From Candidatus Kerfeldbacteria bacterium (GTDB lineage: Bacteria > Patescibacteriota > Patescibacteriia > UBA9570 > XYC2-FULL-38-9): a stretch of 64,000 nt of DNA. The stretch is from positions 48,040-112,039 of the forward strand of contig JACPGJ010000002.1 in the NCBI GenBank assembly GCA_016182555.1. Reading direction: 5' to 3'. The position numbers were made by a program, and so were the translations under genes. How positions within the stretch are numbered: position 1 is the stretch's first letter; every line of letters starts with the position of its first letter. Positions 1 to 64,000 of the stretch are shown here, piece by piece. Below the pieces are notes generated by a model. The model ran no database searches. It worked only from the letters and a program-made list of their open reading frames with translations, and was not told the DNA's origin.

Positions 1-2
1 TG

Positions 3-30
3 TGCTCAAGCTGCACGAGCAGATTTTTTA
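3..30 (+). terminator. Putative intrinsic terminator (hairpin TGCTC-N9-GAGCA followed by a T-run)
   Basis: Stem-loop tgctcaagctgcacgagca followed by gattttttag. A near-identical tail gcagattttttagtRactggRaa recurs at 2168-2200. Confidence 0.3.
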
Positions 31-190
31 GTAACTGGGAATACGAAACATTTTCCGATGCAATGGAAAAAAACAAAAATTGTGAACGCCAGGCAACTGA
101 TTATACTCATTATTCCCTTCACGCCAGTAGTTATTCAACATAGATAATTTTTTTATGGAAAAAGTTTCAAAAGAACTTGTTTTCCGCCGC

Positions 191-577
191 TCAGTTAAAT
201 GATAGCTCATTGCCCATTTTCAAAAATGGTATCTTTTTAAAATCTTTTGTATTATAAGTCATCAACGGAATCCCTAATTCAATTGCCGTAGCCGCAATTA
301 ACATGTCCATAGAGCCAATATTGTGCTTGCGTGCAAAAATCGCTGCACGCTCTGCAATCGCTGTATTAACAGGGATAATATTACATATTTCCAGAATAGC
401 TTTTATGGCTTTTTCTTCTTGACGAGTAATAGCTGAATATTGCAATAATTCGAATACCGTGATGGTTGAAACAAATGTGGTATATGGATCAAATTCAATG
501 ACTCGGTCACCATTCACGTGATAAATAATAACATTCGTATCAAGCAATATTTGTTGCATATTATTTTTTACGCCCAC
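191..577 (-). CDS. vapC: PIN-domain ribonuclease toxin (VapC family)
   Basis: 128 aa. N-terminal LLDTNVIIY acidic motif and C-terminal LIAATAIELGIPLMTYNTKDF are typical of the PIN fold. The start overlaps the upstream small ORF by 17 nt, as in TA operons. Confidence 0.8.
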   Translation of the reverse strand: MGVKNNMQQILLDTNVIIYHVNGDRVIEFDPYTTFVSTITVFELLQYSAITRQEEKAIKAILEICNIIPVNTAIAERAAIFARKHNIGSMDMLIAATAIELGIPLMTYNTKDFKKIPFLKMGNELSFN

Positions 578-812
578 GAAGAGTATTGAGTTTTTTTAAA
601 CGTTTATCCGCTGACGCTCGATATTGTTCAATGGATTTGAGCAACTCTTTTCCACGTTTTTTTGACATGATGCCTGCAGTTTTCTGCCACACAGATGTTT
701 TTTGCTGATGTTGCCCTGACCACGTACTTAATTCAATGCGAAGTTCCCCCAGTTCTTTTTGAACGGTTTTCTCCAAGGTGTTAATTTTTATTGCTATGCG
801 ACGAGTATTCAT
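561..812 (-). CDS. Putative antitoxin partner of VapC (small charged coiled-coil protein)
   Basis: 83-aa ORF immediately upstream of, and overlapping, the PIN gene. Lys/Arg/Glu-rich with no other recognisable domain. Homologous to the small ORF at 4111-4281. Confidence 0.55.
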   Translation of the reverse strand: MNTRRIAIKINTLEKTVQKELGELRIELSTWSGQHQQKTSVWQKTAGIMSKKRGKELLKSIEQYRASADKRLKKLNTLRGRKK

Positions 813-863
813 ACTATTTTTGCTTATCTTAGCTATAAAATGGTTATTAAAATAAAAGGTACA

Positions 864-898
864 TTATCAACATACCACACGCCACCTTTATTGACAAG
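864..898. promoter_or_regulatory. Conserved TA-operon upstream element, copy 1 (TTATCAACATACCACACGCCACCyyTATTGACAAG)
   Basis: Near-identical ~35-40-bp sequence at 864-898, 3053-3091 and 4338-4376, each just upstream of a minus-strand TA operon start. Contains TTGACAA/TTGTCAA, which reads as a -35 hexamer on both strands. Confidence 0.5.
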
Positions 899-1003
899 CA
901 ATTTAAATACGAAATTTAAATACGATTTCAGGCTTATCTCGCAGCGGACAAGACTATTTTTTGACAGCTTTTTTACTCCGTAGTATCTTAATATATAAGA
1001 TAT

Positions 1004-2128
1004 ATGAACACATCAATTCTACAACAATTGTACGAATATGCTAGAGAGCGTTGTTTGCAGGAATTTTTAACTCTTGGTTTAACGAAAAAAGATTTTACAC
1101 AGATAGAAAAACGTATACGCGGAGGCGTGCGAGAAGATATGGCGTTATTGGATCTGACTGATCGTATTTTACGCATAGGAAAAGCGCACGCAGAACCGGA
1201 ACACGGTATTGTCGGCATGGATAGCTTGGTGCGCGCATTTCAAATGATGACGAATTATACGCCTCGTGAAGGGGTTCCGGTGGAGGTGGCAACGATATTT
1301 TTAGAGTACATCACTTTTTTTAAACAAGAGGGTGGATATTCAAAACCAGATGATGTAGAGAAATTTGTTCGGTTGGTTTTGTCTGCACACCAATCCATTG
1401 ATGCGTTTGCGAAAAAACATCATGTTGATTCACGAATTTCCTCGATTGCACACCACGTGTTGCATTGGTATTTGCAAGAATCTCCACACCTGGCATGCCG
1501 TAAAACTCCAGAAAAATTGGCGATGATTGCATACGCCATAGTGCGTCGGTTTCAAGAAACGGCAACAGAAAAATATTTTTCTGATTATTCACCAGAAGAC
1601 TTGGTGCGTTGGGGCGGTTTAAAAAATGTGGCCTCTCTGACGTCAAGCACATCCGCAGCATTTCATGATGTGGTGTATGGAGTGTACGATATTGATCTGT
1701 TATTTGTCGACCCGGTGAATCGACCATCTGATTGGCGAGAACGACTCGTGAAGGTTGCTCCAGCATTACAAGAACGTTTTTCACAACCTGCCAGTTTTTT
1801 GGATGATCCAGTGTTACCAGCATTTCCTTTTGATGATATTGAAGAGGTGAAAGAGCGGATGATGAATACGCTCCAGAAATGCGTAACAAATAACGCATTG
1901 ACTCTAGAAAAATTGCAACAGTATGTTTGGGAAGCCAGTGACCATGAAGATCCAGAACAAGCTGCTCAAACATATATGAAGCTCTGTTTACCACATATAT
2001 CTCCACAGATAGAAGATGATACTACTCTCCGAGCTATTATGACTGCATTCCTAGATGCATGGAATATTTTTCCGCATCAACAATTACAAGGAAAATCGCC
2101 ACGCGACATGATGAATGAACAATTGTAG
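1004..2128 (+). CDS. Hypothetical protein (374 aa) embedded between two TA modules
   Basis: Long intact ORF with no motif I can assign. Followed by hairpin plus T-run at 2147-2178. Confidence 0.5.
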   Translation: MNTSILQQLYEYARERCLQEFLTLGLTKKDFTQIEKRIRGGVREDMALLDLTDRILRIGKAHAEPEHGIVGMDSLVRAFQMMTNYTPREGVPVEVATIFLEYITFFKQEGGYSKPDDVEKFVRLVLSAHQSIDAFAKKHHVDSRISSIAHHVLHWYLQESPHLACRKTPEKLAMIAYAIVRRFQETATEKYFSDYSPEDLVRWGGLKNVASLTSSTSAAFHDVVYGVYDIDLLFVDPVNRPSDWRERLVKVAPALQERFSQPASFLDDPVLPAFPFDDIEEVKERMMNTLQKCVTNNALTLEKLQQYVWEASDHEDPEQAAQTYMKLCLPHISPQIEDDTTLRAIMTAFLDAWNIFPHQQLQGKSPRDMMNEQL

Positions 2129-2146
2129 AACTATTTTTTTTGATCC

Positions 2147-2178
2147 TCTGCTTACTACGCGTTCTCTGCAGATTTTTT
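2147..2178 (+). terminator. Putative intrinsic terminator of the 1004-2128 gene
   Basis: TCTGC-N16-GCAGA followed by TTTTTT. The tail sequence is shared with positions 19-50. Confidence 0.3.
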
Positions 2179-2200
2179 AGTGACTGGAAAAAGGAACGAA

Positions 2201-2686
2201 TTATTTCATGGATTCAAGATATGTTTGAATCGTTTGTATATACCTTGGAAATAGTTTCACGCTATTTTGCAGAGCAGCATAAAATTGCATGCTGTTGAGG
2301 TCGTCATATTCGTGAACAAGAATATTTCTTGTTCCAATGCAGGGTTTCGTTGCTTCAGCGAGTTCATGGTCAATGACATTCATTTTTACCAATATGTCAA
2401 AAGAATCTGCATAGCTCGGTGGCGTTTTTTCTCCGGCAGCACGAATAATATGCAAATTGATATCAATACATCGATTAATCACCCGCTCAATCCATCTTTC
2501 CGCAACAGCACTTTTTATATCGTCGTTCATTATGGCTTCATACGAAGATTCTTGGAGTAATTTGTGAATCCGTTCTAGGTCTTCAAGAATGTAGGCGCAC
2601 TTCTGTTCAATAAGCTGCGTGTTCAAATTGGAGGAGTTTTGTTTTGACATATTCATGCGTCGCTTTAAATAATGGTTCAGCATCAA
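2201..2686 (-). CDS. hepT: HepT-like HEPN toxin (DUF86 family)
   Basis: 161 aa with the C-terminal R-x4-H-x-Y motif (RNILVHEYDDL) typical of HepT/DUF86 HEPN RNases. Overlaps the downstream end of the nucleotidyltransferase gene, as in MntA-HepT pairs. Confidence 0.7.
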   Translation of the reverse strand: MMLNHYLKRRMNMSKQNSSNLNTQLIEQKCAYILEDLERIHKLLQESSYEAIMNDDIKSAVAERWIERVINRCIDINLHIIRAAGEKTPPSYADSFDILVKMNVIDHELAEATKPCIGTRNILVHEYDDLNSMQFYAALQNSVKLFPRYIQTIQTYLESMK

Positions 2687-3044
2687 AATATTTCATGAGT
2701 AAACGAATATATTGTTTTTCATCATCGGTTTCAGTGCCAAAGAGTTTGATCCCTTCTGTGGCAATCAGGTAGCCAAGCAGTGGTGGTGCAGTGACCAAGT
2801 TCACACAATCAAATACACTCTCTGAAAGTCCGAGAATATTTTCTATTTTATCATCAAACCCTTGTAAGCTAAAGAATGTTCCACGCGGCATATCACTGCC
2901 ATCATGGCGAAGATAGGCAAGGTCAACATCGCTGTGTTCATTTGCGTCGCCACGCGCATGAGAACCAAACAAATACAACAATTTGAGGTCAAATTCTTTT
3001 GCAACCTCTGCCAGTTGTATTCTTTGTTTTTCAGTAATTTTCAT
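2607..3044 (-). CDS. mntA: MntA-like minimal nucleotidyltransferase antitoxin
   Basis: Motif LFGSHARGDANEHSDVDLAYL (GS-x9-DxD) of the Pol-beta/minimal NTase fold. The start was moved to the internal MKITEKQ methionine. The conserved upstream element lies just 5' of this start. Confidence 0.7.
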   Translation of the reverse strand: MKITEKQRIQLAEVAKEFDLKLLYLFGSHARGDANEHSDVDLAYLRHDGSDMPRGTFFSLQGFDDKIENILGLSESVFDCVNLVTAPPLLGYLIATEGIKLFGTETDDEKQYIRLLMKYFDAEPLFKATHEYVKTKLLQFEHAAY

Positions 3045-3052
3045 ATAGTACC

Positions 3053-3091
3053 TTATCAACATACCACACGAAACCCCTATTGACAAGAATC
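3053..3091. promoter_or_regulatory. Conserved TA-operon upstream element, copy 2
   Basis: ttatcaacataccacacgaaacccctattgacaagaatc, matching copies 1 and 3. Confidence 0.5.
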
Positions 3092-3809
3092 CCACGCATT
3101 GGCCATTTGATTAGGTTGTGTTATATTTCTCTTGGAATGGACACTCCTTGTGAGTCGTTTTTTTATGCAAATATATCAAACCCAAACTCACATCATCAAC
3201 CTATTACCAAAGAGGATCCCAATAGAAAAAATGAACTTTTGCATCGCTTCACAGGAGTAACGCCTAATAATATCCTATTTTCCGTTCAAATAAAAGAAGA
3301 TAAAAAAACGAATGAAAAACGGCTTATCTCTTGTTTTAGTGCTGAAAAATAAAAAGGCTTCCCGCCAGTTTGTGGTGTATAAACCACGGCCGAAAGTCTT
3401 TTCACATACTAGTATATAACACTCATATTTTTCGTCAAACTACTGATGCGGTGGTCTATTACCCAACGTGTGGAGTGGATGTGAGTCCGTCGTCCGGGTT
3501 TCCGAATAGCCGTATGATTTATGCCGAACAAGAAGCTGCGTGTGCTGAAGCGTTCAAGCGCCATCATTTCTTCCCGGCACTCTCGTTTTCCGCCGCTCCA
3601 ACTCGTTACCGTCCAACTTGATTTCACTAAAACAATTTTTCGGTAATCAATTTTTCTACTCGTATTGCTGTTGCTAAAGCCTGTTCTGCATCTGTCCACG
3701 TAAATTCAGGAAATTCTCCTGGATAACGCGTTGTGAAATAAAAATCCGTTTGCCGTTCCGTCACGATGACGGAATATGGATTGTGCATTCAATTCATCAT
3801 CTTCTGCTT

Positions 3810-3890
3810 TCAATAGCCATTCACGCACCGCAAAATGAGTAAATCAATATCGCTGTGTACGGATGGGCTGCCCCAAAATAGGTGAAGCAT
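3810..3890 (-). pseudogene. Nucleotidyltransferase (MntA-like) gene fragment
   Basis: The minus-strand ATG at 3890 translates to MLHLFWGSPSVHSDIDLLILRCVNGY then a stop. It retains the LFGS...HSD[IV]DL NTase signature seen in the intact MntA at 2607-3044. No full-length ORF remains. Confidence 0.4.
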
Positions 3891-3896
3891 ATATTT

Positions 3897-4131
3897 TTAT
3901 AACGCATCTTCCATCGATCCAAAAACGGTTAATCCAGGAATTTTACGAAAATCTTTCTTATTTTTTGTGATTAACGGTATATCCAAAATAAGCGCCGTTG
4001 CGGCAATCAGTAGGTCTGGTAGTTTTGTTTTGCGTGTTCTCCCAAGCATTGCTGCTCGTTCTGCAATAAGCGAATCCACAGAGATAATAGTGGTATAGGA
4101 AAGCCATTTTTTAATTGCCGCTATTTCTTTT
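3897..4131 (-). pseudogene. 5'-truncated PIN (VapC) gene remnant
   Basis: The translation ...KEIAAIKKWLSYTTIISVDSLIAERAAMLGRT...LIAATALILDIPLITKNKKDFRKIP aligns to the C-terminal ~75 residues of the VapC at 191-577. The N-terminal catalytic region and a proper start are missing. Confidence 0.55.
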
Positions 4132-4281
4132 TAAGATACCGCCCATTTTTTTCCATGCTTCTCCGGCTGCGCTTACGTGTTTTTTACTTTCTTGTAGTTC
4201 GATTTTTGCAATATTCAAACGTAGAAGCGTGAGCTCTTTTTCAATATGTTGAATGTGTGTGGTGAGTTGTTGTGTGGTCAT
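4111..4281 (-). CDS. Short VapB-like antitoxin homolog (56 aa) of the decayed TA module
   Basis: ATG at 4281, stop at 4111 (MTTQQLTTHIQHIEKELTLLRLNIAKIELQESKK...). Resembles the N-terminal two-thirds of the 561-812 product. Below the 60-aa cutoff of the ORF track. Confidence 0.45.
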   Translation of the reverse strand: MTTQQLTTHIQHIEKELTLLRLNIAKIELQESKKHVSAAGEAWKKMGGILKRNSGN

Positions 4282-4337
4282 AATATATTATTTACCCTTA
4301 TTTTAGCCATGAAATGGCCGTGGAAGGAGAATCCACT

Positions 4338-4393
4338 TTATCAACATACCACACGCCACCCCTATTGACAAGAATCAAAAAGCGTGCTAATAT
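4338..4393 (+). promoter_or_regulatory. Conserved TA upstream element, copy 3, carrying a canonical sigma70-type promoter (TTGACA-N17-TAATAT) on the + strand
   Basis: TTGACA at 4365-4370, 17-bp spacer, TAATAT at 4388-4393. The same -35/spacer/-10 block recurs at 20351-20379 upstream of the 20406 gene. Confidence 0.5.
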
Positions 4394-4646
4394 GTTCGGT
4401 TCTTTACAATCGAGTTCGCTATTGAAGTGTTTGAGGGAGCTAGGACCCCCAAGAGCATATACACACCCAAGTACGTAAGTAAAAAGGGCATATTGAAAGA
4501 AATCTTTCCACCATTCGTGACTCTACCGCTTATGCAAAGCGTCGCCGAAAGGCACGATGCGCACAAACGGTTAGTGAAGAATGATGGATCCTAGCAGATT
4601 TCCGATGATATGCCTTTTTTACTGCCTTGTATGGTCGTTGGCTCCC

Positions 4647-4671
4647 TGTCATGGTGAGCCTGTCGAACCAT
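4647..4671. repeat. Direct repeat tgtcatggtgagcctgtcgaaccat (copy 1), hairpin-forming
   Basis: Second copy at 4770-4794. Contains the inverted repeat TCATGGT...ACCATGA. Lies at the low-GC/high-GC junction. Confidence 0.5.
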
Positions 4672-4769
4672 AAAAGGTAGCAGTACATTTACAACACATT
4701 AGGTTTGAATAGAAGTATTTTTTCCGAGTCAGAGAGAATGAGATTATTTTGTCATGCCGACTGCCCACT

Positions 4770-4794
4770 TGTCATGGTGAGCCTGTCGAACCAT
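4770..4794. repeat. Direct repeat tgtcatggtgagcctgtcgaaccat (copy 2)
   Basis: Identical 25-mer ~125 bp downstream of copy 1. Immediately precedes the GC-rich segment. Confidence 0.5.
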
Positions 4795-4974
4795 GAGCAC
4801 AACAAATGATTTTACTCTCTCTGGCTTGGAATTATCTACGTCGGAGAACCCCGGGGTCACCCGAAGGTCGAAAGACCAGAAGGAGGCCGCGTGGTCTCTC
4901 CGGGGAGTGTCTTTGTTGTCCGCAACCCATGGCGTCGCGACGTGTCTTACGTGCGGCGCCACTTTGGAGGTTCT

Positions 4975-5856
4975 ATGAATCGGTTTTTCGTCCTCGCCAC
5001 CGCGCTGGTGGCCGTGATGTTTTCGTCGACGGCCGTCGCGACGGCCGTACCTTCCAATCTTCTTGGTGAGGTGCAGAGGTCTGCACTCACCAAGGTCTGG
5101 GAGGTTGGACCCGGCTCCCTGCCGCCAGAGGGTGCCGAGTGCCAACCGGGAGAAATCCCGGTGGTGCGAGGCACCGCCGACGAGATCCCGGGCGGCGACA
5201 CCGCCCAGGTGCAGCTAGATTCGCGGCGGCTGATGGCCGTCGCTCCCGCCGGTTGGGACGGCTCCTGGGGGTGGATCGCCGGGACGACGACGTCCGGCGA
5301 CAGCGCCGGCGTAGTGGGATGTGCGCCGCGGGGCGCCTTCCCAGCCGCCACGGCGGCGCCCTCGGCCGCCGCCCCCCAGTCACCATACCCGGCCATGCCC
5401 GGCCTTGAGCTCCCCAATGGGGTGAGCCTGAATGCTGAGCTGGACCCCGAGCAGGTTGCGACACTGACGTCGCAGCTGCTCTGCCTCCAGGCGGGGCGGG
5501 GTAACGACTGCCTCGGCGCGTACGCCGGGGGGTCCAACCTGGGGAAGTTACTGGAGAACGGCGCCCCGTTCTCCCTCAGGATGCCGGGGCTCGACCTCGT
5601 CGTCCGCCCCGTGGCCGGCAAACGGAGGGCCGCCCCCGTCGAAGAGGGGAACGGAGAGGCCACCCGCAGGACCAGGTGGTTCTGCGGAGACCACCCGGTG
5701 GTCTGCCTGGCGGCGACCACGATCGTCGTGGTGGGCGGAGTCGCGCTCACCTCGGTGGTCATGGGAAACCCCGTCGTCGATATCGGCGGCGGGAGTGCCG
5801 GTGGTAGCGCCTCCGCAGGCGCCACCGCTGGGTTTACGGTGATGCGCTTTCGGTAG
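4975..5856 (+). CDS. Secreted/membrane-anchored hypothetical protein encoded in the GC-rich island
   Basis: Internal start MNRFFVLATALVAVMFSSTAVATA is signal-peptide-like. Ala/Gly/Pro-rich with a C-terminal hydrophobic stretch. The opposite-strand ORFs in this region look like GC-driven artefacts. Confidence 0.4.
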   Translation: MNRFFVLATALVAVMFSSTAVATAVPSNLLGEVQRSALTKVWEVGPGSLPPEGAECQPGEIPVVRGTADEIPGGDTAQVQLDSRRLMAVAPAGWDGSWGWIAGTTTSGDSAGVVGCAPRGAFPAATAAPSAAAPQSPYPAMPGLELPNGVSLNAELDPEQVATLTSQLLCLQAGRGNDCLGAYAGGSNLGKLLENGAPFSLRMPGLDLVVRPVAGKRRAAPVEEGNGEATRRTRWFCGDHPVVCLAATTIVVVGGVALTSVVMGNPVVDIGGGSAGGSASAGATAGFTVMRFR

Positions 5857-6316
5857 GCGCGCCACCAACTTCGACCGTCGCGTGAGGGTCAGCATCGGCT
5901 GAACCCGAACGCGCATCGCTGCTCTCCGCGGCGGCCGACTTCGAATTCAAACTTGTCGTGTTTCGGGAGGGACGCAACGACGCTGTTCATTCGCTGCGTC
6001 TCTCCCCCTTCTTTCCTTTCTCGGAATCATTTCAGAGAAAGAAAAGTGGGAAAACATTTCTCACGTGCACTTTACAAATTTTTTCACTCTTTATTCAACT
6101 CAAGCCAGGAGTATTCGGATGATCACACAGGAAGACCATAGATGATTCGAGTAATCCTGGCTTGTAGATGCGGCGCCAGGAGGTCCGGGGGGTATGCCCA
6201 CGCTGAAAAGCGCGAAGTGTGCCCTCCAGTGGGGCCTCCCGAGGATCGTTGTTAAACCGAGAGTACGGCCGCCACTGTTCCAATCATGGACAATGGGCGG
6301 CCGTAGAGGAGTCAAA

Positions 6317-7672
6317 ATGAAAAAATGTTTTTGCTGGCTCGCCATCGCAATGATGGTGATGGTCAGCACCACTGCATGCCGCATTCGCGGCGGCAGTGTT
6401 TACGATGACTCAGGGCGGGAGACAGCGGATTCCGCCCTGGATGGAGACAACGACGGCGTCCCCTCGGGCGCCGGTGACTGCGACGACAACGACGCGTCGG
6501 TTTATCCCGGCGCGACCGAGCTGTGCGACGGCGTCGACAACAACTGCGACGGCGAGGTCGACGAGGGGTGTTCGGCTGAAACGCCGACCCCCGAAGCAGA
6601 AACCCCGACCCCGGAACCGACGCCCCCCCTTGACGGGGATGGCGACGGCTACTCCGAGGTCGGTGGCGACTGCGACGACACCAGCTCGGCCGTCCATCCG
6701 GGCGCGGTCGAGGGCTGCGACAGCTTCGACAGCGACTGCGATGGCGCGGTAGATGAGGGGTGTGAGGAGGAGAATCCCACACCCGACGATACGCCGGAGC
6801 CGACCGAAACCCCCGAGCCAGACGACCTGGACGGAGACGGCTACACCGAGGTCGGTGGCGACTGCGATGACACTGATGCGACGGTCTACCCGGGGGCAGA
6901 AGAGCTGTGCAATGATGCAACGGATTCGGACTGTGACGGTAATTCGTCTGAGTCAGAATCTGGATGCGTCGTGTACAGCGATGACGCGGACGGAGATGGG
7001 TATTGTGAGAATTCGCCGTGTGTCGTTTCGACGATGCCGGCGGGTGACTGCGATGACACCGACGCCCGCACTTATCCCGGGGCCGCGGAGACCTGCGACG
7101 GCCTGGACAACGATTGCGATGGGGATCGCGACGACATCGCCGAAGGAACGGGTAGCCTCTACTACCAGGACTCCGACGGCGATGGGTATGGAACTGACTC
7201 TGAGGTTATTTCGGCCTGCAGCCGTCCCGCTGGCTATGCGGTTAGCGACGACGACTGCAACGACGGCAACGCGTCAATCCACCCGGGTGCCACCGAGACC
7301 TGCAACAACGTGGACGACGATTGCGACGGCGCCGTGGAAGACGACACCGTCTGCAACCCGGACTGCGCCGCCACCGCCTTCTGGTGGGGCGCAGATTTCA
7401 ACCTCGTGACCTGGGCGAGCGAGGGTCAGCACCTGATTTCCAATCAGGATGACCCGGACTCGTCCAATACGGTCGAGTCGTCGACCCCCTGGACGTACCA
7501 GGGGCAACTCAACATCTGCGCCGGCGCGACCAGCTCGGCCGACGAGGTTATGGCTGCCGTAAACATCGGCAGCAACACCTGCGTCGCCTGGGACACGGCG
7601 AACGCATATGACGACGATGGGGACGGTTTCTGCGTCCCTATCAAAAAGGCTGAGATCGATCACACTCCGTGA
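6317..7672 (+). CDS. Lipoprotein with tandem MopE-type putative metal-binding Cys/Asp-rich repeats
   Basis: Start MKKCFCWLAIAMMVMVSTTAC with a lipobox-like TAC. At least 7 repeats of DGDGY...GGDCDD-x5-PGA-x-E-x-CDG-x-DNDCDG-xx-DEGC, the 'putative metal-binding motif' repeat described for MopE and many myxobacterial proteins. Very high GC. Confidence 0.6.
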   Translation: MKKCFCWLAIAMMVMVSTTACRIRGGSVYDDSGRETADSALDGDNDGVPSGAGDCDDNDASVYPGATELCDGVDNNCDGEVDEGCSAETPTPEAETPTPEPTPPLDGDGDGYSEVGGDCDDTSSAVHPGAVEGCDSFDSDCDGAVDEGCEEENPTPDDTPEPTETPEPDDLDGDGYTEVGGDCDDTDATVYPGAEELCNDATDSDCDGNSSESESGCVVYSDDADGDGYCENSPCVVSTMPAGDCDDTDARTYPGAAETCDGLDNDCDGDRDDIAEGTGSLYYQDSDGDGYGTDSEVISACSRPAGYAVSDDDCNDGNASIHPGATETCNNVDDDCDGAVEDDTVCNPDCAATAFWWGADFNLVTWASEGQHLISNQDDPDSSNTVESSTPWTYQGQLNICAGATSSADEVMAAVNIGSNTCVAWDTANAYDDDGDGFCVPIKKAEIDHTP

Positions 7673-7684
7673 TTTGATCTCCTC

Positions 7685-7710
7685 TGCGCGGTTCACCACT
7701 GCCGCGCGGA
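7685..7710. repeat. GC-rich hairpin ctgcgcggttcaccactgccgcgcgg (copy 1), with the shared flank recurring at 10235-10330
   Basis: The 32-nt stretch ctctgcgcggttcaccactgccgcgcggaagt at 7682-7713 is identical to 10235-10266. Both are followed by cgctcctt...tcttcttttttttt. Confidence 0.5.
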
Positions 7711-8167
7711 AGTTAACACAAGTGGAGGTTCCCGGAGCGCCGCTGCGAAAAGCGATCGCGAGCCGGTGGAGGAGGGAACTGACGTACGGCCGCAAGGCCA
7801 CGAGACCCAAGCCGCGCAAGCGGAACGAAGAGGACCCATGTCCTCCAATCGTCGAGTGCAACACGCGCTCCTTGGGTCTTCTTTTTTTTATTCAAATTTT
7901 TCTATAAATACTTGACGAAAGCAAGGTATACAAGTACAGTGCTCGTAGAATATTGTTTTTTATGTTAAAATATAGACATGATCAATAAATACACCTATCG
8001 ACTATTTAGAGTTCCCACCTTTAAACGGGGCATGGCCAGCTTGATTGATATTACCGGCAAGTTGAACGAAATTCGATTTGATAAAAGTGGCTCTGAAGCT
8101 GACTATAAGGCTTTATCGAGTGACTGGAAAGCCGTGGGGGAAGATTTACAGAATGCTATGAATACTT

Positions 8168-8561
8168 ATGGAAGAAAAAAATCAGCTACAAGACCAAAGT
8201 AAATCACCGACAACAAATAATACGCATCAACTTATTGCTGTTCAGCATTCTTTTTCAGGTCCCATTCCACCGCCAGATGTGTTGAATGATTACGAACGTA
8301 TTGAAAAAGGATTGGCGAGTCGTATTGTAAATATGGCCGAGAAGCAGTCAGGCCATAGGCAAAACATTGAAAGCAGATATATTCGTTCAGCAAATCTTCG
8401 CTCAATTCGCTGGGTTGTTTGTAGGGGCATATTTAGTCATTCAGGGAAACAATGTCATGGGGATATTATTTTCTTCCGGGCCATTGGCAACAATTATTCT
8501 CGCTTTTTTAAATGAATCTAAAAAGGATAGAGCGGTAAAGCAGGAAGAGGAAGTCGAGTAA
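8168..8561 (+). pseudogene. DUF2335-like small membrane protein, apparently frameshifted
   Basis: Frame A (8168-8515) carries SGPIPPPDVLNDYERIEKGLASRIVNMAEKQSGHRQ. Overlapping frame B (8367-8561) carries the hydrophobic tail ...FAGLFVGAYLVIQGNNVMGILFSSGPLATIILAFLNE. Together they resemble one phage-associated DUF2335-type protein split by a +/-1 shift. The family assignment is from memory. Confidence 0.3.
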
Positions 8562-8604
8562 GTCTATGTAATATAAGGATTGGAGTGTTCCAGTTCGGTA
8601 TAAG

Positions 8605-8623
8605 ATCCCGCAAGGGATTTTTT
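8605..8623 (+). terminator. Intrinsic terminator (ATCCC-GCAA-GGGAT + T6)
   Basis: 5-bp stem with a GNRA tetraloop followed by a T-run, downstream of the DUF2335-like ORFs. Confidence 0.5.
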
Positions 8624-8660
8624 ACTTTATGGAAAGCGGTTTTTTTCCAAAATTTGTACA

Positions 8661-8733
8661 TTGACCCAGTACACAACTTTGATATACTAAACACAGTTGG
8701 ACACTACTCACCGTTGCGGAGCAGTGTTTTTTT
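8661..8733 (+). promoter_or_regulatory. Promoter (TTGACC-N16-TATACT) plus 5' leader hairpin/T7 attenuator-like structure upstream of Bro-N gene 1
   Basis: -35 at 8661-8666 and -10 at 8683-8688, then CACTACTC-N9-GAGCAGTG followed by TTTTTTT at 8703-8733. The ~95-bp module is ~90% identical to 10323-10401. Confidence 0.5.
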
Positions 8734-8765
8734 ACTTGATTCAAAAATTAAATTACAATAAAAGT

Positions 8766-9647
8766 ATGAGCAAACCACAAGACTCTAAATCAATCGTTTT
8801 ATTTGAAGACGTACCCGTCCGTCGTATTTGGGTAGAGCAGGAAGAAAAATGGTATTTTGCTATCGTGGATATCATTAAAATACTCACAGATAGCAAAGAT
8901 CCGCAAGGTTATATTAAAGATATGCGCCGTCGTGATTCTGTATTATCTCAAGGGTGGGGGCAAATTGCCACCCCCCTTTTGGTCGAAACCAGAGGAGGTA
9001 AGCAAAAGGTTAATTGTGCCAATGTTCAAGGGGTTTTGCGTATTATTCAAAGTATCCCATCCAAAAAAGCTGAACCGTTTAAACAGTGGTTAGCTAAGGT
9101 GGGCTATGAGCGGCTCCAAGAAACGGTTGACCCAGAACGGGCGTTAAACCGTGCACGCAAGAATTGGAAAGAATTAGGGCGATCTGAAAAGTGGATTGAG
9201 CAACGAATGCGCGGTCAAGAAACCCGTAATAAACTCACGGACTACTGGCAGACCCACGGGGTAAACGAACAGCCTGAATATGCCCAGTTAACAAATATTA
9301 TTCATAAGGAATGGAGTGGGTTGAGTGTTGGTGAGCATAAGAAACTCAAAAAGTTGAAACAGGAAAATTTACGAGATAATATGACCGAAGCTGAACTGAT
9401 CTTTACCGCTCTTGCCGAATTTTCTACTCGTCAGATTGCAAACCATAATCGATCAGAAGGTTTTGTTGAAAATGCTCAATCGGCTAAGCGAGGCGGAAAA
9501 ATTTCTGCTCATGCTCGTCAACAGCTTGAACAAGAGTCAGGAGAAAAAGTAGTCAGTGCTGAAAATTTTTTACCACCTATATCATTAAGCTCAGCGTTAA
9601 AAAAATCAAAAAACGCAAAGAAGCTGAACTCTCGAAACCGAAAATGA
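8766..9647 (+). CDS. Bro-N/KilA-N-like DNA-binding domain protein (phage antirepressor-like), paralog 1
   Basis: N-terminal ...VRRIWVEQEEKWYFAIVDIIKILTDS...QGVLRIIQSIPSKKAEPFKQWLAKVGYERLQE is a Bro-N-like fold signature. Start set at the internal MSKPQDSK. About 60% identical to the 10435-11286 product. Confidence 0.5.
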   Translation: MSKPQDSKSIVLFEDVPVRRIWVEQEEKWYFAIVDIIKILTDSKDPQGYIKDMRRRDSVLSQGWGQIATPLLVETRGGKQKVNCANVQGVLRIIQSIPSKKAEPFKQWLAKVGYERLQETVDPERALNRARKNWKELGRSEKWIEQRMRGQETRNKLTDYWQTHGVNEQPEYAQLTNIIHKEWSGLSVGEHKKLKKLKQENLRDNMTEAELIFTALAEFSTRQIANHNRSEGFVENAQSAKRGGKISAHARQQLEQESGEKVVSAENFLPPISLSSALKKSKNAKKLNSRNRK

Positions 9648-9673
9648 CTATATTTCATTTACCGATATCCTGA

Positions 9674-9705
9674 TTTTAATGTTATGGAATTCCATAACAT
9701 TAAAA
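9674..9705. repeat. 32-bp perfect palindrome TTTTAATGTTATGGAATTCCATAACATTAAAA
   Basis: Exact reverse-complement symmetry about the central GAATTC. Lies in the 9648-9864 intergenic gap between Bro-N gene 1 and the small wHTH gene. Confidence 0.7.
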
Positions 9706-9864
9706 ATGAAGCCGGTTCTCATGGTTTCATTTGAGATCATGGGCCAATAATTCAGGAATGAAAAAATTTGATAATCATGAATGACGATTTCTCAACCCCA
9801 GATAATGCAAATGTAATAAAATGAAGAGTTTCAAAAGTAATTTACAGAAGACCAATGAATACCA

Positions 9865-10059
9865 TTGGGATTGAATGTACGACAATTCAAAGCAGTGGTA
9901 TACGTTAAAAAAAAGAGAAAAATTACTAATAAAGAATATCAGCAATTATGCTTTGTATCCCGAGAAACTGCTTCGCGTGAGTTAGCGCATCTTACAGATA
10001 AAAATATTTTTGTACATTCGGGAAGTAAGGGTGCTGGTTCGTATTTTACATTAAAATAA
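9865..10059 (+). CDS. Small winged-helix DNA-binding protein
   Basis: 64 aa. ...ITNKEYQQLCFVSRETASRELAHLTDKNIFVHSGSKGAGSYFTL resembles the C-terminal wHTH found in Fic/RecG-like regulator families. Confidence 0.4.
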   Translation: MGLNVRQFKAVVYVKKKRKITNKEYQQLCFVSRETASRELAHLTDKNIFVHSGSKGAGSYFTLK

Positions 10060-10237
10060 TTGCGTCAAATAAATAAAATAAGCCCTGTGTAGCTAGGCCC
10101 TTGCGGGCGAACGGCATGAAGCCGACTTTCACATACACAGGACTTACTTATACGTATACAATAGAGATAGAGCAAATATTCAGGAATATCAAACTTACTT
10201 TTTAAAACTGAAAAATAGGCTTTCGTAACAATGGCCT

Positions 10238-10263
10238 CTGCGCGGTTCACCACTGCCGCGCGG
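10238..10263. repeat. GC-rich hairpin ctgcgcggttcaccactgccgcgcgg (copy 2)
   Basis: Identical to 7685-7710. A local GC-rich patch in otherwise AT-rich DNA. Confidence 0.5.
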
Positions 10264-10328
10264 AAGTCCTCCAATCGCCCCCGTGCACACGCGCTCCTTC
10301 TCGTCTTCTTTTTTTTCAAAATTTGTAC

Positions 10329-10401
10329 ATTGACGCTTCATACAAGTTTGATATACTAAACACAGTTGGACACTACTCACCTTTGCGGAGCAGTGTTTTT
10401 T
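10329..10401 (+). promoter_or_regulatory. Promoter (TTGACG-N16-TATACT) plus leader hairpin/T7 upstream of Bro-N gene 2
   Basis: Same module as 8661-8733. Hairpin CACTACTC...GAGCAGTG at 10370-10394, then T7. Confidence 0.5.
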
Positions 10402-10434
10402 TATGTGAAAATGAATTACTATTAAGAAAGGACT

Positions 10435-11286
10435 ATGCCAACACAAACCGTGCGTACACCAGAAACAACACAAATTGTCTTATTCAAAGGCAAGCAAATC
10501 CGGAAAACCATCCATAATAACGAATGGTGGTTTTCGGTGGTCGATGTAGTAGAAGCATTGACTGACAGCGTGAATGCTAATGATTATTGGTATAAAATGA
10601 AGGTTCGAGTACAGGATGAGGAAAAAATTGAACTATCGACAATTTGTCGACAGTTGAAATTGGTAGCTCCAGATGGAAAAATGCGTGAAACCGACTGTGC
10701 AAATACCGAAGGCATTTTCCGCATCATTCAATCTATTCCTTCTCCAAAAGCCGAGCCATTTAAGCGCTGGTTGGCGAAAGTCGGCTATGAGCGTGTACAG
10801 GAAATTGAAAATCCGGAGTTAGCGACGAAACGTACACGTATGCTCTACAAACTGAAAGGGTATAGTGATGGGTGGATAGAAAAACGAATGCGAGGTATTG
10901 CGATTCGTGAAGAGCTGACCGATGAATGGGATAAACGCGGGGCAAAAGAAGAACAAGATTATGAAATTTTGACTGCTGAAATTTCCAAAGCGACGTTTGG
11001 CGTTACACCGAAACAATACAAAAAATTGAAGGGTATCAAGCGAGAGAATTTACGCGATCACATGGAAGAATTAGAACTGATTTTTAATATGCTTGGAGAA
11101 AAAGCAACAACAGAAATTCACCAGAGTGAAAATTCGCAAGGTATGACGAAATTGAAAGCAGATGCTAAGGCCGGTGGAGATATTGCTGGTGGCGCGAGGA
11201 AAAAATTAGAAAAACGGCTTGGTCGTTCAATCGTTTCAAAAAAGAATTTTCTCAAAAACACCGAAGAGCGCAAGAAATTGAAATAA
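10435..11286 (+). CDS. Bro-N/KilA-N-like DNA-binding domain protein, paralog 2
   Basis: ...IRKTIHNNEWWFSVVDVVEALTDS...EGIFRIIQSIPSPKAEPFKRWLAKVGYERVQE, the same architecture as 8766-9647. Confidence 0.5.
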   Translation: MPTQTVRTPETTQIVLFKGKQIRKTIHNNEWWFSVVDVVEALTDSVNANDYWYKMKVRVQDEEKIELSTICRQLKLVAPDGKMRETDCANTEGIFRIIQSIPSPKAEPFKRWLAKVGYERVQEIENPELATKRTRMLYKLKGYSDGWIEKRMRGIAIREELTDEWDKRGAKEEQDYEILTAEISKATFGVTPKQYKKLKGIKRENLRDHMEELELIFNMLGEKATTEIHQSENSQGMTKLKADAKAGGDIAGGARKKLEKRLGRSIVSKKNFLKNTEERKKLK

Positions 11287-11408
11287 TGTAAATGTTTTGC
11301 ATCTGCAAAGCACCTTATAATATAGTTGAGTATCGTGGTTCAGACAGATACAGTGCCTGAATACCGCGCTCTATTTGGTATATTGAAAAGAAGAAGGGGA
11401 AATGCGCG

Positions 11409-11840
11409 ATGAAAAAGTGGGTAAGTCTTTATGTTCTGGGTTTGCTGTGCATGCTCAGTGGTTGCTCGCTTGGTGGAAATACCGAAGCCAGCAGTCGCGA
11501 GACGGCGGTGGAATCAACCCAGACTACCGCCATGACCGAAAACCCAGACTGCTCCGCAGACTGGGTGTGGGTGAAGGTTGACTTCACTCGAGTGCAATGG
11601 GCATGTGAAGGCGAGGATTGTGTGTATCCCACGACCGGCACCAGCGGTATGTGGGTTCCGACGCCATGGTCAGTCGGCACTGAAAAGGTCTCTCCCTGGG
11701 CTGGAGCGCTCACCTCATTCAGCAGCCTCTCAAGCGCGCTGACCTGGAGCAACTTATGCGTTGGATGGAATTCCAGTTCATTCTGGATTCCTTCCGGCAG
11801 CAATGGCGGCTGTGCACATCTGGAGAAAGTGGCGGAGTAG
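11409..11840 (+). CDS. Lipoprotein, hypothetical
   Basis: MKKWVSLYVLGLLCMLSGC signal plus lipobox. Trp/Cys-rich mature part. Moderately GC-enriched. Confidence 0.5.
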   Translation: MKKWVSLYVLGLLCMLSGCSLGGNTEASSRETAVESTQTTAMTENPDCSADWVWVKVDFTRVQWACEGEDCVYPTTGTSGMWVPTPWSVGTEKVSPWAGALTSFSSLSSALTWSNLCVGWNSSSFWIPSGSNGGCAHLEKVAE

Positions 11841-11984
11841 TCGCCACGGGCTCCGGATTATCGCGCGCAGGTAAAAAATTTCACGTCCGTCGGCTTGAAT
11901 AGAGCGGCAGGCGTGGTTTTTTCTGAATGGAGATAGTTATTTTTTACAAAAAACGCTATAATTGGCTGGCGATAAATAACGATT

Positions 11985-13424
11985 ATGCCGCAAGCACCAC
12001 AGCTTCACCAGCCATCTATTTTTGCACCATTGCGTGCGACAGCCCGCACTCGAGTGTTAGCTCTTTTTTTTGCGGCCACGTGGATCGTCGGCGTTGCAAG
12101 TTTGCTTTTTATCCCCGGCGTTCCGCATTGGTTTTTTTATGCGTTTATCGCTTTCACCGCCGCCAGCCTCTTTTTTGCGCAGTACCCACACCTCGCGCTC
12201 TATGGCATGGCCGCTACGTATCCCTTTCTGTACTGGCAAATTATTTTTGGGCCTATTAACGCACCGGTGGTTGACGTTATCGGCGTTTTTGCGGTTGCCG
12301 GTTTGGCAGTGCGTCTCCTCATTTTCGCTATGAGCGACAAAGCAGCATTTCGTGCCACGCATTGGTGGGGAGGTGGATTGTTTTTGGCTTGGGTTGCAGT
12401 TGGTATCATTTCCGCAACACAAACAATAGTATTACCGGTGACCAGCAGCCTTTATTACGTGTTGCGCATGATGAGTTTTTTCTACATTGCGTATATTTTT
12501 TTCCCAATGAACACCATGAGGAATTCGAAGACACTCCATCATATATTGCGTATTCTTTTGGGGGTGGGAGTGATTGTGGCGATCTATGGTCTATACAGTT
12601 TTGGTGTAGCGCTCGCCAACCCAAATATTCCGGACCGTGCTATTCCTGTAGTGATCTTCGGTTTTGCGCCACTTGGCATAAATCATAACTTGATTGCCGA
12701 TATGATGGTGGCGATTATTCCTATTGGGTTGTATTTATTGAGCCAAGAAAAAAACCCGGTTATACAACGCTTTTTTCTGCTTTCCATTTCGTTGATGGCT
12801 ATGGTCAATATGCTTACATTTTCTCGTACTGGCTGGTTAGCGTTTGTATTAGAAATGGTTTTGCTTGTGGTGTTCCAATACCGTCACCATATAAAACGTT
12901 TCTTCAAATATATGGTGTTGACCAGTCTCATTGCTTTTCCCATTATTGCGTATATGCTCTATTTCACCTTCACCAGCGATATCGTTCGCAGTTCCAACCA
13001 AAGCCGCTTATTTTTGAATGATATTGCACTGCAAATGTTTGAAGACCACCCGTTCATTGGCAATGGGCCAAACGCGTTTGTGTACCAGTTGTCATACAAC
13101 AAATTGTATACCTTAGAATATGGTGAACCGATTGATGCGCATGGGTTTATTCAAAAAGTAGGCAGTGAATTGGGTATTCTTGGTTTGCTTATTTATAATG
13201 CGCTGGTGATTTATGCCATATTCACTGCATATAGAGCTTATAGTCGTTACGCAAAAAATGCGCAAGAATCATATTTGCTCTTTTGCTTATTCCTCCTCGT
13301 GTGTGGTAGTATTTTTTCTCAGTTATTTCAAACGTCATATTATTCACCAAAAATGTGGTTTCCGATTGGTGTAGCGCTTGCCGCCGCATCACTGGCGAAG
13401 AAAAAAGAATCGTTGAGTATATGA
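11985..13424 (+). CDS. O-antigen ligase/polymerase-like membrane protein (Wzy_C family)
   Basis: Polytopic. Carries the LTFSRTGWLAFVLE and EPIDAHGFIQKVGSELGILGLL loop motifs characteristic of WaaL/Wzy-type proteins. The exact start is uncertain. Confidence 0.6.
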   Translation: MPQAPQLHQPSIFAPLRATARTRVLALFFAATWIVGVASLLFIPGVPHWFFYAFIAFTAASLFFAQYPHLALYGMAATYPFLYWQIIFGPINAPVVDVIGVFAVAGLAVRLLIFAMSDKAAFRATHWWGGGLFLAWVAVGIISATQTIVLPVTSSLYYVLRMMSFFYIAYIFFPMNTMRNSKTLHHILRILLGVGVIVAIYGLYSFGVALANPNIPDRAIPVVIFGFAPLGINHNLIADMMVAIIPIGLYLLSQEKNPVIQRFFLLSISLMAMVNMLTFSRTGWLAFVLEMVLLVVFQYRHHIKRFFKYMVLTSLIAFPIIAYMLYFTFTSDIVRSSNQSRLFLNDIALQMFEDHPFIGNGPNAFVYQLSYNKLYTLEYGEPIDAHGFIQKVGSELGILGLLIYNALVIYAIFTAYRAYSRYAKNAQESYLLFCLFLLVCGSIFSQLFQTSYYSPKMWFPIGVALAAASLAKKKESLSI

Positions 13425-14494
13425 AACAGATTGTCCATATCATTGATAGTCTCCGCTGCGATGGTGCTCAGCGTATGTTGACTGAATTGTTAACGCGTTT
13501 GGATTCGCAGCAATTTGAAGCACGGGTGATTGCGCTCACCGGTTCAGGTAACGATTATATCTACCAACAACTGCAGGCTGCGGGAATAGAGGTAGAAATT
13601 ATTCAAGAACGGGGAGTGGGGATGCGATCATTTTTTCAACTGATGCGGTTATTGAAACGCTGGCGGCCAGATATTGTGCATACACATTTATTTTTTTCAG
13701 ATGTGTGGGGTGCGGCCGCATGCAAGCTGGCTGGAGTGCCAGTATTGGTGTCAACTGAACATAATATCAACAGAGATTTTAACCGAACAAAATTAGTGTT
13801 CAAGCGAAAAGCATACAGAAAATGTGATGCGATTATAGCGATTTCACAGGCGGTGAAAGAATATATCGTCGAGCTTGATTCAAAGAACCAATGCAAGGTT
13901 CGATTGATTTATAATGGCATCGATCTTTCCCGTTTTTCTGCAAAGAAAACGCCAACAATGCTACACCAACCGCCCGTCATTTCTATTATTGGTCGTTTAG
14001 AAGAGCAGAAAGGACATGCCCAGGCGATAGCTGCGTTTGCGCAGGTGAAAGGAGCGGTTGATTTACATATTATTGGGCAGGGGAGTTTACAGCTTGCCTT
14101 AGAACAACAGGTACAGCAAATTGGGTTGAAAAACCGTGTGCAATTTTTGGGGCAACGAATAGATATTGAACAGGTGTATGCTGATTCGGATATTATTTTT
14201 ATCCCATCCCGTTTTGAAGGGTTCGGATTAGTCGCGGTTGAAGCCATGGCCGCTGGGAAACCCATTGTGGCTTCACGTGTTGATGGTTTGGCAGAAATTT
14301 TGCAACACGAAAAAACAGCGTTGTTGGTTGACATGCAACAACCCAAAACAGTGGCCCAGCAGATAGATCGTTTACTGGCTGAGCCGACATTGCGCGCCCA
14401 CCTTGGTGCAACAGCGAAACAAGATGCGCAACGTTTTGATATTGCAAAAACGGTGGAACAATACCAGCAGCTCTACAAAGAATTAACCACATGA
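13421..14494 (+). CDS. Glycosyltransferase family 4
   Basis: C-terminal EGFGLVAVEAMAAGKPIVASRVDG (the E-x7-E GT4 signature region). Start at the internal MKQIVHI. Confidence 0.8.
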   Translation: MKQIVHIIDSLRCDGAQRMLTELLTRLDSQQFEARVIALTGSGNDYIYQQLQAAGIEVEIIQERGVGMRSFFQLMRLLKRWRPDIVHTHLFFSDVWGAAACKLAGVPVLVSTEHNINRDFNRTKLVFKRKAYRKCDAIIAISQAVKEYIVELDSKNQCKVRLIYNGIDLSRFSAKKTPTMLHQPPVISIIGRLEEQKGHAQAIAAFAQVKGAVDLHIIGQGSLQLALEQQVQQIGLKNRVQFLGQRIDIEQVYADSDIIFIPSRFEGFGLVAVEAMAAGKPIVASRVDGLAEILQHEKTALLVDMQQPKTVAQQIDRLLAEPTLRAHLGATAKQDAQRFDIAKTVEQYQQLYKELTT

Positions 14495-14498
14495 GTGT

Positions 14499-15164
14499 AT
14501 GAAATTGACTGCACGGTTTTCTACGTATTTTCGTGATAAAAAATGGCAATTGTTTGAACAACATTTTTCGCTTCATCCGCAAACCACCATACTCGATATT
14601 GGTTATCAAAATAAGGAATACCAAGCGGCAGATAATTATTTAGAAAAACACTATCCGTTTCCAGCACAGATTACCGCACTCGGTATTGATCCACCGGAGG
14701 AGTTTCAACAACGGTATCCGCAAGTGAAAACGGTGCATTACGACGGCCGCGTTTTTCCATTCGCTGACAACACATTTGATATCGCCTGGTCCAACGCTAC
14801 TATTGAGCATGTGGGTCCATTCGACCGTCAACTCGTATTTATAAAAGAGATGGCACGCACGTCACGTAATCTTTTTTTCACCACTCCGAACCGTTGGTTT
14901 CCCATTGAAGTACACACCCGTTTTCCTTTTATTCACTGGTTGCCACGTCACTGGTTTAATGGCATAGTGAAGTTGTTCGGCAAAGATTGGGCCGCAGGCG
15001 ACTATATGTTTTTATTAAGCAGCCGGCAGCTGAAACGTTTACTCGCCGCTTCCGGTATTGAGCGCTATACGCTTATTCGTCAACGCTTCTGCGGTTTTAC
15101 TCTTCAGTTTATTGTTATTGTGCATCACTCATCAGCAACACATGAAGATACTCCAAATCAATAA
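14499..15164 (+). CDS. Class I SAM-dependent methyltransferase (Methyltransf_11-like)
   Basis: ILDIGYQ (motif I) and FPFADNTFDIAWSNATIEHV (motif II/post II). Confidence 0.6.
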   Translation: MKLTARFSTYFRDKKWQLFEQHFSLHPQTTILDIGYQNKEYQAADNYLEKHYPFPAQITALGIDPPEEFQQRYPQVKTVHYDGRVFPFADNTFDIAWSNATIEHVGPFDRQLVFIKEMARTSRNLFFTTPNRWFPIEVHTRFPFIHWLPRHWFNGIVKLFGKDWAAGDYMFLLSSRQLKRLLAASGIERYTLIRQRFCGFTLQFIVIVHHSSATHEDTPNQ

Positions 15165-16338
15165 ATTTTTTTACCGCCGTGCTGGTGCAGAGAATTATTT
15201 TTTAGATGTGAGCCGTGCGCTGGAACAGGCTGGTCACGAGATGGCGTTTTTTTCCATGCACCATCCGCAGAATGTACCGAGCCCGTACGCAAAATATTTT
15301 ATTGACGAAATTGATTTTGGGAGCGGTGCGCAGCGGTCAATACAAAAAGCCGCCCATTTTATTTATTCTACAGAAGCCGCAAAAAAATTAGAGCAGCTGA
15401 TTACCGATCACCGCCCAGACATTGCCCATGTGCATAATATTGCTCATCAGCTGACGCCATCAGTACTGGATACCCTTCGGAAACACCATATTCCTGTCGT
15501 GATGACGCTGCACGATTATCAAGTGCTTTGCCCGAATTACAAACTATTTACCCAAGGCAGCCCGTGCGAACGCTGTAAAGTGCATCAATATTGGAATGCC
15601 ATCAAATTCAACTGCGTGCAAGATGCGAAATTGCCCTCTGCACTTTCTGCAGTAGAAATGGCGGTGCAGAATGTGTTCAAAAAAACGTATGCTAAAGGAG
15701 TGAATATATTTATTGCACCATCACAGTTTATGTATACCAAAATGAATGAGTGGGGCTGGCCAGAAAGCCAACTGCACTACTTGCCAAACTTCATTGATCG
15801 CATTCGTGATACACGCATCAAAAAAAAGAATCAATTTGCCTATATTGGACGACTCACCAAAGAGAAGGGGGTGCACCTTGTGTTGGAAGCTGCTCGTCGC
15901 ATGCAAGATACCACATTTATTTTTGCCGGTTCTGGGGAAGAGGAATCAAACATGAAAGCAACGATTCAAAAAGAAGGTTTGAAAAATTGTGTCATGCTGG
16001 GTTTCCAACCTGAACACAAAATTGATACACTCATTCAAGAATCACAAGCGGTATTGGTACCGTCATTGTGGTGGGAGAACGCACCCTTGTCTGTATATGA
16101 AGCATTGGCGTTAGGCACGCCCGTTATTGCATCCAACCGTGGTGGCTTACCAGAATTGATAAAAAAAGGAAAAAATGGTATAATATTTAATCCAGAAAAA
16201 TCAAACGCCCTGGCTGAAGCCATTCAGCAAATGCTCGCTATGCCACCTTTACAAATTCCTAAAAATACGTATACTGTAGGGTCTCATGTCGAGGCACTCA
16301 CCGCACTTTATGAAAAAACTATTCGCCAAAAAAAATAG
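15142..16338 (+). CDS. Glycosyltransferase family 4
   Basis: MKILQINKFFYRRAGAE N-terminus. C-terminal SLWWENAPLSVYEALALGTPVIASNRGGLPE. Confidence 0.75.
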   Translation: MKILQINKFFYRRAGAENYFLDVSRALEQAGHEMAFFSMHHPQNVPSPYAKYFIDEIDFGSGAQRSIQKAAHFIYSTEAAKKLEQLITDHRPDIAHVHNIAHQLTPSVLDTLRKHHIPVVMTLHDYQVLCPNYKLFTQGSPCERCKVHQYWNAIKFNCVQDAKLPSALSAVEMAVQNVFKKTYAKGVNIFIAPSQFMYTKMNEWGWPESQLHYLPNFIDRIRDTRIKKKNQFAYIGRLTKEKGVHLVLEAARRMQDTTFIFAGSGEEESNMKATIQKEGLKNCVMLGFQPEHKIDTLIQESQAVLVPSLWWENAPLSVYEALALGTPVIASNRGGLPELIKKGKNGIIFNPEKSNALAEAIQQMLAMPPLQIPKNTYTVGSHVEALTALYEKTIRQKK

Positions 16339-18412
16339 GAATTCTCCGTTTGCGGCGTTGTTGTTTTTATCTTTGTGTATCTTCGCTGCCCCGCACCAAG
16401 CAGATGCGGCAAACAATAAACGGTTGATTGTGGGAAACATCAATGGAGATGGTACACCACTTATTGCTAATTGGAATTTTAAATGGAGTATTGATTCCGA
16501 TGAAGAGATGCAAGAATTGGCGCAATGGGATTTGATTATTGCCGATGTCGAGCAAGAAGCGTATTCGCGAGAGCGGTTGGAAAAGCTGAAAAAATTAAAC
16601 CCAGATATTATTTTGCTGGCCTATATTTCCATGACCGATATTCGGCCAGATGCTGCTACGCTGGATCAAGGAACCATGCGCCGGTATATTGGTGAATTGC
16701 TCGATGAACACCCGGAATGGATTTTGCGTGATCGTGCAGGAAAACCGGTGCACTGGTGGGAAGACTACTCTATTTTTAATATGAGCAATAGTGCGCCAGT
16801 GAGTGATACTGGTGAACGTTTCAATACCGTATTTCCCAAAATAATTCGCGATGCCATTATTAAAGATAATCTTTGGAATGGGGTTTTTTACGACAATCTG
16901 TGGGAAGATGTGTCTTTTGTGAATACCCATATTGATGAAAATATGGATGGCGTTGCTGAGAGCAAAAGTGATATGGATACGTCTTGGTTTAAGGGAATGA
17001 AAAAAGTGCTCATCCAGACACGCAAATACGCAAAAAAATATAGAAAAAACAAATTTATTATTACCGGAAATGGTGGGATGGGATATTATAAAGATGTGAA
17101 TGGCGTCGGGTTTGAACATTTTCCGAATACGAAATATGGGCAGTGGGTCGATTCAATGCAAGATTATAATTTCATTTTACAACATGCATTGCCACGCCAG
17201 TATGCAGTGATTAACACGAATACCGCCAACTCTGGTAACCGTACAGATTATAAGAAATTTCGTTTTGGTTTAACCTCGACTCTTCTGAATGATGGCTATT
17301 ACAGTTTTGATAATGGCGACCAAAGCCATGCTGAACGTTGGTTTTATGATGAATATAAAACGTGGCTGGGGACGCCGGTGAGCGGTGCCTATAACGTGCT
17401 GGATAAAAATGAACCACGCAAAATTCAACCAGGGCTCTGGCGACGTGATTATGAACAGGCCATTGTATTAGTGAATTCGATGAGCAGCGCACAGACCATT
17501 CGTTTAGAATCTGGGTTTGAAAAAATTCAAGGCGAACAAGACCCGGTAACGAATTCTGGTGATGTGATTGGTCAAATTACTATTCCCGCTGAAGATGGTA
17601 TTATTTTATTGAAGCGTCTCAGCACCGTGCGTGACACGAATTTTTTGAATGGGGGATATGCGAAAGTGTTTAACGCCCGTGGTAAACAGGTGCGTAAAAG
17701 TTTCTTTGCCTACGACGGCAGTTTTACGGGTGGTGCAGAGATTCATAAAATTTCGAAGAAAAATTATACTGTGGTTGCGGATGATACCAGTGTGCGAGTG
17801 TATAATAACCGCAATGATGAAATTGCTGCGTTTGCGCCCTATGGCACCGGGTATGCGTCTGGTGTAAATGTGGCCGTGGGAAATTTATATGGTAAGAAAA
17901 AACAATATATTGTTACTGGTAGTGCAAAAAAAAGTGGACATGTGCGTATATATACGTTGAAAGGTCGGCTGGTGAACTCTGGGTGTTTTCCGTATGGTAA
18001 TAGTTATAACTCTGGTGTGAGCGTGGCCATGGGAGATTTGAATGGCGATGGCAAAATGGAAATTGTTACCGGAACGGGGCCTGGTGGTGGCCCGCAAGTG
18101 CGGGTGCTCAATCGCTATTGTGAAGTGATTAACCCTGGTTTTCTGGCTTTTTCTAAAGATTTGCGTAGTGGAATAAATATCGCCGTTGGTGATGTCGATG
18201 GAAATGGCAAAGACGAAATTATTGCAGCCCCTGGGGCCGGTGGTGGCCCACAGGTGAGAATTTTCCGAAAAAGCGGTAAACTAGTAGGTGGAGGTTTCTT
18301 TGCCTATAAAGAGTCAGACCATAGTGGGATTTATGTTTCCACTGCCGATGTGAATAATGATGGCATTGATGAGATTATGACGAGTACATTCTCGATATTT
18401 AATTTATTTTAA
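16310..18412 (+). CDS. Secreted protein: N-terminal glycoside-hydrolase-like TIM-barrel region plus C-terminal FG-GAP/VCBS repeats
   Basis: Signal peptide MKKLFAKK...AAPHQADA. GH114-like segment DLIIADVEQ...ILLAYISMTD. At least 4 repeats of GDxNGDGKxEIvtGtGPGGGPQVRv. Confidence 0.5.
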   Translation: MKKLFAKKNRNSPFAALLFLSLCIFAAPHQADAANNKRLIVGNINGDGTPLIANWNFKWSIDSDEEMQELAQWDLIIADVEQEAYSRERLEKLKKLNPDIILLAYISMTDIRPDAATLDQGTMRRYIGELLDEHPEWILRDRAGKPVHWWEDYSIFNMSNSAPVSDTGERFNTVFPKIIRDAIIKDNLWNGVFYDNLWEDVSFVNTHIDENMDGVAESKSDMDTSWFKGMKKVLIQTRKYAKKYRKNKFIITGNGGMGYYKDVNGVGFEHFPNTKYGQWVDSMQDYNFILQHALPRQYAVINTNTANSGNRTDYKKFRFGLTSTLLNDGYYSFDNGDQSHAERWFYDEYKTWLGTPVSGAYNVLDKNEPRKIQPGLWRRDYEQAIVLVNSMSSAQTIRLESGFEKIQGEQDPVTNSGDVIGQITIPAEDGIILLKRLSTVRDTNFLNGGYAKVFNARGKQVRKSFFAYDGSFTGGAEIHKISKKNYTVVADDTSVRVYNNRNDEIAAFAPYGTGYASGVNVAVGNLYGKKKQYIVTGSAKKSGHVRIYTLKGRLVNSGCFPYGNSYNSGVSVAMGDLNGDGKMEIVTGTGPGGGPQVRVLNRYCEVINPGFLAFSKDLRSGINIAVGDVDGNGKDEIIAAPGAGGGPQVRIFRKSGKLVGGGFFAYKESDHSGIYVSTADVNNDGIDEIMTSTFSIFNLF

Positions 18413-18418
18413 AATTGC

Positions 18419-20275
18419 ATGCCTGAAGAACGCATTCCATTTCATCATAAGCATCTGCCTAGTCTGACTAAATGGACGCGTGCAGCATGTTGGAAATTGA
18501 GTCATTTGTATTTCCCGATTGTTATTCACTACATGACAGATAAATATACAGGTCGTTTGCACCATTTTGTGGTGGATATGATTTATGTGGTATTTACGGT
18601 TATTTTTGCGGCAGCAAATATTGGCCTAGCGATGTGGTTTTATTTGTATTTTACTCCAGCGGATATTGATGTGCATGCTGTTACCACAGCACATATTGTT
18701 AGTGGGAACGACACGGTCGTTTCCGTCGTGTATAAAAATGATAGCCGCGCTATTGATGATGTCGCGATTGAAGTATTTTTACCAGATGGGTTTATTCCGG
18801 CTGCGAGCACGAATGGCAACAATACCGGACAGCCGACCTATGTGAGCCTGGGGCATCTAGAACCATACGCGCAAGGATTGATTGAAATTCCAGGAGCGAT
18901 GTTTGGAGATGTTGATCATACCTATGCTGTTCGTGCGATGACGTCTTATACCTCCTTCAAACAACGCCATGAACAATTTACTACCCAACATTTTACTGTT
19001 GAAGGTACGTCGTTTGATGTGCGTGTGCAATTTCCTGATACCGTAACGTACGATACCGCTATTGAAGGCACCGTGCACTATACCAATAATAGTCATTATG
19101 ATTTAGATACGGCTACATTTACTTTGAATTTTCCAACCAATTTTGCGATAGATTCTATTGACTATAATACGACGAATGGAGCATTTGATGCAGCGCATCC
19201 GGAATTGACTATTACTGGTATTGCCGCGAATGAAGAAGGAGATTTGGTTGTGCATGGGCGGTTTATCAGAACCGATATTGCCCTAAGCGGAGACCAACAA
19301 AGTGAATTTTTGGTCAGCGTGCGTATCACTGTTGGTGGTGAAACGAGTGCTGTATCGAACCAAGTGGTGTTTGCCTCACCAGACGAACATACCGGTATTC
19401 GAGTAATCACCCCGCGATTAAGCGCTTCGATAACCGGAACGAGTATTGCCCGATTTGGGGATACAATTAGTGCGACAATCGTTGTAAATAATATTGGCGA
19501 TAGCCCCATTGAACAGATTGCTCTTTTTGGCGATATGCATGGGTCACCATTGCTTACCCATTCAGCAACCGTTCACTTAAACGATAATGGGGTGAATAGT
19601 CAGGTGACTGGCGCACAAACTGCTGGAGCAAACCGTATTCCGTTTCCAGTGCTTAGCCAATTGCCAGTGGGAGAAAGCCGAACCTTTACTATCAGTATTC
19701 CAACCAGTGCAGTAGATGCACAACAAGTCTCATCAAGTTTGTCCGTTTTTGGCAGCGGCTATTCACCCGAATTAGATGTGCAGATTGGTTTGCCGAGTAT
19801 GGCTATTGCGACCAAATATGATTCACAGGTCGACCTGTCATCTGCACTCTATTATTATGGGCCAAATGGGGAAGAGCTGGGATATGGCCCGTATCCACCA
19901 CAAGCTTGGCAGCCAACGGCGATGCGCGTCGTATTGAAAGTAGAAAATGTGAATAACCCATTGCGGAATGTGGTGATTCGAGCAACACTTCCTGGCCAAG
20001 TAGAATGGACAAATTTGTATAGCGTTACGGCTGGTTCAGAATTGCTTTGGAACTCCGCCACACGCACCATAGAATGGCATATTGATACCCTGGATCCACA
20101 AAGTAGCGGTTACGGCGCGCAATTTGAGGTCGTTCTTACGCCAAATCATTTGCAAATTGGGCTAACGCCTCACCTGGCTGACAATATACAACTCACGGCA
20201 ACGGACCAATATACTGGGCGTGTTATTAGTGCCCCGGGTGGTGCTGTGGTTTTGCCTGTGGCTGTTGTTCAATAA
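18419..20275 (+). CDS. Membrane-anchored repeat-domain surface protein (DUF11-like beta-sandwich repeats), hypothetical
   Basis: N-terminal TM helix (IYVVFTVIFAAANIGLAMWFYLYF), then Thr/Asn-rich repeated ~100-aa units. No catalytic motif. Confidence 0.4.
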   Translation: MPEERIPFHHKHLPSLTKWTRAACWKLSHLYFPIVIHYMTDKYTGRLHHFVVDMIYVVFTVIFAAANIGLAMWFYLYFTPADIDVHAVTTAHIVSGNDTVVSVVYKNDSRAIDDVAIEVFLPDGFIPAASTNGNNTGQPTYVSLGHLEPYAQGLIEIPGAMFGDVDHTYAVRAMTSYTSFKQRHEQFTTQHFTVEGTSFDVRVQFPDTVTYDTAIEGTVHYTNNSHYDLDTATFTLNFPTNFAIDSIDYNTTNGAFDAAHPELTITGIAANEEGDLVVHGRFIRTDIALSGDQQSEFLVSVRITVGGETSAVSNQVVFASPDEHTGIRVITPRLSASITGTSIARFGDTISATIVVNNIGDSPIEQIALFGDMHGSPLLTHSATVHLNDNGVNSQVTGAQTAGANRIPFPVLSQLPVGESRTFTISIPTSAVDAQQVSSSLSVFGSGYSPELDVQIGLPSMAIATKYDSQVDLSSALYYYGPNGEELGYGPYPPQAWQPTAMRVVLKVENVNNPLRNVVIRATLPGQVEWTNLYSVTAGSELLWNSATRTIEWHIDTLDPQSSGYGAQFEVVLTPNHLQIGLTPHLADNIQLTATDQYTGRVISAPGGAVVLPVAVVQ

Positions 20276-20350
20276 ATTTTCCTTACATTAGCAATTTTTT
20301 ATAGGACAAACTGGTCTTTTTTTTGTGGGTTCTTTGGCCCATTTTACCTA

Positions 20351-20379
20351 TTGACAAAAATCAAAAGTTGTGCTAAGTT
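20351..20379 (+). promoter_or_regulatory. Promoter TTGACA-N17-TAAGTT, a re-use of the 4365-4393 promoter block
   Basis: cctattgacaaaaatcaaaagttgtgctaagtt versus cctattgacaagaatcaaaaagcgtgctaatat at 4361-4393. Confidence 0.5.
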
Positions 20380-20405
20380 CTAGGGTCTTTTAAAACAGAC
20401 ACCCT

Positions 20406-23400
20406 ATGAAAATAGCTATGATTGGCCAAAAAGGAATACCCGCAACCTGGGGTGGCGTCGAACAACACGTCGACCATCTTAGCCAGGAATTGCGTGCGCT
20501 CGGGCACGAAATTTTTGTCTATTCTCGGGAGTATTATGTGAGTCCAAGCTTTGTTGCTGCCTATAATAAACAGCAGGCTGGTATTCAGGTGATCTCTTTA
20601 CCCACCATTCAATCCAAAAATATTGATACGATTGTCCATACGTTTCTAGCGACCATGCACGCCATTCTTTTTGTGAAGCCAGATATCTATCATTTCCATA
20701 GCGTTGGACCGTCGTTATTATCGTGGTTGCCTCGGGTGTTGCGCCCACGAGCGAAAGTGATTGTGACATTTCATTGCGAAGATCGATTGCACCAAAAATG
20801 GGGGCGTTTTGCGCGTTTTATGCTTACGCTTGGTGAATGGACGGCTACACACTTTCCACACCAAACGATTACCGTTTCCAAAACATTGACAGCCTATGCA
20901 TTGGAGAAATACGGGTGCACCGGAGTATATATCCCAAACGGCGTAGATATTGTGGCGCCATTGGCTCCGGCACAAATTACTGAACAGTGGGGTTTAACGC
21001 AAGGAAATTATATGTTGACCGTTGCGCGTTTAGTTCGCCATAAAGGAGTGCATCATTTAATTGAAGCGTTCAAGAAAACAACCACGGATAAAAAATTAGT
21101 GATCGTTGGTGGTTCAACGCATACAGATGAATACGTTCAATATTTGCACAAACTCGCTGGCGATGACCGTCGTATTATCTTCACTGGTTTTCAACGTGGC
21201 ACGGTATTAAATGAATTATTTGCAAATGCCTATCTGTATATACAGCCGTCTGAATCAGAAGGCTTGTCTGTAGCCGTATTGGAAGCTGCCAGTTTTGCTC
21301 GCCCGATTGTGGCTAGTGATATTCCAGCCAATGCAGAGATTGTCGCAGGTAACGGATTGCTCTTCCGTAACATGGATACGACAGATCTACAGAAGCAGCT
21401 CCTATTTGGCTTAGAACACACAGCGCAGATGAGAGAGGCTGGTAAGCAATTGCAGCGCCATATTCAGAAAGAGTATAATTGGCAGGCTATTGCGAAAGAG
21501 GTGAATACCGTATATAATCATTTATCTATAAATAAGCAAAAAATTATGTCGTATGCTATCCCAGTTCGTCATATGAAACGCATCATTCCATTTCTATTCT
21601 TCGCCGTGGTGAGTATTGGATTCTTTATGGTGTCTACACGTGCGGTTTCCGCCGCAACATTTACCGTGAATGGTACGGTAGATGATTATGATAATAGTCC
21701 TGCTGATGAAGAATGTATGGGGGAAAAAACCAACCTGTGTACATTGCGTGCGGCTATTATGGAAGCAAATGAACTTCCTGGAGAAGATACAGTATATCTT
21801 CCTGCTGGTACCTATCTGTTGGGTATTCCTGGTGCAGATGAAGACTCTGGATTTATGGGAGACTTGGATATAAAAGATGAGTTGGTGATTATCGGTGATG
21901 GTTCAGGAACAACCGTCATTCAACCACAAGAGATGTCCGGATTTGATGATCGTGTGTTTGACATATTAGAAACCGGTCAGTTGACCCTTCAGGGTATTAT
22001 GGTGACGGGTATGGCATATACGAATGATTATTGTAGTGGAATGATTATTCAGAATTATAGCGAGGCACCGTTAGTGATCGATGATGTGCGTGTGGAAAAT
22101 GTGACCTGTGAAGCACCAACGATATATGGTGGATTGATTGCCAGTTGGAGTGATGCCCAGATGACCATATCCAATAGCGTTTTTGATCAAGCGACGTTAA
22201 TTATTTCTGGTAATTATGCCGGAGTCATTGGTGGAGGAATATTGACGTATGGAAATGTACAATTGAATAATACGACCATTAGTAATATTTCCGTTCAAGG
22301 TTCCGGAACTCAGTTAACCTATGTGTATGGGCTTGGTGTGTATGCGAGTACCGTAGAGATGGATCATTCACGTATTGTCAATAACACGGCTTCTACGGAT
22401 GGATATGGAGAAATGCGTGGTGCTGGTATGATGACCTCTGTCGGAACTATTCAGCATAGTACCGTGAATGGTAATAGTTTTTCTGCCAATGAAGGATTGG
22501 TTGGTGGTGCTGGTATTCATGGTTATGAATTTACGCTTCTGAATAGTACGATCACTGATAATAGCGCTTTGGTAACGAATGGAGAAAGTTATGGTGCAGG
22601 TATCATGACTGAAGGCGGTGGTCGTGTAACGATTATGCATAGCACGATCAGTAATAATGTTTCTCATCAATCCGGTAGTCAAATTTATAATTTTTCTTCC
22701 ACTCCGATCATGATGAGCGGTTCTATTGTCAACAGCGAAGAATCGGTGGAGAATTGTGATATCTATGATTCCACGATATCCGTTACGGATTCTGGGGGGT
22801 ATAACATAGATAACGGAAATAGTTGCGGATTTTCTGAAAGCACTGACCAGGTGAATACCGACCCATTGCTGGATGAGAATGGTTTGGCAGATAACGGTGG
22901 TTCTACACTCACGATTGCATTGCAGGCTGCTTCTCCAGCAATCAATGTTGTTCCAGAAACGGCGTGTCTTAATTTGGTTGATCAACGTGACGTCGCGCGA
23001 GATTCACTCTGTGATGTTGGTGCATATGAATATGTGGATACGTCTGCTCCGGTGGTCACGGTGATTGGTTCGAATGCAATGGATATAGAGTGTCGAGTGA
23101 CATACACAGATTTAGGAGCGACAGCAACAGATGATGTTGATGGTGATTTGACGAACACGATTAGCACAACGAATCCTGTGGATGTGAATACCACTGGTGC
23201 ATATACAGTCAATTATGCTGTTGTAGATTTTGCGAATAATGCTCATTCCGCTACACGAACCGTGAACGTTCTTGATACCCTTGCTCCAAGCATGGTCATG
23301 AACGGCGCATCTTCTGTCGAAATTGCGCAAGGTGAAACGTATGTCGATAGTGGTGTAACAGCAACAGATGGTTGTGACAGTACGGTGGAGGTGACGACAA

Positions 23401-24116
23401 CGAATGCCGTGAATACGGCGGTGGCTGGTACGTACACCGTTACGTATACGGCGACGGATGATTCTGGCAATAGTAGTGATACACTGAATCGTACGGTGGT
23501 TGTGGTAGCGGCTGCTGTGACAGAAACTCCAGATAATAATGGAGAAGACAATGGAGGAGATGATGTTGAGGAGGTCGTGGATGAAACACCTGATGCAGAA
23601 GAAGAGGTGCGTTCGATCATTTCTGTTTCACCGACAGAGGATGGCACACTCGTGATTACTTATGAAGATGGAAGCAGTGCAGTTATTACGCCTTTTGATG
23701 GCAATGCGGATTTCCAGTATGTCATGAGCGGCGTTGCAGATCGTGTTATTGTCACGAATGGCAAGTTCGTGCGTTTATATGTGCATGGTGAACGTGTTGC
23801 GCAACAGCGTATCAATAAGAAAAAGCCAAAATTTGTGCAATTGACACTCGCACAGATGTTTGATGGTTATGAATCCATTGTCCTATTGACCAAGCGACAG
23901 GGAAAATTGAAGACCACGGCAGTACGCGTCACCAGTGATAATGATTTTACGAAACACAAACGTCGTGTACAGCAATTAACGGATGGACAATCTTCAAAAG
24001 AACTTGGGTTGACAGTGAAAGAAGATAAGCATCGCATTCTCGTGAGTATTGGTAAAAAAGAAATGATATACAAACTGACGAAAAAAGGAATATTGAAAGA
24101 GATTGTAAACGAATAA
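20406..24116 (+). CDS. 1236-codon ORF: GT4 glycosyltransferase (aa 1-~375) read through, without a stop, into a secreted CSLREA/parallel-beta-helix protein with DUF5011-type Ig-like domains (internal start ATG 21546)
   Basis: N-terminal GT4 motifs (...ESEGLSVAVLEAASFARPIVASD). At aa 381 a typical signal peptide MSYAIPVRHMKRIIPFLFFAVVSIGFFMVSTRAVSAA, then CTLRAAIMEAN (CSLREA-like), beta-helix repeats, ...DQRDVARDSLCDVGAYEY, and two P-x-I-x-L-x-G...Y-x-D-x-G-A-x-A-x-D Ig-like modules. Confidence 0.6.
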   Translation: MKIAMIGQKGIPATWGGVEQHVDHLSQELRALGHEIFVYSREYYVSPSFVAAYNKQQAGIQVISLPTIQSKNIDTIVHTFLATMHAILFVKPDIYHFHSVGPSLLSWLPRVLRPRAKVIVTFHCEDRLHQKWGRFARFMLTLGEWTATHFPHQTITVSKTLTAYALEKYGCTGVYIPNGVDIVAPLAPAQITEQWGLTQGNYMLTVARLVRHKGVHHLIEAFKKTTTDKKLVIVGGSTHTDEYVQYLHKLAGDDRRIIFTGFQRGTVLNELFANAYLYIQPSESEGLSVAVLEAASFARPIVASDIPANAEIVAGNGLLFRNMDTTDLQKQLLFGLEHTAQMREAGKQLQRHIQKEYNWQAIAKEVNTVYNHLSINKQKIMSYAIPVRHMKRIIPFLFFAVVSIGFFMVSTRAVSAATFTVNGTVDDYDNSPADEECMGEKTNLCTLRAAIMEANELPGEDTVYLPAGTYLLGIPGADEDSGFMGDLDIKDELVIIGDGSGTTVIQPQEMSGFDDRVFDILETGQLTLQGIMVTGMAYTNDYCSGMIIQNYSEAPLVIDDVRVENVTCEAPTIYGGLIASWSDAQMTISNSVFDQATLIISGNYAGVIGGGILTYGNVQLNNTTISNISVQGSGTQLTYVYGLGVYASTVEMDHSRIVNNTASTDGYGEMRGAGMMTSVGTIQHSTVNGNSFSANEGLVGGAGIHGYEFTLLNSTITDNSALVTNGESYGAGIMTEGGGRVTIMHSTISNNVSHQSGSQIYNFSSTPIMMSGSIVNSEESVENCDIYDSTISVTDSGGYNIDNGNSCGFSESTDQVNTDPLLDENGLADNGGSTLTIALQAASPAINVVPETACLNLVDQRDVARDSLCDVGAYEYVDTSAPVVTVIGSNAMDIECRVTYTDLGATATDDVDGDLTNTISTTNPVDVNTTGAYTVNYAVVDFANNAHSATRTVNVLDTLAPSMVMNGASSVEIAQGETYVDSGVTATDGCDSTVEVTTTNAVNTAVAGTYTVTYTATDDSGNSSDTLNRTVVVVAAAVTETPDNNGEDNGGDDVEEVVDETPDAEEEVRSIISVSPTEDGTLVITYEDGSSAVITPFDGNADFQYVMSGVADRVIVTNGKFVRLYVHGERVAQQRINKKKPKFVQLTLAQMFDGYESIVLLTKRQGKLKTTAVRVTSDNDFTKHKRRVQQLTDGQSSKELGLTVKEDKHRILVSIGKKEMIYKLTKKGILKEIVNE

Positions 24117-24127
24117 GAGATTCTTGA

Positions 24128-24161
24128 GACCGCCTCTTCACAGGGGCGGTCTTTTGTTTTT
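24128..24161 (+). terminator. Rho-independent terminator (GACCGCC-loop-GGCGGTC + T-run)
   Basis: gaccgcctcttcacaggggcggtcttttgttttt directly after the 24116 stop. Confidence 0.7.
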
Positions 24162-24193
24162 CATGATTTTTTGATAGAGTAGATGGTGTTGAT

Positions 24194-24643
24194 ATGAAAG
24201 TGACCGTTTTTCAATTTATGCGTTTTACCATCGTCGGTGCAACCAATACTGTTCTTGATGCGTTCATCTATATTGCATTGACGCGGAGTACAGATTTTTT
24301 TCACCGTTGGTACTTACTTGCGGCCGCAATCGCTTTTTTTCTTTCCAGCGCAAACAGTTTTTTTTGGAATAAGCATTGGACGTTTAAAGATGGTATACAC
24401 TATTCCCATGCTCAGCTGATGCGTTTTTTTATGGTGGCAGGCGTGGCATTTTTTCTTAATGAAATTTTACTGTGGTTGTGTGTAGAGTTTTTTCATGTAC
24501 ATGACATTGTTGCAAAATTACTCGCATCTATTGGCGCGGGTGGAATTAATTTTTTGATGCAGAAATTTTGGACATTTCCTATTGTTGATTATGAGGGTGG
24601 AGTTGGCGACGAGGAAAAAAGCGAGTATACTAGTCATATATGA
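24194..24643 (+). CDS. GtrA-like family membrane protein (polyprenyl-phosphate-sugar flippase-like)
   Basis: 149 aa with 4 TM helices. MRFTIVGATNTVLDAFIY and FFWNKHWTF match the GtrA family pattern. Confidence 0.65.
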   Translation: MKVTVFQFMRFTIVGATNTVLDAFIYIALTRSTDFFHRWYLLAAAIAFFLSSANSFFWNKHWTFKDGIHYSHAQLMRFFMVAGVAFFLNEILLWLCVEFFHVHDIVAKLLASIGAGGINFLMQKFWTFPIVDYEGGVGDEEKSEYTSHI

Positions 24644-25665
24644 ACGGCAAACAAACTATTTTTGATAAAAAAAATGTTTTAGTCATTGGTGGTGCAGGGT
24701 TTATTGGTTCGCATTTGTGTGACGCACTGGTGAAAACAGCAAAGGTTATTTGTATTGATAATTATGCTAGTGGCGGGGTAGAGAATATCTCTCATTTATT
24801 GCAGAATCCGAATTTCACGTTTATTCGTCATGATATGAGCGAACCGATTGATTTAGAATTGTTACCAGAGTCTGAATTATTCCAGGTCAAATTTCAAGGT
24901 ATTCAGGAAATATATTATTTAGCCTGCCCAACCATTCAACTGGGTTTTGAAGAGTATGCTGTGGCGACAGCGCGTGCCAATTCCCTCGGTGTCGTGAATG
25001 CTCTCGGTATTGCGAAACGGTATCATGCAAAATTTTTGTTTGGCTCCAGCCGTGCGGTGTACGGTGACCCATTACAAGGCCAAGAAAGTTTTTCTGAAGA
25101 TTATTGGGGCTTTGTTGATTTTTTGAACGAACGTGCCTGTTACAATTCTGGAAAGCGTTTTGCCGAAACACTCACCATGACCTATCATCGGTCATATAAA
25201 TTAGATACAAAAATTGCTCGCATTTTTAATATTTATGGTCCGCGCATGCGTTTGAATTCCGGCCGCATGATTCCTGATTTTGTTCGCGCAGCCATTGACC
25301 GGCAAGATTTGAAAATGTATGGCGATGGTTCATCGACGGAAAGTTTTTGTTATGTGGATGATTTGGTTCAAGGGTTGATGATTTTAATGCAATCGAACGT
25401 CAATGAGCCGGTGAATTTAGGGAGTGCGGAGACACACCAAATGATTGAAGTGGCCAAAATGATTATTGAATTGGTTGATTCCAAGTCGAACATTTTGTTT
25501 GAAGATGCGATTGCTGGTTTGGTAAAACCCGCATTGCCAGATATTAGCCGTGCAAAACATTTGCTGGGCTGGTTTCCCGTGACGGATATTCATACTGGCT
25601 TGCAGCGTACGGTTGAGAATATGCTTGGTTCTCGTGTGCTGACCTATACACCACCGACATCTTGA
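24640..25665 (+). CDS. NAD-dependent epimerase/dehydratase, UDP-glucuronate decarboxylase (UXS)-like
   Basis: VLVIGGAGFIGSHLCDAL Rossmann motif. ...AVYGDP...ERACYNSGKRFAE (YxxxK) closely parallels UXS/ArnA-type decarboxylases. Confidence 0.7.
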   Translation: MNGKQTIFDKKNVLVIGGAGFIGSHLCDALVKTAKVICIDNYASGGVENISHLLQNPNFTFIRHDMSEPIDLELLPESELFQVKFQGIQEIYYLACPTIQLGFEEYAVATARANSLGVVNALGIAKRYHAKFLFGSSRAVYGDPLQGQESFSEDYWGFVDFLNERACYNSGKRFAETLTMTYHRSYKLDTKIARIFNIYGPRMRLNSGRMIPDFVRAAIDRQDLKMYGDGSSTESFCYVDDLVQGLMILMQSNVNEPVNLGSAETHQMIEVAKMIIELVDSKSNILFEDAIAGLVKPALPDISRAKHLLGWFPVTDIHTGLQRTVENMLGSRVLTYTPPTS

Positions 25666-25738
25666 CTTGCGGCAGTATTTTTCCTATGATATTTGGGCGA
25701 AAGAGCTATTTTTTTATTATATAAATTTTGAGCATGTT

Positions 25739-27052
25739 ATGAATATTATTGTTGTTGGTACCGGGTATGTGGGGTTGGTGAGTGGTGCGTGTTTGGCAGA
25801 AATTGGACACACGGTAACTTGTGTTGATATTGACCAGAAAAAAATTGACGCACTCAAAAATGGAAAAATTCCCATTTTTGAACCCGGCCTCGAAACCATG
25901 GTAATGAACAATGTGCAATCTGGTCACCTGCGTTTTACTACAAAGTTAGCCGAGAATTTCGCTGATGCTGAAGTTGTGGTGATCGCGGTAGGAACGCCAT
26001 CGCGTCCAGATGGCCATGCCGATTTACAATATGTGTATGCCGTTGCCGAAGAAATTGGTGCGCAGATAACAGATTATACAGTTGTGGTGAATAAGAGCAC
26101 GGTGCCGGTGGGAACGGGTCGCGCTGTTGAAGATATTATTCGGAAAACCTATAGCGGTGAATTTGCAGTAGTGTCTTGCCCAGAGTTTTTACGTGAAGGT
26201 TCTGCGGTGGATGATTTTATGCACCCGGACCGTATTGTGATTGGTACACGCAATGACCGCGCCGCGAAAGTGATGCTGGATTTGTTTGCCAAAATTAAAG
26301 GAGAGAAGTTAGTGACGACTGTAGAAAGCGCCGAAATTATCAAATATGCTTCAAATGCCTTCCTTGCCACAAAGATTTCTTTCATCAATGAAATTGCCCA
26401 TTTGTGTGAACGTGCGGGTGGAGATATTGAAGAAGTGGCGTATGGTATTGGTTTAGACCAACGTATTGGGCCGAAATTTTTGAGTGCCGGTATTGGATGG
26501 GGTGGATCATGCTTTCCAAAAGATGTGCGTGCGTTGGAACAAATTGGTGGTTTGCACGGATATGATTTTCGTTTGTTGAAAGCGGTGATTGAAGTGAATA
26601 ATCATCAACGCATGCATTTTGTAGAAAAAATGAAAGAACATTTTGGTGGCAGTGTGAATGGTAAACGTATCGCCGTGCTTGGTTTGGCATTTAAAGGCAA
26701 CACCGATGATGTTCGTGAATCTGCCGCGATTGATATTATTTCTGCGCTCGTGAAAGAAGGTGCGACAGTGAGCGCGTTTGATTATGAAGCCGTCACAAAT
26801 ACAAAACAAGTATTAGCCGATGTGCCGGTGGACTATGCTGTTGACCCCTATGCCGCTGTTGCTGGTGCAGATGCGGTGGTCATTGCCACAGATTGGCCCC
26901 AATTTAAAGATTTGGATTGGAAGCGTATCAGTCAAACAGTGGGAACGCCGGTGGTGTTTGATGGTCGAAATATGTTTAATCCACAACGTATGCGCAGCGA
27001 ATATGGCTTTACTTATTATTCGATTGGACGGCCGAGCGCTACTGTAGCATAA
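25739..27052 (+). CDS. ugd: UDP-glucose 6-dehydrogenase
   Basis: MNIIVVGTGYVGLVSGACLAEIGH, GWGGSCFPKDV catalytic Cys motif, and a C-terminal UDP-binding domain. Confidence 0.85.
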   Translation: MNIIVVGTGYVGLVSGACLAEIGHTVTCVDIDQKKIDALKNGKIPIFEPGLETMVMNNVQSGHLRFTTKLAENFADAEVVVIAVGTPSRPDGHADLQYVYAVAEEIGAQITDYTVVVNKSTVPVGTGRAVEDIIRKTYSGEFAVVSCPEFLREGSAVDDFMHPDRIVIGTRNDRAAKVMLDLFAKIKGEKLVTTVESAEIIKYASNAFLATKISFINEIAHLCERAGGDIEEVAYGIGLDQRIGPKFLSAGIGWGGSCFPKDVRALEQIGGLHGYDFRLLKAVIEVNNHQRMHFVEKMKEHFGGSVNGKRIAVLGLAFKGNTDDVRESAAIDIISALVKEGATVSAFDYEAVTNTKQVLADVPVDYAVDPYAAVAGADAVVIATDWPQFKDLDWKRISQTVGTPVVFDGRNMFNPQRMRSEYGFTYYSIGRPSATVA

Positions 27053-27059
27053 TGAATGT

Positions 27060-28031
27060 ATGAAAAAGCTTATTGTCACGATTCCCGCATTCAATGAAGA
27101 GGAAAATATTGCCGAAGTGATTCGTGAAATTCCACGAACGATTCCGGGTATCGATTGTGTAGAAGTATTGGTTTTTGATGATGGGTCTACTGACCGAACA
27201 TGTGAACTTGCTCGTGCTGCTGGTGCTGAACATATTCGTACACATGCACGTAATAAAGGTTTGGCGATTACGTTTAAAGAATCGTTGTGGGAAGCATTAC
27301 AATTGGGCGCAGACATTATTGTGAACACCGATGGCGACAATCATTATGACCAATCACGCATTCCGGAGCTCGTTGCACCGATTTTGGCTGGAGCTGCTGA
27401 TATTACGATCGGTTCTCGGAAAGTCGCAGAGCTCGAGCACATGCCATTTCTGAATAAACATTTGAATAGAATTGGGAGTTATGTGTTGACGAAGTGGGTG
27501 GGCATGCCGCGGATGGATGTGTCCACTGGCTACCGTGGCTATTCACGCACTGCCGCGATTCAACTGGGCGTCTATTCGTTACATACATACGTGCATACTA
27601 CGCTGCTTTCCGCGCAAGATTTGCATTTGAATATTTTGGAAGTGCCGATTAAAGCCCGCAAAGTGACGCGTCGTTCGCGGTTGATTAAGAGTATTCCGAG
27701 TCATTTGTGGAAGGCGAGTGTGAATATTGTTCGTAATGTGGTGTTATTTCGACCGTTGCGTTTTTTCGGTATTTGTTCTGTAGTGTTGTTTGGCGTTGGA
27801 GCCGCAGCCATCAGTCGGTTCCTCTATTTTTATTTTATTGATGGTGGTCGTGGCCATGTGCAATCATTGATTCTTGCTGGAGTATTGATCATTCTCAGTT
27901 TCAATAGCTTGATGCTTGGGTTCTTGGGGTCTTCTATGGGGTGGTCGCGTAAAATTAGTGAAGAGATATTATTTTTTATTAAGAAAAGAGAATTAGAACA
28001 ATACACACATGACAAAGTTGATCACAATTAG
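27060..28031 (+). CDS. GT2 polyprenyl-phosphate glycosyltransferase (GtrB/DPM1-like) with C-terminal TM helices
   Basis: IVTIPAFNEEENI, VLVFDDGSTDRT, DGDNHYD (DxD), and two C-terminal TM segments. Confidence 0.75.
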   Translation: MKKLIVTIPAFNEEENIAEVIREIPRTIPGIDCVEVLVFDDGSTDRTCELARAAGAEHIRTHARNKGLAITFKESLWEALQLGADIIVNTDGDNHYDQSRIPELVAPILAGAADITIGSRKVAELEHMPFLNKHLNRIGSYVLTKWVGMPRMDVSTGYRGYSRTAAIQLGVYSLHTYVHTTLLSAQDLHLNILEVPIKARKVTRRSRLIKSIPSHLWKASVNIVRNVVLFRPLRFFGICSVVLFGVGAAAISRFLYFYFIDGGRGHVQSLILAGVLIILSFNSLMLGFLGSSMGWSRKISEEILFFIKKRELEQYTHDKVDHN

Positions 28032-28212
28032 CGACCAGCTCTTTTTAGAGCTTGAAGGAGTGCTCAAAAAAAAAGGAGGCGCTGCAGATATTCATGCCTA
28101 CGTGGAGGAATTGTTGCAAAAAGCCTTGCTTGCCGAAACCGATGGCATTTATAAGCCACACGATGAAGCAGAGATTCGTGATCGGTTGAAATCGCTTGGG
28201 TACATTGATTAA
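28009..28212 (+). CDS. Ribbon-helix-helix (CopG/Arc-like) small protein, paralog A
   Basis: 67 aa. The N-terminal beta-strand/helix pattern and the C-terminal ...EAEIRDRLKSLGYID are shared with the 38832-39038 product (...EADVKKRLEDLGYLD). Confidence 0.45.
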   Translation: MTKLITISDQLFLELEGVLKKKGGAADIHAYVEELLQKALLAETDGIYKPHDEAEIRDRLKSLGYID

Positions 28213-28241
28213 ACGTATTGGTGTGCTACGACCTTCACGCC

Positions 28242-28293
28242 AATTCTTCGAGAGCTTCGTTTTGCTTCGCAAATACGTGCTCTCTCCAGAATT
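28242..28293. repeat. Palindromic intergenic repeat, copy A (reverse orientation) of AATTCTGGAGAGAGCACGTATTTGCGAAGCAAAACGAAGCTCTCGAAGAATT
   Basis: 52-bp core with internal inverted repeats AATTCT/AGAATT and GAGAGC/GCTCTC. Other copies at 34444-34495, 36275-36326 and 43921-43972. Confidence 0.75.
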
Positions 28294-28334
28294 GTCGTTA
28301 CGGTCGTACATATAACCACTAACTTATTATATTT

Positions 28335-29501
28335 ATGGAACATGTTTTAATCCCTCCTCATGGTAACGTATTAGTCAATCGCGTATTATCTCCGGAGCAC
28401 GCGAAGGTGGCAAAAGAAAAAGCTGCTTCATTAGTACAAATCACGATTGACGAAGAACAGATTAAAGATATTAAAAATATTGCGCGTGGTGTATTGAGCC
28501 CATTGACTGGCCTGATGAACGAAGCCGATTTTGTGCGTGTGGTGAATGAAATGCGCTTAGCGAATGGTATACTCTGGTCGATGCCAATGGTATTAGATGT
28601 GAGTGAAGAAGAAGCTGGCCGCATGAAAACTGGTGACGAAGTGGCGTTGATAGACGAGCAAAAAAATGTGATTGCGATTCTTCATGTTGGCGATATCTAT
28701 TCTTATGATGCTATGCATGTAACGCGGCAAGTCTATGGAACAAATGACCAGGCGCATCCGGGCGTGGACCGTTGGATGAAAATGAAACCGCTCCTTGTGG
28801 GTGGGTTGATCGACTTGGTGGATAACTCCAAGGAACCGTATTATGAATTTAACCTTGATCCATTAGAAACTCGTTTTTTGTTTAAGACTCGTGGGTGGAA
28901 AACCGTAGTGGGTTTTCAAACGCGTAATGCACCGCACCGAGCTCATGAATATTTACAACGTATCGGTTTAGAATTATGTGATGGGCTGTTTATCAACCCA
29001 ATTATTGGTATGAAAAAAGTTGGTGATTTCAAAGATGAGATGATCATGAAAACATACGATTACATGGCGAAGCAAGTATATGCGAAAGACCGCGTGGTTT
29101 GTTCTATTTTACCGTCGCGCATGAATTATGCTGGTCCTCGGGACGCTATTTACCACGCCATTATTCGCAAAAACTTTGGTTGTACGCATTTCATTGTTGG
29201 CCGTGACCATGCCGGCGTTGGTGATTATTATGGCACATACGCTGCGCAAGAAATTTTTGAAAACATTGCCGCAGAAGATATTGGCATCACCATTTTGAAG
29301 CTCGAAAATTCGTTTATGTGTAAGAAGTGTGAAACGGTTTCGACCTCGAAAACTTGTGGCCATCAGGACTCCGACCGTGTTCCACCTTCCGGCACCAAAA
29401 TTCGTAACTTGTTGACTGAGAAAAAACCAGTGCCATGGGAAATTATGCGCCCCGAAGTAGTAGAAATTTTGTTGTCGGTCGATAATCCGTTTGTGGAATA
29501 A
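28335..29501 (+). CDS. sat: Sulfate adenylyltransferase (ATP sulfurylase)
   Basis: GFQTRNAPHRAHEYLQ (the QTRN/HRAHE active-site motifs), preceded by a PUA-like N-domain. Confidence 0.85.
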   Translation: MEHVLIPPHGNVLVNRVLSPEHAKVAKEKAASLVQITIDEEQIKDIKNIARGVLSPLTGLMNEADFVRVVNEMRLANGILWSMPMVLDVSEEEAGRMKTGDEVALIDEQKNVIAILHVGDIYSYDAMHVTRQVYGTNDQAHPGVDRWMKMKPLLVGGLIDLVDNSKEPYYEFNLDPLETRFLFKTRGWKTVVGFQTRNAPHRAHEYLQRIGLELCDGLFINPIIGMKKVGDFKDEMIMKTYDYMAKQVYAKDRVVCSILPSRMNYAGPRDAIYHAIIRKNFGCTHFIVGRDHAGVGDYYGTYAAQEIFENIAAEDIGITILKLENSFMCKKCETVSTSKTCGHQDSDRVPPSGTKIRNLLTEKKPVPWEIMRPEVVEILLSVDNPFVE

Positions 29502-29511
29502 TGTCATTGGT

Positions 29512-29603
29512 TTGATCCTCTCGAGGCATCTGTTCGTTGCTAGCGTCCACCCCTTCGGGGATGGCCGACAAATCGCATCTTCACAGATGCCTCTGCGGAT
29601 CAA
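29512..29603 (+). ncRNA. Structured GC-enriched intergenic element (nested stems, including a CCCC-UUCG-GGGG tetraloop hairpin)
   Basis: Outer stems TTGATCC/GGATCAA and AGGCATCTG/CAGATGCCT enclose gtccaccccttcggggatggc. Not followed by a U-run on either strand. Confidence 0.3.
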
Positions 29604-29666
29604 AAAATAGATACACCACTACGGATTTCAATATCAAGCTATAATAAATACTATTGGCAATTATCC

Positions 29667-30683
29667 ATGTCCTTATCTATAGATTTTCAAGAATATATAG
29701 AAGAGCAGCAGCCAAATAAATTGTTGTTGTTGTACCATTGGGATACCGACGGTTTGGCGTGTGCGGCGTTATTTTTGAATTATTTGGATGTCGCAAGTCC
29801 GAATACTGAAGTGGTGTTGATGCACCCAACAATTAACAATTATTTTTTGCTTCCGCGGGAGTATGCGCAGATTGCCGCGATGAATGTAGATGCCATTCTC
29901 ACGACCGATATTAATTTCCCACCCGATGTGTTTACTCGGTTGGAGCAAATCGTGCAGCCCGTATTTGTGTTTGACCATCATTCGCAAACCGCGGGCATTG
30001 GAAAGCCTGGTGTGCAAAATCCAAATTATCCTGGCTGTTCGATGCTGGTGAATGATTATTTAATGCAGCCGTTGTCTTTGGTCTCCGTGTTGGGTATGGT
30101 GGGTGATCAAGAAGAACGTATCCGAGAGTTCACCGCTTTTTATCCGCAAGTGGAAGAGATGATGAAAGAACATGGATTGTCGTTTGAAGAAATATTACGT
30201 CTGACGAAATTGATTGACACGATGTATATTGTGGGCGACACGGAAGGATTAGAATATGCGATTGCATTGTTGCGCCGTAATCCTATTGATGCGCTGACTG
30301 ACCAACGCTTGTTGAGCGCGGAAAAAGAGATCGCCGCAGAATTAGCGCGTGAATGTGCAAAAGAAATGAAACCGATGGGCGAGCATGTGTTGTACCAGCC
30401 GATTGATTCGCGGATGAGTTTAATTTCCGAAGTTACCCGTGCTCGTGCCCGCGAATTTCCAGAGAGCATTATCATGACCGATCACGTGCGTGGCGATGAT
30501 GCTAGCCTGTATCTTCGGCGCCGCAATGCACCAATTGACTTGGGCTGCGTGGTTGATTTGGCGCGAAAACTCGGTTACAATGCTGGAGGAAAGCCGGAAG
30601 TGGCAGGCGTCGTGTTGCCCGCAAAAGCGCTTGTCGATTTCCGTGCACAAGTGATTCAATTATTAGAACAACTTTATGGATAA
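29667..30683 (+). CDS. DHH-family phosphoesterase (NrnA-like pAp phosphatase/nanoRNase)
   Basis: LLLYHWDTDGLACAA (DHH motif I/II region), VFVFDHH (DHH motif III) and a DHHA1-like C-terminus. Sits between sat and cysC. Confidence 0.65.
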   Translation: MSLSIDFQEYIEEQQPNKLLLLYHWDTDGLACAALFLNYLDVASPNTEVVLMHPTINNYFLLPREYAQIAAMNVDAILTTDINFPPDVFTRLEQIVQPVFVFDHHSQTAGIGKPGVQNPNYPGCSMLVNDYLMQPLSLVSVLGMVGDQEERIREFTAFYPQVEEMMKEHGLSFEEILRLTKLIDTMYIVGDTEGLEYAIALLRRNPIDALTDQRLLSAEKEIAAELARECAKEMKPMGEHVLYQPIDSRMSLISEVTRARAREFPESIIMTDHVRGDDASLYLRRRNAPIDLGCVVDLARKLGYNAGGKPEVAGVVLPAKALVDFRAQVIQLLEQLYG

Positions 30684-32073
30684 ACGAAAAGTGATGGTGA
30701 TTGGTTTAGATTGTGCCACACCGCAATTATTATTCGAACGGTATAAAAAAGATTTACCGAATATTTCGCGTTTGATGGAACAGGGGACATGGGGAAAGTT
30801 ACGCAGTACCACCCCACCTATTACGGTTCCGGCATGGGCAGCGATGACCACTTCGAAACACGCTGGTGATTTAGGCGTGTATGGTTTTCGTTCACGGAAA
30901 GCTGGGGCGGCGTATGACGATATGGATATTGCGCATGGCGGCATGATTACTGAAAAACGTGTGTGGGACTATTTGGGTGATGCCGGGTACAAAGTGGGCA
31001 TGCTTGGTGTTCCACAAACCTACCCCATCACGAAGCCGGTCAATGGCATGCAAGTGACGTGTTTTCTCACTCCAAGCACAAAAGATGAATTCACCTGGCC
31101 GCGTGAACTCAAAAAAGAAATTGTAGATATGGTCGCGCCCGATGACTATATTTTTGATTTTGCGAATCGTTCACAAGAGCCACCGGAAAAGGCGCTCGAA
31201 ATTATTATCAAAATGACGAAACAGCGTCAGAAAATTTTTCGCCATTGGGTGCAAAATAAGAACTGGGATTTTTTGATGATGGTAGAAATGGGGGTAGATC
31301 GCATTCACCATTACCTGTGGCATTTTATGGATCCACAGCATAAAGATTATCTACCGGGTAACCCATTTGAAGGAAAGATTTTAGATTATTACCGCGATAT
31401 CGATGCGTTTATTGGCGAGATGCAGCAATTGGCGCCAAAAGATACGGTATTGTATGTTGTCTCTGACCACGGCGCAAAACGGATGGAAGGAATGTTTGTG
31501 ATTAACGAATGGTTAATCGACCATGGATATTTAGTATTGAAATCATTTCCATCAACACCAACGACTATTGAAAAATGTGATGTGGATTGGAGCCGTACCA
31601 AAGCGTGGGCGTGGGGTGGGTTCTATTCTCGATTGTTTGTGAATGTAGCTGGCCGCGAACCACAGGGATGCGTTCCACCAGAAGAAGTTGATGCGTTGCT
31701 GGAAGAGATTCGCACCAAGCTTATGGAAGAGCGCGTGGGACCAAATGGTGAAGAGATGCCGCCGCACCAAATTTATCGCTCGCAGGAGTTATATGATGTC
31801 ACGAATGGTGATTCACCTGATTTGTTGATTTTTTGGGGAGACCTGTTTTGGAAAGTAGCGGGAACCGTTGGGTATCACACCCACTACATTGAACACGATG
31901 ACAAAGGGTTGGATTATGGCGTGCATGATTGGAATGGAGTGTTTGTGAAATATGATCCTGCGCATCCTGGGAAGGGCGAACGCCCTGACTTGAATATTTT
32001 GGATGTCACCCCAACTATTTTACATGATTTTGGTATAACCATTCCGAGTGGCTTGCGAGGGAAAGTAATATAA
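30676..32073 (+). CDS. Alkaline-phosphatase-superfamily protein (type I phosphodiesterase/nucleotide pyrophosphatase-like)
   Basis: VIGLDCATPQLL...TPPITVPAWAAMTTSKHAGDLGVYGF matches the NPP/Phosphodiest metal-site and nucleophile-Thr region. Paralogous to 36350-37963. Confidence 0.6.
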   Translation: MDKRKVMVIGLDCATPQLLFERYKKDLPNISRLMEQGTWGKLRSTTPPITVPAWAAMTTSKHAGDLGVYGFRSRKAGAAYDDMDIAHGGMITEKRVWDYLGDAGYKVGMLGVPQTYPITKPVNGMQVTCFLTPSTKDEFTWPRELKKEIVDMVAPDDYIFDFANRSQEPPEKALEIIIKMTKQRQKIFRHWVQNKNWDFLMMVEMGVDRIHHYLWHFMDPQHKDYLPGNPFEGKILDYYRDIDAFIGEMQQLAPKDTVLYVVSDHGAKRMEGMFVINEWLIDHGYLVLKSFPSTPTTIEKCDVDWSRTKAWAWGGFYSRLFVNVAGREPQGCVPPEEVDALLEEIRTKLMEERVGPNGEEMPPHQIYRSQELYDVTNGDSPDLLIFWGDLFWKVAGTVGYHTHYIEHDDKGLDYGVHDWNGVFVKYDPAHPGKGERPDLNILDVTPTILHDFGITIPSGLRGKVI

Positions 32074-32077
32074 GGCA

Positions 32078-33757
32078 GTGAACCATAGTATCCGACAGTT
32101 GACTGTATACCGATTTCGCATCGCATTAGTTGTTATTTTGTTTGGTGCGGCCTGGTTACGGCTCTATGATATTGCAGAAGTGAAGAATGTGGATGAGCCG
32201 AACATTATTCATCGTGCGGTGAGTGTGGCGAATGGGCAGATGCATATTCACTGGTACAACTGGCCAGGGCAATCATTGATTCGTATTGATGGGGTAGTGT
32301 TTAAAATGGTGCAGATGACACGCGCAGTGAGCAATTCAGATTGGCGTCAGCCCATGACTGTGTTATATCAAGAACAAAAAAATTATTTTGAAACCATTGC
32401 TCATATAGTCACAGTTCTATTTGGGTTGATTTCTATTACGTTGGTCTTTTTCATCGCCGAACGATTATATTCTTCATTCGCTGGTACCCTTGCGGCACTT
32501 TTTCTATCCGTGAGTTATTTACATGTACGCCACTCGCGGTTTGCCACGCCAGATGTGCCGATGACCACGGCATTGTTAGCAAATATTTTGATTGCTCTTT
32601 TGTTATGGAATGAACAGCGTGCAAAGCGTGTACAACTTCTGTACCTGTTGGCGGGTATCGTAGTTGGTTTTGCTATTGCGACAAAATACACTGGTGCACT
32701 TGCGTTGATACCGATTATTTTCGTTCATATCATTCGATTTTTTGAACAGTATCACTGGCAGTGGAAAAAAATTATTCGTTCGAGTTGGCGTCTAATCAAT
32801 CTACCCGTACTGTTATTCTTCTTAGGCGCATTGGCTATGCATACCGTATTGAATCCATTTTTCTTTGTAGATATTCAAGCAATTCTGAAGCAATTATTGT
32901 ATGAAGCTCAACCGATCCGTATGGGGGTTGATTGGTCGGGTCAGAAGTATATTTTTTTGAAGAATCTACTCTTTTATCTCCGCGGGCCATTTGCTTGGAG
33001 TGGAACAGCCATTACCGGTATTGCCTATACAACTATTCTGTATAGTCTTTGGCGTTTTCATCGCACACGTTGGCGACCATTCACAGTGTTGAGTATTTTT
33101 TTTGTTATGACATTAGTTGGATTATCGTCCTTGGGTCTGCATTGGAGTCGTTGGGCTGTGCCATTTTCACCACTCATTGCAATTGCTGCTGGCGTTGGGA
33201 TTGCCGCTATTGTGGTCAAGATTCAGCAGCGCTGCAGACAACAGTTTCTCGTAGCGAGCATCACGACGTTTTTTTTAGTGATGATTATTTTTCCTCAAGC
33301 GTTGGTGAGCTTTGTCGCTGTGCATAGTTTTGAAGATCAAAGTACCTCACGGCAAATGGGTAAGTATATTCGTCAACATCTACCCACGGGAAGTACGATT
33401 GTCGCTGACACCTATTATCTTGAAACGGGTAAAGATTATCGCCTAGAAACTCCTCGCATGAAATTATATGCGCGCCTGCCAGAAGACTATCGCCAACAAG
33501 GAGTGGATTATTTGGTGATTAAAACGCAGCGTCATTCCTACGCCCGAAAACAGCCAGAGCTGTATCCAGAGATATTGACATTTTTTGATCAGCTGGACTA
33601 TTCAGCAAAAAAGATTGTCAGAGTTGTGCCAACGGATGATTCTTTGTTGAACCATAAGCGCGATATAGGGGTATATACATGGCTAGCGCAGCATGGATTT
33701 TCCAATCTCTTTTCTATTGAAAATGGAGGTGCGTTGACGCTGTATCAATTGCCATAA
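32078..33757 (+). CDS. Polytopic membrane protein, GT-C-fold glycosyltransferase-like (PMT/ArnT-like), uncertain
   Basis: About 12 predicted TM helices with an N-terminal hydrophilic loop containing DEP. Architecture similar to 46578 and 48547. Confidence 0.4.
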   Translation: MNHSIRQLTVYRFRIALVVILFGAAWLRLYDIAEVKNVDEPNIIHRAVSVANGQMHIHWYNWPGQSLIRIDGVVFKMVQMTRAVSNSDWRQPMTVLYQEQKNYFETIAHIVTVLFGLISITLVFFIAERLYSSFAGTLAALFLSVSYLHVRHSRFATPDVPMTTALLANILIALLLWNEQRAKRVQLLYLLAGIVVGFAIATKYTGALALIPIIFVHIIRFFEQYHWQWKKIIRSSWRLINLPVLLFFLGALAMHTVLNPFFFVDIQAILKQLLYEAQPIRMGVDWSGQKYIFLKNLLFYLRGPFAWSGTAITGIAYTTILYSLWRFHRTRWRPFTVLSIFFVMTLVGLSSLGLHWSRWAVPFSPLIAIAAGVGIAAIVVKIQQRCRQQFLVASITTFFLVMIIFPQALVSFVAVHSFEDQSTSRQMGKYIRQHLPTGSTIVADTYYLETGKDYRLETPRMKLYARLPEDYRQQGVDYLVIKTQRHSYARKQPELYPEILTFFDQLDYSAKKIVRVVPTDDSLLNHKRDIGVYTWLAQHGFSNLFSIENGGALTLYQLP

Positions 33758-33812
33758 GGGATCAATTTCTGTATACTTAAATATGTATATTACCAGGTGA
33801 ATTTTTTATTTT

Positions 33813-34418
33813 ATGCAACAAAAAGCAACAAATATTACGTGGCACGATGGCGAGGTAACCAAAACTCACCGCGAAGGTTTGCTGAAACAACAAGGGGTTA
33901 TTTTGTGGTTTACGGGTTTATCCGGTTCAGGGAAATCCACGATTACCGTGGCGTTGGAACAGGCGCTATATCAACATGGCCACGCCAGTTACCGGTTAGA
34001 TGGCGACAATATTAGGCATGGGTTGAATAAAGATTTAGGGTTTTCACCTGAAGACCGGACAGAAAATATCCGTCGGATTGGGGAAGTCGCAAAACTCATG
34101 ATGGACGCTGGTTTAGTAGTGATGACTTCATTTATTTCTCCATACCGCGCAGATCGTGATTTAGCTCGCAGCCTCGTCGCGCCAGGAGAATTTTTGGAAA
34201 TATACGTAAAATGTTCGTTGGAAAAATGTGAAGAGCGTGACCCGAAAGGCTTGTACAAAAAAGCCCGTGCAGGTGAGATTCCAGAATTTACAGGTATTAG
34301 CGCTCCGTATGAAGAACCAGAAGAACCGGAACTGGTGTTGGATACCGCCACGCTGAGTGTGGATGAAGCTGTGCAAACGATTCTTGAATACTTGAAACAG
34401 CATAACTACATTCATTAG
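33813..34418 (+). CDS. cysC: Adenylyl-sulfate kinase
   Basis: [18 protein letters not shown]-loop and ...[34 protein letters not shown], the canonical APS kinase. Confidence 0.9.
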
Positions 34419-34443
34419 TATTATTTCATTTGGCCGTAACGGC

Positions 34444-34495
34444 AATTCTGGAGAGAGCACGTATTTGCGAAGCAAAACGAAGCTCTCGAAGAATT
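34444..34495. repeat. Palindromic intergenic repeat, copy B
   Basis: Core identical to copy A (reverse-complemented). The flanks ccgtaacggc / ggcgtgaagg also match copy A. Confidence 0.75.
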
Positions 34496-34529
34496 GGCGT
34501 GAAGGACCAAATGTAGAGATGTATCATCC

Positions 34530-36245
34530 ATGAAGAAACATTTTTTCAAAATAATTATTATACTCGCAATCTGTATTGGTATTGGTGTGGGTTCGGGTGT
34601 TGTCTATTTTAATGATCACGCATGGGGTGCGTGGGGAGATGATTCGGCGGGGTATATCTATCTTGCTGGTCGCATGTATTCTGGAAAACCATTAATTTAC
34701 ACAGATGACTTAGCGTTGTCTGGTTTCAATTTTTTTGGAGATGAAAAATTGGCACGATGGTTACTGCCTACTCATCATCAATTTATTAACACGCACGGGG
34801 TTGCCGCATCCAAATATCCAGTGGGGCTATCGCTGTTGATGGTGCTTGCTGCAAAAATAATGCATTCCTCTTTTGGTTTTTATTTGTTGAATCCGTTGCT
34901 TGCCGCCGTGAACCTTGCACTCATCTACCTGTTAGCCCTCGTACTCTTTCCAAAATATCGATACCGGCATGCCATTGGCGTGCTTGCGTCATTCTTTCTT
35001 GGTATTTCGCACTTATACTACGACCATGCTCTTGCACAGCCAATGCGTGAAATTCCCTCTATAACGTTTTTATTATTGATGGCCATTCCACTCGTAAGAG
35101 TATTGGATCGTTTTCAAGAAAAACATATTTCAGCAAGAGATCGGTTGTTGAATTATGCGTTGTTGGCGCTTGCCGGTCTTGCCTATGGTATAGCGATTGA
35201 TGTTCGGGAGACGAGTATTATGTTATTTCCCGGAATCGTTCTTGCTGTATTGATGGTGTTGCGAAAACAATGGCGCGCAGTGATCATCAATGGAGCAGTA
35301 TTTATATTCATGATGGCGATTGCCCTCACTCCAACGATTCTCAACTCCATTCATCTCTCGGAGGATAAGGAAGTATTCAAAGCACGCGATAAAAGTTCAG
35401 TGGTGATTTTGTCGAATATCAACCACTTGGATACCATTAGTACCGATAATGTTTTTGACAATGAAGGACGTTTTCGTCCAGGAAAAGGTTCATTGCCGCA
35501 TTATTGGGACATTATGCAACAAGCCTCTCCGGTGCCATATTTTCTGGCATTTGTATTGCTCGGAATTATTTTTCTCTGGCGTATGAACAAGCCCAAGACG
35601 ATATTTTTATTGCTTTGGTGTCTTGGTACGCTCACCATTTTTGCTTTATGGATCAACCCATACTCTCGGTATATTTTACCAATGTTTCCACCACTCATGT
35701 TGTTTGCCAGTTTTGGTATTTGTTCATTTTTTCAAGAGTTTCTTCCTCGTGTTGTTCCAGAGCGGCGTGTCGTCCGTGTGCTGGCGTTTGTGGTCGTTGC
35801 TATTACATTTGGTTATGGGTATCAACCATTATTTGCAGAAGTGAAAGAGAATTTGCATAGCGATGTCTATATATTCAAAGCGATATCCAAAACTGATTTA
35901 GAAACGTTGATCGACTTGGGTGGCCAGTTGAAAACGTATCAGAAACCGGTATTGATGTTTTCCGGTTCGTGGCAATATGGAACGAGTGAAACATTAGAAG
36001 CCCATACGGGTTTGAAAGCTATTCGGTTTCCACTAGAGCAGCGTTTCGATTTTAGTAAAGACGAAGTATATACTTTTTTTAACCAGATGCTCGGAGATGG
36101 ATATACATTGTTCGTTTGGATTGATGCCACGTCATCACCTGAAGCCTTAGATTTTGTGAATCAATATAACGGTGAAGAAATTAAAACACTTCAATTTACT
36201 TTTCAGCCGGATGTTCATATTTATTCTGTTTCTTTGCAACGATAA
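34530..36245 (+). CDS. Polytopic membrane protein, probable GT-C-type glycosyltransferase, uncertain
   Basis: 571 aa with many TM helices. No soluble catalytic domain recognised. Confidence 0.4.
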   Translation: MKKHFFKIIIILAICIGIGVGSGVVYFNDHAWGAWGDDSAGYIYLAGRMYSGKPLIYTDDLALSGFNFFGDEKLARWLLPTHHQFINTHGVAASKYPVGLSLLMVLAAKIMHSSFGFYLLNPLLAAVNLALIYLLALVLFPKYRYRHAIGVLASFFLGISHLYYDHALAQPMREIPSITFLLLMAIPLVRVLDRFQEKHISARDRLLNYALLALAGLAYGIAIDVRETSIMLFPGIVLAVLMVLRKQWRAVIINGAVFIFMMAIALTPTILNSIHLSEDKEVFKARDKSSVVILSNINHLDTISTDNVFDNEGRFRPGKGSLPHYWDIMQQASPVPYFLAFVLLGIIFLWRMNKPKTIFLLLWCLGTLTIFALWINPYSRYILPMFPPLMLFASFGICSFFQEFLPRVVPERRVVRVLAFVVVAITFGYGYQPLFAEVKENLHSDVYIFKAISKTDLETLIDLGGQLKTYQKPVLMFSGSWQYGTSETLEAHTGLKAIRFPLEQRFDFSKDEVYTFFNQMLGDGYTLFVWIDATSSPEALDFVNQYNGEEIKTLQFTFQPDVHIYSVSLQR

Positions 36246-36274
36246 CAGGTAAATGTTTTTTGAGCTGTAGAGAA

Positions 36275-36326
36275 AATTCTGGAGAGAGCACGTATTTGCG
36301 AAGCAAAACGAAGCTCTCGAAGAATT
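36275..36326. repeat. Palindromic intergenic repeat, copy C (between convergent genes)
   Basis: Extended palindrome gagaaaattctgg...ccagaattttctc. Confidence 0.75.
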
Positions 36327-36349
36327 TTCTCGAAAGGCTAAAAAGAGGA

Positions 36350-37963
36350 TTACAACTTTATCTTTCCGAGAGCCTGATGAATAGATGACTTCTCACTGAT
36401 GAGTTTAGACGAAGGACCTTTCTCTACATCACGTATATATGCTTCTGCAGAGGTTTTGAATACAGATTTCTCTACGTGGCCATCGCAATCAGACGGTACA
36501 GGTAAATTCAACAAATGAAGTAATAGGGGAGTAATATCTTGCATTTTTAATCCTTCCACAGTTTTGTTTTCGGCAAAATCTGGCCCGAGCGCCATGAATA
36601 TCCCAAATTGATCGTGTTTGTTCTGAATTTCCTCTGCAAATAATTTCCCAGATTGAAATTGTCCTACTAACCAATAGTCACCAAGTTCAAAAAAGATATC
36701 TGGTGCTTGGTCTGGTGCATCATTTCCATAGACTTCTTCACGCGTCATAATGCGGGAAATAATTGGCCGGCCAGCATCATCGCGAATGGCACGCATTTTT
36801 TCAATCACCTCTGCACGAAGCGCAGGATATTCTTCTTTTGAAACTGTACCGTCTTTATATACCCATGCTTTGTTGATATACGCGCTGGTGATATAGCTCC
36901 CTTTTGGAAAACACACTTTCGTTTTACTAAAATCAATGCCCACATTCACTTTCAAGTTCACCGGTAAATATCGTTTTACCACTTTATGATAGGTAAATTT
37001 TGCGGCGCGTTCGAGCATAGGGAATTTGCTCAAAAATTCAAACACGCCAGAATTGATATTGATTCGTTTCTTTTGAGCACGGACTTTATCGGCTTCTTTC
37101 GCGCGGCGAGTTGCTGCACCACGAAATTGGTCAGCGTTCGTGTTGGTGGTTAAATATCCTTCCTTTTCTAACCAACGGTTAAAGTAAAATATTTTTTTAA
37201 ATGATTGAAACCCATGGTCGGAAACGATAATCAGGTTCGCGTCTTTTGGAAGGTGTTCCAAAAACCATGCCAGGTGCTCATCTACTTTTTCAAAAACACG
37301 CCGCGCTGATGCTTCTTCTTTTTCTTCTAGCTCGGTATAGGCCAAATGTGAAATCCAATCTGTATGCGAGAAGAGGTAAAAGAAAAAATCCCAGGGTTTT
37401 TTTTCAAATAGCCAACGCACACATGTGGTTTGTTCTTCCAAGTGCTTCAACAAATCTTCAATATATTCCTGCCGGCGTTCTTGCAGGCGCACACTTTCAT
37501 CGGGTGTAAGCCGATAATTTTTAAACGGCGGAAATTCTTCTTTTAGTGATTCAGGGTAAATCCATTTGTCGCCTTGGGTAAGCAAATCGGTAATCGTAAT
37601 ACTGTTCTTTAATTTTGGTGGGTAACTACCCGGCAGGTTCACGAGAATGGTTTTCATACCTTGCTCGTGCAGCATTTCATAAATCGTTTTATCACGAAAG
37701 TCGCTGCTTGTTGGAAATTTCATGTTGCCGAGTGAATCTGTGGGTAGCATGAAATCAAAAATACCGTGCTTACCCGGGTGTTTGCCAGTGGCAAATGTTC
37801 CCCACGATGCGGCGGTCATTGCTGGAATTGTGGATTCCAATTTTCCGCTGACACCCTGTTCCATGATCTTTTTCACCGTGGGCATGTAGCCTTTTTCGGC
37901 AAATGGTTTGAGGAGTTTCCAGGTGGCTCCATCGAGCCCGAGAACAACCGTTTTTTTCTTCAT
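36350..37963 (-). CDS. Alkaline-phosphatase-superfamily protein (NPP/phosphodiesterase-like), paralog 2
   Basis: Start at the internal MKKKTVVLGLDGATWKLL. ...STIPAMTAASWGTFATGKHPGKHGIFDF aligns to the 30676 protein. Confidence 0.6.
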   Translation of the reverse strand: MKKKTVVLGLDGATWKLLKPFAEKGYMPTVKKIMEQGVSGKLESTIPAMTAASWGTFATGKHPGKHGIFDFMLPTDSLGNMKFPTSSDFRDKTIYEMLHEQGMKTILVNLPGSYPPKLKNSITITDLLTQGDKWIYPESLKEEFPPFKNYRLTPDESVRLQERRQEYIEDLLKHLEEQTTCVRWLFEKKPWDFFFYLFSHTDWISHLAYTELEEKEEASARRVFEKVDEHLAWFLEHLPKDANLIIVSDHGFQSFKKIFYFNRWLEKEGYLTTNTNADQFRGAATRRAKEADKVRAQKKRININSGVFEFLSKFPMLERAAKFTYHKVVKRYLPVNLKVNVGIDFSKTKVCFPKGSYITSAYINKAWVYKDGTVSKEEYPALRAEVIEKMRAIRDDAGRPIISRIMTREEVYGNDAPDQAPDIFFELGDYWLVGQFQSGKLFAEEIQNKHDQFGIFMALGPDFAENKTVEGLKMQDITPLLLHLLNLPVPSDCDGHVEKSVFKTSAEAYIRDVEKGPSSKLISEKSSIHQALGKIKL

Positions 37964-38147
37964 AGATAGCGTTTTATTATGGATGAGCTTGAATTGTTGA
38001 GCAATATGAACAATAATAATAGTATTGGAGATTGGCCATTCTGGCAAGCACAGAGCAGAAAGCGGAGGATGCTTTTATTTTCTGTGTTTGCCGGAGGGGG
38101 CTGATTCTTTCTCCTTATTAAAGGGGGGACGAAAGGAAAGGCCATTT

Positions 38148-38678
38148 ATGTCGTCGACACAAGTTTTTAATGCGGCGGTGGAGTGGCTCGAAGCGCGCGA
38201 AGCTCTCTATCGCTCGGCGGTTCTCGCTGGGCAAGAGGGTGAGCTCCATGCCAGCCGGCAAGTCGAGTGGTTTGCCGGGTTGGTGGCGCAGTTTCGTGAT
38301 CTCGAGCTGCTCTGGCTCGAGGCAGGTCTTGATGATAAAGCTGTGCGATATTTGTGCACGGCGTTTCATCAGTCCTGCCGGCCACCCACGCGAAGCTCGG
38401 AAGAGTCGTTGGAGGTACGCACCCGCCGACGCGAGTGCTACTTCCTTCGCCAGGCTCTACGAGCTTCTGGTCTGCGACCGAATGGCAAGCTCCTTGAAAC
38501 CCAGGAGCTTTGCCTACAGCTCGCTGGAGTGGCTGAGCGATTCGCTGCGCGAGCAGGGGGTGCTCGTCAAAACCAACGGGCTGAGGAGTTGTCTCAGCTC
38601 GCTGACCACTTTCGCCGCGAAGCGAGAGAGGTCTATGAGCTCGCAATCATGCGCGGGCTCCTGAGCAAAGCGGCGTAG
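38148..38678 (+). CDS. Hypothetical protein encoded in a short GC-rich islet
   Basis: Start MSSTQVFNAAVEW. Ala/Arg/Leu/Glu-rich and predicted helical. GC visibly higher than the flanks. The opposite-strand ORFs are judged to be artefacts. Confidence 0.35.
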   Translation: MSSTQVFNAAVEWLEAREALYRSAVLAGQEGELHASRQVEWFAGLVAQFRDLELLWLEAGLDDKAVRYLCTAFHQSCRPPTRSSEESLEVRTRRRECYFLRQALRASGLRPNGKLLETQELCLQLAGVAERFAARAGGARQNQRAEELSQLADHFRREAREVYELAIMRGLLSKAA

Positions 38679-38775
38679 GTTTTTTTTCATGGCGCTGCCA
38701 GAGCGCTACTCACCATCCGTTCGTTTTCTGGACATCAATACGCGCCCGCTTCAAAGCGTGTTGATAAAACGAACT

Positions 38776-38815
38776 CCTTCCAGTATACAGTGCATGAGCA
38801 GTGTCTACTGGAAGG
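38776..38815 (-). terminator. Hairpin CCTTCCAGTA-N20-TACTGGAAGG followed by a U-rich tract on the minus strand
   Basis: 10-bp perfect stem directly 3' of the RHH gene 38832-39038. Confidence 0.45.
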
Positions 38816-38831
38816 ATATGTCTGAAAAAAA

Positions 38832-39038
38832 TTAATCTAAATAACCCAAATCTTCCAAGCGTTTTTTTACATCTGCTTCTTGCGCTGCCGTATAGCCCGT
38901 CGCGGTATCGTTTGCTGTTTGTTTTAACACCTCTTCTAAAATGTAGCACACATACTGCTCAACGGATTGAAATTCGCCAGAGGCTTTTACGCGTTCTTCC
39001 AATTGTTTTGCCAACGTTTCCGGTAATGTAATGTTCAT
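38832..39038 (-). CDS. Ribbon-helix-helix (CopG/Arc-like) small protein, paralog B
   Basis: MNITLPETLAKQLEERVKASGEFQSVEQYVCYILEEVL is a classic RHH N-terminus. C-terminal tail shared with 28009-28212. Confidence 0.5.
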   Translation of the reverse strand: MNITLPETLAKQLEERVKASGEFQSVEQYVCYILEEVLKQTANDTATGYTAAQEADVKKRLEDLGYLD

Positions 39039-39200
39039 GGGAGTCTATAATTAGTTCACTTTATTCGTGCAATTATAGTATACATTTTCGTTCTCATCGT
39101 CAACTATTCAGCAACCATTGTTATTTAAAATTGAAAAGTGGACTGCAACCATTGCTTTTTTCATTTATTTCGATATGATGTGTATATTATTTATAACTGT

Positions 39201-40133
39201 ATGGAATTAACTCAACATCGCATTTCATCGTTTGGCGATCTCCTCGATTTATGGAAACAAGGGAGCAAAACCGGCCTACAAAGTATTGAATTTGATTTGA
39301 GCGTTGGGCATCGGTCGGACGCCAGCACTCATCTTGATATCGGTCATCCCTTGGATTTGCTGCAGAGAGAAAAAAGAAACCAAACACCCATTCCCGCAGA
39401 AGAATTTTTTGACCAATTATCAACAGTAGGCATCAATGAAATTGTTATTGATATCAAAGCGCGTGGTTTTAACAAAGCGAAGTTCCAGAATGATGCCGGG
39501 CAACCAATAGCGGATGCAGAGTTTTTTGTTGGAGATCAGGAAAAATTATATCAAGAATTACCCGCGTTGTTGAAAACATATCAAGAGCAAGCACGTGAGA
39601 GGACTGGTAGAGAATCACGTATTGTTATCGCTTCAGTATTTCCAGAATTTTTTCTTCCAGAAGGAGAGGTGGCGGCTCATTCAGCAGCGTTTTTTCAAGA
39701 CTTATTGAAGTTGGGTGTCGCTACACGTTTTTTTGCCAGAACATTTGATGCGAAAGATTCAGAAAAAGATGTGAGTAAAAAAAGAAAAATCGATCCATTT
39801 GCTGAAGCAAACCGTTTAGGAGTTACGCAAATCGGTATCGAATTGCCAAAGCAGAATCTTGGAGAATATTTACGTTGGTTGAAGACATTACCACAGTATG
39901 AGCAGTATAGAGAATTCATTTCATTTTACACTGTTGATGATAAAACAGATTTAACAGAGATTCAAAAAGAGTTTCCCCGTGCAGAGGTTATTACCAATAA
40001 ATCATTTGCGTTAGAAGAAATTTCAAATAACAGTACAGAACAAGAAAAACGCAGAGAGGATGACGCGGTTCGTCAGAAAGAAGTAGCGCCATTCACTGTG
40101 AAAAACCCAGAATGGAAAACAAGATTTAATTAA
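39201..40133 (+). CDS. Hypothetical protein
   Basis: Intact ORF with no assignable motif. Divergent from the RHH gene. Confidence 0.4.
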   Translation: MELTQHRISSFGDLLDLWKQGSKTGLQSIEFDLSVGHRSDASTHLDIGHPLDLLQREKRNQTPIPAEEFFDQLSTVGINEIVIDIKARGFNKAKFQNDAGQPIADAEFFVGDQEKLYQELPALLKTYQEQARERTGRESRIVIASVFPEFFLPEGEVAAHSAAFFQDLLKLGVATRFFARTFDAKDSEKDVSKKRKIDPFAEANRLGVTQIGIELPKQNLGEYLRWLKTLPQYEQYREFISFYTVDDKTDLTEIQKEFPRAEVITNKSFALEEISNNSTEQEKRREDDAVRQKEVAPFTVKNPEWKTRFN

Positions 40134-40141
40134 CTATACGT

Positions 40142-40819
40142 ATGGCTGAAATAAAAACAATTGCAGACGTTATTCCGTTTCAAAAACCGCAAGATTCGAT
40201 TTTTTCGAAATTGATCAATCGGAAATTTTCACGCATCATCACCTTTTATTTGGTGAGAAATGTGAAGGGGATTCACCCCACACATATTAACATTGCTTCA
40301 CTCATTATTAGTCTTGCGGGGTGTGCCATGTTTTGGCACCCAAGTTACTGGGTACGATTCGCCGGTATTTTTGTGTTGCAACTTGGGTTCACGCTGGACT
40401 GCTGCGATGGGGAAATTGCGCGTATTAAAAATGTGGCCAGCCCTTTCGGAGCGTGGTTCGATTCTGTACTAGACCGCTTCAAAGAATTTGCGATGCTCGC
40501 TTCACTCATGGCGTTTTCGTATTTTCACCAACCGTATGGCGTGCATGTACTGGTCGTTGGCTTCCTGGCAATTATTGGTTTGCAACTTGTTTCCTATTTG
40601 CGTGAGGCAAAAAAGAGTTCTTGGCCATCGACGCGCACTGCCGAAGTGGCGATTAGCAAAAATATCTATATTGGAACGGTAGACGTAACCATTTACCTTG
40701 TCTGTTTTGCTGTTTTTCTTAACGCTCAGTATTATATGCTTTGGTTTTTCTTAACGCTCAGTTTACCGATGATTGCTAAGCAACTTCGCTCTGCGTTTCG
40801 TTTAGCTAAAAAATCATAA
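40142..40819 (+). CDS. CDP-alcohol phosphatidyltransferase family protein
   Basis: LDCCDGEIARIKNVASPFGAWFDSVLDR, the D-G-x2-A-R-x8-G-x3-D-x3-D signature. Polytopic. Confidence 0.7.
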   Translation: MAEIKTIADVIPFQKPQDSIFSKLINRKFSRIITFYLVRNVKGIHPTHINIASLIISLAGCAMFWHPSYWVRFAGIFVLQLGFTLDCCDGEIARIKNVASPFGAWFDSVLDRFKEFAMLASLMAFSYFHQPYGVHVLVVGFLAIIGLQLVSYLREAKKSSWPSTRTAEVAISKNIYIGTVDVTIYLVCFAVFLNAQYYMLWFFLTLSLPMIAKQLRSAFRLAKKS

Positions 40820-40830
40820 TATGCATTCCC

Positions 40831-41316
40831 ATGAATGAATATACACATCCAGTGGTGAAAAAATTACAGAATGAATCATATACGCCACAACAAGAGTACT
40901 GTGTGACTCGAGCCTTGCGTACGGTGTTTGCTCCAGAATTACGCCGCTATACTATTCAACACATTCCAAAATATGATAGTTTAAAAGGTCAGTCATTGGA
41001 GTCAATTGACCAAAAAAAATTTGCTGATATTGATTTTGAGATTGCAATTGAGATCCAGACTAATGCTAAAATGAAAGAGCTTTTATGGCGACTATTAGAA
41101 ACGCAAATGAGTGCACCAACAGACGTCGCCATAAAATCAGAAGTCGAATTATTTGCGGAATATATGTATCGGCAATCTGATGCGACAAAACAAAATGAAG
41201 TAATCCAAGCATTTCCTGAATACAAAGAACATATCATTTCTGAATATATGAGGCGTTCTGCTTTGCATAATGCTCAAACAATGCGTGAGCAAAAACGATC
41301 GATTGTTTTTCACTAA
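40831..41316 (+). CDS. Hypothetical protein
   Basis: 161-aa soluble ORF with no motif recognised. Confidence 0.35.
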   Translation: MNEYTHPVVKKLQNESYTPQQEYCVTRALRTVFAPELRRYTIQHIPKYDSLKGQSLESIDQKKFADIDFEIAIEIQTNAKMKELLWRLLETQMSAPTDVAIKSEVELFAEYMYRQSDATKQNEVIQAFPEYKEHIISEYMRRSALHNAQTMREQKRSIVFH

Positions 41317-41322
41317 TAACAA

Positions 41323-42111
41323 TTATTTTTTGTTTTGATTGCTATCGTATTCCATGAACACTTTGTAGTTCAACAGGCCAGAAATAGTGGAAAAGAAGAA
41401 GGCGAGAGCGGCGTAGAGAACAATACCAAAAGCAGCGTGATTTGTGAGCCCAAAAATAGTATAGAGTAATACGCGGTCAGAAAGTTTAAATAGGGAAGAG
41501 TGTTTGAGTGTGCGAAGCAACTGATTTCCTTTATCATTTTTAATAAACATGCGCGGAGTGTCTTTTTTGCCACTCGTTTCGAGTGTGAACATATCGCGGT
41601 TGAGCGCGCAGATATTTCGCAAGAATTGAAAGAAGATGCCGAAGAAAGCAAGGAGCAATACCCACACGAGTTGGTCACCAGAAGCGGTGTATGCACCCCA
41701 AGCGAAGCCGATAAGAATACATCCGTCTTTGATTTTATCTGAATGATAATCAAACCATGCGCCGGCTTGAATTTTTAACCCCATCAAGCGCGCGAGTTGA
41801 CCATCGCAACAATCGAAGATAAATGAGATGTGCAGAATAATGACGCCCCATATCAACGATTGATAATCGCCGCGAGAAAAAAGATACGCGGTGAGAAGCC
41901 CCAGCATCAGCGAACTGCTCGTGAAAAAATTCGGTGTTACACGAGGCAAAAAACGAAACGTAAACCAAACAATTCGATTTGCCACTTGCGCGGAAAAATA
42001 ATACGCCAAAAATCCGTCTTCTTTTTTAATAACATCATGTGGAGCAGTATAGGGTGCGGCGATCGGGCGTTGGTTAGACATACTTCGAGATAAATATATT
42101 ATATTGTTCAA
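41323..42111 (-). CDS. CDP-alcohol phosphatidyltransferase family protein (second copy)
   Basis: FDCCDGQLARLMGLKIQAGAWFDYHSDKIKD signature. Overlaps the 3' end of the G1PDH-like gene. Confidence 0.7.
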   Translation of the reverse strand: MNNIIYLSRSMSNQRPIAAPYTAPHDVIKKEDGFLAYYFSAQVANRIVWFTFRFLPRVTPNFFTSSSLMLGLLTAYLFSRGDYQSLIWGVIILHISFIFDCCDGQLARLMGLKIQAGAWFDYHSDKIKDGCILIGFAWGAYTASGDQLVWVLLLAFFGIFFQFLRNICALNRDMFTLETSGKKDTPRMFIKNDKGNQLLRTLKHSSLFKLSDRVLLYTIFGLTNHAAFGIVLYAALAFFFSTISGLLNYKVFMEYDSNQNKK

Positions 42112-43144
42112 TACAGGCTATTGCTTTTTTTCGATCCAGATTCAGTTGTTCAAAAATGGTGTAGCGTTCCGAACGAGTTTCAGGTGCGCGGAGCAATACT
42201 TCAACCATTTGTTCGTCAGTTAACCCGAGGGCAGTATGCGTTAGTGGTAAATGAACGCTTTTGAAAAAATCAATCAAATGTTCGATAGATTCTCCACGCA
42301 TCATGCCGGTCAATAGCATGCCATACGCTACTTGCAGGCCATGCATAGAAGTTTTTGGATATAACAAATCAATGGCATGTGAAATTTTATGTTCAGAACC
42401 CGAACATGGTCGAGAACTGCCAGCAATATTCATGGCAATGCCAGATAAAATTAACCCATGCACCAGCTTTTGTAAAAATGTTTCTTCTTGTAAATCCATT
42501 TTGCCCCCGCGGCAAGTTTCATAAATGAGTTGTGCCGCAGAGTAGGCGATAGACGCTGCAAAATCATCCATCGATTCTTTTCCAGCAGCGTAGGCTAAAC
42601 GCCAATCCGCAATGGCAGACATGTTTGAGATTAAATCGCCAACACCCGAACGAATATTTTCTATTGGCGCGCTGGTAAGCATTTTTGTGTCTACTAAAAT
42701 ACCAACGGGCATATTTACTGGAATGCTTTCCGTGAGCCCTTCTTCATTGATTAACACAGCGACGGGAGATGAAATACCATCATTTGAAGGAGAAGTTGGG
42801 ATAGAGATGTAGTTCACGCCAGCTTTCGTTGCAATATATTTCCCCAAATCCAGCACCCGACCGCCACCAATATTGACCAATACATCATTCCGTTTTTCGC
42901 GAATTTCACGAATAATTTCTTTTGCACGAGCAAGAGAGTTTTCATTTGTCAGAATTGTTGCTGGGTCGTTCAGCGCATGCACGACATCGTTTCCACCCAT
43001 TTCTAAAATATGTTTTTCAGAAATAATTAACGGTTTTTGAAAATGGATATGCTGTTCATCTAAAATTTTTCGAATATTTCTGAGACAGCCGGTTTCTATT
43101 TTAATAAACAAAGGAATTTGAATGTTGCGTAGAATGACTGACAT
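42074..43144 (-). CDS. Glycerol-1-phosphate dehydrogenase-like enzyme (Fe-ADH_2/AraM/EgsA family)
   Basis: NIGGGRVLDLGKYIATKAG (GGGxxxDxxK) and SIPTSPSNDGISSPVAVL (the PT-x-S-x-DG-x-SP motif of G1PDH/glycerol dehydrogenase-type enzymes). Confidence 0.6.
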   Translation of the reverse strand: MSVILRNIQIPLFIKIETGCLRNIRKILDEQHIHFQKPLIISEKHILEMGGNDVVHALNDPATILTNENSLARAKEIIREIREKRNDVLVNIGGGRVLDLGKYIATKAGVNYISIPTSPSNDGISSPVAVLINEEGLTESIPVNMPVGILVDTKMLTSAPIENIRSGVGDLISNMSAIADWRLAYAAGKESMDDFAASIAYSAAQLIYETCRGGKMDLQEETFLQKLVHGLILSGIAMNIAGSSRPCSGSEHKISHAIDLLYPKTSMHGLQVAYGMLLTGMMRGESIEHLIDFFKSVHLPLTHTALGLTDEQMVEVLLRAPETRSERYTIFEQLNLDRKKAIACIEQYNIFISKYV

Positions 43145-43145
43145 A

Positions 43146-43880
43146 TTATTGTCGTATCTGTTTAATCAGTTCTTTCGCCGCTTCCAAATCTTCGTGTGTG
43201 TCAATTTCCATGACGGGCAATCCTTCGGTGGATATTTTTTTAATTTGTGTTCCGTAGTCGTCAATCATTTGCTGAATAGCATCTTCATAGTACACTAACG
43301 GGTCTTCACCCATCTTTTTTTCCGCGGCCGCCAGTAGCGCATCTTTTGTGGGTTTTGAAAAACGGAGAATACCGACATATTCGCCATGTGCTGTTGCTGG
43401 GTCGAGTGTTTTGTGAATGCGTTGAATGTATCCGTTCTCATCAGCAAGGACTTTCATTTCTTCTTCGCCGAGCGTTTTTACATCATCTACCATCATCGCA
43501 TTTGCTTCCGGTGAAGCCAATAATTTTTTCAAAATATCGGTATGAAAAATAGTATCGGAATTGATCCAAACAAAATCGTCATCGAACAAATGTTCCGCGG
43601 AAGGGATGCCAATGATATTTCCGGTTGTGGCATATTCGGGAATAAAATGCAGATCAATACTCACGTCATTGGCATCGGCATACCGTGAGGTAAATTCTTC
43701 AACGAATTCATGCCCGTGACCCGTGAGAATATCAAAGTGCTCCATGCCAGCATGCCGTGCATTATCTAAAATATGCTCTAAAATGATTTTTTCATCTACA
43801 GGAAGTAATGTCTTTGGAATAGTATCAGTTTTTGGACGAAGTCGTTTGGAAACTCCACCGGCTAAAATAATACAGCGCAT
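43146..43880 (-). CDS. Sugar/polyol-phosphate nucleotidyltransferase (NTP_transferase family)
   Basis: Start MRCIILAGGVSKRLRPKTDTIPKTLLPV, a G-x-G-x-R-L signature. The ORF-track N-terminal extension runs through the palindromic repeat and is rejected. Confidence 0.6.
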   Translation of the reverse strand: MRCIILAGGVSKRLRPKTDTIPKTLLPVDEKIILEHILDNARHAGMEHFDILTGHGHEFVEEFTSRYADANDVSIDLHFIPEYATTGNIIGIPSAEHLFDDDFVWINSDTIFHTDILKKLLASPEANAMMVDDVKTLGEEEMKVLADENGYIQRIHKTLDPATAHGEYVGILRFSKPTKDALLAAAEKKMGEDPLVYYEDAIQQMIDDYGTQIKKISTEGLPVMEIDTHEDLEAAKELIKQIRQ

Positions 43881-43920
43881 AAAATATATTAATGGAAAAG
43901 TATTTGAGAGCCAGAGCGGC

Positions 43921-43972
43921 AATTCCGGAGAGAGCACGTATTTGCGAAGCAAAACGAAGCTCTCGAGGAATT
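43921..43972. repeat. Palindromic intergenic repeat, copy D
   Basis: aattccggagagagcacgtatttgcgaagcaaaacgaagctctcgaggaatt. Its flanks cggc / gtcgctacgg partly mirror copy A. Confidence 0.7.
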
Positions 43973-43993
43973 GTCGCTACGGCTCTCTACAGC

Positions 43994-45460
43994 TTATAAA
44001 TCATTTGTATTCTTTTCGATTTTTCTTGTGAGAATCTGTTTCATAATAATTTTATCTTCCTCACTAAAGAATCGGAATATCCATAAGGCGAATAGATACA
44101 CAAAAGCTCCAAGAATAACCAAAACTATAACAGGAAGTGTTCCTTTTGACAAGTATAAAACACTGAACATCACGACGGTTGCACCGATAATGGGCAATAG
44201 TGATGCGAGGTCGCGGAGATTCGATTGACGCAAGAAATGATTCGAGAGATAAATAGACGAAACCGTAATCGTGATTTCCGTAATGAGCGTAGCAATCGCT
44301 GCACCAGTAGCTCCATAATTTCGCACCAAAAAAATATCGAGCACGACATTTAAAACCAACGTTGCCAATTGAATGCCGGCACGCAGCCCCTGATGATCGG
44401 TTGTGGTTAACGAATTTCCATGACCAATGCCCACAAAGCGAATAGCCAGAAACCACCCGAAGACTTGTAACACTGGAACGGCCGCCAAAAATTCCGGTTT
44501 ATGGTAGACCAGTGGAATAATCGCTGGTGCCAAAAACCATAATCCAATACCCGCAGGAATACCAATGGCAGCAAGATATCGATTCGTTAAATTTTGTGCA
44601 CGGGTATATTTTTCCATATTGTTCTTGCTGTAGCGATACATAATTGGCATCGTCACCTGGAATAACATGAGCGGCACAAATAAGAACATCGACACTAACT
44701 TCGCTGCCGCAGAATAAATACCCACTTCTCCTTGATCACGAATAATCGAAATAATAATTTGATCGATTTGAAAATAGAGCATGAAGAACATATTGTACAA
44801 GGTGAACACATACGCTTGTTTGATCATGGGTAGAATCAATTTCGTGTCGAATTGTGGCTTCACTAGTTTTCGTGTATAGGCAAATAACAGCACGATACAA
44901 AATAGATCAACCCATAAACTAGTGTGCGCAATACCAAGCAAACCGCGGTCTGGATTTTTCACCAACCAAATAATGCCAAAAGTAAAGAAACAAAAGAGCG
45001 TGCCGTTGATTACTTCCACCACGCCGATAATTTTTAGGTTCAGTGCTACACGAAAGACGCCACGCATCACTTTTCGGAATTCAAATATGAGGTTTGATGC
45101 ACCAAGAAGGGCCATGAGCACAATGGTGGTATGCGAATAACCAATGCCAACTCCAATACCAATAATGATAAAAAAGAGTATCACGGATAACACCGTTTCA
45201 ACTAACAATGTATTCCCAAAATAAATCGCCATCTTTTTTTCATCCCGTGCTCCTTCACGCACAATTAAGGTGCTCATTCCTAAATCATTGAGCGCCAAAA
45301 ACATATTTGCCCACGCTGTTGCGGTTTCAAACATGCCGTAGCGTTCTTTGCCCAGATAGTTGGCGGCGTAAATTAACGCAATCGCGGTCAGAAATCGAAA
45401 TGCGGTTCGCGCAATCAACAAGTACGATACATTTTTAAATACCGATTTGGCAGTGCTCAT
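43994..45460 (-). CDS. Wzx-like polysaccharide flippase (MOP superfamily, Polysacc_synt family)
   Basis: 488 aa with ~12-14 TM helices. N-terminal ...NVSYLLIARTAFRFLTAIALIYAANYLGKERYG is typical of Wzx/RfbX proteins. Confidence 0.65.
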   Translation of the reverse strand: MSTAKSVFKNVSYLLIARTAFRFLTAIALIYAANYLGKERYGMFETATAWANMFLALNDLGMSTLIVREGARDEKKMAIYFGNTLLVETVLSVILFFIIIGIGVGIGYSHTTIVLMALLGASNLIFEFRKVMRGVFRVALNLKIIGVVEVINGTLFCFFTFGIIWLVKNPDRGLLGIAHTSLWVDLFCIVLLFAYTRKLVKPQFDTKLILPMIKQAYVFTLYNMFFMLYFQIDQIIISIIRDQGEVGIYSAAAKLVSMFLFVPLMLFQVTMPIMYRYSKNNMEKYTRAQNLTNRYLAAIGIPAGIGLWFLAPAIIPLVYHKPEFLAAVPVLQVFGWFLAIRFVGIGHGNSLTTTDHQGLRAGIQLATLVLNVVLDIFLVRNYGATGAAIATLITEITITVSSIYLSNHFLRQSNLRDLASLLPIIGATVVMFSVLYLSKGTLPVIVLVILGAFVYLFALWIFRFFSEEDKIIMKQILTRKIEKNTNDL

Positions 45461-45463
45461 ATA

Positions 45464-46531
45464 TTACAGACGTTCAAATAATTTTTTATATTGTGCCGCA
45501 ACATCTTCCCAGCGAGAATGTTCACGGGTGTATGCGGCTGCCGTTTTTCCAAATGTCTGGCGTTGCGCCGGATGGTTGAGCCATGTCAATACCGCATTGG
45601 TGTATGCTTCTGTATCGCCTGGAGTAATCAATATACCGTTGTGTTGATCGGCAATAGCAGAGGGAATTCCGTCAATACGCGAAGCAATGACCGGCAAACC
45701 GTATGCGGCGGCTTCAATGGCAACAAAACCGAATCCTTCCGCATCACCATCAACATTGATATTCGGCATAACAAATAGATCAGCGGCAGAGTAGAGGAAC
45801 CGTAATTCTTCATCAGTCACTTTGCCGAGCAGACGGACATGGTGCGCTAGATTCAACTGTTGAATCAATGATTCAATCTGTTCTTTTTCTGGTCCAGTGG
45901 AAACAATGAGGTATATTGGTAGTGGCTGTGGAAGCTTTGCAAATACGTGCTCAATGAACCATGCCACGCCTTTGCGGCGCACAAGCCGGCCAACAGTGAG
46001 GAGCCATGGTTTTTCTGTAGGGAGAGAAAAACGTGCTGCCAATTTTTTTCGTGCTTGCGTTCTATCAATGACTGGTGGTTGAACCACGCCGTGTGTAATA
46101 ATAGAAATTTTTTCTGCGGGAATACCATTTTTCTTGAGAAGATCTGCGGTGAAATCACTCACAGCGACAAAATGATTGATAGAGCGGAGTGATCGGCGGA
46201 TCAGCCATTGATAGCCGGGGATACTGTTGAACGTAAGTTCCAGAGCATGCACCGTTACCACGATCGGTTTTTGCATGAACCATTTCAATATGATCGCAAT
46301 GGGACCCAACACTAAATCTCCAAGATGAATCAGGTCAACGCGACGAGATAGAAACAACGCGCGCACGCAGAGCAGAGGAGCTGCCCAAAGAATATCCAAT
46401 TTCCGCTGTCCATAATGGATGATTGTTTTGGGGCCAGCATAATTTTCTGTGAGCTCCCAACTAAATGTTTCCATACCACCTTTTTGTGGTGGAAATTTTC
46501 GTGTCAAAAAAAGAATACGCATATGATTCAT
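45464..46531 (-). CDS. Glycosyltransferase family 4
   Basis: Start at MNHMRILFLTRKFPPQKGGME. C-terminal EGFGFVAIEAAAYGLPVIASRIDGIPS. The 46532-47134 part of the ORF-track call overlaps the + strand gene and is rejected. Confidence 0.75.
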   Translation of the reverse strand: MNHMRILFLTRKFPPQKGGMETFSWELTENYAGPKTIIHYGQRKLDILWAAPLLCVRALFLSRRVDLIHLGDLVLGPIAIILKWFMQKPIVVTVHALELTFNSIPGYQWLIRRSLRSINHFVAVSDFTADLLKKNGIPAEKISIITHGVVQPPVIDRTQARKKLAARFSLPTEKPWLLTVGRLVRRKGVAWFIEHVFAKLPQPLPIYLIVSTGPEKEQIESLIQQLNLAHHVRLLGKVTDEELRFLYSAADLFVMPNINVDGDAEGFGFVAIEAAAYGLPVIASRIDGIPSAIADQHNGILITPGDTEAYTNAVLTWLNHPAQRQTFGKTAAAYTREHSRWEDVAAQYKKLFERL

Positions 46532-46577
46532 TCTATTGTAGCAGACGGGCAGAAATAATTGAATAATTGAACAAGAA

Positions 46578-48545
46578 ATGATAGTATTTGTCAATATGAA
46601 AGAGCTTGTAAATTTTATGAGCCTCCCGTGGTGGACGTTGCAATGGATATCCGCCATTGTGCTTCTTTTTGCCATGTATCGCGCTACACGTTCGCAGTCA
46701 GAACGTTTTCCGTTTTTTACTGCACTCGCTTTTTTCCCTGGGCTGACATTGTATGAAGCGTTGATATTATGGCACGAACCCCTGTTGCAGAGCCAACATT
46801 TTCTGTTGACGGTTGCATGGGCAGCGTGTATTGCACAAATAGTATTTTCCGCAAAACCAGAGTGGCGTTTTTCAGTAAAGCAGTGGCGCTGGTTCGCCGC
46901 CGTTTTGCTGTGTATAACGGCCGTGCTGGCTGGAGTTATTCGCTTCTTCCCTACGCTTTTTCTGACATCCAGCCTGTTCGTATTATTCATCGTATTGTGG
47001 ATGCTCATCCTTCGTTTTGTTCCGTTGAATATGTTAGAACATGTTGCCGGCGAGACGCCAAAGCCGTTGCGACAGCAGTGGTATTGGGTTATCGCTATTG
47101 GCATTATCATTCTATGTGCGGGGTGGGTGCGCATCGCCAGTTTGAATGCATTTCCATTTCAAAACGATGAATTTTTTCACCTGGAAACCGCGAAAGGATA
47201 TGTGGAAACTGGTCGCTACGTTCAGTGGAATTTTTTAACGCAGCAGCCACAAGAGGTGTATACACGTGCCTGGCCGTATACGTGGCAGGTTGCGCAGAGT
47301 GCAAAGTTTTTTGGTTTTTCAGAATGGTCGCTACGGTTGCCAGCATTGGTGTGGGGGATGCTATTTCTGATCCTTGTTCCTTTCGTCGCTTATTCTTGGA
47401 CACGGCGTGCTTCGGTTGCTTTCACGGCCACACTCATTGCTGCTTTTGACCCCAGCCTCATTTGGTCTTCAAGTTATACTCGCATGTACTCCATGTTTTG
47501 GACATTGTCGTTATTCACTGTGTGGTGTTTTTGGAAAGCCGTGCATGAAAAAGAAATATCGGTAAAATCTCAGCACTCTGCGCAGCGTTGGGTATGGTTA
47601 TTCGTTTCGGGTGTAGCTGCCTGCGCCAGTGCGTTTATTCATGAAGCCGGGTTATTGTTATTTGCTGGCATGGGTGTAACCATAGTCGTATTGTGGCTGC
47701 GTGAACCAAAGAATAGGTATTATCGTGTATTAACTTTTTGTTTCTGTGCCGGCGTTGTGGCAGTATTCACGGCTCACGTGATTCACCCTTTTCTTCCATT
47801 GGGATTTATTACCCTGCGTCAACATCCAGCATTTAGCTATATGGATTATTTATTTGGAGAATTTTTATTACCTTGGTTTGCATTACTCATTACTGTGGCG
47901 TTTCTTTTTTTCACTCGCGCAAAACGATTACCATATTGGGTAATCATCGCTTCTAGCTTTGGCATTTCTCTCACAGGGTATTTTGTGTATTTTGCTAACC
48001 GGTATGCGGTACGTAAATATAGTTTCTTTTTCATCATGCCCGTATTCATCGTATTTGCCTATGCATGGGAGCAATATATGCAGTATTTGTTTCCTCAATC
48101 AGCCAAGCCGTGGCTGCGTCGAACGCTGAGTATTCTGCTATTCGTGTGGTTGGCTATTCCATTATCCTTTCCTGGCATTCCGGAGTCTTTCTTGTTTACG
48201 ACGGCACGTGCTGATAAATCATATACAGAGATTGAGTATTATAATTATCCGGTGGCCTATGCATATTTGGAAGAGCACGCAGAACCGAATGCAACAGTGT
48301 TGATGCTTTCTCCTCAAACTTACTATCTTCACCGAACAGATTTACATATTCAACGTTTGCCACTCGAACGTGCGCTCACGGTTGAAGAACTAAAATCGAT
48401 GCTGGCTGCTTCACACAGTGGCTGGATGGTGTTACCAAAATACAAACAATATCATCTTAACCCAGCGGTAAAAAATTACATTCAGAAACATCTACGTTTA
48501 GTGAATGATGATCCCAATACGAATATGTTGATCTATCAATGGTAG
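46578..48545 (+). CDS. GT-C-fold membrane glycosyltransferase, PMT/ArnT-like (PMT_2 family), paralog 1
   Basis: Polytopic. DEFFHLETAKGY periplasmic-loop acidic motif and the RLPALVWGMLFLILV helix are typical of ArnT/PMT-type GT39/GT83 enzymes. Confidence 0.55.
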   Translation: MIVFVNMKELVNFMSLPWWTLQWISAIVLLFAMYRATRSQSERFPFFTALAFFPGLTLYEALILWHEPLLQSQHFLLTVAWAACIAQIVFSAKPEWRFSVKQWRWFAAVLLCITAVLAGVIRFFPTLFLTSSLFVLFIVLWMLILRFVPLNMLEHVAGETPKPLRQQWYWVIAIGIIILCAGWVRIASLNAFPFQNDEFFHLETAKGYVETGRYVQWNFLTQQPQEVYTRAWPYTWQVAQSAKFFGFSEWSLRLPALVWGMLFLILVPFVAYSWTRRASVAFTATLIAAFDPSLIWSSSYTRMYSMFWTLSLFTVWCFWKAVHEKEISVKSQHSAQRWVWLFVSGVAACASAFIHEAGLLLFAGMGVTIVVLWLREPKNRYYRVLTFCFCAGVVAVFTAHVIHPFLPLGFITLRQHPAFSYMDYLFGEFLLPWFALLITVAFLFFTRAKRLPYWVIIASSFGISLTGYFVYFANRYAVRKYSFFFIMPVFIVFAYAWEQYMQYLFPQSAKPWLRRTLSILLFVWLAIPLSFPGIPESFLFTTARADKSYTEIEYYNYPVAYAYLEEHAEPNATVLMLSPQTYYLHRTDLHIQRLPLERALTVEELKSMLAASHSGWMVLPKYKQYHLNPAVKNYIQKHLRLVNDDPNTNMLIYQW

Positions 48546-48546
48546 T

Positions 48547-50130
48547 ATGAAGGGTACACAGAAATTGATCACAGATCGGCGTGCACACTCTATACTCGTT
48601 GGTATTGTCTCGTTTGCCTGTCTATTCAATTTTATGCTTGGGTTTTTCCGTCTCGGTCAGCATGATTTTCGTGAAGATGAATTTCAAGTGGTGGATACGG
48701 CGGTGAATTATGTCCACAACGGAGAATGGTATAAATGGGACTGGGTGCAAGACCAATCAGGGAAATTCACTGATTGCATTACTCAAGATCCGCGGTGTCA
48801 TTATACGCGTGCGTGGCCACATACCTGGCTTGTTGCGCAGTCATTCCGCTTGTTTGGCATTTCCCCATGGGCCGCTCGGTTAGTCTCTGTGTTGTTTGGT
48901 GTATTGGCTACCGCAGTGGTCTTTTTTGTGGCGCGTTTTTTTACACACAATCGTTTGATTGCGGTGTTGAGTTCGTTCAGTTTTGCTCTTTCGCCGGAGC
49001 TATTGGCTCTGTTTCGCCTTACACGTATGTATGCGCTTTTACTGCCGTTGTTTTTGCTGGCGGCATATTTTTTATATCGTGGAATAACAGAGACGCAGCG
49101 TGTGAATACAGGTAGCCGACGCTTGAACACATTTTTTGAACGCTATCTGCATGTTCATTATGGTTATCTGGGGCTTGGTATTCTCTGTTTATTTTTGGCC
49201 ACACTCCTCCATGTGAACGCGCTTATTCTGTTGCCTGTGTTATTTGTCTATATGATCTATTTGGCGCTGATGTATCGTCACCCTACAGCTATCCTTTCTT
49301 GTGTGGTGGGTATAATTGGTATTACGCTCGCAACGTATTTTATTCGATACACAGATGTGCTTTTTTCTATAGAAGGATTTTTTGCACCGTTGACGTTGCG
49401 CCATTTTATTTATCTTCGCTTTATCGCGGGCTATCCGTTCCCCGTGTGGCTTGGAACCGTGGCATTGATTGGAACCATGTTTGGTTGCTGGATGATTCGT
49501 CGCCGGCAAGCACGGGATAAAATGGTGTATCTATCTACGCTGGTTGCTGTTGCACTATTCTTTTTTATTTTTGTTGCTGATCGCTATACAACATTTACCT
49601 ATATTTCCCATATTGTGCCGTTCGGTCTCATGCTCATACTCTACGGTATGGTGGTGTTTCCTTCCTTACTATTGAAAAGTTTCCCACGCGCCGTGCGTGT
49701 ATGGAAAATTGTTGTTACTGTGTTGGTGTTGAGTTTCTGCATAGCAGCAGTATATTCACACCGCGGAGTATTGTATGGAGAAGAATATGCGTATGGTCGT
49801 TTTTCTGAAGCATACCAAGTTATTGTTGAGGATTATCAACCAGAACAGGCCGTATTTGCTCAATATTTACGTGGAATATATGTAGACGGCTTACCAGCGA
49901 ATACGCATGTGGTGAATATGCTGAAAAATAAAGCCTATACCGAGCAACAATTTTTTGCGGATTTGCATGCCTATCCTTCTGGTTGGATAACGTGGGAAAC
50001 TCGAAAGGCATATCATTTGAGGCAATCGATCCGATTATATATTCGTCAGCATTTTCGCCATGTGCATGGGGTTGGGGTGGATAATACCCATGTTGAAGTG
50101 TATTATTTTGATCAATCGATGGTGAAATAA
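48547..50130 (+). CDS. GT-C-fold membrane glycosyltransferase, PMT/ArnT-like, paralog 2 (tandem)
   Basis: DEFQVVDTAVNY and ARLVSVLFGVLATAVVFF. Alignable with the 46578 product (YTRAWP[YH]TW[QL]VAQS). Confidence 0.55.
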   Translation: MKGTQKLITDRRAHSILVGIVSFACLFNFMLGFFRLGQHDFREDEFQVVDTAVNYVHNGEWYKWDWVQDQSGKFTDCITQDPRCHYTRAWPHTWLVAQSFRLFGISPWAARLVSVLFGVLATAVVFFVARFFTHNRLIAVLSSFSFALSPELLALFRLTRMYALLLPLFLLAAYFLYRGITETQRVNTGSRRLNTFFERYLHVHYGYLGLGILCLFLATLLHVNALILLPVLFVYMIYLALMYRHPTAILSCVVGIIGITLATYFIRYTDVLFSIEGFFAPLTLRHFIYLRFIAGYPFPVWLGTVALIGTMFGCWMIRRRQARDKMVYLSTLVAVALFFFIFVADRYTTFTYISHIVPFGLMLILYGMVVFPSLLLKSFPRAVRVWKIVVTVLVLSFCIAAVYSHRGVLYGEEYAYGRFSEAYQVIVEDYQPEQAVFAQYLRGIYVDGLPANTHVVNMLKNKAYTEQQFFADLHAYPSGWITWETRKAYHLRQSIRLYIRQHFRHVHGVGVDNTHVEVYYFDQSMVK

Positions 50131-50134
50131 TGGT

Positions 50135-51085
50135 ATGGTGAAACCCAATACATGGATATCATTTGTGCTGAAGTTGACGGGTACACTGCTGTTGTGCGCT
50201 GTGATTCTTGCGCGCATGGATCTGTCACAAGTTGGACACTTGCTTGTGAATGTGCAGCCTGAGCCGGTAGTCATCATGCTGGTGATTTGGTTTATGGCCT
50301 TGGTGGTCAGTGCACTCCGATGGCAGAGTGTGTTAACGGGCTATGGTCTACGGCAAACGTTGTGGCAAACAATTTCGCTCTATTGGATTGGATCCTTTTT
50401 CAATAATTTTTTGCCAACGAGTATTGGTGGCGATTCATATAAATTTCTCCATGTACGAAAAATATTTCCAGGGAAAGATGCGGCAATTCTTTCATCGCTC
50501 ATTGTTGAACGTGGGTGTGGTCTTATTGCTATTCTGGTATTTGCTGCGGCATTCGGTGGGTATTTTTTTGATGTCATAAAAAACAACGCTCCCTTTGCTT
50601 GGTGTTATGCCTTTGTTATTGCATCGATTATTGTTATTCCTATTGTGCTCTGGTTGATTCAACAACATCTCGTACACAAATCAGTTCGCAGTGGTTTGTT
50701 GCAAAAATTGATTACTGGCTTAGAAACATTTTTCTCTCTGCAGCATCATCGTTCTCTCGTACTATTTCGTGCACTAGGCTTATCTATTTTTTTTCTGATA
50801 TTGAATATTGTTGCTTATTGGTATGGTTTCCGGGCGATAGGGGAGCACATGCCGCTGTTGGTGTTATGTGCCATCGTTCCCTGTATTCAATTATCACGCA
50901 TGATACCGCTGACCCTCAATTCCATCGGTATTGCCGAAGGAGCTGGCATCTATTTTTTTTCTTTATTTGGTGTCAGTTACGAAGTGGCGTTATCTGTGTT
51001 ATTACTCAATCGCGTTGTTGGCCTCTTTGCTACGTTCACCGGTGGCTTCCGCTACCTAAGCTGGAATGCTAAAAAGACCACCTGA
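50135..51085 (+). CDS. Flippase-like domain membrane protein (UPF0104/LPG-synthase-TM-like)
   Basis: 8 TM helices. FNNFLPTSIGGDSYKF motif. Confidence 0.5.
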   Translation: MVKPNTWISFVLKLTGTLLLCAVILARMDLSQVGHLLVNVQPEPVVIMLVIWFMALVVSALRWQSVLTGYGLRQTLWQTISLYWIGSFFNNFLPTSIGGDSYKFLHVRKIFPGKDAAILSSLIVERGCGLIAILVFAAAFGGYFFDVIKNNAPFAWCYAFVIASIIVIPIVLWLIQQHLVHKSVRSGLLQKLITGLETFFSLQHHRSLVLFRALGLSIFFLILNIVAYWYGFRAIGEHMPLLVLCAIVPCIQLSRMIPLTLNSIGIAEGAGIYFFSLFGVSYEVALSVLLLNRVVGLFATFTGGFRYLSWNAKKTT

Positions 51086-51149
51086 TTATTTGACAAAAGT
51101 GGTAATTTTTAGTTGAATTCAAGCTGTATTTTATGATGATTGACCTTCA

Positions 51150-52337
51150 ATGAAGATCCTTTTTATTGCGCCGACGCCATTTTTTGCAGATCGGGGTACC
51201 CATATTCGCATATTTGAAGAAGCTCGCGCACTGGAAAAACGCCAGCATCACATTATCATTGCGACATACCATGTTGGACGAAATATTGCCCAAGAAGTGG
51301 GAAGCACGATTGATATTCGTCGTATCAATCGGTGGCTCTTTTGGTATAAAAAATTAGAAGCCGGACCGGATTGGCAAAAAATTATTTTAGATCTTTTTTT
51401 GTTGCGAAAAGTCTTGTGGCTGACGTGGCGTCAGCGGCCAGATGTTATTCATGGTCACTTGCATGAAGGCGTACTGCTGGGGTGGCTCACACAGAAAGTA
51501 TTTTTTTGGCGCCATATTCCTTTGGTTGCTGATTTTCATGGAAGTCTTACTGGTGAAATGGTTTCTCACCAGTATCTGCGTATTGGATTCATGCAAAAAA
51601 TATTTCAATACATCGAACGCAAGATTGACAATTTGGGCGATGCCGCGGTTGCCAGTTCTGTTGAAAATAAACAGATCATTGATGCAATGCGCAAAAAAAA
51701 TGCGGTGCATGTGGTTCTCGATGGTGTGCACGTAGATGAAAAAAAGTCACCGCAAGAAATTGTACAAACAAAAATGGCACTTCAACTTCCCCTTACTCAA
51801 CCCATTGTCGTTTATGCAGGCGCGTTGCTACCGAACAAGGGTATCCACTATTTATTGGAAGCTATTCCTCTTGTGCTTGCTAAAAAACCGGAAACCTATT
51901 TTGTTATCGCGGGTTCTCCAAAAGAATTAATTGTACATGCGATTGCCTCATACCAGCTTGCTCATTCGGTAAAGCTCATTTCACCAATCACGCATATTAA
52001 TGTGCCCGCCGTGCTTTCGGTTGCGGATATTGCGGTTGATCCTAAGGATTCTCAAACTAATCAAGCGAGTGGAAAGATATTGCAGTACATGGGTGCTGGG
52101 TTACCCGTTGTCTGTTTTGATCGCACGAATAACCGCTCATATCTTGGTTCAGCAGCACATTACGCCACGCCGATGAGCGCACAAGGAATTGCCGATGCTC
52201 TGTTGTATTACCTAGACCACCCGCAAGAACGAATAGCACACGCAGCGGCAAATCGTGAACGAGCTGTGGCATTCAGTTGGGATGTTGCTGGAAAACAGTT
52301 AGAAGAGCTTTATAGACATCTATGCCAGAGCAGGTAA
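51150..52337 (+). CDS. Glycosyltransferase family 4
   Basis: MKILFIAPTPFFADRGTHIR... GT-B architecture. Confidence 0.7.
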   Translation: MKILFIAPTPFFADRGTHIRIFEEARALEKRQHHIIIATYHVGRNIAQEVGSTIDIRRINRWLFWYKKLEAGPDWQKIILDLFLLRKVLWLTWRQRPDVIHGHLHEGVLLGWLTQKVFFWRHIPLVADFHGSLTGEMVSHQYLRIGFMQKIFQYIERKIDNLGDAAVASSVENKQIIDAMRKKNAVHVVLDGVHVDEKKSPQEIVQTKMALQLPLTQPIVVYAGALLPNKGIHYLLEAIPLVLAKKPETYFVIAGSPKELIVHAIASYQLAHSVKLISPITHINVPAVLSVADIAVDPKDSQTNQASGKILQYMGAGLPVVCFDRTNNRSYLGSAAHYATPMSAQGIADALLYYLDHPQERIAHAAANRERAVAFSWDVAGKQLEELYRHLCQSR

Positions 52338-53374
52338 ACACCATCGCTATTATTGTGTTGAATTGGAATGGCAAATCACTAGTAGAGCACTGTTTGCCAT
52401 CGGTGCTTGGACAAACATACAAACACATACGTCTATTGTTTGTCGATAATGGTTCCACAGACGGTTCGGTGGAATATGTGCGCGAACATTTTTCGGCGGT
52501 AGAAATTATTGCACTCGACCATAATACTGGTTTTGCCTACGCCAACAATGTCGCGATCGCGCAAGCTTTGAAGGATTCGTCTGTGAGCGCTGTGGTCACA
52601 TTGAATAACGACACAGAACTTGCTCCAACTTGTATTGAAGAGTTATTCGCAGCCACTCAGCGTCACCCTGAAGCCGGTGCTGTGCAAGGCAAGGTTCGTA
52701 ATTTTTATAAACGCCAACAAATAGATAGTGCCGGTATTTTAATTTACCCAGACATGAGCGCCATCAACCGTGGGCAGAAAGAACAAGACCATGGCCAATT
52801 CGACACCGAAGAAGAAGTATTTGGTGTCAGCGCTAGCGCGGCGTTGTATACCCGCGCCGCACTCGAAGCGACCAAACTCTCTACTGATGAATTTTTTGAT
52901 AACAGTTATTTTGCCTATTATGAAGATGTCGACCTTGCTTGGCGCATTCGTTTAGCTGGATTGAGCGCGTATTTGGCACCCAAAGCGTTGGTCTACCATG
53001 TGCATAGTGCAACAGCCGTAAGCCACTCGCCATTCAAAGCATTTCACATTCACCGCAATCAATACTATAATATCATCAAAGATCTACCACTGAGGTTTCT
53101 GTTGCTGGCATTGCTCCGAATGCCAGTGCGGTATTTCTTGCTTCTTTCCAGTGTGTTTCGCAAACGTGGTGCATCCGCAGAACTAAAAAAGAAAACGAGC
53201 GGTGGGGGAATAGTGAAATTAGTGCTTGGCTCATGGAAAGATATTATTATTCACTTTCCATCATTACTTCGCAAACGATGGCAGATTCAACAGCAGCGCC
53301 GAGTACCTGTGCGCCAAGTCGGCCACTGGTTCCGCGATTACCGAGCAGATATCAATAAAATTATTTATGGCTAA
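52322..53374 (+). CDS. Glycosyltransferase family 2 (rhamnosyl/galactosyltransferase-like)
   Basis: IAIIVLNWNGKSLVEHCLPSVLGQTY, FVDNGSTDGS, YYEDVDLAWR (DxD). Confidence 0.75.
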   Translation: MPEQVNTIAIIVLNWNGKSLVEHCLPSVLGQTYKHIRLLFVDNGSTDGSVEYVREHFSAVEIIALDHNTGFAYANNVAIAQALKDSSVSAVVTLNNDTELAPTCIEELFAATQRHPEAGAVQGKVRNFYKRQQIDSAGILIYPDMSAINRGQKEQDHGQFDTEEEVFGVSASAALYTRAALEATKLSTDEFFDNSYFAYYEDVDLAWRIRLAGLSAYLAPKALVYHVHSATAVSHSPFKAFHIHRNQYYNIIKDLPLRFLLLALLRMPVRYFLLLSSVFRKRGASAELKKKTSGGGIVKLVLGSWKDIIIHFPSLLRKRWQIQQQRRVPVRQVGHWFRDYRADINKIIYG

Positions 53375-54146
53375 ACAACACGAAAATTACCGCGAATTGA
53401 TTTGGCGCCTCGCAAAAACTGATTTTACTTTGCGTTATCATGGGTCGGTGTTGGGGTATGTATGGGCTATTCTCAAGCCATTATTTATTTTCACTATTTT
53501 GAATTTTGTTTTTTCTTCTATTTTTAATCCGCGTGGGCAGGGCAATGAATATTATTCGTTGGAATTGATTGTGGCCATCATGGTGTTTAATTTTTTTGCA
53601 GAAGGGACCACGGCGGGAATGAATGCTTTGCTTTCGAAATCAGAACTGGTGAAGAAAATTTATGTTCCACGATGGACCATTATTGTTGCTGCTACGGTAA
53701 ATTCTGCATTGGTTTTTTTAATGAACTTAGGGGTGGTTATTATTTTTTTCGGTGTGAAAGAGTTTGTCCCGAGTATCGCCGGTGTAGCGGTTTTTTTGCT
53801 CTACATTTGTTTGCTGTATATTATTATTGTTACTTTTGGCTTGTTTACCGCACCGCTCTATGTGTATTTCCGCGACCTCATGCTCATTTGGGAAGTGTTA
53901 TTAACAGCACTGTTTTATGCAACTCCCGTATTCTATTCACTCACGATGATGCCTGATTATATTCAACGTGTCTTGTTGCTGAGCCCGATTGCTTTTATTA
54001 TTCATTTCACCAAAGAATCATTAATTCACCACCATTTTGCCGATGTTTGGCAAAATCTCGGTTTCATGGCATTGGTTGCCGTAGCATTTGGGTTGAGTAC
54101 CGTTTTTTACCGCAAGGTATCACCAAGTATTGCTGAAAAGTTATAG
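53367..54146 (+). CDS. ABC-2 type polysaccharide/teichoic-acid export permease (Wzm/TagG-like)
   Basis: Start MAKQHENYRELIWRLAKTDFTLRYHGSVLGYVWAILKPL, 6 TM helices. No cognate ATPase gene is adjacent. Confidence 0.6.
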   Translation: MAKQHENYRELIWRLAKTDFTLRYHGSVLGYVWAILKPLFIFTILNFVFSSIFNPRGQGNEYYSLELIVAIMVFNFFAEGTTAGMNALLSKSELVKKIYVPRWTIIVAATVNSALVFLMNLGVVIIFFGVKEFVPSIAGVAVFLLYICLLYIIIVTFGLFTAPLYVYFRDLMLIWEVLLTALFYATPVFYSLTMMPDYIQRVLLLSPIAFIIHFTKESLIHHHFADVWQNLGFMALVAVAFGLSTVFYRKVSPSIAEKL

Positions 54147-54347
54147 GTCGATACGTTCCACACGGGTCCTTGTGTGCTTGCGCTTGACTATTTTTTCTTA
54201 TCCTGGTAGATTCCAAGGTACTATAAATCGACTGTTGTTTCCTCGTGCATCTATACATATAGTTGCATTTGTCCATGTTCACTTGCTTGCGCGCTGTAAA
54301 AAGCGAGAAGCGTTTGGGTGAATGAAACAGCACCAATAACCATTATT

Positions 54348-54992
54348 ATGGAACAAGAACAGATGAGTCAAAGTGTAGAAGAGATTTTTGAATTTCTTCC
54401 TAAAGAAGAACACCAAGAGCATTACGAATTATTGCTCTTAGTGGCTGGCAGCCAAACAGAGGAAGAGGTCGCCAGTATTGTGCTCTCCGTGAAAGATCAA
54501 GTAGTCACATTCGGTGGGCAGATTACTCGTGAAGAAAATTTAGGCCGCCGAAATTTAGCCTATACGGTTGCAGGCACACAGAGTGGTGTGTATTCGCTGA
54601 TGGAATTTGATTTAGTCACCCTGCGGTTGCCAGAACTGAATGAAAAGTTGCGTATTCGTAAAGATATTACGCGTTTCTTGATTATCAAAAAACGTGTGAA
54701 AAGCGAAGCTGAGTTGGCAGAAGAAGAGCGCGTTCGGCAAAAAATTGACACTCGTAAAAAAGCCAAAATGCAGAAAGATATTTCGGCATTAGAAGATGAG
54801 GCAACAGCGGAACGTAAACCGGCAGCAGTTCGGAAAGAAACACCGGCTGTGACAACGAGCACTTCTCTTCCAACGCCGGAAGCAACTGAAGAGGTGAAAC
54901 CAGCGAAATCAACCAAGAAAAAAGAAGCGAGTACATTAGAAAACATTGACCAAGAGATTGAAAAACTCTTGAGCGATGATATTGATGTTTAA
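54348..54992 (+). CDS. rpsF: 30S ribosomal protein S6 with long Lys/Glu-rich C-terminal extension
   Basis: [62 protein letters not shown] is the S6 fold core. Conserved rpsF-ssb-rpsR order. Start choice (54318, 54348 or 54363) is uncertain. Confidence 0.75.
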
Positions 54993-55003
54993 TACAAAAT
55001 TAT

Positions 55004-55447
55004 ATGGACCTCAATAAAGTCATGTTAATTGGTCGCCTTACACGCGACCCAGAAATGCGCACGATTCCTTCTGGCGAAAATGTGGCAACATTTTCTATCG
55101 CCACTGGCCGCCAATGGACGGATAAATCGAGTGGTGAAAAAAAATCGGTTACTGAATTTCATAATGTGGTAGCGTGGCGTCGTTTAGCAGATATTTGTGG
55201 GCAGTATTTAAAGAAGGGTCGACAGGTATATATAGAAGGTCGTTTGCAAACGCGTTCATGGGATGACCCGAGCGGCAACAAACGTTACCGTACAGAGATT
55301 GTAGCCGAGAATTTGATCATGCTTGGCAGTAAAGATGGTGGTGGTTCCACTGCGTCACCAGCAATGGATACAAGCATGCCACAAACGCCTCCACCACCAG
55401 CAGGAAATGATGAAGAAACGATCTCCATCGAAGACATTCCTTTTTAA
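55004..55447 (+). CDS. ssb: Single-stranded DNA-binding protein
   Basis: OB-fold [19 protein letters not shown]...[37 protein letters not shown] and acidic DIPF tail. Confidence 0.85.
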
Positions 55448-55475
55448 TCAATGAGCGAAACTGAGAATTATCTAT

Positions 55476-55724
55476 ATGCCAAAACCAACGGCGAAGAAAA
55501 AACAATCACGCACACGAAAACACTATTGTTATTTTTGTGTCAATAACATTTCGGATATTGATTATATCAATACCACAATCTTGCAGAAGTTTACTTCGAA
55601 TTATCAGAAAATTTTACCACGATCTCGCATGGGTTCGTGCGCAAAACACCAACGTCAATTAGGCCAAGCGGTAAAACGAGCACGGTTTATGGCACTTATT
55701 CCATACGTGAACGAACAACGATAA
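55476..55724 (+). CDS. rpsR: 30S ribosomal protein S18
   Basis: CYFCVNNISDIDYINTTILQKFTS...GSCAKHQRQLGQAVKRARFMALIPY. Confidence 0.85.
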   Translation: MPKPTAKKKQSRTRKHYCYFCVNNISDIDYINTTILQKFTSNYQKILPRSRMGSCAKHQRQLGQAVKRARFMALIPYVNEQR

Positions 55725-55736
55725 ACACCACTGCGT

Positions 55737-56294
55737 ATGTATAGCATGTCTGATTTAAAAGTTGGTACAACGATCACTCACGAAGGCGCACCGTATCAAA
55801 TTATTCGAGCCGAGCATTCAAAGCAAGCACGCAGCGCTGCGGTATTACGCACCAAAATGCGTCATGTGATTACGGGTCAAGTATTGGAAAAAACATTTCA
55901 ATCTGGAGATACGCTGCAACCTGCAGATTTAGAACGCGCGAAAGCGAACTATTTATATAAAGATGATGAAGGGCTCACCTTCATGAATAATCAAACGTTT
56001 GATCAATTTTTGTTGCCACACAGCGCTGTGGGTGAAGTTGCCAATTACGTAAAAGAAGGGGAAGATGTCGATGTGTTGTATTTTGAAGGCAAGCCGGTGA
56101 GTGTTGCTGTCCCCGCAAAAGTGACATTAACTGTTGTTGAATCACCGCCAGGTGTGAAAGGCGATTCTGCTTCTAATGTAACCAAAAAAGTTAAACTGGA
56201 AACGGGGCATGAGGTGTCTGTTCCATTATTTGTCAATCAAGGCGATAAAATTCGTATCAATACCTCCACGGGTGAGTACGTAGAACGAGCTTAG
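55737..56294 (+). CDS. efp: Elongation factor P (Arg-type modification loop)
   Basis: KVGTTITHEGAPYQIIRAEHSKQARSAAVLRTKMRHVITGQV. The loop reads K-Q-A-R-S-A-A, with Arg where beta-lysylated EF-Ps have Lys, like EarP-type EF-P (K-S-G-R-N-A-A). Confidence 0.8.
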   Translation: MYSMSDLKVGTTITHEGAPYQIIRAEHSKQARSAAVLRTKMRHVITGQVLEKTFQSGDTLQPADLERAKANYLYKDDEGLTFMNNQTFDQFLLPHSAVGEVANYVKEGEDVDVLYFEGKPVSVAVPAKVTLTVVESPPGVKGDSASNVTKKVKLETGHEVSVPLFVNQGDKIRINTSTGEYVERA

Positions 56295-56298
56295 TGCA

Positions 56299-59200
56299 CT
56301 ATTCAACTTGATTCGTTTCTTTTGTGGCATTAAGTGTGACTCGTGTGAGGTAATCCAGCACGCCAGTTTGTTGTAAGCCATGATTCAGTTGGAAACGTAG
56401 GAGTGCATGTTCGGTGGTTTCATCAAATACCTGGTCAGCTTCACGTTTTAAGAGATACAAACCGTGTAATCGTTTTTCCAAATAGAGTACGGCAGCATTC
56501 GAAATTCCCTGAGAGAGTTCTTCGGTAAACCCGAAACGAACACGAATTTTTTTATGAAGTGACCCACGCAAACCCGAAGGATTTTTTACATGAACGCGAT
56601 ATCGCTGTGGGGTGAATCCAGCCGGGATAGTGACTGTCATTTGATATGGATTCATAAACACCACGTTATCCATTCGTTTTTTGCCAAAGAATACACGGGA
56701 GCGTGGTTTAAAATTTTGTCCATTCATTTGGACGGTCCGATCAATATTATTTGATATCGATTGTACCGAAAGATTAGAGATGATTGGTCCGCCTTTTTGA
56801 ATATGTACTTTTTTTGCTGCCGTGAGTGTCGTGCCATCAGGCATCACCAACGAAAATGTGTACCGTCCGGTGGGTAAACCAGCAGGAACCGTGGCGGTGA
56901 TATGTTCGCGGTCGACAACAGTGACGGTGGAGAGTTCCATACCATTCAGGTACGCATGGGTTGTGCCGGTGAGTAAGAAATTTGTGCCACGTACCCGTAC
57001 GGTTTCATCTGTATTATTATTCACAAACCGATTTTTGACTTTCGTAATATGCGCACCATTTCCCAACAACCAAGTTGTGAGTGTATCGAGAACACTTGCT
57101 TTCGTTGTGTCACCGTCATCATTGATAGATTCAATACCGAAGGTGAGATAGACCAACCGGTAGGTGCTATTGTCTACACGTAAGCCCGCAATTTTTTCTG
57201 TGCTGTTCCCATTGGTGTAGGCAAATAGTGTATCTACACTATCATCAGCATTGATAGCAATTTCTTCTGCAGAAAAATTTGTATGTGCACTATCACCATT
57301 CAAATCGAAGTAATTGGTATTGAGCGTTACCCCATCAAAAGCACCACCGGTTGTGCCGAGCACGGTTTCCGGGTGGAAGAGAGTAGAGATGTACCGCGCA
57401 TGCGCATAGTTCCAAAGAAAGTCACTGGGCGTTTCCCATGTTTCAGCGGAAGCGAGTGATTCAGAAGAGAGCAAGAGGTTTCCGCCTTGATCCAAGTAGG
57501 ATTGCAGTACGCTGCTATCAGCTTCATTGAAGGCCGTGTCTAGCCAGATGACGGCAGGAAACAGGAGCAAGTCGGTATCTAGGGGTTCATATAATTGTGC
57601 AGAATTCCAAAGCATAACGGAGTACCCAAGGCTGGTGAGTGTATCCGCCACCGTATGCCCGGCCGTGCTGCAGGTGGAAACGCCGCCAGCACTCCATCCA
57701 TAGATGGTGGTGTCTCCGCAATATGAATTATCGACCACAAGAATGGTGGGTAATTCGCCGATCCAAAAATTTGTTGAACGTGTTGCGGTTTCTTCGCTAT
57801 CGATATCAGTGATAGTCACGTTCAGGGTATATTCACCGTTTGCCGCATCGGTCGGAATAGTGAGTGGAGCGGAATTGATTTGTTGTTGCATTCCACTATA
57901 CCAGTCAGTAGACAGATCAATTGTTTCAGTGGTACCGGTGAGTGCATCAATACTTGTTCCGCTGGGATCAGTTACCGTATAGGATATTTGTACATGGTGA
58001 TTTTCCCCATCGACCGTTGTTGCCTCTGCCCAAATGGTTATTTCATCGCCAGCCGCAAACAGATTATTAGATAGGCTGGTATTTTGCTGCATAAATGCAT
58101 TGATATCATCGGGGCCTGGATAAGATTGAGTGTGCATATCACTGAAATCTGTACCAGCTTCGTCATTGTTTTCGCCATAGTGATTCACGCCAATATTGTC
58201 TGGGGTAACGGTGTCTGGAAGAACAGCTATTGCTATCGTATTTCCCGTTGTGCTCGTTGGTGTTGCGGTAATTGTTGCCAGTCCTTCCGTGTCATCAGCA
58301 GTAAACGTGACGCTTGTGGTGCCATCTACACCCGTGGTTGAGTTACTGGCGGACAACGTACCAGTACTTGTCGACCATGTCACGTTATCACCGTTGACGG
58401 CATTGCCGCTGCTATCACGAACAGAAACGGTGACGATGATATCATCAGAACCATCTGCCAGGATAAACCCACCATCTGCATAGAGATAGGAAGAGGCATT
58501 AAGTGTACCGGTCGCTGCCAGTGCATTGACCGACCCGTACCCAGATACATAATCTGATCCGGTCATATTGCCGAAATCATCGGCGGTGGTTTCTAACACT
58601 TGGCGTATCGCTGCCGCTGTCGTAAGTGCGTGGGTTTGTGCGACTAATGCAGCAACACCCGCCACAAACGGCGATGCCATACTGGTTCCGGAATAGGAAG
58701 TGTAGGTATCGCCAGGAGTTGTAGAAAGAATATCATCGCCCGGTGCCATGATATCGACTTTCCCCCAATTGGAGAAATAGGCTTTTTCTCCATCTTCAGT
58801 GAGTGCGCCAACAGAAACAACACCAGCATAATTGGCTGGGTATGATGGGAGCGTAAAACTATTTTCATTTCCTGCTGCAGCAACCACTAATACGCCTGCC
58901 GCAACGGCGTAATCTACAGCTTCTTTTAAGGTATTCGAAGCTAAGCTACTCCCAAGGCTTAAGTTGATAATATCTGCGCCATTGTCTACCGCGTAGCGAA
59001 TACCATCAGCGATGTTGCTGTCATAGCCATAGCCTTCGGAATCTAATACTTTCACCGCCATCACTGCCGCCGACGGTGCAACCCCGCGCACACCAATACT
59101 ATTATCTTCTGCAGCGATAATGCCGGCGACATGTGTTCCATGTCCGAATTCATCTTGCGGCTCACTATCTGGTGCCACACTCGTATACAGGCTGCCAATA

Positions 59201-59709
59201 AAATCATAACCATACACATCATCCACATACCCATTGCTGTCGTTATCAATGCCATCATCAGCGGTTTCACCAATGTTTATCCAACGATTAGCGTTTAAAT
59301 CTTCATGTGCATAATCCACGCCGGAATCCACCACGGCAACAATCATTCCTAATCCAGTGGCGCCATTCGTGCTCGCTGCTTCCACGGCTTGTACGTTATC
59401 CGTGCCCCAGGATGTTTCTTGCCCATACGCGTGAACAAGCGGGTCACATTCGGCATAGGCCGTAGACGCTTGTGCATCCCATTCGTTCACCGCATCATCC
59501 ACTTGATCTGCTGAATCTACTGGAACGCTGATTCGTTGTCCATTTGTTTGTTTCACAATAATGTGGTTGGTGGCACAACCGGCATTGGTTGGTGTGTTTC
59601 CCGAATTCCATAACTCATCAGCACTTGTTGTGCTGGCGGCGAGGGGGTGCACAGGAAGAAGCAAAAGAGATGCAGCAACAAACCAGAAACGAATAGAGAA
59701 ATTGGTCAT
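56299..59709 (-). CDS. Secreted subtilisin-like serine protease (peptidase S8) with large C-terminal Ig-like/Thr-rich extension and terminal peptidoglycan-binding-like domain
   Basis: Signal peptide, then VAVVDSGVDYAHEDL (Asp), HGTHVAGIIAA (His), GTSMASPFVAGVAALV (Ser). C-terminal ALLRFQLNHGLQQTGVLDYLTRVTL is PG_binding_1-like. Confidence 0.8.
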   Translation of the reverse strand: MTNFSIRFWFVAASLLLLPVHPLAASTTSADELWNSGNTPTNAGCATNHIIVKQTNGQRISVPVDSADQVDDAVNEWDAQASTAYAECDPLVHAYGQETSWGTDNVQAVEAASTNGATGLGMIVAVVDSGVDYAHEDLNANRWINIGETADDGIDNDSNGYVDDVYGYDFIGSLYTSVAPDSEPQDEFGHGTHVAGIIAAEDNSIGVRGVAPSAAVMAVKVLDSEGYGYDSNIADGIRYAVDNGADIINLSLGSSLASNTLKEAVDYAVAAGVLVVAAAGNENSFTLPSYPANYAGVVSVGALTEDGEKAYFSNWGKVDIMAPGDDILSTTPGDTYTSYSGTSMASPFVAGVAALVAQTHALTTAAAIRQVLETTADDFGNMTGSDYVSGYGSVNALAATGTLNASSYLYADGGFILADGSDDIIVTVSVRDSSGNAVNGDNVTWSTSTGTLSASNSTTGVDGTTSVTFTADDTEGLATITATPTSTTGNTIAIAVLPDTVTPDNIGVNHYGENNDEAGTDFSDMHTQSYPGPDDINAFMQQNTSLSNNLFAAGDEITIWAEATTVDGENHHVQISYTVTDPSGTSIDALTGTTETIDLSTDWYSGMQQQINSAPLTIPTDAANGEYTLNVTITDIDSEETATRSTNFWIGELPTILVVDNSYCGDTTIYGWSAGGVSTCSTAGHTVADTLTSLGYSVMLWNSAQLYEPLDTDLLLFPAVIWLDTAFNEADSSVLQSYLDQGGNLLLSSESLASAETWETPSDFLWNYAHARYISTLFHPETVLGTTGGAFDGVTLNTNYFDLNGDSAHTNFSAEEIAINADDSVDTLFAYTNGNSTEKIAGLRVDNSTYRLVYLTFGIESINDDGDTTKASVLDTLTTWLLGNGAHITKVKNRFVNNNTDETVRVRGTNFLLTGTTHAYLNGMELSTVTVVDREHITATVPAGLPTGRYTFSLVMPDGTTLTAAKKVHIQKGGPIISNLSVQSISNNIDRTVQMNGQNFKPRSRVFFGKKRMDNVVFMNPYQMTVTIPAGFTPQRYRVHVKNPSGLRGSLHKKIRVRFGFTEELSQGISNAAVLYLEKRLHGLYLLKREADQVFDETTEHALLRFQLNHGLQQTGVLDYLTRVTLNATKETNQVE

Positions 59710-59781
59710 ACAATAGGCTAATGAATAAATATATTATTCATCATACTAGTAAATAAAAAAAAATTCCAGTACAATAGAGTT

Positions 59782-61101
59782 ATGAAATATACAAAAATTA
59801 TTTGTACGATTGGCCCAGCTTCACATACCAAAACACGATTGAAGCAAATGATTCGTGCGGGAATGAATGTGGCACGTTTGAATTTTTCTCATGGTGATTA
59901 TGCAGACCATGCAAAATTGATTCGCACCATTCGCCGTGCAGCGCAAGAATGTGGTCGACCAATAGCCCTGCTTCAAGATTTACAAGGGCCGCGTATTCGT
60001 ATTGGTGTTGTGCCGCGGGAGGGGATAATGATTCATAAAAAAGATTCCATTGTTTTAGTTTCACAAACGGAATATGCACGCGCAGCAACACCACGCGTAA
60101 AAGCAGCTATTTCGATCCCTATTCAATATGCCAAACTATACACTGTGGTGAAACCAGGCGGACGTATTTTGATTCAAGATGGGTTGATAGAATTGCAGGT
60201 GGAACGTATTGCAGAGAAAAATGTGTATTGTCGAGTAGTGCAAGGTGGTGTGGTATTTTCGCACAAGGGGCTTAATGCACCGGGCGTGACTATCCCTGCT
60301 AAAGTGATTACGGCTAAGGACGAAGCAGATTTGAAATTTGGGCTCTCTCAAGGAATAGATTATGTCGCGCTTTCGTTTGTGAAAGATGCAAAAGATATTC
60401 TCGATTTACGTAAACGTATTCCCGCGAAGAAGCGTGTAAAAATTATTGCCAAAATTGAACGCGCTGAAGCGGTGAAAAATTTCGATCGTATTGTCAACGC
60501 CGCAGATGGAATCATGGTGGCGCGTGGGGATTTGGGAATTGAAATTGGTTCAGCAAGCGTGCCGGTGCGGCAAAAAGAAATGATAGAGCAGTGTATACGT
60601 CTGGGCAAACCGGTCATTGTGGCAACGCAAATGTTAGAATCGATGACTCAGCAACCAAGGCCCACACGCGCCGAAGCTTCCGATGTTGCCAATGCCGTCA
60701 TCGATCATACAGATGCGGTGATGTTGTCCGCTGAAACGGCCAGTGGAAAATTTCCGGTAGAGACCGTGCGGATGATGGCAGAAATTATTCAACAAACTGA
60801 AGCTTCTCGTTTTGATGACATGTCTGAGGGTGTTCAAAGAAAAATGGTTCACCCGGTGTTTGACCTGTTTGGTCGCGACAGCATAGAAAAAGCACAATCT
60901 ATGCGTGCAAAAAAAATTATACTCTCTAGTGAATATGGTGAAGAAGCATTAGCACTCAGTCAACTACGTTCACAACAGGTTCGCGTTATTGTTCGTACTT
61001 CTCGTGCACAAACGCAGCGACATCTGGCATTGGTTTGGGGGATAGAAACTCAGCGGGTCAAGAAATTAAACAGATCTTCTCGGGTGTTGTTTCTTCGTTG
61101 A
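59782..61101 (+). CDS. pyk: Pyruvate kinase
   Basis: MKYTKIICTIGPASHT...ARLNFSHGDYADHAKLI...MVARGDLGIEIGSASVPVRQKEMIEQC...VIVATQMLESM. Confidence 0.85.
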   Translation: MKYTKIICTIGPASHTKTRLKQMIRAGMNVARLNFSHGDYADHAKLIRTIRRAAQECGRPIALLQDLQGPRIRIGVVPREGIMIHKKDSIVLVSQTEYARAATPRVKAAISIPIQYAKLYTVVKPGGRILIQDGLIELQVERIAEKNVYCRVVQGGVVFSHKGLNAPGVTIPAKVITAKDEADLKFGLSQGIDYVALSFVKDAKDILDLRKRIPAKKRVKIIAKIERAEAVKNFDRIVNAADGIMVARGDLGIEIGSASVPVRQKEMIEQCIRLGKPVIVATQMLESMTQQPRPTRAEASDVANAVIDHTDAVMLSAETASGKFPVETVRMMAEIIQQTEASRFDDMSEGVQRKMVHPVFDLFGRDSIEKAQSMRAKKIILSSEYGEEALALSQLRSQQVRVIVRTSRAQTQRHLALVWGIETQRVKKLNRSSRVLFLR

Positions 61102-62316
61102 TTTTCGACGTTTCACCCAAAAATAGAGTATCAATAATACAATACACAGACCAATGATACTCCCAAAACGTATCCCTGTTGATTTTTGTTTACCGATATC
61201 CGCAATCCGAAAAGAAAAATTTGTGCTGGGTGATTCTCCTCCAGGATATCGAAGGAATACGGCCAGGGTATATCTTCCTTCATCAATAATCGTTAGCGTG
61301 TCTGTAACGGGAGTGTCTGTTTGTGGTGGTAGCGCGTATGGCATTTCTCGAGTCTGTACAACCCGGTCTCCATCTCTGAGCTCGATAATCAGATGGGTTG
61401 GAATCCATGATGATGTGTTATTGATCGCTGCTGCGGCAATCGTGAGAGGAGTATTGTTTTGGTAGAATGCACTTGTCTCTTCCCGCTGTTCACCTTGCAG
61501 TGTCACCAATGCGAATGCAGGCGTGAATGCAATGGATTCCGGTGGCAGAATTTCTAATAATAACTGACGTTCCGCACTCACTGCATCTGCTGCATCAGTG
61601 ATTGATATATTCATCAAATAGTTTCCGACATCCAAAGAATTGGATAACAGATAAAATTGTGTTTGATCAGAAAAAGCGGAAACGGGGGCTTGCTGCATTG
61701 CTGCATCGTGGGTCATAAAGATGTGTTCATTCTCCATATCCGTGACGACAATGGAGATATGCGTAGGCGCAGCAGGAACATTGCCCGTATTACGCACTGT
61801 ATAAAAAATAGGTATTTCCCACCCAGATTCTTGTGGAGTAGTCATAATATCAGTCACCGTATATGCGGTAACGGAGTGTTGTTGTATCGTGAGTTCAACC
61901 GGAATGGCAAGCGTTTCCATAAGGGTTGCTATGGTATTAGAGTCATTGTGAGTAGGCGCAGCTGATGGTTGTTTGGAAATGTATATGTTTCCAGAAAATT
62001 GTTGGTCAACTATTTCTGCAGGCACTTGAATATGCACATGGAAGGGTATGCTTGAGCTATCGGCCGGTAAGGTGATTGTTGTTCCTTCTTCAATAGACAC
62101 AATAGAAGCGATGGTATCATCAATCACCAATTGATATGTACTTTCCTCTGTGTTCCCGCTATCACTGAGTGCAAATTGTACGGTATAGGAAGAATCAGAC
62201 ACCAATAGATCATTTTTTATTTGAGAAGGACTGATCCCTATACCAACACACCTATTCGGAATAGACCACGCAATGGTGATGAGGGTGATACTACACAATA
62301 GAGAGAAAAATTTCAT
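61066..62316 (-). CDS. Hypothetical cell-surface protein (signal peptide, beta-rich, C-terminal TM anchor plus basic tail)
   Basis: MKFFSLLCSITLITIAWSIPN signal. C-terminal GIRFGSIIGLCIVLLILYFWVKRRKSTKKQ anchor. Convergent with, and overlapping, the pyk 3' end. Confidence 0.4.
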   Translation of the reverse strand: MKFFSLLCSITLITIAWSIPNRCVGIGISPSQIKNDLLVSDSSYTVQFALSDSGNTEESTYQLVIDDTIASIVSIEEGTTITLPADSSSIPFHVHIQVPAEIVDQQFSGNIYISKQPSAAPTHNDSNTIATLMETLAIPVELTIQQHSVTAYTVTDIMTTPQESGWEIPIFYTVRNTGNVPAAPTHISIVVTDMENEHIFMTHDAAMQQAPVSAFSDQTQFYLLSNSLDVGNYLMNISITDAADAVSAERQLLLEILPPESIAFTPAFALVTLQGEQREETSAFYQNNTPLTIAAAAINNTSSWIPTHLIIELRDGDRVVQTREMPYALPPQTDTPVTDTLTIIDEGRYTLAVFLRYPGGESPSTNFSFRIADIGKQKSTGIRFGSIIGLCIVLLILYFWVKRRKSTKKQHPRRSV

Positions 62317-62322
62317 ACATGC

Positions 62323-64000
62323 TTAATCAATATTCGGATCAGAAACAGCGGTAAAGGTAATCGTTCCAGAACAAGAACCATCGACGCCCGTTGTCGGCAT
62401 TCCCATCCCCCAATACAGTGTTCCTGTTGTTGAAGCATCAGTGCGTTGCGCAATATCGAGATCAATTTCTGTCGCAGAACCGGTTAATGCTGTTCCCGCT
62501 AAATCATAATCAAATGTGCTGGTACTATACTCTTCATTTCCAATCGACACTTTGCCAATAGTACACGAAAGCGCATATCCATCAGCCGGGGAAGAACCAT
62601 AACCAGAAACCGAAACATCAATACCTTCATTGCCCGTATTCGTAATGGTCGTGCTTTGGTTAGTGGTATCCGTATTCGCACCTAGTGCCAGTGTTCCATA
62701 ACTCACGCTCGATGTCACATTTAATGCTGTTAATGTATTCATTTCAATGGTATCACTATCTGTTGTCCCAGATTCTGTCGCGTCACTTGGGGTAATAAGT
62801 GCCGTCCAATTATCTGTTGAATTGACACTAGCAGCATCCGTGGGGTCAGCAAAATATTGTGTGTTAATAGTACAGGTATACGTTGCGGTATTATCACCTC
62901 CGCCACCGCAACTCCCACCATCTTGTGTACAGGAAACCGTGTAATGATTGTTATCATCATCCGCCGCACCGCTCCCCACTGAAGTTCGATAAAATTTTGC
63001 CTGGGCACTGGCAATATCACTACAACCATTCGTATCAGTGACAGTCGTCGTTACCGTCACCGCGGTTGTGGTATTTTCTGTCAGAGTCACTGATGCAGCA
63101 GCGGTATTAATGCTGGTGCTGGAAGCCACCGGAACAGCATTGCTGACAGCAGTAGTGGTAAATGTGATGCTTGATGACCAACTGGAATTGCCGCTGCTGT
63201 TGGTGTGGCGTACACGAATATAATAGGTCGTGTTTGTGGCTAATTGTGTTTGACCAACCAGTGCATTTTGAAACGTACCATTTGTTGTATCGACCGTGAT
63301 ACTCGTTTTATTTGTATTATCACTCATTTTGCACCACACAATATTGGTATCAGAACAATCGCTGTCAGAAAACGTATTATTATCAGAAATTTGCCAATCA
63401 GAAGTATTATGAGCGCCAATACCAGCGTAGGTAGATGACGTGGTGGTCGGATTTCGACTCACCCCAGTTTGACTCGCTGTTGGTGAAGTAATAGAAGGAG
63501 TATTTGGTATGCCATATACTGTACAATCATTCCCCGCTGTTGCTGTACTGGTTGCACTACCTCCGGTACAGCTGGTTGTTCCAGAAAAATTATAAGTGCC
63601 ACTTAACGCAATTAATCCGCCGCCGCCGCCGCCGCCTTTGGTTGTTGCGCCGTTTCCACCAGTGCCACCATTGGCGGTTAAAGAACCGATGCCACTTAAT
63701 GTGCCGTATGTTAAATAAATAGATCCACCAGCGCCACCACCGGCACCATAACCACCACCGGCTGCGCCATTTGAACCATTAGAAGTAATACTACCGTTAA
63801 TAGTCATGGTACCGGAAGCGGAAATTTCCACTGCTCCACCGCCATCACCACCGGTTGAACCACTGTTGTTACTACCTCCGCCACCTGATCCTAAATCAAC
63901 CGGTGCAGCAGCCGTATCATACGTACCACCACCAATACCGGTTGGAGACGAAGCACTACTGCCATTCCCTCCGGCTCCGCCATGGCCAGCGCCACCACCA
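62323..64000 (-). CDS. Large Gly/Thr/Ser-rich secreted repeat protein, 5' end outside the window
   Basis: The frame stays open to the window edge, with GGxGGxG runs continuing upstream of the annotated Met. Low complexity; likely an adhesin or S-layer-like protein. Confidence 0.4.
   Translation of the reverse strand, partial: GGGAGHGGAGGNGSSASSPTGIGGGTYDTAAAPVDLGSGGGGSNNSGSTGGDGGGAVEISASGTMTINGSITSNGSNGAAGGGYGAGGGAGGSIYLTYGTLSGIGSLTANGGTGGNGATTKGGGGGGGLIALSGTYNFSGTTSCTGGSATSTATAGNDCTVYGIPNTPSITSPTASQTGVSRNPTTTSSTYAGIGAHNTSDWQISDNNTFSDSDCSDTNIVWCKMSDNTNKTSITVDTTNGTFQNALVGQTQLATNTTYYIRVRHTNSSGNSSWSSSITFTTTAVSNAVPVASSTSINTAAASVTLTENTTTAVTVTTTVTDTNGCSDIASAQAKFYRTSVGSGAADDDNNHYTVSCTQDGGSCGGGGDNTATYTCTINTQYFADPTDAASVNSTDNWTALITPSDATESGTTDSDTIEMNTLTALNVTSSVSYGTLALGANTDTTNQSTTITNTGNEGIDVSVSGYGSSPADGYALSCTIGKVSIGNEEYSTSTFDYDLAGTALTGSATEIDLDIAQRTDASTTGTLYWGMGMPTTGVDGSCSGTITFTAVSDPNID

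What the first reader, a model, noticed from the sequence alone, without database searches (positions are those of the whole stretch)
20406..24116. GT4 glycosyltransferase lacking a stop codon and reading straight into a signal-peptide-bearing CSLREA/beta-helix surface protein
The 1236-codon ORF begins as a typical cytoplasmic GT-B/GT4 enzyme of ~375 aa. Without any stop it continues in frame through ATG 21546 into MSYAIPVRHMKRIIPFLFFAVVSIGFFMVSTRAVSAA, a textbook Sec signal peptide. That is followed by a CTLRAAIMEAN (CSLREA-type) motif, a parallel beta-helix and two Ig-like modules. A signal peptide 380 residues into a cytoplasmic enzyme makes no sense as a single polypeptide. The options are internal initiation of a second protein inside the read-through ORF, a lost stop codon, or an assembly or sequencing error.
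Basis: seen in the sequence. Interest (0 to 1): 0.55.

Follow-up and report, generated by a model that had tools for sequence, protein, structure and literature searches.

The report
Glycosyltransferase gene run into surface-protein gene
In this Kerfeldbacteria genome, a normally separate sugar-transferase gene has no stop codon and reads straight into a complete secreted surface-protein gene inserted after it; this is a one-off boundary loss that the cell can probably tolerate, not a new kind of protein.

Summary
ORF 20406..24116 (1236 aa) is a full GT4 glycosyltransferase (aa 1-370) running without a stop into a signal peptide, CSLREA motif, beta-helix, choice-of-anchor-Q domain, two DUF5011 Ig modules and an orphan tail. 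A second assembly reproduces it base for base.

It is unique. All 139 distinct orthologous GT4 loci stop 1-33 codons after the conserved core. In the six closest syntenic loci GT4 is followed directly by GtrA. The 2.6-kb surface-protein sequence is therefore a lineage-specific insertion.

The surface part is a complete precursor. Its AVSA|ATFTVN aligns with the cleavage site of the N-terminal signal peptides of about 20 of 28 homologues.

The junction still looks like a gene boundary:
- an 85% AT, unstructured leader before ATG 21546;
- TAA in both other frames within 8 nt;
- the best promoter-like match of the region just upstream.

"Makes no sense as one polypeptide" is overstated. Five positive charges precede the hydrophobic segment and acidic residues follow it, so the fusion would sit GT4-in, surface-part-out, and signal peptidase could separate the halves.

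Most likely this is a recent, tolerated stop loss at an inserted gene. A consensus sequence error is not excluded. Interest is low to moderate.

The parts
20406..21515 (+). GT4 glycosyltransferase conserved core (aa 1-370), intact, with the EX7E motif
   Evidence: Pfam and NCBIfam GT4 models cover aa 1-373. 47-60% identity over 97-100% of the query to 120 stand-alone orthologues of 367-409 aa. Conservation ends at Y370.
21516..21572 (+). Junction: 19 non-conserved codons (NHLSINKQKIMSYAIPVRH) where orthologues have their variable tail and stop. TAA in frame +1 at 21529-21531 and in frame +2 at 21533-21535. The in-frame codons TTA, AAG, CAA, AAA, TCG and TAT are each one substitution from a stop.
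   Evidence: Sequence read directly. The orthologue tail is 1-33 codons, median 15, and 129 of 139 end in TAA.
21490..21518 (+). Promoter-like TTGCGA-17 nt-TATAAT, ending 27 nt before ATG 21546
   Evidence: Joint best match (10 of 12) in 20000-24800. The total number of matches is not above shuffles, so this is weak evidence.
21526..21548 (+). AT-rich, unstructured leader (ctataaataagcaaaaaatt) plus ATG 21546 (M381), the candidate internal start
   Evidence: AT 0.85 in -20..-1. Only 0.6% of 356 internal in-frame ATGs reach this, against a mean of 0.68 for real starts. Local fold is -4.0 kcal/mol, in the top 3.7%. The genome is Shine-Dalgarno-poor.
21573..21653 (+). Second candidate start ATG 21573 (M390), then the signal peptide or signal-anchor MKRIIPFLFFAVVSIGFFMVSTRAVSA. 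Predicted signal-peptidase site A416|A417.
   Evidence: Single hydrophobic segment at aa 393-411, Kyte-Doolittle 2.28. In about 20 of 28 homologues the conserved ATFTVN follows an N-terminal 20-42 aa signal peptide ending AXA, in register with this one. AF2 predicts a helix here.
21660..21770 (+). CSLREA N-terminal domain (…CTLRAAIMEAN…)
   Evidence: TIGR04214 scores 25.2 bits, cut-off 25. C65, T66, L67, R68, A69 and A70 are invariant or nearly invariant in alignment A2.
21786..22922 (+). Right-handed parallel beta-helix (approx. aa 461-839)
   Evidence: AF2 pLDDT 84, pTM 0.85, with repeated short strands. Foldseek PDB matches: alginate epimerase/lyase 8jaz, Rhombotarget A 9cdv, AlgE4/AlgE6, pectate lyase; E 5e-5 to 1.5e-3, TM 0.3-0.47. 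No Pfam beta-helix hit except a weak PF12708.
22860..23033 (+). Choice-of-anchor Q domain (aa 819-876)
   Evidence: NF041518 scores 57.9 bits, cut-off 25.
23058..23510 (+). Two DUF5011 / Bact_surface_Ig-like modules (aa 885-955 and about 956-1035)
   Evidence: PF16403, two stretches, E 4.8e-31. Internal repeat at 39.5% identity. These modules dominate the exhaustive phmmer hits.
23511..24116 (+). Acidic linker, a Rib/MiiA-like motif (EDGTLVITYEDGSSAVITP) and a lysine-rich orphan C-terminal tail, then the TAA stop. No C-terminal membrane anchor.
   Evidence: MiiA motif scores 21.3 bits, below the cut-off of 24. No Pfam hit. No homologue by the word-index search, which did not return the source protein either, so this negative is weak. 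AF2 single-sequence pLDDT is 41.
24126..24163 (+). Terminator-like hairpin (12-bp stem, 7 GC) plus a T-run, between the ORF stop and gtrA
   Evidence: Five of six relatives have a hairpin plus T-run between the GT4 stop and gtrA, so this looks like the ancestral GT4 terminator, with the insertion upstream of it.
24194..24643 (+). gtrA-family gene, the conserved immediate downstream neighbour of GT4 in relatives (context)
   Evidence: PF04138, E 1e-27. Synteny.

Best explanation
A complete gene for a secreted surface protein was inserted in this lineage directly behind the conserved stand-alone GT4 gene of a Kerfeldbacteria cell-envelope glycan locus, upstream of the GT4 terminator. That gene carries its own Met and signal peptide, followed by the CSLREA domain, beta-helix, choice-of-anchor-Q domain, two Ig modules and an orphan tail.

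At the new boundary the GT4 stop codon is missing. One substitution or one 1-nt indel would be enough to cause this. The two coding sequences now form one 1236-codon ORF.

If the DNA is right, every ribosome that translates GT4 must read on (inferred). The former signal peptide then acts as an internal signal-anchor, leaving GT4 in the cytoplasm and exporting the rest through Sec. Signal peptidase I can cut at VSA|A. The products would be a GT4 tethered to the membrane by a C-terminal helix and a free surface protein.

The surface protein is probably also made separately from ATG 21546 or 21573, which keeps a start-like leader.

Both halves end up in their proper compartments, so the stop loss is nearly neutral. 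It is an accident of a gene boundary, not a selected new architecture.
For: Shown:
- The ORF and its domains.
- An identical sequence in a second assembly.
- 139 of 139 distinct orthologous loci stop 1-33 codons after the core, and the 120 best protein hits are all 367-409 aa.
- In 6 of 6 syntenic relatives GT4 is followed by GtrA 19-90 nt later, with no surface-protein gene between.
- No other protein among 5.8 billion covers both halves; maximum query coverage is 50%.
- The signal peptide and cleavage site are in register with the N-termini of stand-alone homologues.
- The junction is 85% AT and unstructured like real starts, with TAA in both other frames, and has a promoter-like site.
- Neighbouring genes are intact and of orthologue length.
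- GC content of the insert equals that of the flanks.

Support for a tolerable topology:
- K377, K379, R388, K391 and R392 lie before the hydrophobic segment, and D/E residues after it (read).
- GT4 relatives P0010 and P0011 enter a membrane helix at residues 378 and 389.
Against: - Only one genome carries the junction, so there is no comparative evidence on how old it is or whether it is under selection.
- No read-level data could be inspected. Both assemblies probably derive from the same reads.
- Signal-peptidase cleavage of an internal signal, and internal initiation, are inferred and not shown.
- The h-region is long (17-19 residues) and could resist cleavage.
- The count of promoter-like matches is no higher than in shuffles.
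Confidence: 0.6

Rival explanations
1. Consensus, sequencing or strain-mixture error. The real genome has a stop (or a 1-nt difference that restores the TAA at 21529 or 21533) between GT4 and the surface-protein gene, which would then be two ordinary adjacent genes.
For: Both alternative frames stop within 8 nt of the end of the GT4 core, and several in-frame codons are one change from a stop. The junction looks exactly like an intergenic spacer plus start. The architecture is unique. MAG consensus sequences can blend strains.
Against: Two different assemblers give an identical 17.6 kb. There are no long homopolymers at the site. All neighbouring genes are intact and match orthologue lengths, so there is no sign of indel-prone assembly.
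Confidence: 0.17
2. A selected, functional bitopic enzyme. The cytoplasmic GT4 and the extracellular beta-helix stay covalently linked through an uncleaved signal-anchor. This would couple glycan synthesis inside to glycan binding or modification outside, and the helix would also anchor the surface protein, which has no other anchor.
For: The topology is coherent (positive-inside; translation). The long h-region is compatible with a membrane helix. There is no C-terminal anchor in the tail. The closest structural matches of the beta-helix act on polysaccharides: alginate epimerases/lyases and pectate lyase. The locus makes a glycan. GT4-membrane-domain fusions exist.
Against: It is a single occurrence among 139 orthologous loci and 5.8 billion proteins. 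The AXA site and the mature N-terminus are kept exactly as in cleaved homologues. The linker keeps intergenic-like composition and out-of-frame stops. No catalytic residues of the beta-helix were tested.
Confidence: 0.13
3. Chimeric assembly: unrelated DNA was wrongly joined inside the glycan locus.
For: Only that the 2.6-kb segment is absent from all relatives and has no close homologue anywhere.
Against: Both flanks are syntenic and continuous on one contig in two assemblies. GC content of 41-48% matches the flanks. The segment sits precisely between a CDS end and its terminator, and is in frame. No repeats lie at the boundaries.
Confidence: 0.03

Closest known systems
Stand-alone GT4 glycosyltransferases of the Kerfeldbacteria/Patescibacteria GHL15 - 610-aa protein - GT4 - GtrA - epimerase - UDP-glucose dehydrogenase - GT2 locus (e.g. 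P0122 in GCA_043813585.1, P0128 in GCA_001818785.1)
   Same: 57-60% identity over the whole 370-aa core. Same gene order on both sides, and the same terminator-like hairpin before gtrA.
   Different: They end with a stop (mostly TAA) 1-33 codons after the core and are 367-409 aa. Here the frame stays open for 866 more codons.
CSLREA / choice-of-anchor Q beta-helix surface proteins (TIGR04214, NF041518; e.g. P0009, P0024, P0050)
   Same: A signal peptide ending AXA, then ATFTVN…CTLRAAIMEAN, a beta-helix and the choice-of-anchor Q domain; 29-37% identity over this region.
   Different: In those proteins the signal peptide is at the true N-terminus, or the module follows other extracellular domains. 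None follows a cytoplasmic enzyme. The C-terminal tail here is an orphan.
Natural GT4-membrane-domain fusions (P0010 and P0011: GT4 plus an O-antigen-ligase-like Wzy_C multi-pass domain)
   Same: A GT4 of the same family (37% identity, residues 1-370) passes 8-20 residues after its core into a membrane helix, as it would here.
   Different: They are multi-pass membrane proteins without a cleavable signal or a large exported beta-helix. They are distinct proteins, one cluster each (two and one member sequences), not relatives of this junction.
Bitopic proteins with a large N-terminal cytoplasmic enzyme, one membrane helix and an extracellular domain (e.g. PknB-type Ser/Thr kinases with PASTA domains), and viral polyproteins cut at internal signal peptides (own knowledge, not tested here)
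   Same: They give the predicted N-in/C-out topology, and a precedent for signal peptidase cutting after an internal signal.
   Different: No sequence relationship. Those architectures are conserved and selected, whereas this one is a single occurrence.

Membership tests
GT4 glycosyltransferase (Pfam PF13439 + PF00534; GT-B fold) | N-terminal Glyco_transf_4 domain and C-terminal Glycos_transf_1 domain above the curated cut-offs | tested here: met
   PF13439 78.5 bits (cut-off 28.5), aa 15-182. PF00534 83.5 bits (cut-off 26.4), aa 197-339.
GT4 glycosyltransferase (Pfam PF13439 + PF00534; GT-B fold) | EX7E catalytic/sugar-binding motif | tested here: met
   E-GLSVAVL-E read in the translation. 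The block SESEGLS…LEA is shared by orthologues.
GT4 glycosyltransferase (Pfam PF13439 + PF00534; GT-B fold) | Orthologue of the stand-alone locus GT4: a protein of about 367-409 aa ending shortly after the core | tested here: not met
   Core and synteny are orthologous, but there is no stop: 866 further codons against 1-33 in 139 loci.
CSLREA domain protein (TIGR04214) | Match to the CSLREA_Nterm model at or above its cut-off | tested here: met
   25.2 bits against a cut-off of 25, i.e. marginal. The CTLRAA core is invariant or nearly invariant in alignment A2.
Choice-of-anchor Q domain protein (NF041518) | Match to the model at or above its cut-off | tested here: met
   57.9 bits against a cut-off of 25, aa 819-876.
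Right-handed parallel beta-helix (PF13229 and relatives) | Sequence match to a Pfam beta-helix repeat model | tested here: not met
   No PF13229 hit. Only PF12708 at 18.4 bits, below its cut-off of 27. Several homologues do carry PF13229.
Right-handed parallel beta-helix (PF13229 and relatives) | Beta-helix fold | tested here: met
   AF2 pLDDT 84 / pTM 0.85. Foldseek PDB ranks 1-7, 9 and 12 are known right-handed beta-helix proteins: 8jaz/8ja4, 9cdv/9cdu, 5lw3, 2pyg, 2pyh, 1ru4; E 5e-5 to 2e-3, but TM only 0.3-0.47. The folds of ranks 8, 10 and 11 (5zru, 6k0q, 7c7d) were not checked.
Bact_surface_Ig-like / DUF5011 (PF16403) | Match above the cut-off | tested here: met
   107.1 bits (cut-off 27), two stretches.
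Sec-type (SPase I) signal peptide | Positive n-region, hydrophobic h-region, AXA c-region, positioned as in homologues | tested here: met
   MKR / IIPFLFFAVVSIGFFMV / STRAVSA|A. It aligns with the N-terminal signal peptides of about 20 of 28 homologues. No dedicated predictor was available.
Sec-type (SPase I) signal peptide | Located at the N-terminus of the translated product and actually cleaved | not testable with these tools
   It depends on whether ATG 21546/21573 is used and on processing in vivo. In the annotated ORF it is internal (aa 390-416).
Selected multidomain fusion protein (Rosetta-stone type) | The same architecture recurs in independent, diverged genomes | tested here: not met
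   No second protein covers both halves. 0 of 139 orthologous loci are extended. The surface part has no close relative in the genome or metagenome collections.

The most novel reading that the evidence does not exclude
The fused precursor is the main or only source of GT4 in this organism and works as a small bacterial 'polyprotein'. The signal peptide borrowed from the downstream gene first targets the finished GT4 to the membrane. Signal peptidase then cuts it, leaving GT4 with a C-terminal membrane anchor while releasing a glycan-binding or glycan-modifying beta-helix protein outside. One translation event would thus deliver stoichiometric inside and outside partners of one glycan pathway.
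Probability: 0.15. Interest if true: 0.55.

Novelty: new variant of a known kind. Interest (0 to 1): 0.3.

Why it matters
Mostly this is a caution for annotation. The public record names the 1236-aa product a "DUF5011 domain-containing protein". That name hides an intact, conserved GT4 enzyme and an inserted surface-protein gene.

Biologically it is a clean natural example of stop loss at a gene boundary. The loss can be harmless here because the downstream signal peptide doubles as a signal-anchor, which is a plausible first step towards bitopic enzymes with one part inside and one outside the cell.

It also marks a lineage-specific surface protein placed inside the envelope-glycan locus of an episymbiotic CPR bacterium, which may bear on host attachment.

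None of this is very surprising to a specialist, and there is a single instance, so the value is modest.

Tried and rejected
- **Apparent second read-through in a relative.** L011 (Kerfeldbacteria RIFOXYC2_FULL_38_9) looked like GT4 reading into GtrA. This is an artefact of a run of N covering the stop; the near-identical L003 has TAA there.
- **Close relatives of the surface part.** None found in GTDB genomes or JGI metagenomes. The exhaustive phmmer search returned only Ig-repeat matches and no full-length relative.
- **C-terminal tail (aa 1065-1236).** No homologue by the word-index search. That search did not return the source protein either, so it may exclude long proteins, and the negative is weak. 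No Pfam family. The AF2 single-sequence pLDDT is 41, unusable, so no fold search was run.
- **Shine-Dalgarno test for an internal start.** Uninformative, because most genes in the window lack one.
- **Traces of the insertion.** No target-site duplications or boundary repeats beyond chance-level short matches. No GC difference between insert and flanks.
- **Rfam scan of the whole window.** No family reached threshold.
- **Programmed frameshifting.** Considered and dropped: there is no canonical slippery heptamer upstream of the out-of-frame TAAs, and none is needed.
- **Literature searches** ("CSLREA", "Kerfeldbacteria", internal signal peptide). Nothing bearing on this case.
- **Long GT4 hits.** These are GT4-GT4 tandems, GT4 plus deacetylase, or GT4 plus Wzy_C. 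None is a GT4 plus beta-helix.
Full report
**1. Observation**

- Residues 1-373 align end to end with GT4 family models: PF13439 at aa 15-182, PF00534 at aa 197-339, and several full-length NCBIfam GT4 models. The EX7E motif (E-GLSVAVL-E) is present in the translation.
- The frame then passes through ATG 21546 (M381) and ATG 21573 (M390) into MKRIIPFLFFAVVSIGFFMVSTRAVSA|A. This is the only strongly hydrophobic segment in the protein (aa 393-411).
- Downstream lie a CSLREA N-terminal domain (TIGR04214, 25.2 bits against a cut-off of 25, so marginal) and a choice-of-anchor-Q domain (57.9 against 25), then two PF16403/DUF5011 Ig-like modules.
- No Pfam model called the beta-helix. I modelled aa 381-885 with an alignment of 28 homologues. 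The model has pLDDT 84 and pTM 0.85, with one helix at the hydrophobic segment followed by a long stack of short strands. Its best PDB matches are right-handed beta-helix proteins acting on polysaccharides: alginate epimerase/lyase 8jaz, AlgE4/AlgE6, pectate lyase Pel9A and Rhombotarget A. E-values run from 5e-5 to 1.5e-3, and TM-scores are only 0.3-0.47.

Every element of the description holds.

**2. Is the sequence real?**

The identical 1236-aa product is in NCBI as MBI2410346.1, "DUF5011 domain-containing protein", Candidatus Kerfeldbacteria, on a 123.5-kb contig. An independent Logan assembly of run SRR12113422 is 100% identical to window 10671-28261 over 17,591 nt.

The neighbouring genes are intact and have the lengths of their orthologues, so the assembly does not look indel-prone. 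The two assemblies probably share their reads, so a consensus error or a strain mixture at a single base cannot be excluded without read mapping.

**3. Comparison with relatives**

- The 120 best GT4 hits (47-60% identity) are all stand-alone proteins of 367-409 aa.
- I collected orthologous loci from GTDB species genomes and JGI metagenomes and followed each GT4 frame to its stop. All 139 distinct loci stop 1-33 codons (median 15) after the residue equivalent to Y370, and 129 of them end in TAA. The window reads on for 866 codons.
- One apparent exception, L011, is a run of N over the stop.
- In the six closest loci with context, the order is GHL15/FG-GAP protein, a ~612-aa protein, GT4, GtrA, epimerase, UDP-glucose dehydrogenase, GT2. 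GtrA begins 19-90 nt after GT4.
- The window has the same order on both sides, but 2.6 kb of surface-protein coding sequence lies between GT4 and gtrA. So this is not a conserved gene pair that lost a stop. It is a lineage-specific insertion.
- Five of the six relatives have a hairpin plus T-run between GT4 and gtrA. The window has a strong one at 24126-24163, after the long ORF. The insertion therefore lies between the end of GT4 and the old GT4 terminator, inside the same transcription unit.
- GC content of the insert (41-48%) matches the flanks, and no boundary repeats were found.
- No close relative of the surface part exists in the collections searched. No other protein among 5.8 billion covers both halves; maximum query coverage is 50%.

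**4. The surface part is a complete precursor**

In alignment A2, about 20 of 28 CSLREA homologues begin with a 20-42 aa signal peptide ending AXA. It is followed immediately by the conserved ATFTVNST…CTLRAAIMEAN. The window's AVSA|ATFTVNGT aligns in exact register. Its presequence is 36 aa from M381 or 27 aa from M390, both within that range.

The inserted segment therefore carries its own initiator Met, signal peptide and cleavage site.

**5. The junction still looks like a gene boundary**

- GT4 conservation ends at Y370. The next 19 codons are not conserved.
- TAA occurs in frame +1 at 21529 and in frame +2 at 21533. In-frame TTA, AAG, CAA, AAA, TCG and TAT are each one substitution from a stop. 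One substitution or one 1-nt indel is enough to explain the fusion.
- The genome is almost devoid of Shine-Dalgarno sequences. Real starts are instead marked by AT-rich, unstructured leaders: mean AT 0.68 against 0.54 at internal ATGs.
- ATG 21546 has AT 0.85 in its leader, reached by only 0.6% of 356 internal in-frame ATGs, and a weak local fold in the top 3.7%.
- The joint best promoter-like match of 20000-24800, TTGCGA-17-TATAAT, ends 27 nt upstream. The total count of such matches is not above shuffles, so this is weak support.

**6. Mechanism**

What is shown is one open frame, an intact GT4, and a complete precursor downstream.

What is inferred is the following. If the DNA is right, GT4 can only be made as the N-terminal part of the long chain. 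The segment before the hydrophobic stretch carries K377, K379, R388, K391 and R392 and no acidic residue. The segment after it is acidic. By the positive-inside rule, the stretch inserts N-in/C-out. GT4 stays in the cytoplasm, where GT4 enzymes work at the membrane face, and the beta-helix, Ig modules and tail are exported through Sec.

The preserved VSA|A site can then be cut by signal peptidase I. That would leave GT4 with a C-terminal membrane helix and release the surface protein. Separate initiation at ATG 21546 or 21573 probably adds more surface protein.

A C-terminal membrane tether is compatible with this GT4 family. P0010 and P0011 (37% identity, GT4 at residues 1-370) enter their first membrane helix at residues 378 and 389 and continue as Wzy_C-like multi-pass proteins.

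The fusion is topologically coherent, which explains why losing the stop can be tolerated.

**7. Rivals**

- A sequence or consensus error (about 0.17) fits the near-miss stops, but two assemblies and intact neighbours argue against it.
- A selected bitopic enzyme (about 0.13) fits the topology, the lack of any other anchor and the polysaccharide-type beta-helix. Uniqueness, the preserved cleavage site and the intergenic-like linker argue against it.
- A chimeric join (about 0.03) is contradicted by synteny on both sides, matching composition and two assemblies.

**8. Comparison with known systems, and verdict**

Both halves are ordinary members of known families: a locus GT4, and a CSLREA/choice-of-anchor-Q beta-helix surface protein with DUF5011 modules. 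The combination was not found in any other protein here, but it occurs once and has the marks of a recent accident at an inserted gene.

I rate it a new variant of known kinds, of low to moderate interest (0.3). Its main practical value is for annotation, since the public product name hides an intact GT4. It is also a natural illustration of how a downstream signal peptide can make a stop loss harmless. Read mapping at 21450-21650 and N-terminal proteomics would settle the open points.

Noticed in passing
window 4900-7900: A GC-rich island (63-71% GC against about 40% elsewhere). Its two ORFs (4891..5856, no Pfam hit; 6194..7672, five Cu-binding_MopE motifs, E 1.6e-55) have strong Shine-Dalgarno sequences, unlike almost every other gene in the window. 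It could be a horizontally acquired island or a chimeric join.
   Followed up: partly
whole window (gene starts): The genome is nearly devoid of Shine-Dalgarno sequences. Most starts give an anti-SD duplex weaker than -4 kcal/mol and are instead preceded by AT-rich, weakly folded leaders.
   Followed up: partly
L011 4540-4560 (Kerfeldbacteria RIFOXYC2_FULL_38_9, MHKJ01000006.1): A run of N covers the GT4 stop codon, so the GT4 frame appears to read into gtrA. The near-identical L003 has TAA there. This would trap automatic fusion detection.
   Followed up: yes
window 18419-20275 and orthologues in L002, L003, L005, L007, L009: A ~610-620 aa protein with no Pfam hit here (some orthologues have only a weak or faint CLIPPER record). 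It sits between the GHL15/FG-GAP protein and GT4 in five of the six related loci with context (absent in L008). It is an uncharacterised component of this glycan locus.
   Followed up: no
window 23637-23693 (aa 1078-1096): The motif EDGTLVITYEDGSSAVITP scores just below the cut-off of the NCBIfam 'MiiA motif-containing surface protein' model (21.3 against 24) and weakly resembles aRib. The rest of the lysine-rich tail has no detectable homologue.
   Followed up: partly
window 24126-24163; L002, L003, L007, L008, L009 between GT4 and gtrA: A terminator-like hairpin plus T-run between GT4 and gtrA recurs across relatives although the genes are co-oriented and close together. This suggests GT4 and gtrA are separate transcription units, or that attenuation occurs there.
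   Followed up: partly
window 21546-23060 (model m03720f29a5a7): Among the best structural matches of the beta-helix is the recently solved 'Rhombotarget A' (9cdv, 9cdu), alongside alginate C5-epimerases. No catalytic residues were compared.
   Followed up: no

Follow-up and report, generated by a model that had tools for sequence, protein, structure and literature searches.

Intergenic hairpin repeats in an envelope-glycopolymer/sulfation gene cluster of Candidatus Kerfeldbacteria: a probable lineage-specific, REP/MITE-like family

Four copies of a palindromic repeat lie between the genes of one cluster in a 64-kb stretch of a Candidatus Kerfeldbacteria genome (the window, which is the whole stretch of DNA analysed), which raises the question of whether they are terminators, mRNA-stabilising elements or small mobile DNA. 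The genomes of CPR/Patescibacteria are small and tightly packed. To our knowledge, their repeats have hardly been described, and no paper on intergenic palindromic repeats in these bacteria was found in a limited literature search. On balance, we favour the explanation that all four derive from one hairpin-shaped repeat of this genome, a non-autonomous DNA element specific to the lineage.

The first-pass annotation, made from the sequence of the window, described four copies of the same 52-bp element. The repeat is real, and the 52-mer is exact (0 mismatches) in copies A, B and C, where the chance expectation is 0 matches (100 dinucleotide shuffles). Copy D, however, carries two mismatches, at positions 6 (T>C) and 47 (A>G), which are paired with each other and turn a U-A pair into a C-G pair. 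The proposed length of ~52 bp proved too short, as the actual unit of each copy is a hairpin of 82-91 nt. Copy A spans positions 28224-28310 on the minus strand (87 nt; 52-mer 28242-28293, 44-nt core 28246-28289), copy B 34427-34513 on the plus strand (87 nt; 52-mer 34444-34495), copy C 36256-36346 on the plus strand (91 nt; 52-mer 36275-36326) and copy D 43906-43987 on the plus strand (82 nt; 52-mer 43921-43972, with the one compensatory pair change). With our covariance model, they score 109.5, 106.5, 101.5 and 102.4 bits, respectively.

All four copies are predicted to fold into strong hairpins on both strands (-31 to -51 kcal/mol; z -5.9 to -9.2), and the core-sense strand folds better than its complement in every copy, also when folded as DNA. 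The AATTCT/AGAATT and GAGAGC/GCTCTC stems that had been proposed are part of the predicted minimum-energy fold of 4/4 copies on both strands, and the self-complementary flanks ascribed to copy C (gagaaaattct...agaattttctc) are confirmed in its sequence. The top of each hairpin is an apical module of 44 nt (GGAGAGAGC...GCTCTCGA), the same in the four copies at 44/44 positions, including the bulges and the loop, and capped by a GCGAAGC GAA-triloop mini-hairpin. Beneath the module lie the helix AATTCY/RGAATT, a second helix (P2), a small internal loop rich in G and A (GUA/GAA in copies A-C) and a closing stem of 7-11 bp (P1), which is different at each locus; even A and B, which have an exact run of 63 nt in common (34443-34505 in B), have unrelated P1 stems. 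Compensatory changes distinguish subtypes of P2, as in copy C, where P2 is GAGAA/UUCUC, compared with A and B. Over the four copies, 14/14 pairs of the core are invariant and 9/17 pairs of the outer helices are changed on both sides; 95% of cells are paired, compared with at most 48% when the partner is slid. A GTAA/GTAG motif is found at the 5' foot of P2 in A-C, inside the internal loop, and in D on the other strand only. The idea that copy D has its core flipped relative to its outer module (flip/flop) was set aside, as the identity is 20-22/32 whichever orientation is compared. No outward promoter was detected within the element at the scan threshold.

The host cluster consists of envelope-glycopolymer/sulfation genes (a cell-envelope operon), and the four copies are confined to 15.7 kb of the 81 kb examined, which comprise the 64-kb window and 17 kb of adjoining genome (clustering P about 0.024). 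Copy A is flanked by a 67-aa ORF, whose stop is at 28212, and by sat, which starts at 28335; it lies 11 nt past the stop codon and 24 nt ahead of the start codon, with its core antisense to transcription. Copy B, whose core is sense to transcription, separates the APS-kinase stop (34418) from the start of a 571-aa gene (34530), and copy C is placed between two genes that converge on it, with their stops at 36245 and 36350. Copy D is located between the flippase stop (43994, minus strand) and the NTP-transferase start (43880, minus strand), and its core is again antisense; 43880 is taken as the true start, since the ORF that runs into the repeat aligns with its family only from residue 25 onwards. 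The location described earlier is thus borne out, all copies lying between genes, three of them at 3' gene ends and C between convergent genes. The hairpin starts 6-11 nt from the preceding stop codon in every copy, and the asymmetric core occurs in both orientations relative to transcription.

Since each copy is a strong stem-loop directly past a stop codon, and one lies between convergent genes, the repeats might be taken for intrinsic (bidirectional) terminators duplicated within the cluster, a function that the first-pass annotation had considered. This we hold to be highly improbable. On neither strand does a U-run follow any of the copies, and in copy C and in a look-alike, element E (29511-29604, described below), the polarity is wrong for a terminator, with a T-run ahead of the hairpin and an A-run behind it. 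Terminator-like sites are not enriched (18 found in the scan, 19.4 expected), and the host has an ordinary terminator at 24126-24160, made of a short GC stem and a U-tract. In addition, three of the copies lie inside same-strand operons, and the orthologous genes overlap or are coupled in translation.

Comparison with relatives bears directly on the origin of the repeats. The gene order is the same in four related genomes, where the orthologous junctions measure -20 to +53 nt and are hairpin-free, whereas the junctions in the window measure 104-165 nt. The gene termini beside the repeats are intact, the C-terminus of CysC being flush with those of its orthologues in the alignment. The repeats are therefore additions, and the comparison indicates that they were inserted between intact, formerly abutting genes of one cluster. 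The nearest relatives are distant (about 56-57% identity for the 571-aa protein and 65-75% for Sat), and a search of the protein database for relatives closer than 56-57% in the 571-aa protein, for an exact empty-site comparison, returned none; the timing and direction of the gain are therefore argued by parsimony. One relative has an unrelated ~100-nt hairpin at a junction.

As the source is a metagenome assembly and palindromic linkers are known contaminants, we considered whether the repeats could be an artefact of the MAG that arose in assembly, from adaptors or by chimerism. Independent Logan contigs (SRR12113419 and SRR12113422) match the window with 0 mismatches over every flank-core junction, which excludes an artefact of the MAG assembly. 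Moreover, the flanks are locus-specific and self-complementary, and the copies lie exactly between genes, so that the probability of an artefact is negligible. The same contigs end exactly 30 nt inside the shared runs, and these break points imply at least 1-2 further copies elsewhere; the contig ends imply a sibling of copy D (D') elsewhere, sharing 43915-43977. According to the first-pass annotation, an element that occurs only four times, and always inside a longer conserved intergenic block, is more likely an operon-specific terminator than a dispersed repeat family. The first half of this description agrees with what was seen directly, namely four clustered copies in 81 kb. The second does not, as no extended conserved block surrounds the copies, and the break points indicate copies elsewhere.

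The family was searched for more widely. The covariance model, run against the window, the 17 kb of adjoining genome and 1.15 Mb of the relatives' loci, found the four copies and the look-alike E only. Collections of genome, viral and metagenome contigs, in which this MAG is not included, gave no exact match to a 22-mer of the core. No match was obtained by blastn against phages, by a six-frame peptide query from the spurious ORFs against the protein database, or in Rfam 15 (at gathering score for the window and at E<=10 for copy B). A gapped signature pattern gave two metagenome matches, which are unrelated hairpins and about as many as expected by chance, and 44-nt blastn matches to Bacillus plasmids (E=0.02) were judged to be due to chance.

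Element E is a 94-nt hairpin of the same design and of unrelated sequence, which begins 9 nt past the sat stop and is single-copy in the window; its match to the covariance model (26.6 bits, E 3e-4) is one of structure only. In the Logan assembly graph, the 41 nt at its apex (29538-29578) show the behaviour of a repeat, so that E probably represents a second family. The four repeats and E might together represent an undescribed kind of CPR mobile DNA, in which a family-specific apical module spreads between hairpins, or to new sites, through fold-back/template-switch synthesis or the action of a hairpin-specific enzyme, each insertion making a new locus-specific closing stem and some copies perhaps serving as operon punctuation. 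We consider this broader proposal quite unlikely.

The changeless 44-nt core, unpaired bases included, could instead reflect strong functional constraint. The repeats would then be a dedicated cis-acting element of the cluster, active in the form of RNA or of extruded DNA. A specific factor would bind or cleave the invariant apex and coordinate the expression or processing of the sulfation/glycopolymer genes, and the lower stems would need pairing only. Such a role would agree with the identity of the apex, the covariation of the lower stems, the clustering in one functional gene cluster, the uniform placement past stop codons and a core that is free of stop codons in six frames. However, a single RNA recognition surface is hard to fit to an asymmetric core that lies both ways relative to transcription, Rfam holds no match, and four relatives with the same gene cluster do without the element. 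The units of A and B are near-identical over 63-74 nt on unrelated closing stems, for which point substitution under selection would be too slow, and the Logan break points imply copies outside the cluster. Hence, we regard a dedicated cis-acting element as unlikely.

The limits of identity between copies could also point to a nested insertion, in which only the core of 44-52 nt is mobile and inserts into the AATT at the centre of REP-like palindromes that are older and diverse, the AATT...AATT being the duplicated target. The identity of C or D with the other copies does end at or within the AATTCY/RGAATT helix, AATT is present on both sides of the core, and an unoccupied perfect palindrome of 32 bp, centred on GGAATTCC, lies at 9674-9705. 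AATT is self-reverse-complementary, however, and so cannot be told apart from a part of the stem, and a pattern search of the window for an unoccupied outer module of the A/B type, allowing up to 3 mismatches, found none. P2 and core are common to A/B and to D/D', so that the copied unit exceeds the core, and two successive events would be demanded at each of four junctions that measure 2-12 nt in the relatives. We therefore judge nested insertion to be very unlikely. Overall, palindromes in the window are near the number expected by chance (6 observed, 4.3 expected).

Insertion of a hairpin repeat therefore remains our preferred explanation, and the next question is to which class the element belongs. 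The behaviour is REP/MITE-like, as had been suggested: the repeats lie between genes in either orientation, fold into strong hairpins and have been added at junctions that are compact in the orthologous loci of four relatives. We are thus inclined to see in them a new lineage-specific family of REP/MITE-like hairpin, an ordinary kind of small selfish repeat and not a terminator; they are not demonstrated members of the REP/RAYT, REPIN or TIR-MITE families. Like REPs of REP/RAYT systems, they are short, extragenic, hairpin-forming and non-autonomous, occur in both orientations and have folded single-stranded DNA as the suspected substrate, and the GTAA/GTAG motif at the foot of P2 in A-C is REP-like. 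However, REPs measure 20-40 nt and are headed by a 5' GTAG/GTGG, while the repeats here measure 82-91 nt and have their GTAR in an internal loop, with no free 5' end, and off that strand in D. REP/RAYT systems comprise tens to hundreds of dispersed copies, compared with the four seen in 81 kb and the 1-2 more implied by Logan, and have a single-copy RAYT (a Y1 transposase), usually flanked by REPs. Among the ORFs scanned in the 64-kb window, there is no transposase (Y1, HUH or any other), no IS and no integrase. Pairing in REPs and REPINs is maintained by compensatory changes (PMC3116915), as it is here. A REPIN consists of conserved inverted REP ends around a variable central hairpin (PMC3116915), and the present repeats are the inverse, with an invariant centre and variable outer stems. 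If this inverted REPIN design, an invariant apex on locus-specific closing stems, occurs genome-wide, it constrains the mode of copying and merits mechanistic study.

ERIC/IRU, the Correia elements of Neisseria, RUP and bcr1 are imperfect palindromes of ~100 nt, which lie intergenically in operons in either orientation, are co-transcribed and can alter mRNA processing or stability; the members of each family share their terminal inverted repeats and have a short direct duplication of the target, often TA. The repeats resemble these MITE-like palindromes as intergenic operon insertions of ~100 nt in both orientations. In contrast to TIR-type MITEs, their outermost 7-11 bp differ completely between copies, so that the hairpin termini are locus-specific, and fixed terminal inverted repeats were not found in the four copies. 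The target-site duplications that had been envisaged were not found either, as no consistent direct repeat of fixed length flanks the hairpins, and the TA beside some ends is expected in AT-rich spacers; nor is there a parent IS in the window.

Integron attC sites are likewise imperfect palindromes that fold as single strands, with a stem, an unpaired spacer, a second stem and an apex, at the 3' ends of genes. However, their R''/R' boxes (RYYYAAC/GTTRRRY) are absent from the repeats, and attC has a conserved base and a variable apex, the inverse of what is seen here. In a cassette array, attC sites are uniform in orientation and an intI gene is nearby. The repeats occur in both orientations in one same-strand array, within an ancestral gene order shared with hairpin-less relatives. 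The ssi or priming hairpins (phage G4 origin, ssiA) share with them a long DNA hairpin and a GCGAAGC-type cap that is far more stable as DNA (PMC13037366): d(GCGAAGC) melts at 76.5 C, compared with 39.0 C for the related RNA hairpin r(GCGAAAGC) (PMC13037366). The repeats here are without plasmid or phage context and without sequence similarity to ssi hairpins, and a priming role is not indicated. A CRISPR, a TIGR array, a retron and a ribozyme were also considered and set aside, the spacing being irregular and kilobases long, with no associated genes and no Rfam match.

As the window holds no transposase, no target-site duplication and no fixed termini, the case for mobility is made from comparison only. 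The copied unit would be about 63-78 nt, consisting of the internal loop, P2 and the core, and copying would act on folded single-stranded or cruciform DNA. It may proceed through a hairpin-recognising enzyme of the HUH/Y1 type, encoded elsewhere, or it may take place at the replication fork, by template switching or gene conversion from one hairpin to another. By either route, the lower stems would keep their pairing and not their sequence, the limits of identity would vary from pair to pair, and the copies would cluster locally. Further points against this explanation are that only four copies were seen directly, all in 15.7 kb of 81 kb, and that the locus-specific P1 has no counterpart in unoccupied CCGG-centred palindromes, none of which was found in the window or in the relatives. 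An ancestrally gap-free operon has here gained five hairpins (about 85-95 nt) at its gene junctions; insertions that are small and structured are thus tolerated in CPR-type genomes and may even be put to use.

The repeats are presumably transcribed within operons, in either orientation, and would then add a stem-loop of -37 to -51 kcal/mol past a stop codon. At most, this may hinder 3' exonucleases between cistrons or be cut by RNase III, and it may also be neutral. The early mRNA of phage T7 has intercistronic RNase III hairpins, in which a helix of ~20 bp or longer carries an internal loop between cistrons. This likeness concerns the possible working only; unlike the T7 hairpins, the repeats are mixed in orientation and appear to have arrived by insertion. 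An mRNA-stabilising or processing role would be a plausible consequence of the repeats. For annotation and assembly, such elements give rise to spurious ORFs and interrupt short-read assemblies at predictable positions; the ORFs of this kind that had been reported earlier across the repeats are indeed present in the window (...NDNSGESTYLRSKTKLSKN... and ...LLRKYVLSPELSL...).

The 52-mer AATTCTGGAGAGAGCACGTATTTGCGAAGCAAAACGAAGCTCTCGAAGAATT, the conserved central part of the hairpin repeat, was found without mismatch at 28242-28293 (minus strand, copy A), 34444-34495 (plus, copy B) and 36275-36326 (plus, copy C), and with two mismatches at 43921-43972 (plus, copy D), against a chance expectation of none. 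This confirms the four sites, in both orientations, reported in the first-pass annotation; its placement of the copies was also correct, with one correction: the start of the NTP-transferase gene beside copy D is at 43880, outside the repeat. Copy D departs from the others by T>C at position 6 and A>G at position 47; these are opposite bases in the stem, so that a U-A pair is replaced by C-G. All four copies agree exactly over a stretch of 40 nt, which lies inside an invariant 44-nt apical module, GGAGAGAGC...GCTCTCGA (alignments A1 and A2). Beyond the 52-mer, the flanks vary in sequence between copies yet are self-complementary in every one, and the real unit is therefore an 82-91-nt hairpin, at 28224-28310 (A), 34427-34513 (B), 36256-36346 (C) and 43906-43987 (D). 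Copies A and B have a 63-nt exact run in common (74 nt with one mismatch), but unrelated closing stems (P1), while the second helix (P2) of C and that of D have sequences of their own. Since the 52-mer is free of stop codons in all six frames of all copies (P 0.0003 against shuffles, 0.01 against palindromic shuffles), spurious ORFs are called through the repeat, as had been noticed earlier.

We then examined the predicted fold. The core-sense strand folds better than its complement in every copy (-37 to -51 compared to -31 to -47 kcal/mol), with hairpin z-scores of -5.9 to -9.2. At the apex, a GAA triloop caps a stem of 5 bp (UUUGC-GAA-GCAAA, including GCGAAGC); further down come two short helices, one of 3 bp and one of 6 bp (GAGAGC/GCUCUC), set apart by single-base bulges, then a small internal loop (GGA/GA) and a lower helix, AAUUCY/RGAAUU, that runs on into P2. 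Under P2 lies an internal loop (3x3, GUA/GAA, in A and B; GUA/GAAA in C; AG/AC in D), and P1, of 7-11 bp, closes the base. When the pairs were counted on an ungapped alignment of the four sequences, all 14 pairs of the apical domain were without variation, and the two outer helices had changes on both sides in 9 of 17 pairs. Standard pairing was kept in 95% of all cells, compared to 36-48% when the 3′ partner was slid by 1-3 columns, so that the lower half keeps its pairing and not its sequence.

The gene cluster that houses the copies combines PAPS synthesis (sat, APS kinase) with the production of envelope glycopolymer, and also encodes PMT-like and GT2/GT4 transferases, CDP-alcohol phosphatidyltransferases, an NTP-transferase and a flippase. 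A 571-aa protein encoded between B and C is identical to the hypothetical protein HYV32_00475 of a Candidatus Kerfeldbacteria MAG (on a 123.5-kb contig), and other genes of the window (PG-binding domain, subtilase, Wzy, EF-P, ribosomal protein S6, SSB) are consistent with a bacterium. Hairpin A lies in the 122-nt gap between a 67-aa ORF and sat, B the 111 nt between the APS kinase and 571-aa genes, C the 104 nt between the latter and a convergent gene, and D the 113 nt between the flippase and NTP-transferase genes; a separate hairpin, element E, lies in the 165 nt from sat to the DHH gene. In all five cases, the hairpin starts 6-11 nt past the upstream stop codon. Four related genomes (L085, L086, L087 and L002) have the same gene order, with about 56% identity for the 571-aa protein (L085, L086, L087) and 72% for Sat (L002), and the orthologous junctions in these genomes range from -20 to +53 nt, most of them being 2-12 nt, with a hairpin in none. 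The APS kinase C-terminus is flush with its orthologues, and Sat can be aligned over its whole length. The short, hairpin-free junctions of the relatives and the intact gene ends thus mark the hairpins as additions between intact genes which, by sequence comparison, were made in this lineage. The elements arrived by duplicative addition of the hairpin unit at gene junctions.

An assembly artefact would not account for the copies, as independent Logan contigs (SRR12113419, SRR12113422) show 0 mismatches over every flank-core junction. The earlier proposal of bidirectional terminators was not borne out: a U-run is missing downstream of every copy on both strands, the T-run of copy C and that of element E come before the hairpin and the A-run after it, and terminator-like sites are not enriched (18 observed, 19.4 expected). 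The host uses ordinary terminators, as seen at 24126-24160 after a 1236-aa GT4/Ig-like gene, where a 12-bp GC-rich stem, GAGACCGCCUC...GGGGCGGUCU, is followed by UUUUGUUUUU. An orientation-specific RNA is argued against by the asymmetric core, which runs with transcription in B but against it in A and D. Rfam was silent at the gathering score, and at E<=10 on one copy, and the motifs, spacing and partner genes required of an integron attC, CRISPR array, TIGR array or retron were missing. At the RNA level, a strong intercistronic stem-loop could stop 3′ exonucleases or serve as a target for RNase III cleavage.

The core 22-mer had no match in 185,579 species-representative genomes, JGI metagenome contigs and IMG/VR; a looser signature pattern matched only two unrelated hairpins, and phage and plasmid collections gave no credible match. 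In the window, R1, a covariance model of the repeat, found the four copies and one further match, at 29507-29608 (element E), and it found no copy in the adjoining 9 kb upstream or 8.3 kb downstream, nor among loci of 85 other sources (1.15 Mb in total). All four copies found in the 81 kb examined fall inside 15.7 kb (P ~0.024 under uniform placement). Logan contigs break 30 nt into shared runs, and four of seven contig ends lie exactly where the known copies predict (28294, 34505, 36275, 36326). To explain the other three, the shared segments must be longer (43915-43977 around D; at B, starting from 34440), which implies at least one D-type and at least one B-type sibling elsewhere in the sample. 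Two Logan contigs (L084, L091) also break inside the pyruvate kinase gene (~59983-60015, 27-nt overlap), which suggests that a ~33-nt segment is common to another locus, or to another strain in the sample.

The REP/MITE-like behaviour first noted is real as behaviour; it does not extend to membership among REPs, REPINs or TIR-type MITEs. In REPINs, the ends are conserved and the central hairpin varies, with compensatory changes (PMC3116915); the arrangement here is the inverse, the centre being invariant and the outer stems variable. REPs are 20-40 nt long with a free 5′ GTAG, whereas the GTAA/GTAG of the repeat sits in an internal loop, and a TIR-type MITE must have termini common to its copies as well as a direct target duplication, both absent here. 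We therefore regard the repeat as a new family, restricted to this lineage, of the general "small palindromic intergenic repeat" kind, in which the invariant apex on locus-specific stems deserves follow-up.

Uniform mutation cannot leave 0 changes in 44 nt beside saturated outer stems, and we infer that the apex was either recently spread or homogenised, or is very strongly constrained. The pair-specific limits of identity, the P2-plus-core common to A/B and to D and its sibling deduced from contig ends, and the clustering together favour fold-dependent copying at the DNA level. The copied unit would be 63-78 nt, copied as DNA in its folded form, either by a hairpin-recognising HUH/Y1-type enzyme encoded elsewhere (there is no transposase nearby) or at the replication fork, where one hairpin could be copied to another by template switching or gene conversion. 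The core-sense strand is the G-rich plus strand in three of four copies (n = 4, not significant); by the usual GC-skew rule, the G-rich strand is the lagging-strand template. This placement, the folding bias towards the core-sense strand and the d(GCGAAGC) apex agree with a DNA-level fold. As DNA, the d(GCGAAGC) mini-hairpin melts at 76.5 C, compared to only 39.0 C for the related r(GCGAAAGC) RNA hairpin (PMC13037366). P1 could derive from a pre-existing palindrome or from fold-back synthesis on insertion; no unoccupied CCGG-centred palindromes were found in the window or its relatives. A new mechanism of copying, hairpin-templated or of another sort, in which every site gains a freshly built closing stem, seems improbable.

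Element E (94 nt, 29511-29604, 9 nt past the sat stop codon) carries an apical CCACCCCUUCGGGGAUGG hairpin and has the same layout as A-D (P1, internal loop, P2, apical domain), without sequence similarity. By the Logan break points (30-nt rule), its apical 41 nt (29538-29578), and not its stems, are common to another locus; E probably represents a second family of repeats built to the same plan. An unrelated ~100-nt hairpin lies at a junction of the same cluster in L085 (14099-14198; -52 kcal/mol, z -6.9). Taken together, hairpins at gene junctions, in which the apex is specific to the family and the stems to the locus, seem to recur in these genomes.

Elsewhere in the window, a strong hairpin at 38031-38105 is stable on the plus strand only (-52 compared to -30 kcal/mol, 38020-38140) and is followed by a patch of ~60% G+C (38100-38815) with more hairpins at 38716-38815; in the relatives, a CDP-alcohol phosphatidyltransferase gene stands here. 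The 811 nt at 4080-4890 lack a long ORF and are highly structured (MFE -266 kcal/mol, z -6.9), with a promoter close to consensus (ttgaca-17-taatat, about 4366-4394), a possible transcript of ~215 nt that would end near 4615 in a stem and T-run, and a 25-nt exact direct repeat, TGTCATGGTGAGCCTGTCGAACCAT, at 4647 and 4770. Rfam gave no credible match to this region, the sole one at E<=1 being the 27-nt blv_FSE (E 0.47, well under the gathering score). An island (~4800-7900) of 58-79% G+C, compared to 43% for the genome, looks foreign, either horizontally acquired or mis-binned, and contains an ORF (6194-7672) with five MopE-type Cu-binding motifs in ~192-nt tandem repeats. A 32-bp perfect palindrome at 9674-9705, TTTTAATGTTATGGAATTCCATAACATTAAAA, with centre GGAATTCC, is far beyond chance and lies between two Bro-N-domain ORFs (8697-9647 and 10435-11286). 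Toxin-antitoxin-type genes (PIN, PhdYeFM/PIN_3, HepT/NTP_transf_2, AbiEii) are dense at and upstream of the left end of the window (28-3700, and 8400-12050 of the adjoining sequence L088).

Follow-up and report, generated by a model that had tools for sequence, protein, structure and literature searches.

A 64,000-nucleotide stretch of DNA from Candidatus Kerfeldbacteria (Patescibacteria; CPR), referred to here as the window, carries genes for PAPS synthesis within a large cell-surface glycan gene island, together with genes for two NPP-type proteins. What is the PAPS used for, which protein transfers the sulfuryl group, and what do the NPP proteins contribute? The original prediction proposed that PAPS serves sulfation of a surface polymer and that an unrecognised protein, possibly one of the NPP or GT-C-like proteins, acts as the sulfotransferase.

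PAPS genes in a glycan gene block

Gene calls together with Pfam and NCBIfam searches recovered every gene that had been listed, in its place. The PAPS module and the genes for GtrA, SDR, UDP-glucose dehydrogenase, polyprenyl-phosphate-type GT2 and GT-C proteins form one co-directional block, and a strong terminator-like hairpin (24126-24153) lies directly 5' of the GtrA gene. The plus-strand genes of this region are as follows.

24194-24643, plus strand: GtrA-family small membrane protein, first gene of the block (Pfam GtrA_DPMS_TM, 1e-27)
24640-25665, plus strand: SDR, NAD-dependent sugar-nucleotide epimerase/dehydratase (Pfam Epimerase, 1e-38; GDP_Man_Dehyd, 2e-37)
25667-27052, plus strand: UDP-glucose 6-dehydrogenase (three UDPG_MGDP_dh domains; NCBIfam TuaD, 8e-171)
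27060-28031, plus strand: GT2 of the polyprenyl-/dolichyl-phosphate hexose transferase type, AglJ-like (Pfam Glycos_transf_2, 6e-16)
28009-28212, plus strand: RHH-like protein 1, C-terminal tail ...RDRLKSLGYID
28335-29501, plus strand: ATP sulfurylase, sat (Pfam ATP-sulfurylase, 2e-84; PUA_2, 4e-50)
29667-30683, plus strand: DHH-family 3'-phosphoadenosine-5'-phosphate (pAp) phosphatase (PDB 8A8K match)
30676-32073, plus strand: NPP1, cytoplasmic NPP-fold bimetallo enzyme (PF01663, 1e-44)
32078-33757, plus strand: GT-C 1, PMT_2/ArnT-like polytopic glycosyltransferase (PMT_2, 2e-14, exceeding the cut-off; PMT, 3e-9)
33813-34418, plus strand: APS kinase, cysC (Pfam APS_kinase, 2e-70)
34530-36245, plus strand: GT-C-like polytopic membrane protein 2 (PMT_2, 21.2 bits, under the cut-off of 26.1; weak ArnT match)

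Both sat (NCBIfam PRK04149, 506.7 bits against a cut-off of 387) and cysC (PRK03846, 316.6 bits against 163) exceed the thresholds of their models. The DHH protein scores slightly under the Pfam gathering thresholds for DHH and DHHA1; its sole PDB sequence match is 8A8K, the PAP phosphatase MtPAPP of M. thermolithotrophicus (E = 1.3e-18, residues 18-319), with which the HWDTDG, DHH and AGGK motifs align. These matches bear out the assignment of the three genes as a PAPS-synthesis and pAp-recycling set, with a DHH protein of the pAp-phosphatase type. The DHH gene overlaps the start of NPP1 by 8 bp. Among the glycan genes, the UDP-glucose 6-dehydrogenase exceeds the cut-off of NCBIfam NDP-sugDHase (468 bits), GT2 matches AglJ (3e-28) and Dol-P hexose transferase (5e-19), both under the cut-off, and the SDR reached no equivalog in the NCBIfam search. 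By its family, the GtrA protein is a candidate flippase for a polyprenyl-phosphate sugar.

No match to PAPS_reduct, sulfite-reductase, CysD/CysN or Sulfotransfer models was found at E≤0.01 among the long ORFs of the window that are neither nested nor antisense (at least 120 aa; apart from a few in the GC-rich stretch at 4-8 kb), in agreement with the earlier statement that cysH, cysDN, sulfite reductase and canonical sulfotransferases are absent from it. Neither a reductive partner nor a canonical sulfotransferase turned up in the five related CPR loci that were examined along with 10 kb of flanking sequence, and a sulfate transporter was likewise not seen within the window. A role for PAPS in surface-polymer sulfation fits both the co-directional block with glycan genes and the lack of a reductive partner in the window. 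Because the module shares its block with UDP-glucuronate, GT2, GtrA and GT-C genes, a surface-polymer glycan, not assimilation, is the most likely sink for PAPS.

The insertion of GT-C 1 between NPP1 and cysC is specific to the lineage: the gene was found at this position elsewhere only in L001, from the same organism, and in the other CPR loci NPP1 is followed directly by cysC. In CPR relatives, cysC has GT-C-like protein 2 as a conserved partner on its downstream side, with homologs lying after cysC in L002-L005 (36-62% identity) and also in L082 and L086.

NPP1 is a core member of the PAPS module

The NPP1 family is strongly conserved, being present in at least 581 species genomes and 45-50% identical across bacteria and archaea. 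Among 51 loci with complete flanks, 37 have sat and/or cysC next to NPP1, across many phyla; ten loci of Chloroflexota encode sat-NPP1 fusions in a single ORF. Neither sat nor cysC lies within 3 kb in the other 14 of the 51, several of which are EPS-type clusters where NPP1 is accompanied by GTs, an NPP2-like gene and a GHMP kinase. GT-C neighbours of NPP1 are confined to CPR loci. NPP1 belongs to the core of the PAPS module and is no interloper in it, with sat and cysC, rather than GT-C genes, as its conserved neighbours.

The predicted structure of NPP1 (pLDDT 95.4) has ENPP1/5/6 and Xac NPP as its top fold matches (TM ~0.57). Residues D12, T50, D208, H212, D264, H265 and H417 are invariant in the family alignment, which thus retains the metal ligands and the Thr nucleophile, and four arginines (R72, R209, R319, R327) are likewise invariant. 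The arginine set and metal site would fit a small polyanionic substrate. PPi is a product of the sat reaction.

Comparison with archaeal PAPS clusters

The window order of RHH-like gene, sat, DHH, PF01663 and cysC is that of Thermococcus onnurineus and Pyrococcus yayanosii, with GT-C 1 as an extra gene in the window. Thermococcus onnurineus TON_1704-1707 is a PAPS cluster with the same gene order (PMC4463584), and P. yayanosii PYCH_17520-17560 and other archaea have copG, sat, DHH pApase, a type I phosphodiesterase/nucleotide pyrophosphatase and cysC (PMC8268124), RHH-like gene 1 occupying the position of archaeal copG. The layout is therefore not new; it has already been reported in Thermococcales and in other archaea (PMC8268124, PMC4463584). 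In the archaeal loci L007 and L079, RHH, sat, DHH, NPP1 and cysC follow one another in this order, and NPP1 is 46% identical to that of the window.

From the shared Pfam family and the position in the gene order, we infer that NPP1 is equivalent to TON_1705/PYCH_17550. TON_1705, a PF01663 protein, has been characterised as a weak inorganic pyrophosphatase (PMC4463584, PMC9653972), and by this analogy NPP1 probably hydrolyses PPi and so pulls the sat reaction. PPi may not be the true substrate of TON_1705, a poor PPase with a Km of 18.8 uM and a kcat of 2.1 s-1 (PMC9653972 Table 1) against ~3e4 s-1 for Ton1914, the family-I PPase of T. onnurineus (PMC9653972). PPi hydrolysis is still the probable activity of NPP1; with sat and cysC as partners, ten sat fusions and a PPi hydrolase, TON_1705, at the same position, NPP1 is a poor candidate for the sulfotransferase.

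NPP2 and the adjoining genes

The genes beyond the block are as follows.

36350-37963, minus strand: NPP2, distant COG3379/PF01663 paralog, 537 aa from ATG (PF01663, 1e-39)
38832-39038, minus strand: RHH-like protein 2, upstream of NPP2 on the same strand, C-terminal tail ...KKRLEDLGYLD
40142-40819, plus strand: CDP-alcohol phosphatidyltransferase 1 (Pfam CDP-OH_P_transf, 4e-12)
41323-45460, minus strand: operon for CDP-alcohol transferase 2, a glycerol-1-phosphate dehydrogenase-like protein, a sugar/alcohol-phosphate nucleotidyltransferase and a Wzx-type flippase (Pfam)

The two NPP genes had been described as paralogs interleaved with the module. Both do belong to PF01663, but they are distant (about 25-28% identity only), and NPP1 lies within the module whereas NPP2 lies outside the plus-strand block, in convergent orientation to it. 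NPP2 homologs (n = 617) are mostly from Patescibacteria, often in two to three tandem copies, and this expanded family has its genes in glycan clusters, both in CPR bacteria and in haloarchaea. The predicted structure (pLDDT 91.2) has the NPP fold, and the full NPP metal site and Thr nucleophile are retained, with D11, T/S50, D202, H206, D249, H250 and H450 invariant in the family alignment.

As a candidate for a non-canonical sulfotransferase, NPP2 is the best one left. Such an activity is plausible because Halobacterium Agl30 and Agl31, sulfatase-like members of the alkaline-phosphatase superfamily, provide a genetic precedent as sulfotransferases (2025; PMC11980604). Alternatively, NPP2 could act in the CDP-alcohol/glycerol-phosphate pathway, as a phosphodiesterase or as a phosphotransferase. 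An operon like 41323-45460 runs on continuously with RHH-NPP2 in relatives L004, L082/83 and L088; in the window its dehydrogenase matches NCBIfam G1P dehydrogenase PRK00843 (6e-83, under the equivalog cut-off). CDP-alcohol phosphatidyltransferase 1, with NCBIfam DIPPS-like and archaetidylinositol-phosphate-synthase-like matches under the cut-off, is kept after the GT-C-like gene in CPR relatives (L003-L005 homologs, 44-52% identity). Against NPP2 as the sulfotransferase, NPP2-type genes also occur in GT-C/GT clusters without sat or cysC within 10 kb (L084, L087); such an association is what the original prediction had named as counter-evidence, and it is seen here at the scale of loci only. 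We infer that a non-canonical protein transfers the sulfuryl group; NPP2 is the leading candidate.

Small RHH-like proteins

The two small proteins are paralogs, as had been proposed (32% identity, E = 2e-8); their RHH assignment is without statistical support, neither Pfam nor a PDB profile search giving a significant match to that fold. At least 27 loci have a homolog of RHH-like protein 1 immediately 5' of sat or NPP1. RHH-like protein 2 has homologs upstream of NTP-transferase and NPP2 genes in L082/83 (53% identical), of NPP1-like, sat and NPP2 genes in L088, and of DHH and cysC in L086. Of their proposed standing as module regulators, conserved membership holds, with copG as the archaeal equivalent, and the regulatory role is only likely. 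The RHH-like proteins share with cysC, some NPP1 and many NPP2-like proteins a C-terminal tail, ...RLxxLGY(L/I)D, which mimics the C-terminus of APS kinase; this is a new observation.

A GC-rich insert (58-60%) of ~0.65 kb at 38100-38750 separates RHH-like gene 2 from NPP2. Its folding z-scores are -7.1 (plus strand) and -3.9 (minus strand); no Rfam family matched it, the ORF 38025-38678 had no Pfam match, and no relative was present in any fetched locus.

A PAPS supply, probably for glycan sulfation

We give a probability of roughly 60% to the reading of this region as a PAPS-supply module with NPP1 as the probable PPase and glycan sulfation, not assimilation, as the sink. ATP sulfurylase would make APS and PPi, NPP1 would remove PPi and so pull the unfavourable sat reaction, APS kinase would make PAPS, and the DHH enzyme would hydrolyse the toxic by-product pAp once PAPS is spent; the small RHH-like protein is a likely regulator or adaptor. 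The block would also make UDP-glucuronate, with GT2 loading sugar on polyprenyl phosphate, GtrA flipping it and GT-C transferring it outside the membrane. Heat-loving archaea are already known to have this conserved PAPS-supply module, of which the window carries a bacterial copy; the PAPS that it makes would go into the sulfation of a glycan precursor of the surface polymer, one that is cytoplasmic and probably lipid-linked.

A sulfate-activation module of archaeal type

An ORF map and profile searches of the window confirmed every gene listed in the original prediction. The sat and cysC genes lie in one cluster, with Pfam and NCBIfam scores that exceed the cut-offs, and the DHH protein is encoded directly after sat. 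Its sole sequence match in the PDB is 8A8K, the MtPAPP of M. thermolithotrophicus (E 1.3e-18), with which the HWDTDG, DHH and AGGK motifs align. Two small proteins had been described as paralogs, and they do share 32% identity (E 2e-8). Neither Pfam RHH_1 (E 0.26) nor NikR in a PDB profile search (E 0.85) matches this family significantly, and we refer to its members as RHH-like.

Genes of the PAPS module and its neighbours in the window
28009-28212, +, RHH-like protein 1, carrying the C-terminal tail described below
28335-29501, +, sat (ATP-sulfurylase, 2e-84, plus PUA_2)
29667-30683, +, DHH/DHHA1 protein, a predicted pAp phosphatase (profile searches)
30676-32073, +, NPP1 (PF01663, 1e-44)
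32078-33757, +, GT-C 1 (PMT_2, 2e-14; 54.3 bits against a cut-off of 26.1)
33813-34418, +, cysC (APS_kinase, 2e-70)
34530-36245, +, GT-C 2, GT-C-like (PMT_2, 21.2 bits, below the cut-off of 26.1; weak ArnT match, E 0.0018)
36350-37963, counted from ATG, −, NPP2 (PF01663, 1e-39)
38832-39038, −, RHH-like protein 2, carrying the same tail

The Pfam scan took in long non-nested ORFs of at least 120 aa at E≤0.01, and across the 64 kb no PAPS reductase, sulfite reductase, CysD/N or sulfotransferase was matched at that threshold, as had been claimed. Five CPR loci with 10 kb flanks also lack cysH/PAPS reductase, sulfite reductase and cysDN, and Sulfotransfer_1/2/3, Stf0 and similar families are absent from the Pfam lists of these loci and of the extra neighbours scanned. 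A crude regular expression for the 5'-PSB (PKxGTT-like) and 3'-PB (RDPxxRxxS-like) motif pair, run over all ORFs of the window and 81 loci, gave a single doubtful match in an unrelated 620-aa ORF. The conserved neighbour families were considered as hidden sulfotransferases and rejected; they are GHMP kinase, SIS isomerase, inositol-1-phosphate synthase, hexapeptide acyltransferase, HypD/E and other housekeeping genes.

The interleaved layout corresponds for the most part to a module already known from archaea, here in a different host. In P. yayanosii, the cluster PYCH_17520-17560 consists of a copG regulator, ATP sulfurylase, DHH pApase, a PF01663-type gene and APS kinase (Jin et al. 2021; PMC8268124); its 'type I phosphodiesterase/nucleotide pyrophosphatase' is thought to degrade PPi, and the copG-sat-pApase-NPP-cysC cluster is also reported in Ferroglobus, Aciduliprofundum, Aeropyrum and Ignicoccus (PMC8268124). 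The equivalent genes of T. onnurineus are TON_1707 (sat), TON_1706 (PAP phosphatase), TON_1705 (pyrophosphatase) and TON_1704 (APS kinase), whose characterisation PMC4463584 credits to Lee et al. (2009, J Bacteriol 191:3415). The window has the same five gene families in the same order, its RHH-like gene being the putative counterpart of copG, with the PF01663 gene between DHH and cysC, and matches PYCH_17540/17550/17560 and TON_1706/1705/1704 save for one GT-C gene before cysC. Also in common are the pAp-phosphatase type of the DHH enzyme, a small gene upstream of sat, and the lack of a recognisable PAPS consumer. The window differs in its bacterial (patescibacterial) host, in the embedding of the module in a polyprenyl-phosphate-sugar/GT-C glycan block, and in having an extra RHH-like paralog and an extra, distant PF01663 paralog, NPP2.

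Among the homologous loci fetched from relatives (numbered with the prefix L), the archaeal loci L007 and L079 read RHH, sat, DHH, NPP1, cysC, with an NPP1 that is 46% identical to the window protein. No Thermococcales protein is among the best 120 matches of either the NPP1 homolog search or a second search seeded with a Thermoplasmatota member, and we infer orthology of NPP1 to TON_1705 from family and position rather than from an alignment. In M. thermolithotrophicus, ATPS, APSK and the DHH-type PAPP (MtPAPP, 8A8K) are likewise encoded together, but that locus has a PAPS reductase, feeds assimilation and has no PF01663 gene described, whereas the window lacks a reductase (PMC10322725).

The module lies within a surface-glycan island

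A strong terminator-like hairpin at 24126-24153 precedes an uninterrupted co-directional block, 24194-36245, in which genes for GtrA, an SDR epimerase/dehydratase, UDP-glucose 6-dehydrogenase and an AglJ/Dol-P-hexose-transferase-like GT2 are followed by RHH-like protein 1, sat, DHH, NPP1, GT-C 1, cysC and GT-C 2. NPP2 is convergent to this block, and the stretch beyond it encodes two CDP-alcohol transferases, a glycerol-1-phosphate-dehydrogenase-like protein (PRK00843, 6e-83), a nucleotidyltransferase, a Wzx flippase, further GT-C and GT4 proteins and a Wzy-like protein, so that the PAPS genes are surrounded by a large surface-glycopolymer island. The block recalls GtrA/GtrB/GtrC- and Arn-type systems, which divide the work between a GT2 that loads polyprenyl phosphate, a small flippase that moves it, and a GT-C enzyme for the transfer outside the cytoplasm: it holds a GtrA-family protein, a polyprenyl-phosphate-type GT2, UDP-glucose dehydrogenase, an SDR and GT-C proteins, although the classical systems have no PAPS module.

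The genes beyond NPP2 form a second set (41323-45460, −, and 40142-40819, +), in which the glycerol-1-phosphate (G1P) dehydrogenase-like gene is grouped with the nucleotidyltransferase, flippase and both CDP-alcohol transferases, the latter being DIPPS-like or archaetidylinositol-phosphate-synthase-like. This set, here in a bacterium, is kept in the CPR relatives L004, L082/83 and L088, and its gene content suggests a polymer or lipid bearing sn-glycerol-1-phosphate or another CDP-alcohol-derived group.

It could be argued that the module serves assimilatory sulfate reduction, with the reductive and cysteine-synthesis genes elsewhere in the genome and the placement in a glycan island incidental. 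The archaeal cluster has been labelled 'assimilatory sulfate reduction' (PMC8268124, PMC4463584) and M. thermolithotrophicus uses ATPS, APSK and PAPP for assimilation (PMC10322725), although both papers on the archaeal cluster acknowledge that no reductase or sulfotransferase has been pinned down and call the role 'still unclear' (PMC8268124, PMC4463584). Reductive genes are missing from the 64 kb window and from the 10 kb flanks of the five CPR relatives, and synteny of the module with UGDH, GT2, GT-C and CDP-alcohol transferase genes is kept across CPR lineages. The small genomes and minimal biosynthesis of Patescibacteria also count against assimilation. We regard an assimilatory role as improbable; expenditure of PAPS on sulfation of a surface polymer, as the original prediction had it, is the best reading of the gene context.

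Ribosomal protein S6, SSB, EF-P and a PG_binding domain, all encoded in the window, mark it as bacterial DNA. Upstream of the island are a HepT/MNT-type toxin-antitoxin pair and two Bro-N-domain proteins (2201-3095, −; 8697-9647, +; 10435-11286, +), a hint that mobile-element or phage-derived DNA borders it. A 4 kb segment at 4001-8000 has 57–59% GC as against ∼43% for the genome, and one of its ORFs, 6194-7672, has five Cu-binding motifs of MopE type. Neither rRNA nor any other Rfam family was detected in this segment, which may therefore be foreign DNA or the product of an assembly join. A GC-rich insert of 0.65 kb (38100-38750; 58–60% against a background of ∼43%) lies between RHH-like gene 2 and NPP2 and has a predicted plus-strand RNA structure with z = −7.1. 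It has no Rfam family, no Pfam match for its ORFs and no relative among the fetched loci, and an Rfam scan of it in E-value mode gave only a chance-level snoRNA match. Over the whole window an Rfam scan at the gathering threshold was empty, and ARAGORN reported no tRNA or tmRNA. The Pfam-less ORFs 39138-40133, 38025-38678 and 40831-41316 have no homolog in any related locus; the first of these (+, 331 aa) adjoins a CDP-alcohol transferase gene and has an 'IEFDL...GH' segment that by eye resembles PLC/GDPD-type phosphodiesterases, and it does not look like a sulfotransferase.

NPP1 travels with sat and cysC

Homologs of NPP1 number more than 7,000 and are typically 45–50% identical across a range that takes in Patescibacteria, Aminicenantes, Chloroflexota, Asgard archaea, Bathyarchaeota and Verstraetearchaeota. 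When a single genome of each species was scanned, at least 581 species had an NPP1 relative, and 80 of those loci were fetched. Using tblastn with the window's proteins, and leaving out L001 (the window's own contig), we found sat near NPP1 in 55 loci, cysC in 57 and DHH in 8; GT-C homologs occur near it in only four, all CPR-type. Fifty-one loci have at least 3 kb on each side of NPP1; within that distance both sat and cysC are present in 32 and at least one of them in 37, and no sat or cysC is found in 14. Most often sat comes first, then NPP1 and cysC; Ktedonobacteraceae have NPP1, cysC, sat, with genes for a GHMP kinase and for a SIS (GmhA-like) isomerase after them. NPP1 thus belongs to the core of the sulfate-activation module and is neither an insert nor a GT-C partner.

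Ten Chloroflexota loci (Anaerolineae and others) encode sat and NPP1 as a single ORF of 802–970 aa, typically ∼863 aa. In the Verrucomicrobiota loci L045 and L056 the fusion is of sat and cysC instead, and NPP1 then follows.

Loci with sat-NPP1 fusions (coordinates within the locus where listed)
L009, 8798-11389
L010, 135-2726
L011, 859-3450
L014
L015
L016
L018
L020
L027
L042

Some of the loci without sat or cysC are EPS-type clusters containing GT2, NPP1, GHMP kinase, an NPP2-like gene, acyltransferase and GT4. One such cluster is conserved in Verrucomicrobiota and Acidobacteriota (L035, L064, L066, L077, and L045 with sat and cysC upstream), with the order GT2, NPP1, GHMP kinase, NPP2-like, hexapeptide acyltransferase, GT4, membrane protein, efflux adaptor, TolC-like, flippase and TPR/ligase-like.

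NPP1 is probably a pyrophosphatase

Residues D12, T50, D208, H212, D264, H265 and H417 of NPP1 are invariant in 56 sequences and comprise all of the NPP metal ligands and the Thr nucleophile; several Arg residues are also invariant across the family. Both NPP1 and NPP2 conform to a two-metal site (Asp, Asp/His, Asp/His, His) with a Thr nucleophile in a T-x-P-x-(H/W)-type motif. The NPP1 model (pLDDT 95.4) has a remote NPP fold, with TM about 0.57 and 12–15% identity to ENPP1/5/6 and Xac NPP, and a profile search found no solved structure related to it by sequence. For the NPP1 and NPP2 models together, the best Foldseek matches are ENPP1/3/5/6, Xac NPP and PhnA (E ∼1e-16 to 1e-17, TM 0.5–0.6, 12–15% identity), which are NPPs and not sulfatases. 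Against the Pfam Sulfatase profile NPP1 scores 18.3 bits, below the cut-off of 25, and NPP2 has no match.

PPi is a product of ATP sulfurylase, and its removal pulls an unfavourable reaction. Because NPP1 is fused specifically to sat, because activity on PPi has been reported for TON_1705, and because NPP1 is highly conserved with no shared acceptor-pathway neighbour, we favour a role as PPi hydrolase, with a probability of roughly 0.55–0.6. Physical coupling of PPi removal to sat has a reported analogue: Patron et al. (2008) are said to have described eukaryotic proteins in which ATP sulfurylase and APS kinase are fused along with an inorganic pyrophosphatase, albeit a conventional soluble PPase domain where the ten Chloroflexota ORFs use an NPP-fold enzyme. 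The Km of TON_1705 is 18.8 µM and its kcat 2.1 s−1 (PMC9653972), a turnover some four orders of magnitude below that of the same organism's family-I PPase, which is a caveat to this role (PMC9653972). The 14 fully flanked NPP1 loci with neither sat nor cysC within 3 kb, some of them EPS-type clusters, are further caveats. Some other nucleotide-hydrolase role for NPP1 is improbable. A role for NPP1 as the pAp phosphatase received low weight, since CPR and archaeal loci have the DHH pApase alongside NPP1 and since sat is its fusion partner.

The original prediction had instead counted NPP1 among the candidates for the missing PAPS-dependent sulfotransferase. On that reading, its Thr nucleophile would take the sulfuryl group from PAPS and hand it to an acceptor. 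This would explain why sat, NPP1 and cysC travel as a unit in organisms without a canonical sulfotransferase: the linkage is tight and phylogenetically broad, there is no canonical sulfotransferase near NPP1, and NPP1 is also found in EPS clusters without adjoining sat or cysC. The low PPase turnover of TON_1705 is in keeping with it, as is the genetic identification of AP-superfamily proteins as sulfotransferases in Hbt. salinarum (PMC11980604), and organisms in which ATPS, APSK and PAPP occur together have been postulated to possess a non-canonical sulfotransferase (Jespersen & Wagner 2023; PMC10322725). However, all ten NPP1 fusions are to sat, which makes PPi, and none is to cysC, which makes PAPS; PPi hydrolysis with a low Km is reported for the positional counterpart TON_1705; and 45–50% identity from CPR to Asgard archaea with no common acceptor-pathway neighbour points to a universal small substrate rather than to an acceptor peculiar to one lineage. 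The invariant Arg residues also weigh against sulfuryl transfer. The sat fusions, the sat/cysC linkage and the PPase activity of the counterpart leave NPP1 a poor candidate, and we consider it unlikely to be the sulfotransferase.

NPP2 and its relatives

NPP2 is only 25–28% identical to NPP1, and yet its catalytic set is kept (D11, T/S50, D202, H206, D249, H250 and H450 in 41 sequences, position 50 being T in 36 and S in 5) and its model has an NPP fold (pLDDT 91.2). The 617 homologs detected are mostly from Patescibacteria, often as two or three tandem paralogs. Tandem triplications of ∼520–535 aa each are seen in patescibacterial glycan clusters at L084:10001-14998, L086:5677-10399 and in L085, flanked by Pfam-less membrane-like proteins of ∼485–495 aa. 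In L086 the three paralogs lie opposite a run of RHH-like, DHH, cysC, GT-C-like and CDP-alcohol transferase genes, and L088 reads RHH-like, NPP1-like, sat, NPP2. In L082/83, an operon that runs flippase, NTP transferase, G1P dehydrogenase, CDP-alcohol transferase, RHH-like, NTP transferase closes with NPP2, and cysC, a GT-C gene and NPP1 are nearby. There is no PAPS gene within 10 kb in L087 or in L084, where the three paralogs accompany GT-C and GT genes.

Relatives of NPP2 are also found further afield. Distant extra PF01663 paralogs are present in 16 of the 80 NPP1-anchored loci, in several phyla. All 65 PLSDB records matching NPP1 are haloarchaeal megaplasmids that encode NPP2-type 'alkaline phosphatase family proteins'. 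In L089 and L090, the two that were inspected, the genes are nearer to NPP2 than to NPP1 and lie in GT2/GT operons or clusters, contexts that recall the Agl-type clusters in which glycan sulfation occurs. A third PF01663 class of ∼450 aa, 27–31% identical to NPP1 and to NPP2, is encoded directly 3' of cysC in loci without DHH, and could be a replacement for the pAp phosphatase or another PAPS-using enzyme.

Haloarchaeal NPP2-type genes and members of the third PF01663 class
L089 (Haloferax larsenii plasmid pHl5678-2), 12001-15874, NPP2-type
L090 (Halomontanus rarus plasmid), 990-2753 and 11974-13566, NPP2-type
L018, 12172-13533, third class
L026, 12645-13985, third class
L052, 12099-13463, third class
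L062, 3891-5246, third class
L081, 12313-13650, third class

It has recently been reported that Agl30 (VNG1056C) and Agl31 (VNG1057C), two sulfatase-like proteins of the AP superfamily, sulfate the N-glycan of Halobacterium salinarum, on the evidence of deletion and heterologous expression, the sulfate donor not being addressed (Zaretsky et al. 2025; PMC11980604). Agl7 (HVO_2046) of Haloferax volcanii 'contributes to sulfation' of Dol-P-hexose (PMC3892788). Agl30 and Agl31 resemble the NPPs described here in their AP-like core fold, in their setting in a glycan-assembly cluster with a polyprenyl (dolichyl) phosphate carrier, and in lacking a canonical PAPS-sulfotransferase fold; Agl31 is soluble. 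They belong to the sulfatase (PF00884-like) branch, with the sulfatases 5G2U and 6HHM as best structures, whereas NPP1 and NPP2, with their Thr nucleophile, fall in the NPP (PF01663) branch. A non-canonical sulfotransferase of AP fold is so no longer hypothetical, though in the sulfatase branch and not the NPP branch. NPP2 shares with Agl30/31 the AP-like core domain and the glycan-assembly cluster and falls outside the sulfatase subfamily.

Given this precedent, and the lack of a known PAPS consumer that the literature describes for many module-bearing archaea, NPP2 is a reasonable if tentative candidate for the sulfotransferase. NPP2 and the COG3379 paralogs of its type might be non-canonical sulfotransferases that sulfate a nucleotide- or polyprenyl-phosphate-linked sugar in the cytoplasm, ahead of flipping and GT-C transfer, a reading to which we give a minority share. 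It is consistent with retention of all seven NPP catalytic positions, including the Thr/Ser nucleophile, in a confidently predicted fold; with tandem paralogs within glycan clusters, as expected of acceptor-specific decorating enzymes; and with co-localisation with PAPS genes in the window, L004, L082/83, L086 and L088. The distant paralogs beside sat-NPP1-cysC in 16 of 80 loci, the haloarchaeal relatives in glycosylation operons, and the APS-kinase-like tail that many NPP2-like proteins share with the RHH-like proteins and cysC (see below) support it further. Against it, Agl30/31 are of sulfatase type, sat, cysC and DHH are all absent within 10 kb in L084, with its three tandem copies, and in L087, and the window's NPP2 lacks the canonical LGYLD ending. 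The position of the Kerfeldbacteria NPP2, as last gene of a flippase/NTP-transferase/G1P-dehydrogenase/CDP-alcohol-transferase operon, points equally to phosphodiester chemistry.

At least as likely is that NPP2 is a phosphodiesterase or phosphotransferase of the adjoining glycerol-phosphate/CDP-alcohol pathway, unrelated to sulfation, which we consider possible although well short of an even chance. NPP2 might then act on a teichoic-acid-like polymer, by transferring or trimming a phospho-alcohol substituent. In L082/83 and L088 it continues the operon of flippase, NTP transferase, G1P-dehydrogenase-like and CDP-alcohol transferase genes, with which it is syntenic in L004. Among solved structures, the folds closest to it are those of nucleotide pyrophosphatases/phosphodiesterases, one of them being ENPP6, a choline-specific glycerophosphodiesterase. 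Thr-nucleophile transferases of phospho-alcohols are established in the AP superfamily, LtaS and EptA/MCR-1 being examples, and these count in its favour. However, in L088 NPP2 is directly 3' of sat, the RHH-like gene before NPP2 is a paralog of the one before sat, and NPP2-like proteins of other phyla carry the APS-kinase-type tail and adjoin sat-NPP1-cysC.

A C-terminal tail shared by module proteins

In at least 27 loci, archaeal ones included, a member of the RHH-like family (65–79 aa) is encoded immediately before sat or NPP1. The family is well conserved, with an N-terminal strand-helix-helix, an acidic linker and a tail of the form (Y/F)(S/T)xE(E/D)Exx(I/V)xxRLxxLGY(L/I)(D/E). A search of 12,383 stop-to-stop segments of at least 50 aa, from the window and the loci fetched by then, found this tail 71 times as against ∼1 expected by chance (a rough estimate), and all 71 are in module families. 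It was never found in sat among these segments.

Carriers of the C-terminal tail (71 in all)
RHH-like proteins, 28: both window copies, L004-L008, L025, L033, L043, L044, L073, L079, L082, L086, L088 and others
cysC, 27: L009-L011, L016, L017, L026, L027, L032 and others
NPP2-like proteins, 8 (Verrucomicrobiota, Acidobacteriota and haloarchaeal proteins included): L035, L063, L064, L066, L068, L077, L089:12001-13716, L090:11974-13566
C-terminally extended NPP1, 5: L038, L046, L059, L067
GT2, 1
small ORF after NPP1, 1
haloarchaeal annotated sulfatase, 1

Canonical APS kinases natively end in the same helix (8A8H, ...KLGYL; 7YQ0, ...ELGYL), and the RHH-like proteins and AP-fold enzymes thus carry a mimic of the APS-kinase C-terminus. 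In Chloroflexota, cysC has the native end, a linker and a second copy of the tail. In the window both RHH-like proteins have the tail, while the end of cysC is degenerate (...LKQHNYIH) and NPP2 has a CPR variant (...ALGKIKL).

The tail may be a docking peptide for a common partner, to which NPP2-type enzymes, APS kinase, some NPP1 proteins and RHH-like proteins would all be recruited. That partner might be ATP sulfurylase, the sole module protein never seen to carry the tail. A more speculative proposal is that the NPP2-type COG3379/PF01663 branch, which is tandem-expanded in patescibacterial glycan clusters and occurs also in Verrucomicrobiota, Acidobacteriota, other EPS clusters and haloarchaeal glycosylation operons, is a new family of Thr-nucleophile glycan sulfotransferases, recruited by the tail into a 'sulfation metabolon' with regulatory switching of partners. 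If so, the NPP2-type family would be the missing PAPS consumer of many archaea and bacteria that have sat, cysC and pAp phosphatase and no sulfotransferase or reductase. The APS-kinase-like tail offers a concrete handle for interaction experiments.

Implications for PAPS use

How PAPS is used in organisms with sat, cysC and pAp phosphatase but no reductase or sulfotransferase is an acknowledged question (PMC10322725; PMC8268124), and Jespersen & Wagner (2023; PMC10322725) and Jin et al. (2021; PMC8268124) both describe the PAPS consumer as unidentified in many archaea with this module. The present locus narrows this question and does not answer it. The observations of the original prediction were borne out and its interpretation in part only: NPP1 comes off the list of candidate sulfotransferases because it is a component of the module, and probably the pyrophosphatase of this archaeal-type module, and the sulfotransferase is still missing, with NPP2-type proteins as a candidate. 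The module is far wider than the archaeal literature suggests, with at least 581 species genomes that include Chloroflexota, Aminicenantes, Patescibacteria, Asgard archaea and Bathyarchaeota. In Patescibacteria it is placed in a surface-glycan operon beside a testable candidate family, the NPP2-type proteins, and sulfated surface polymers in these ultra-small episymbiotic bacteria would bear on their attachment to hosts.
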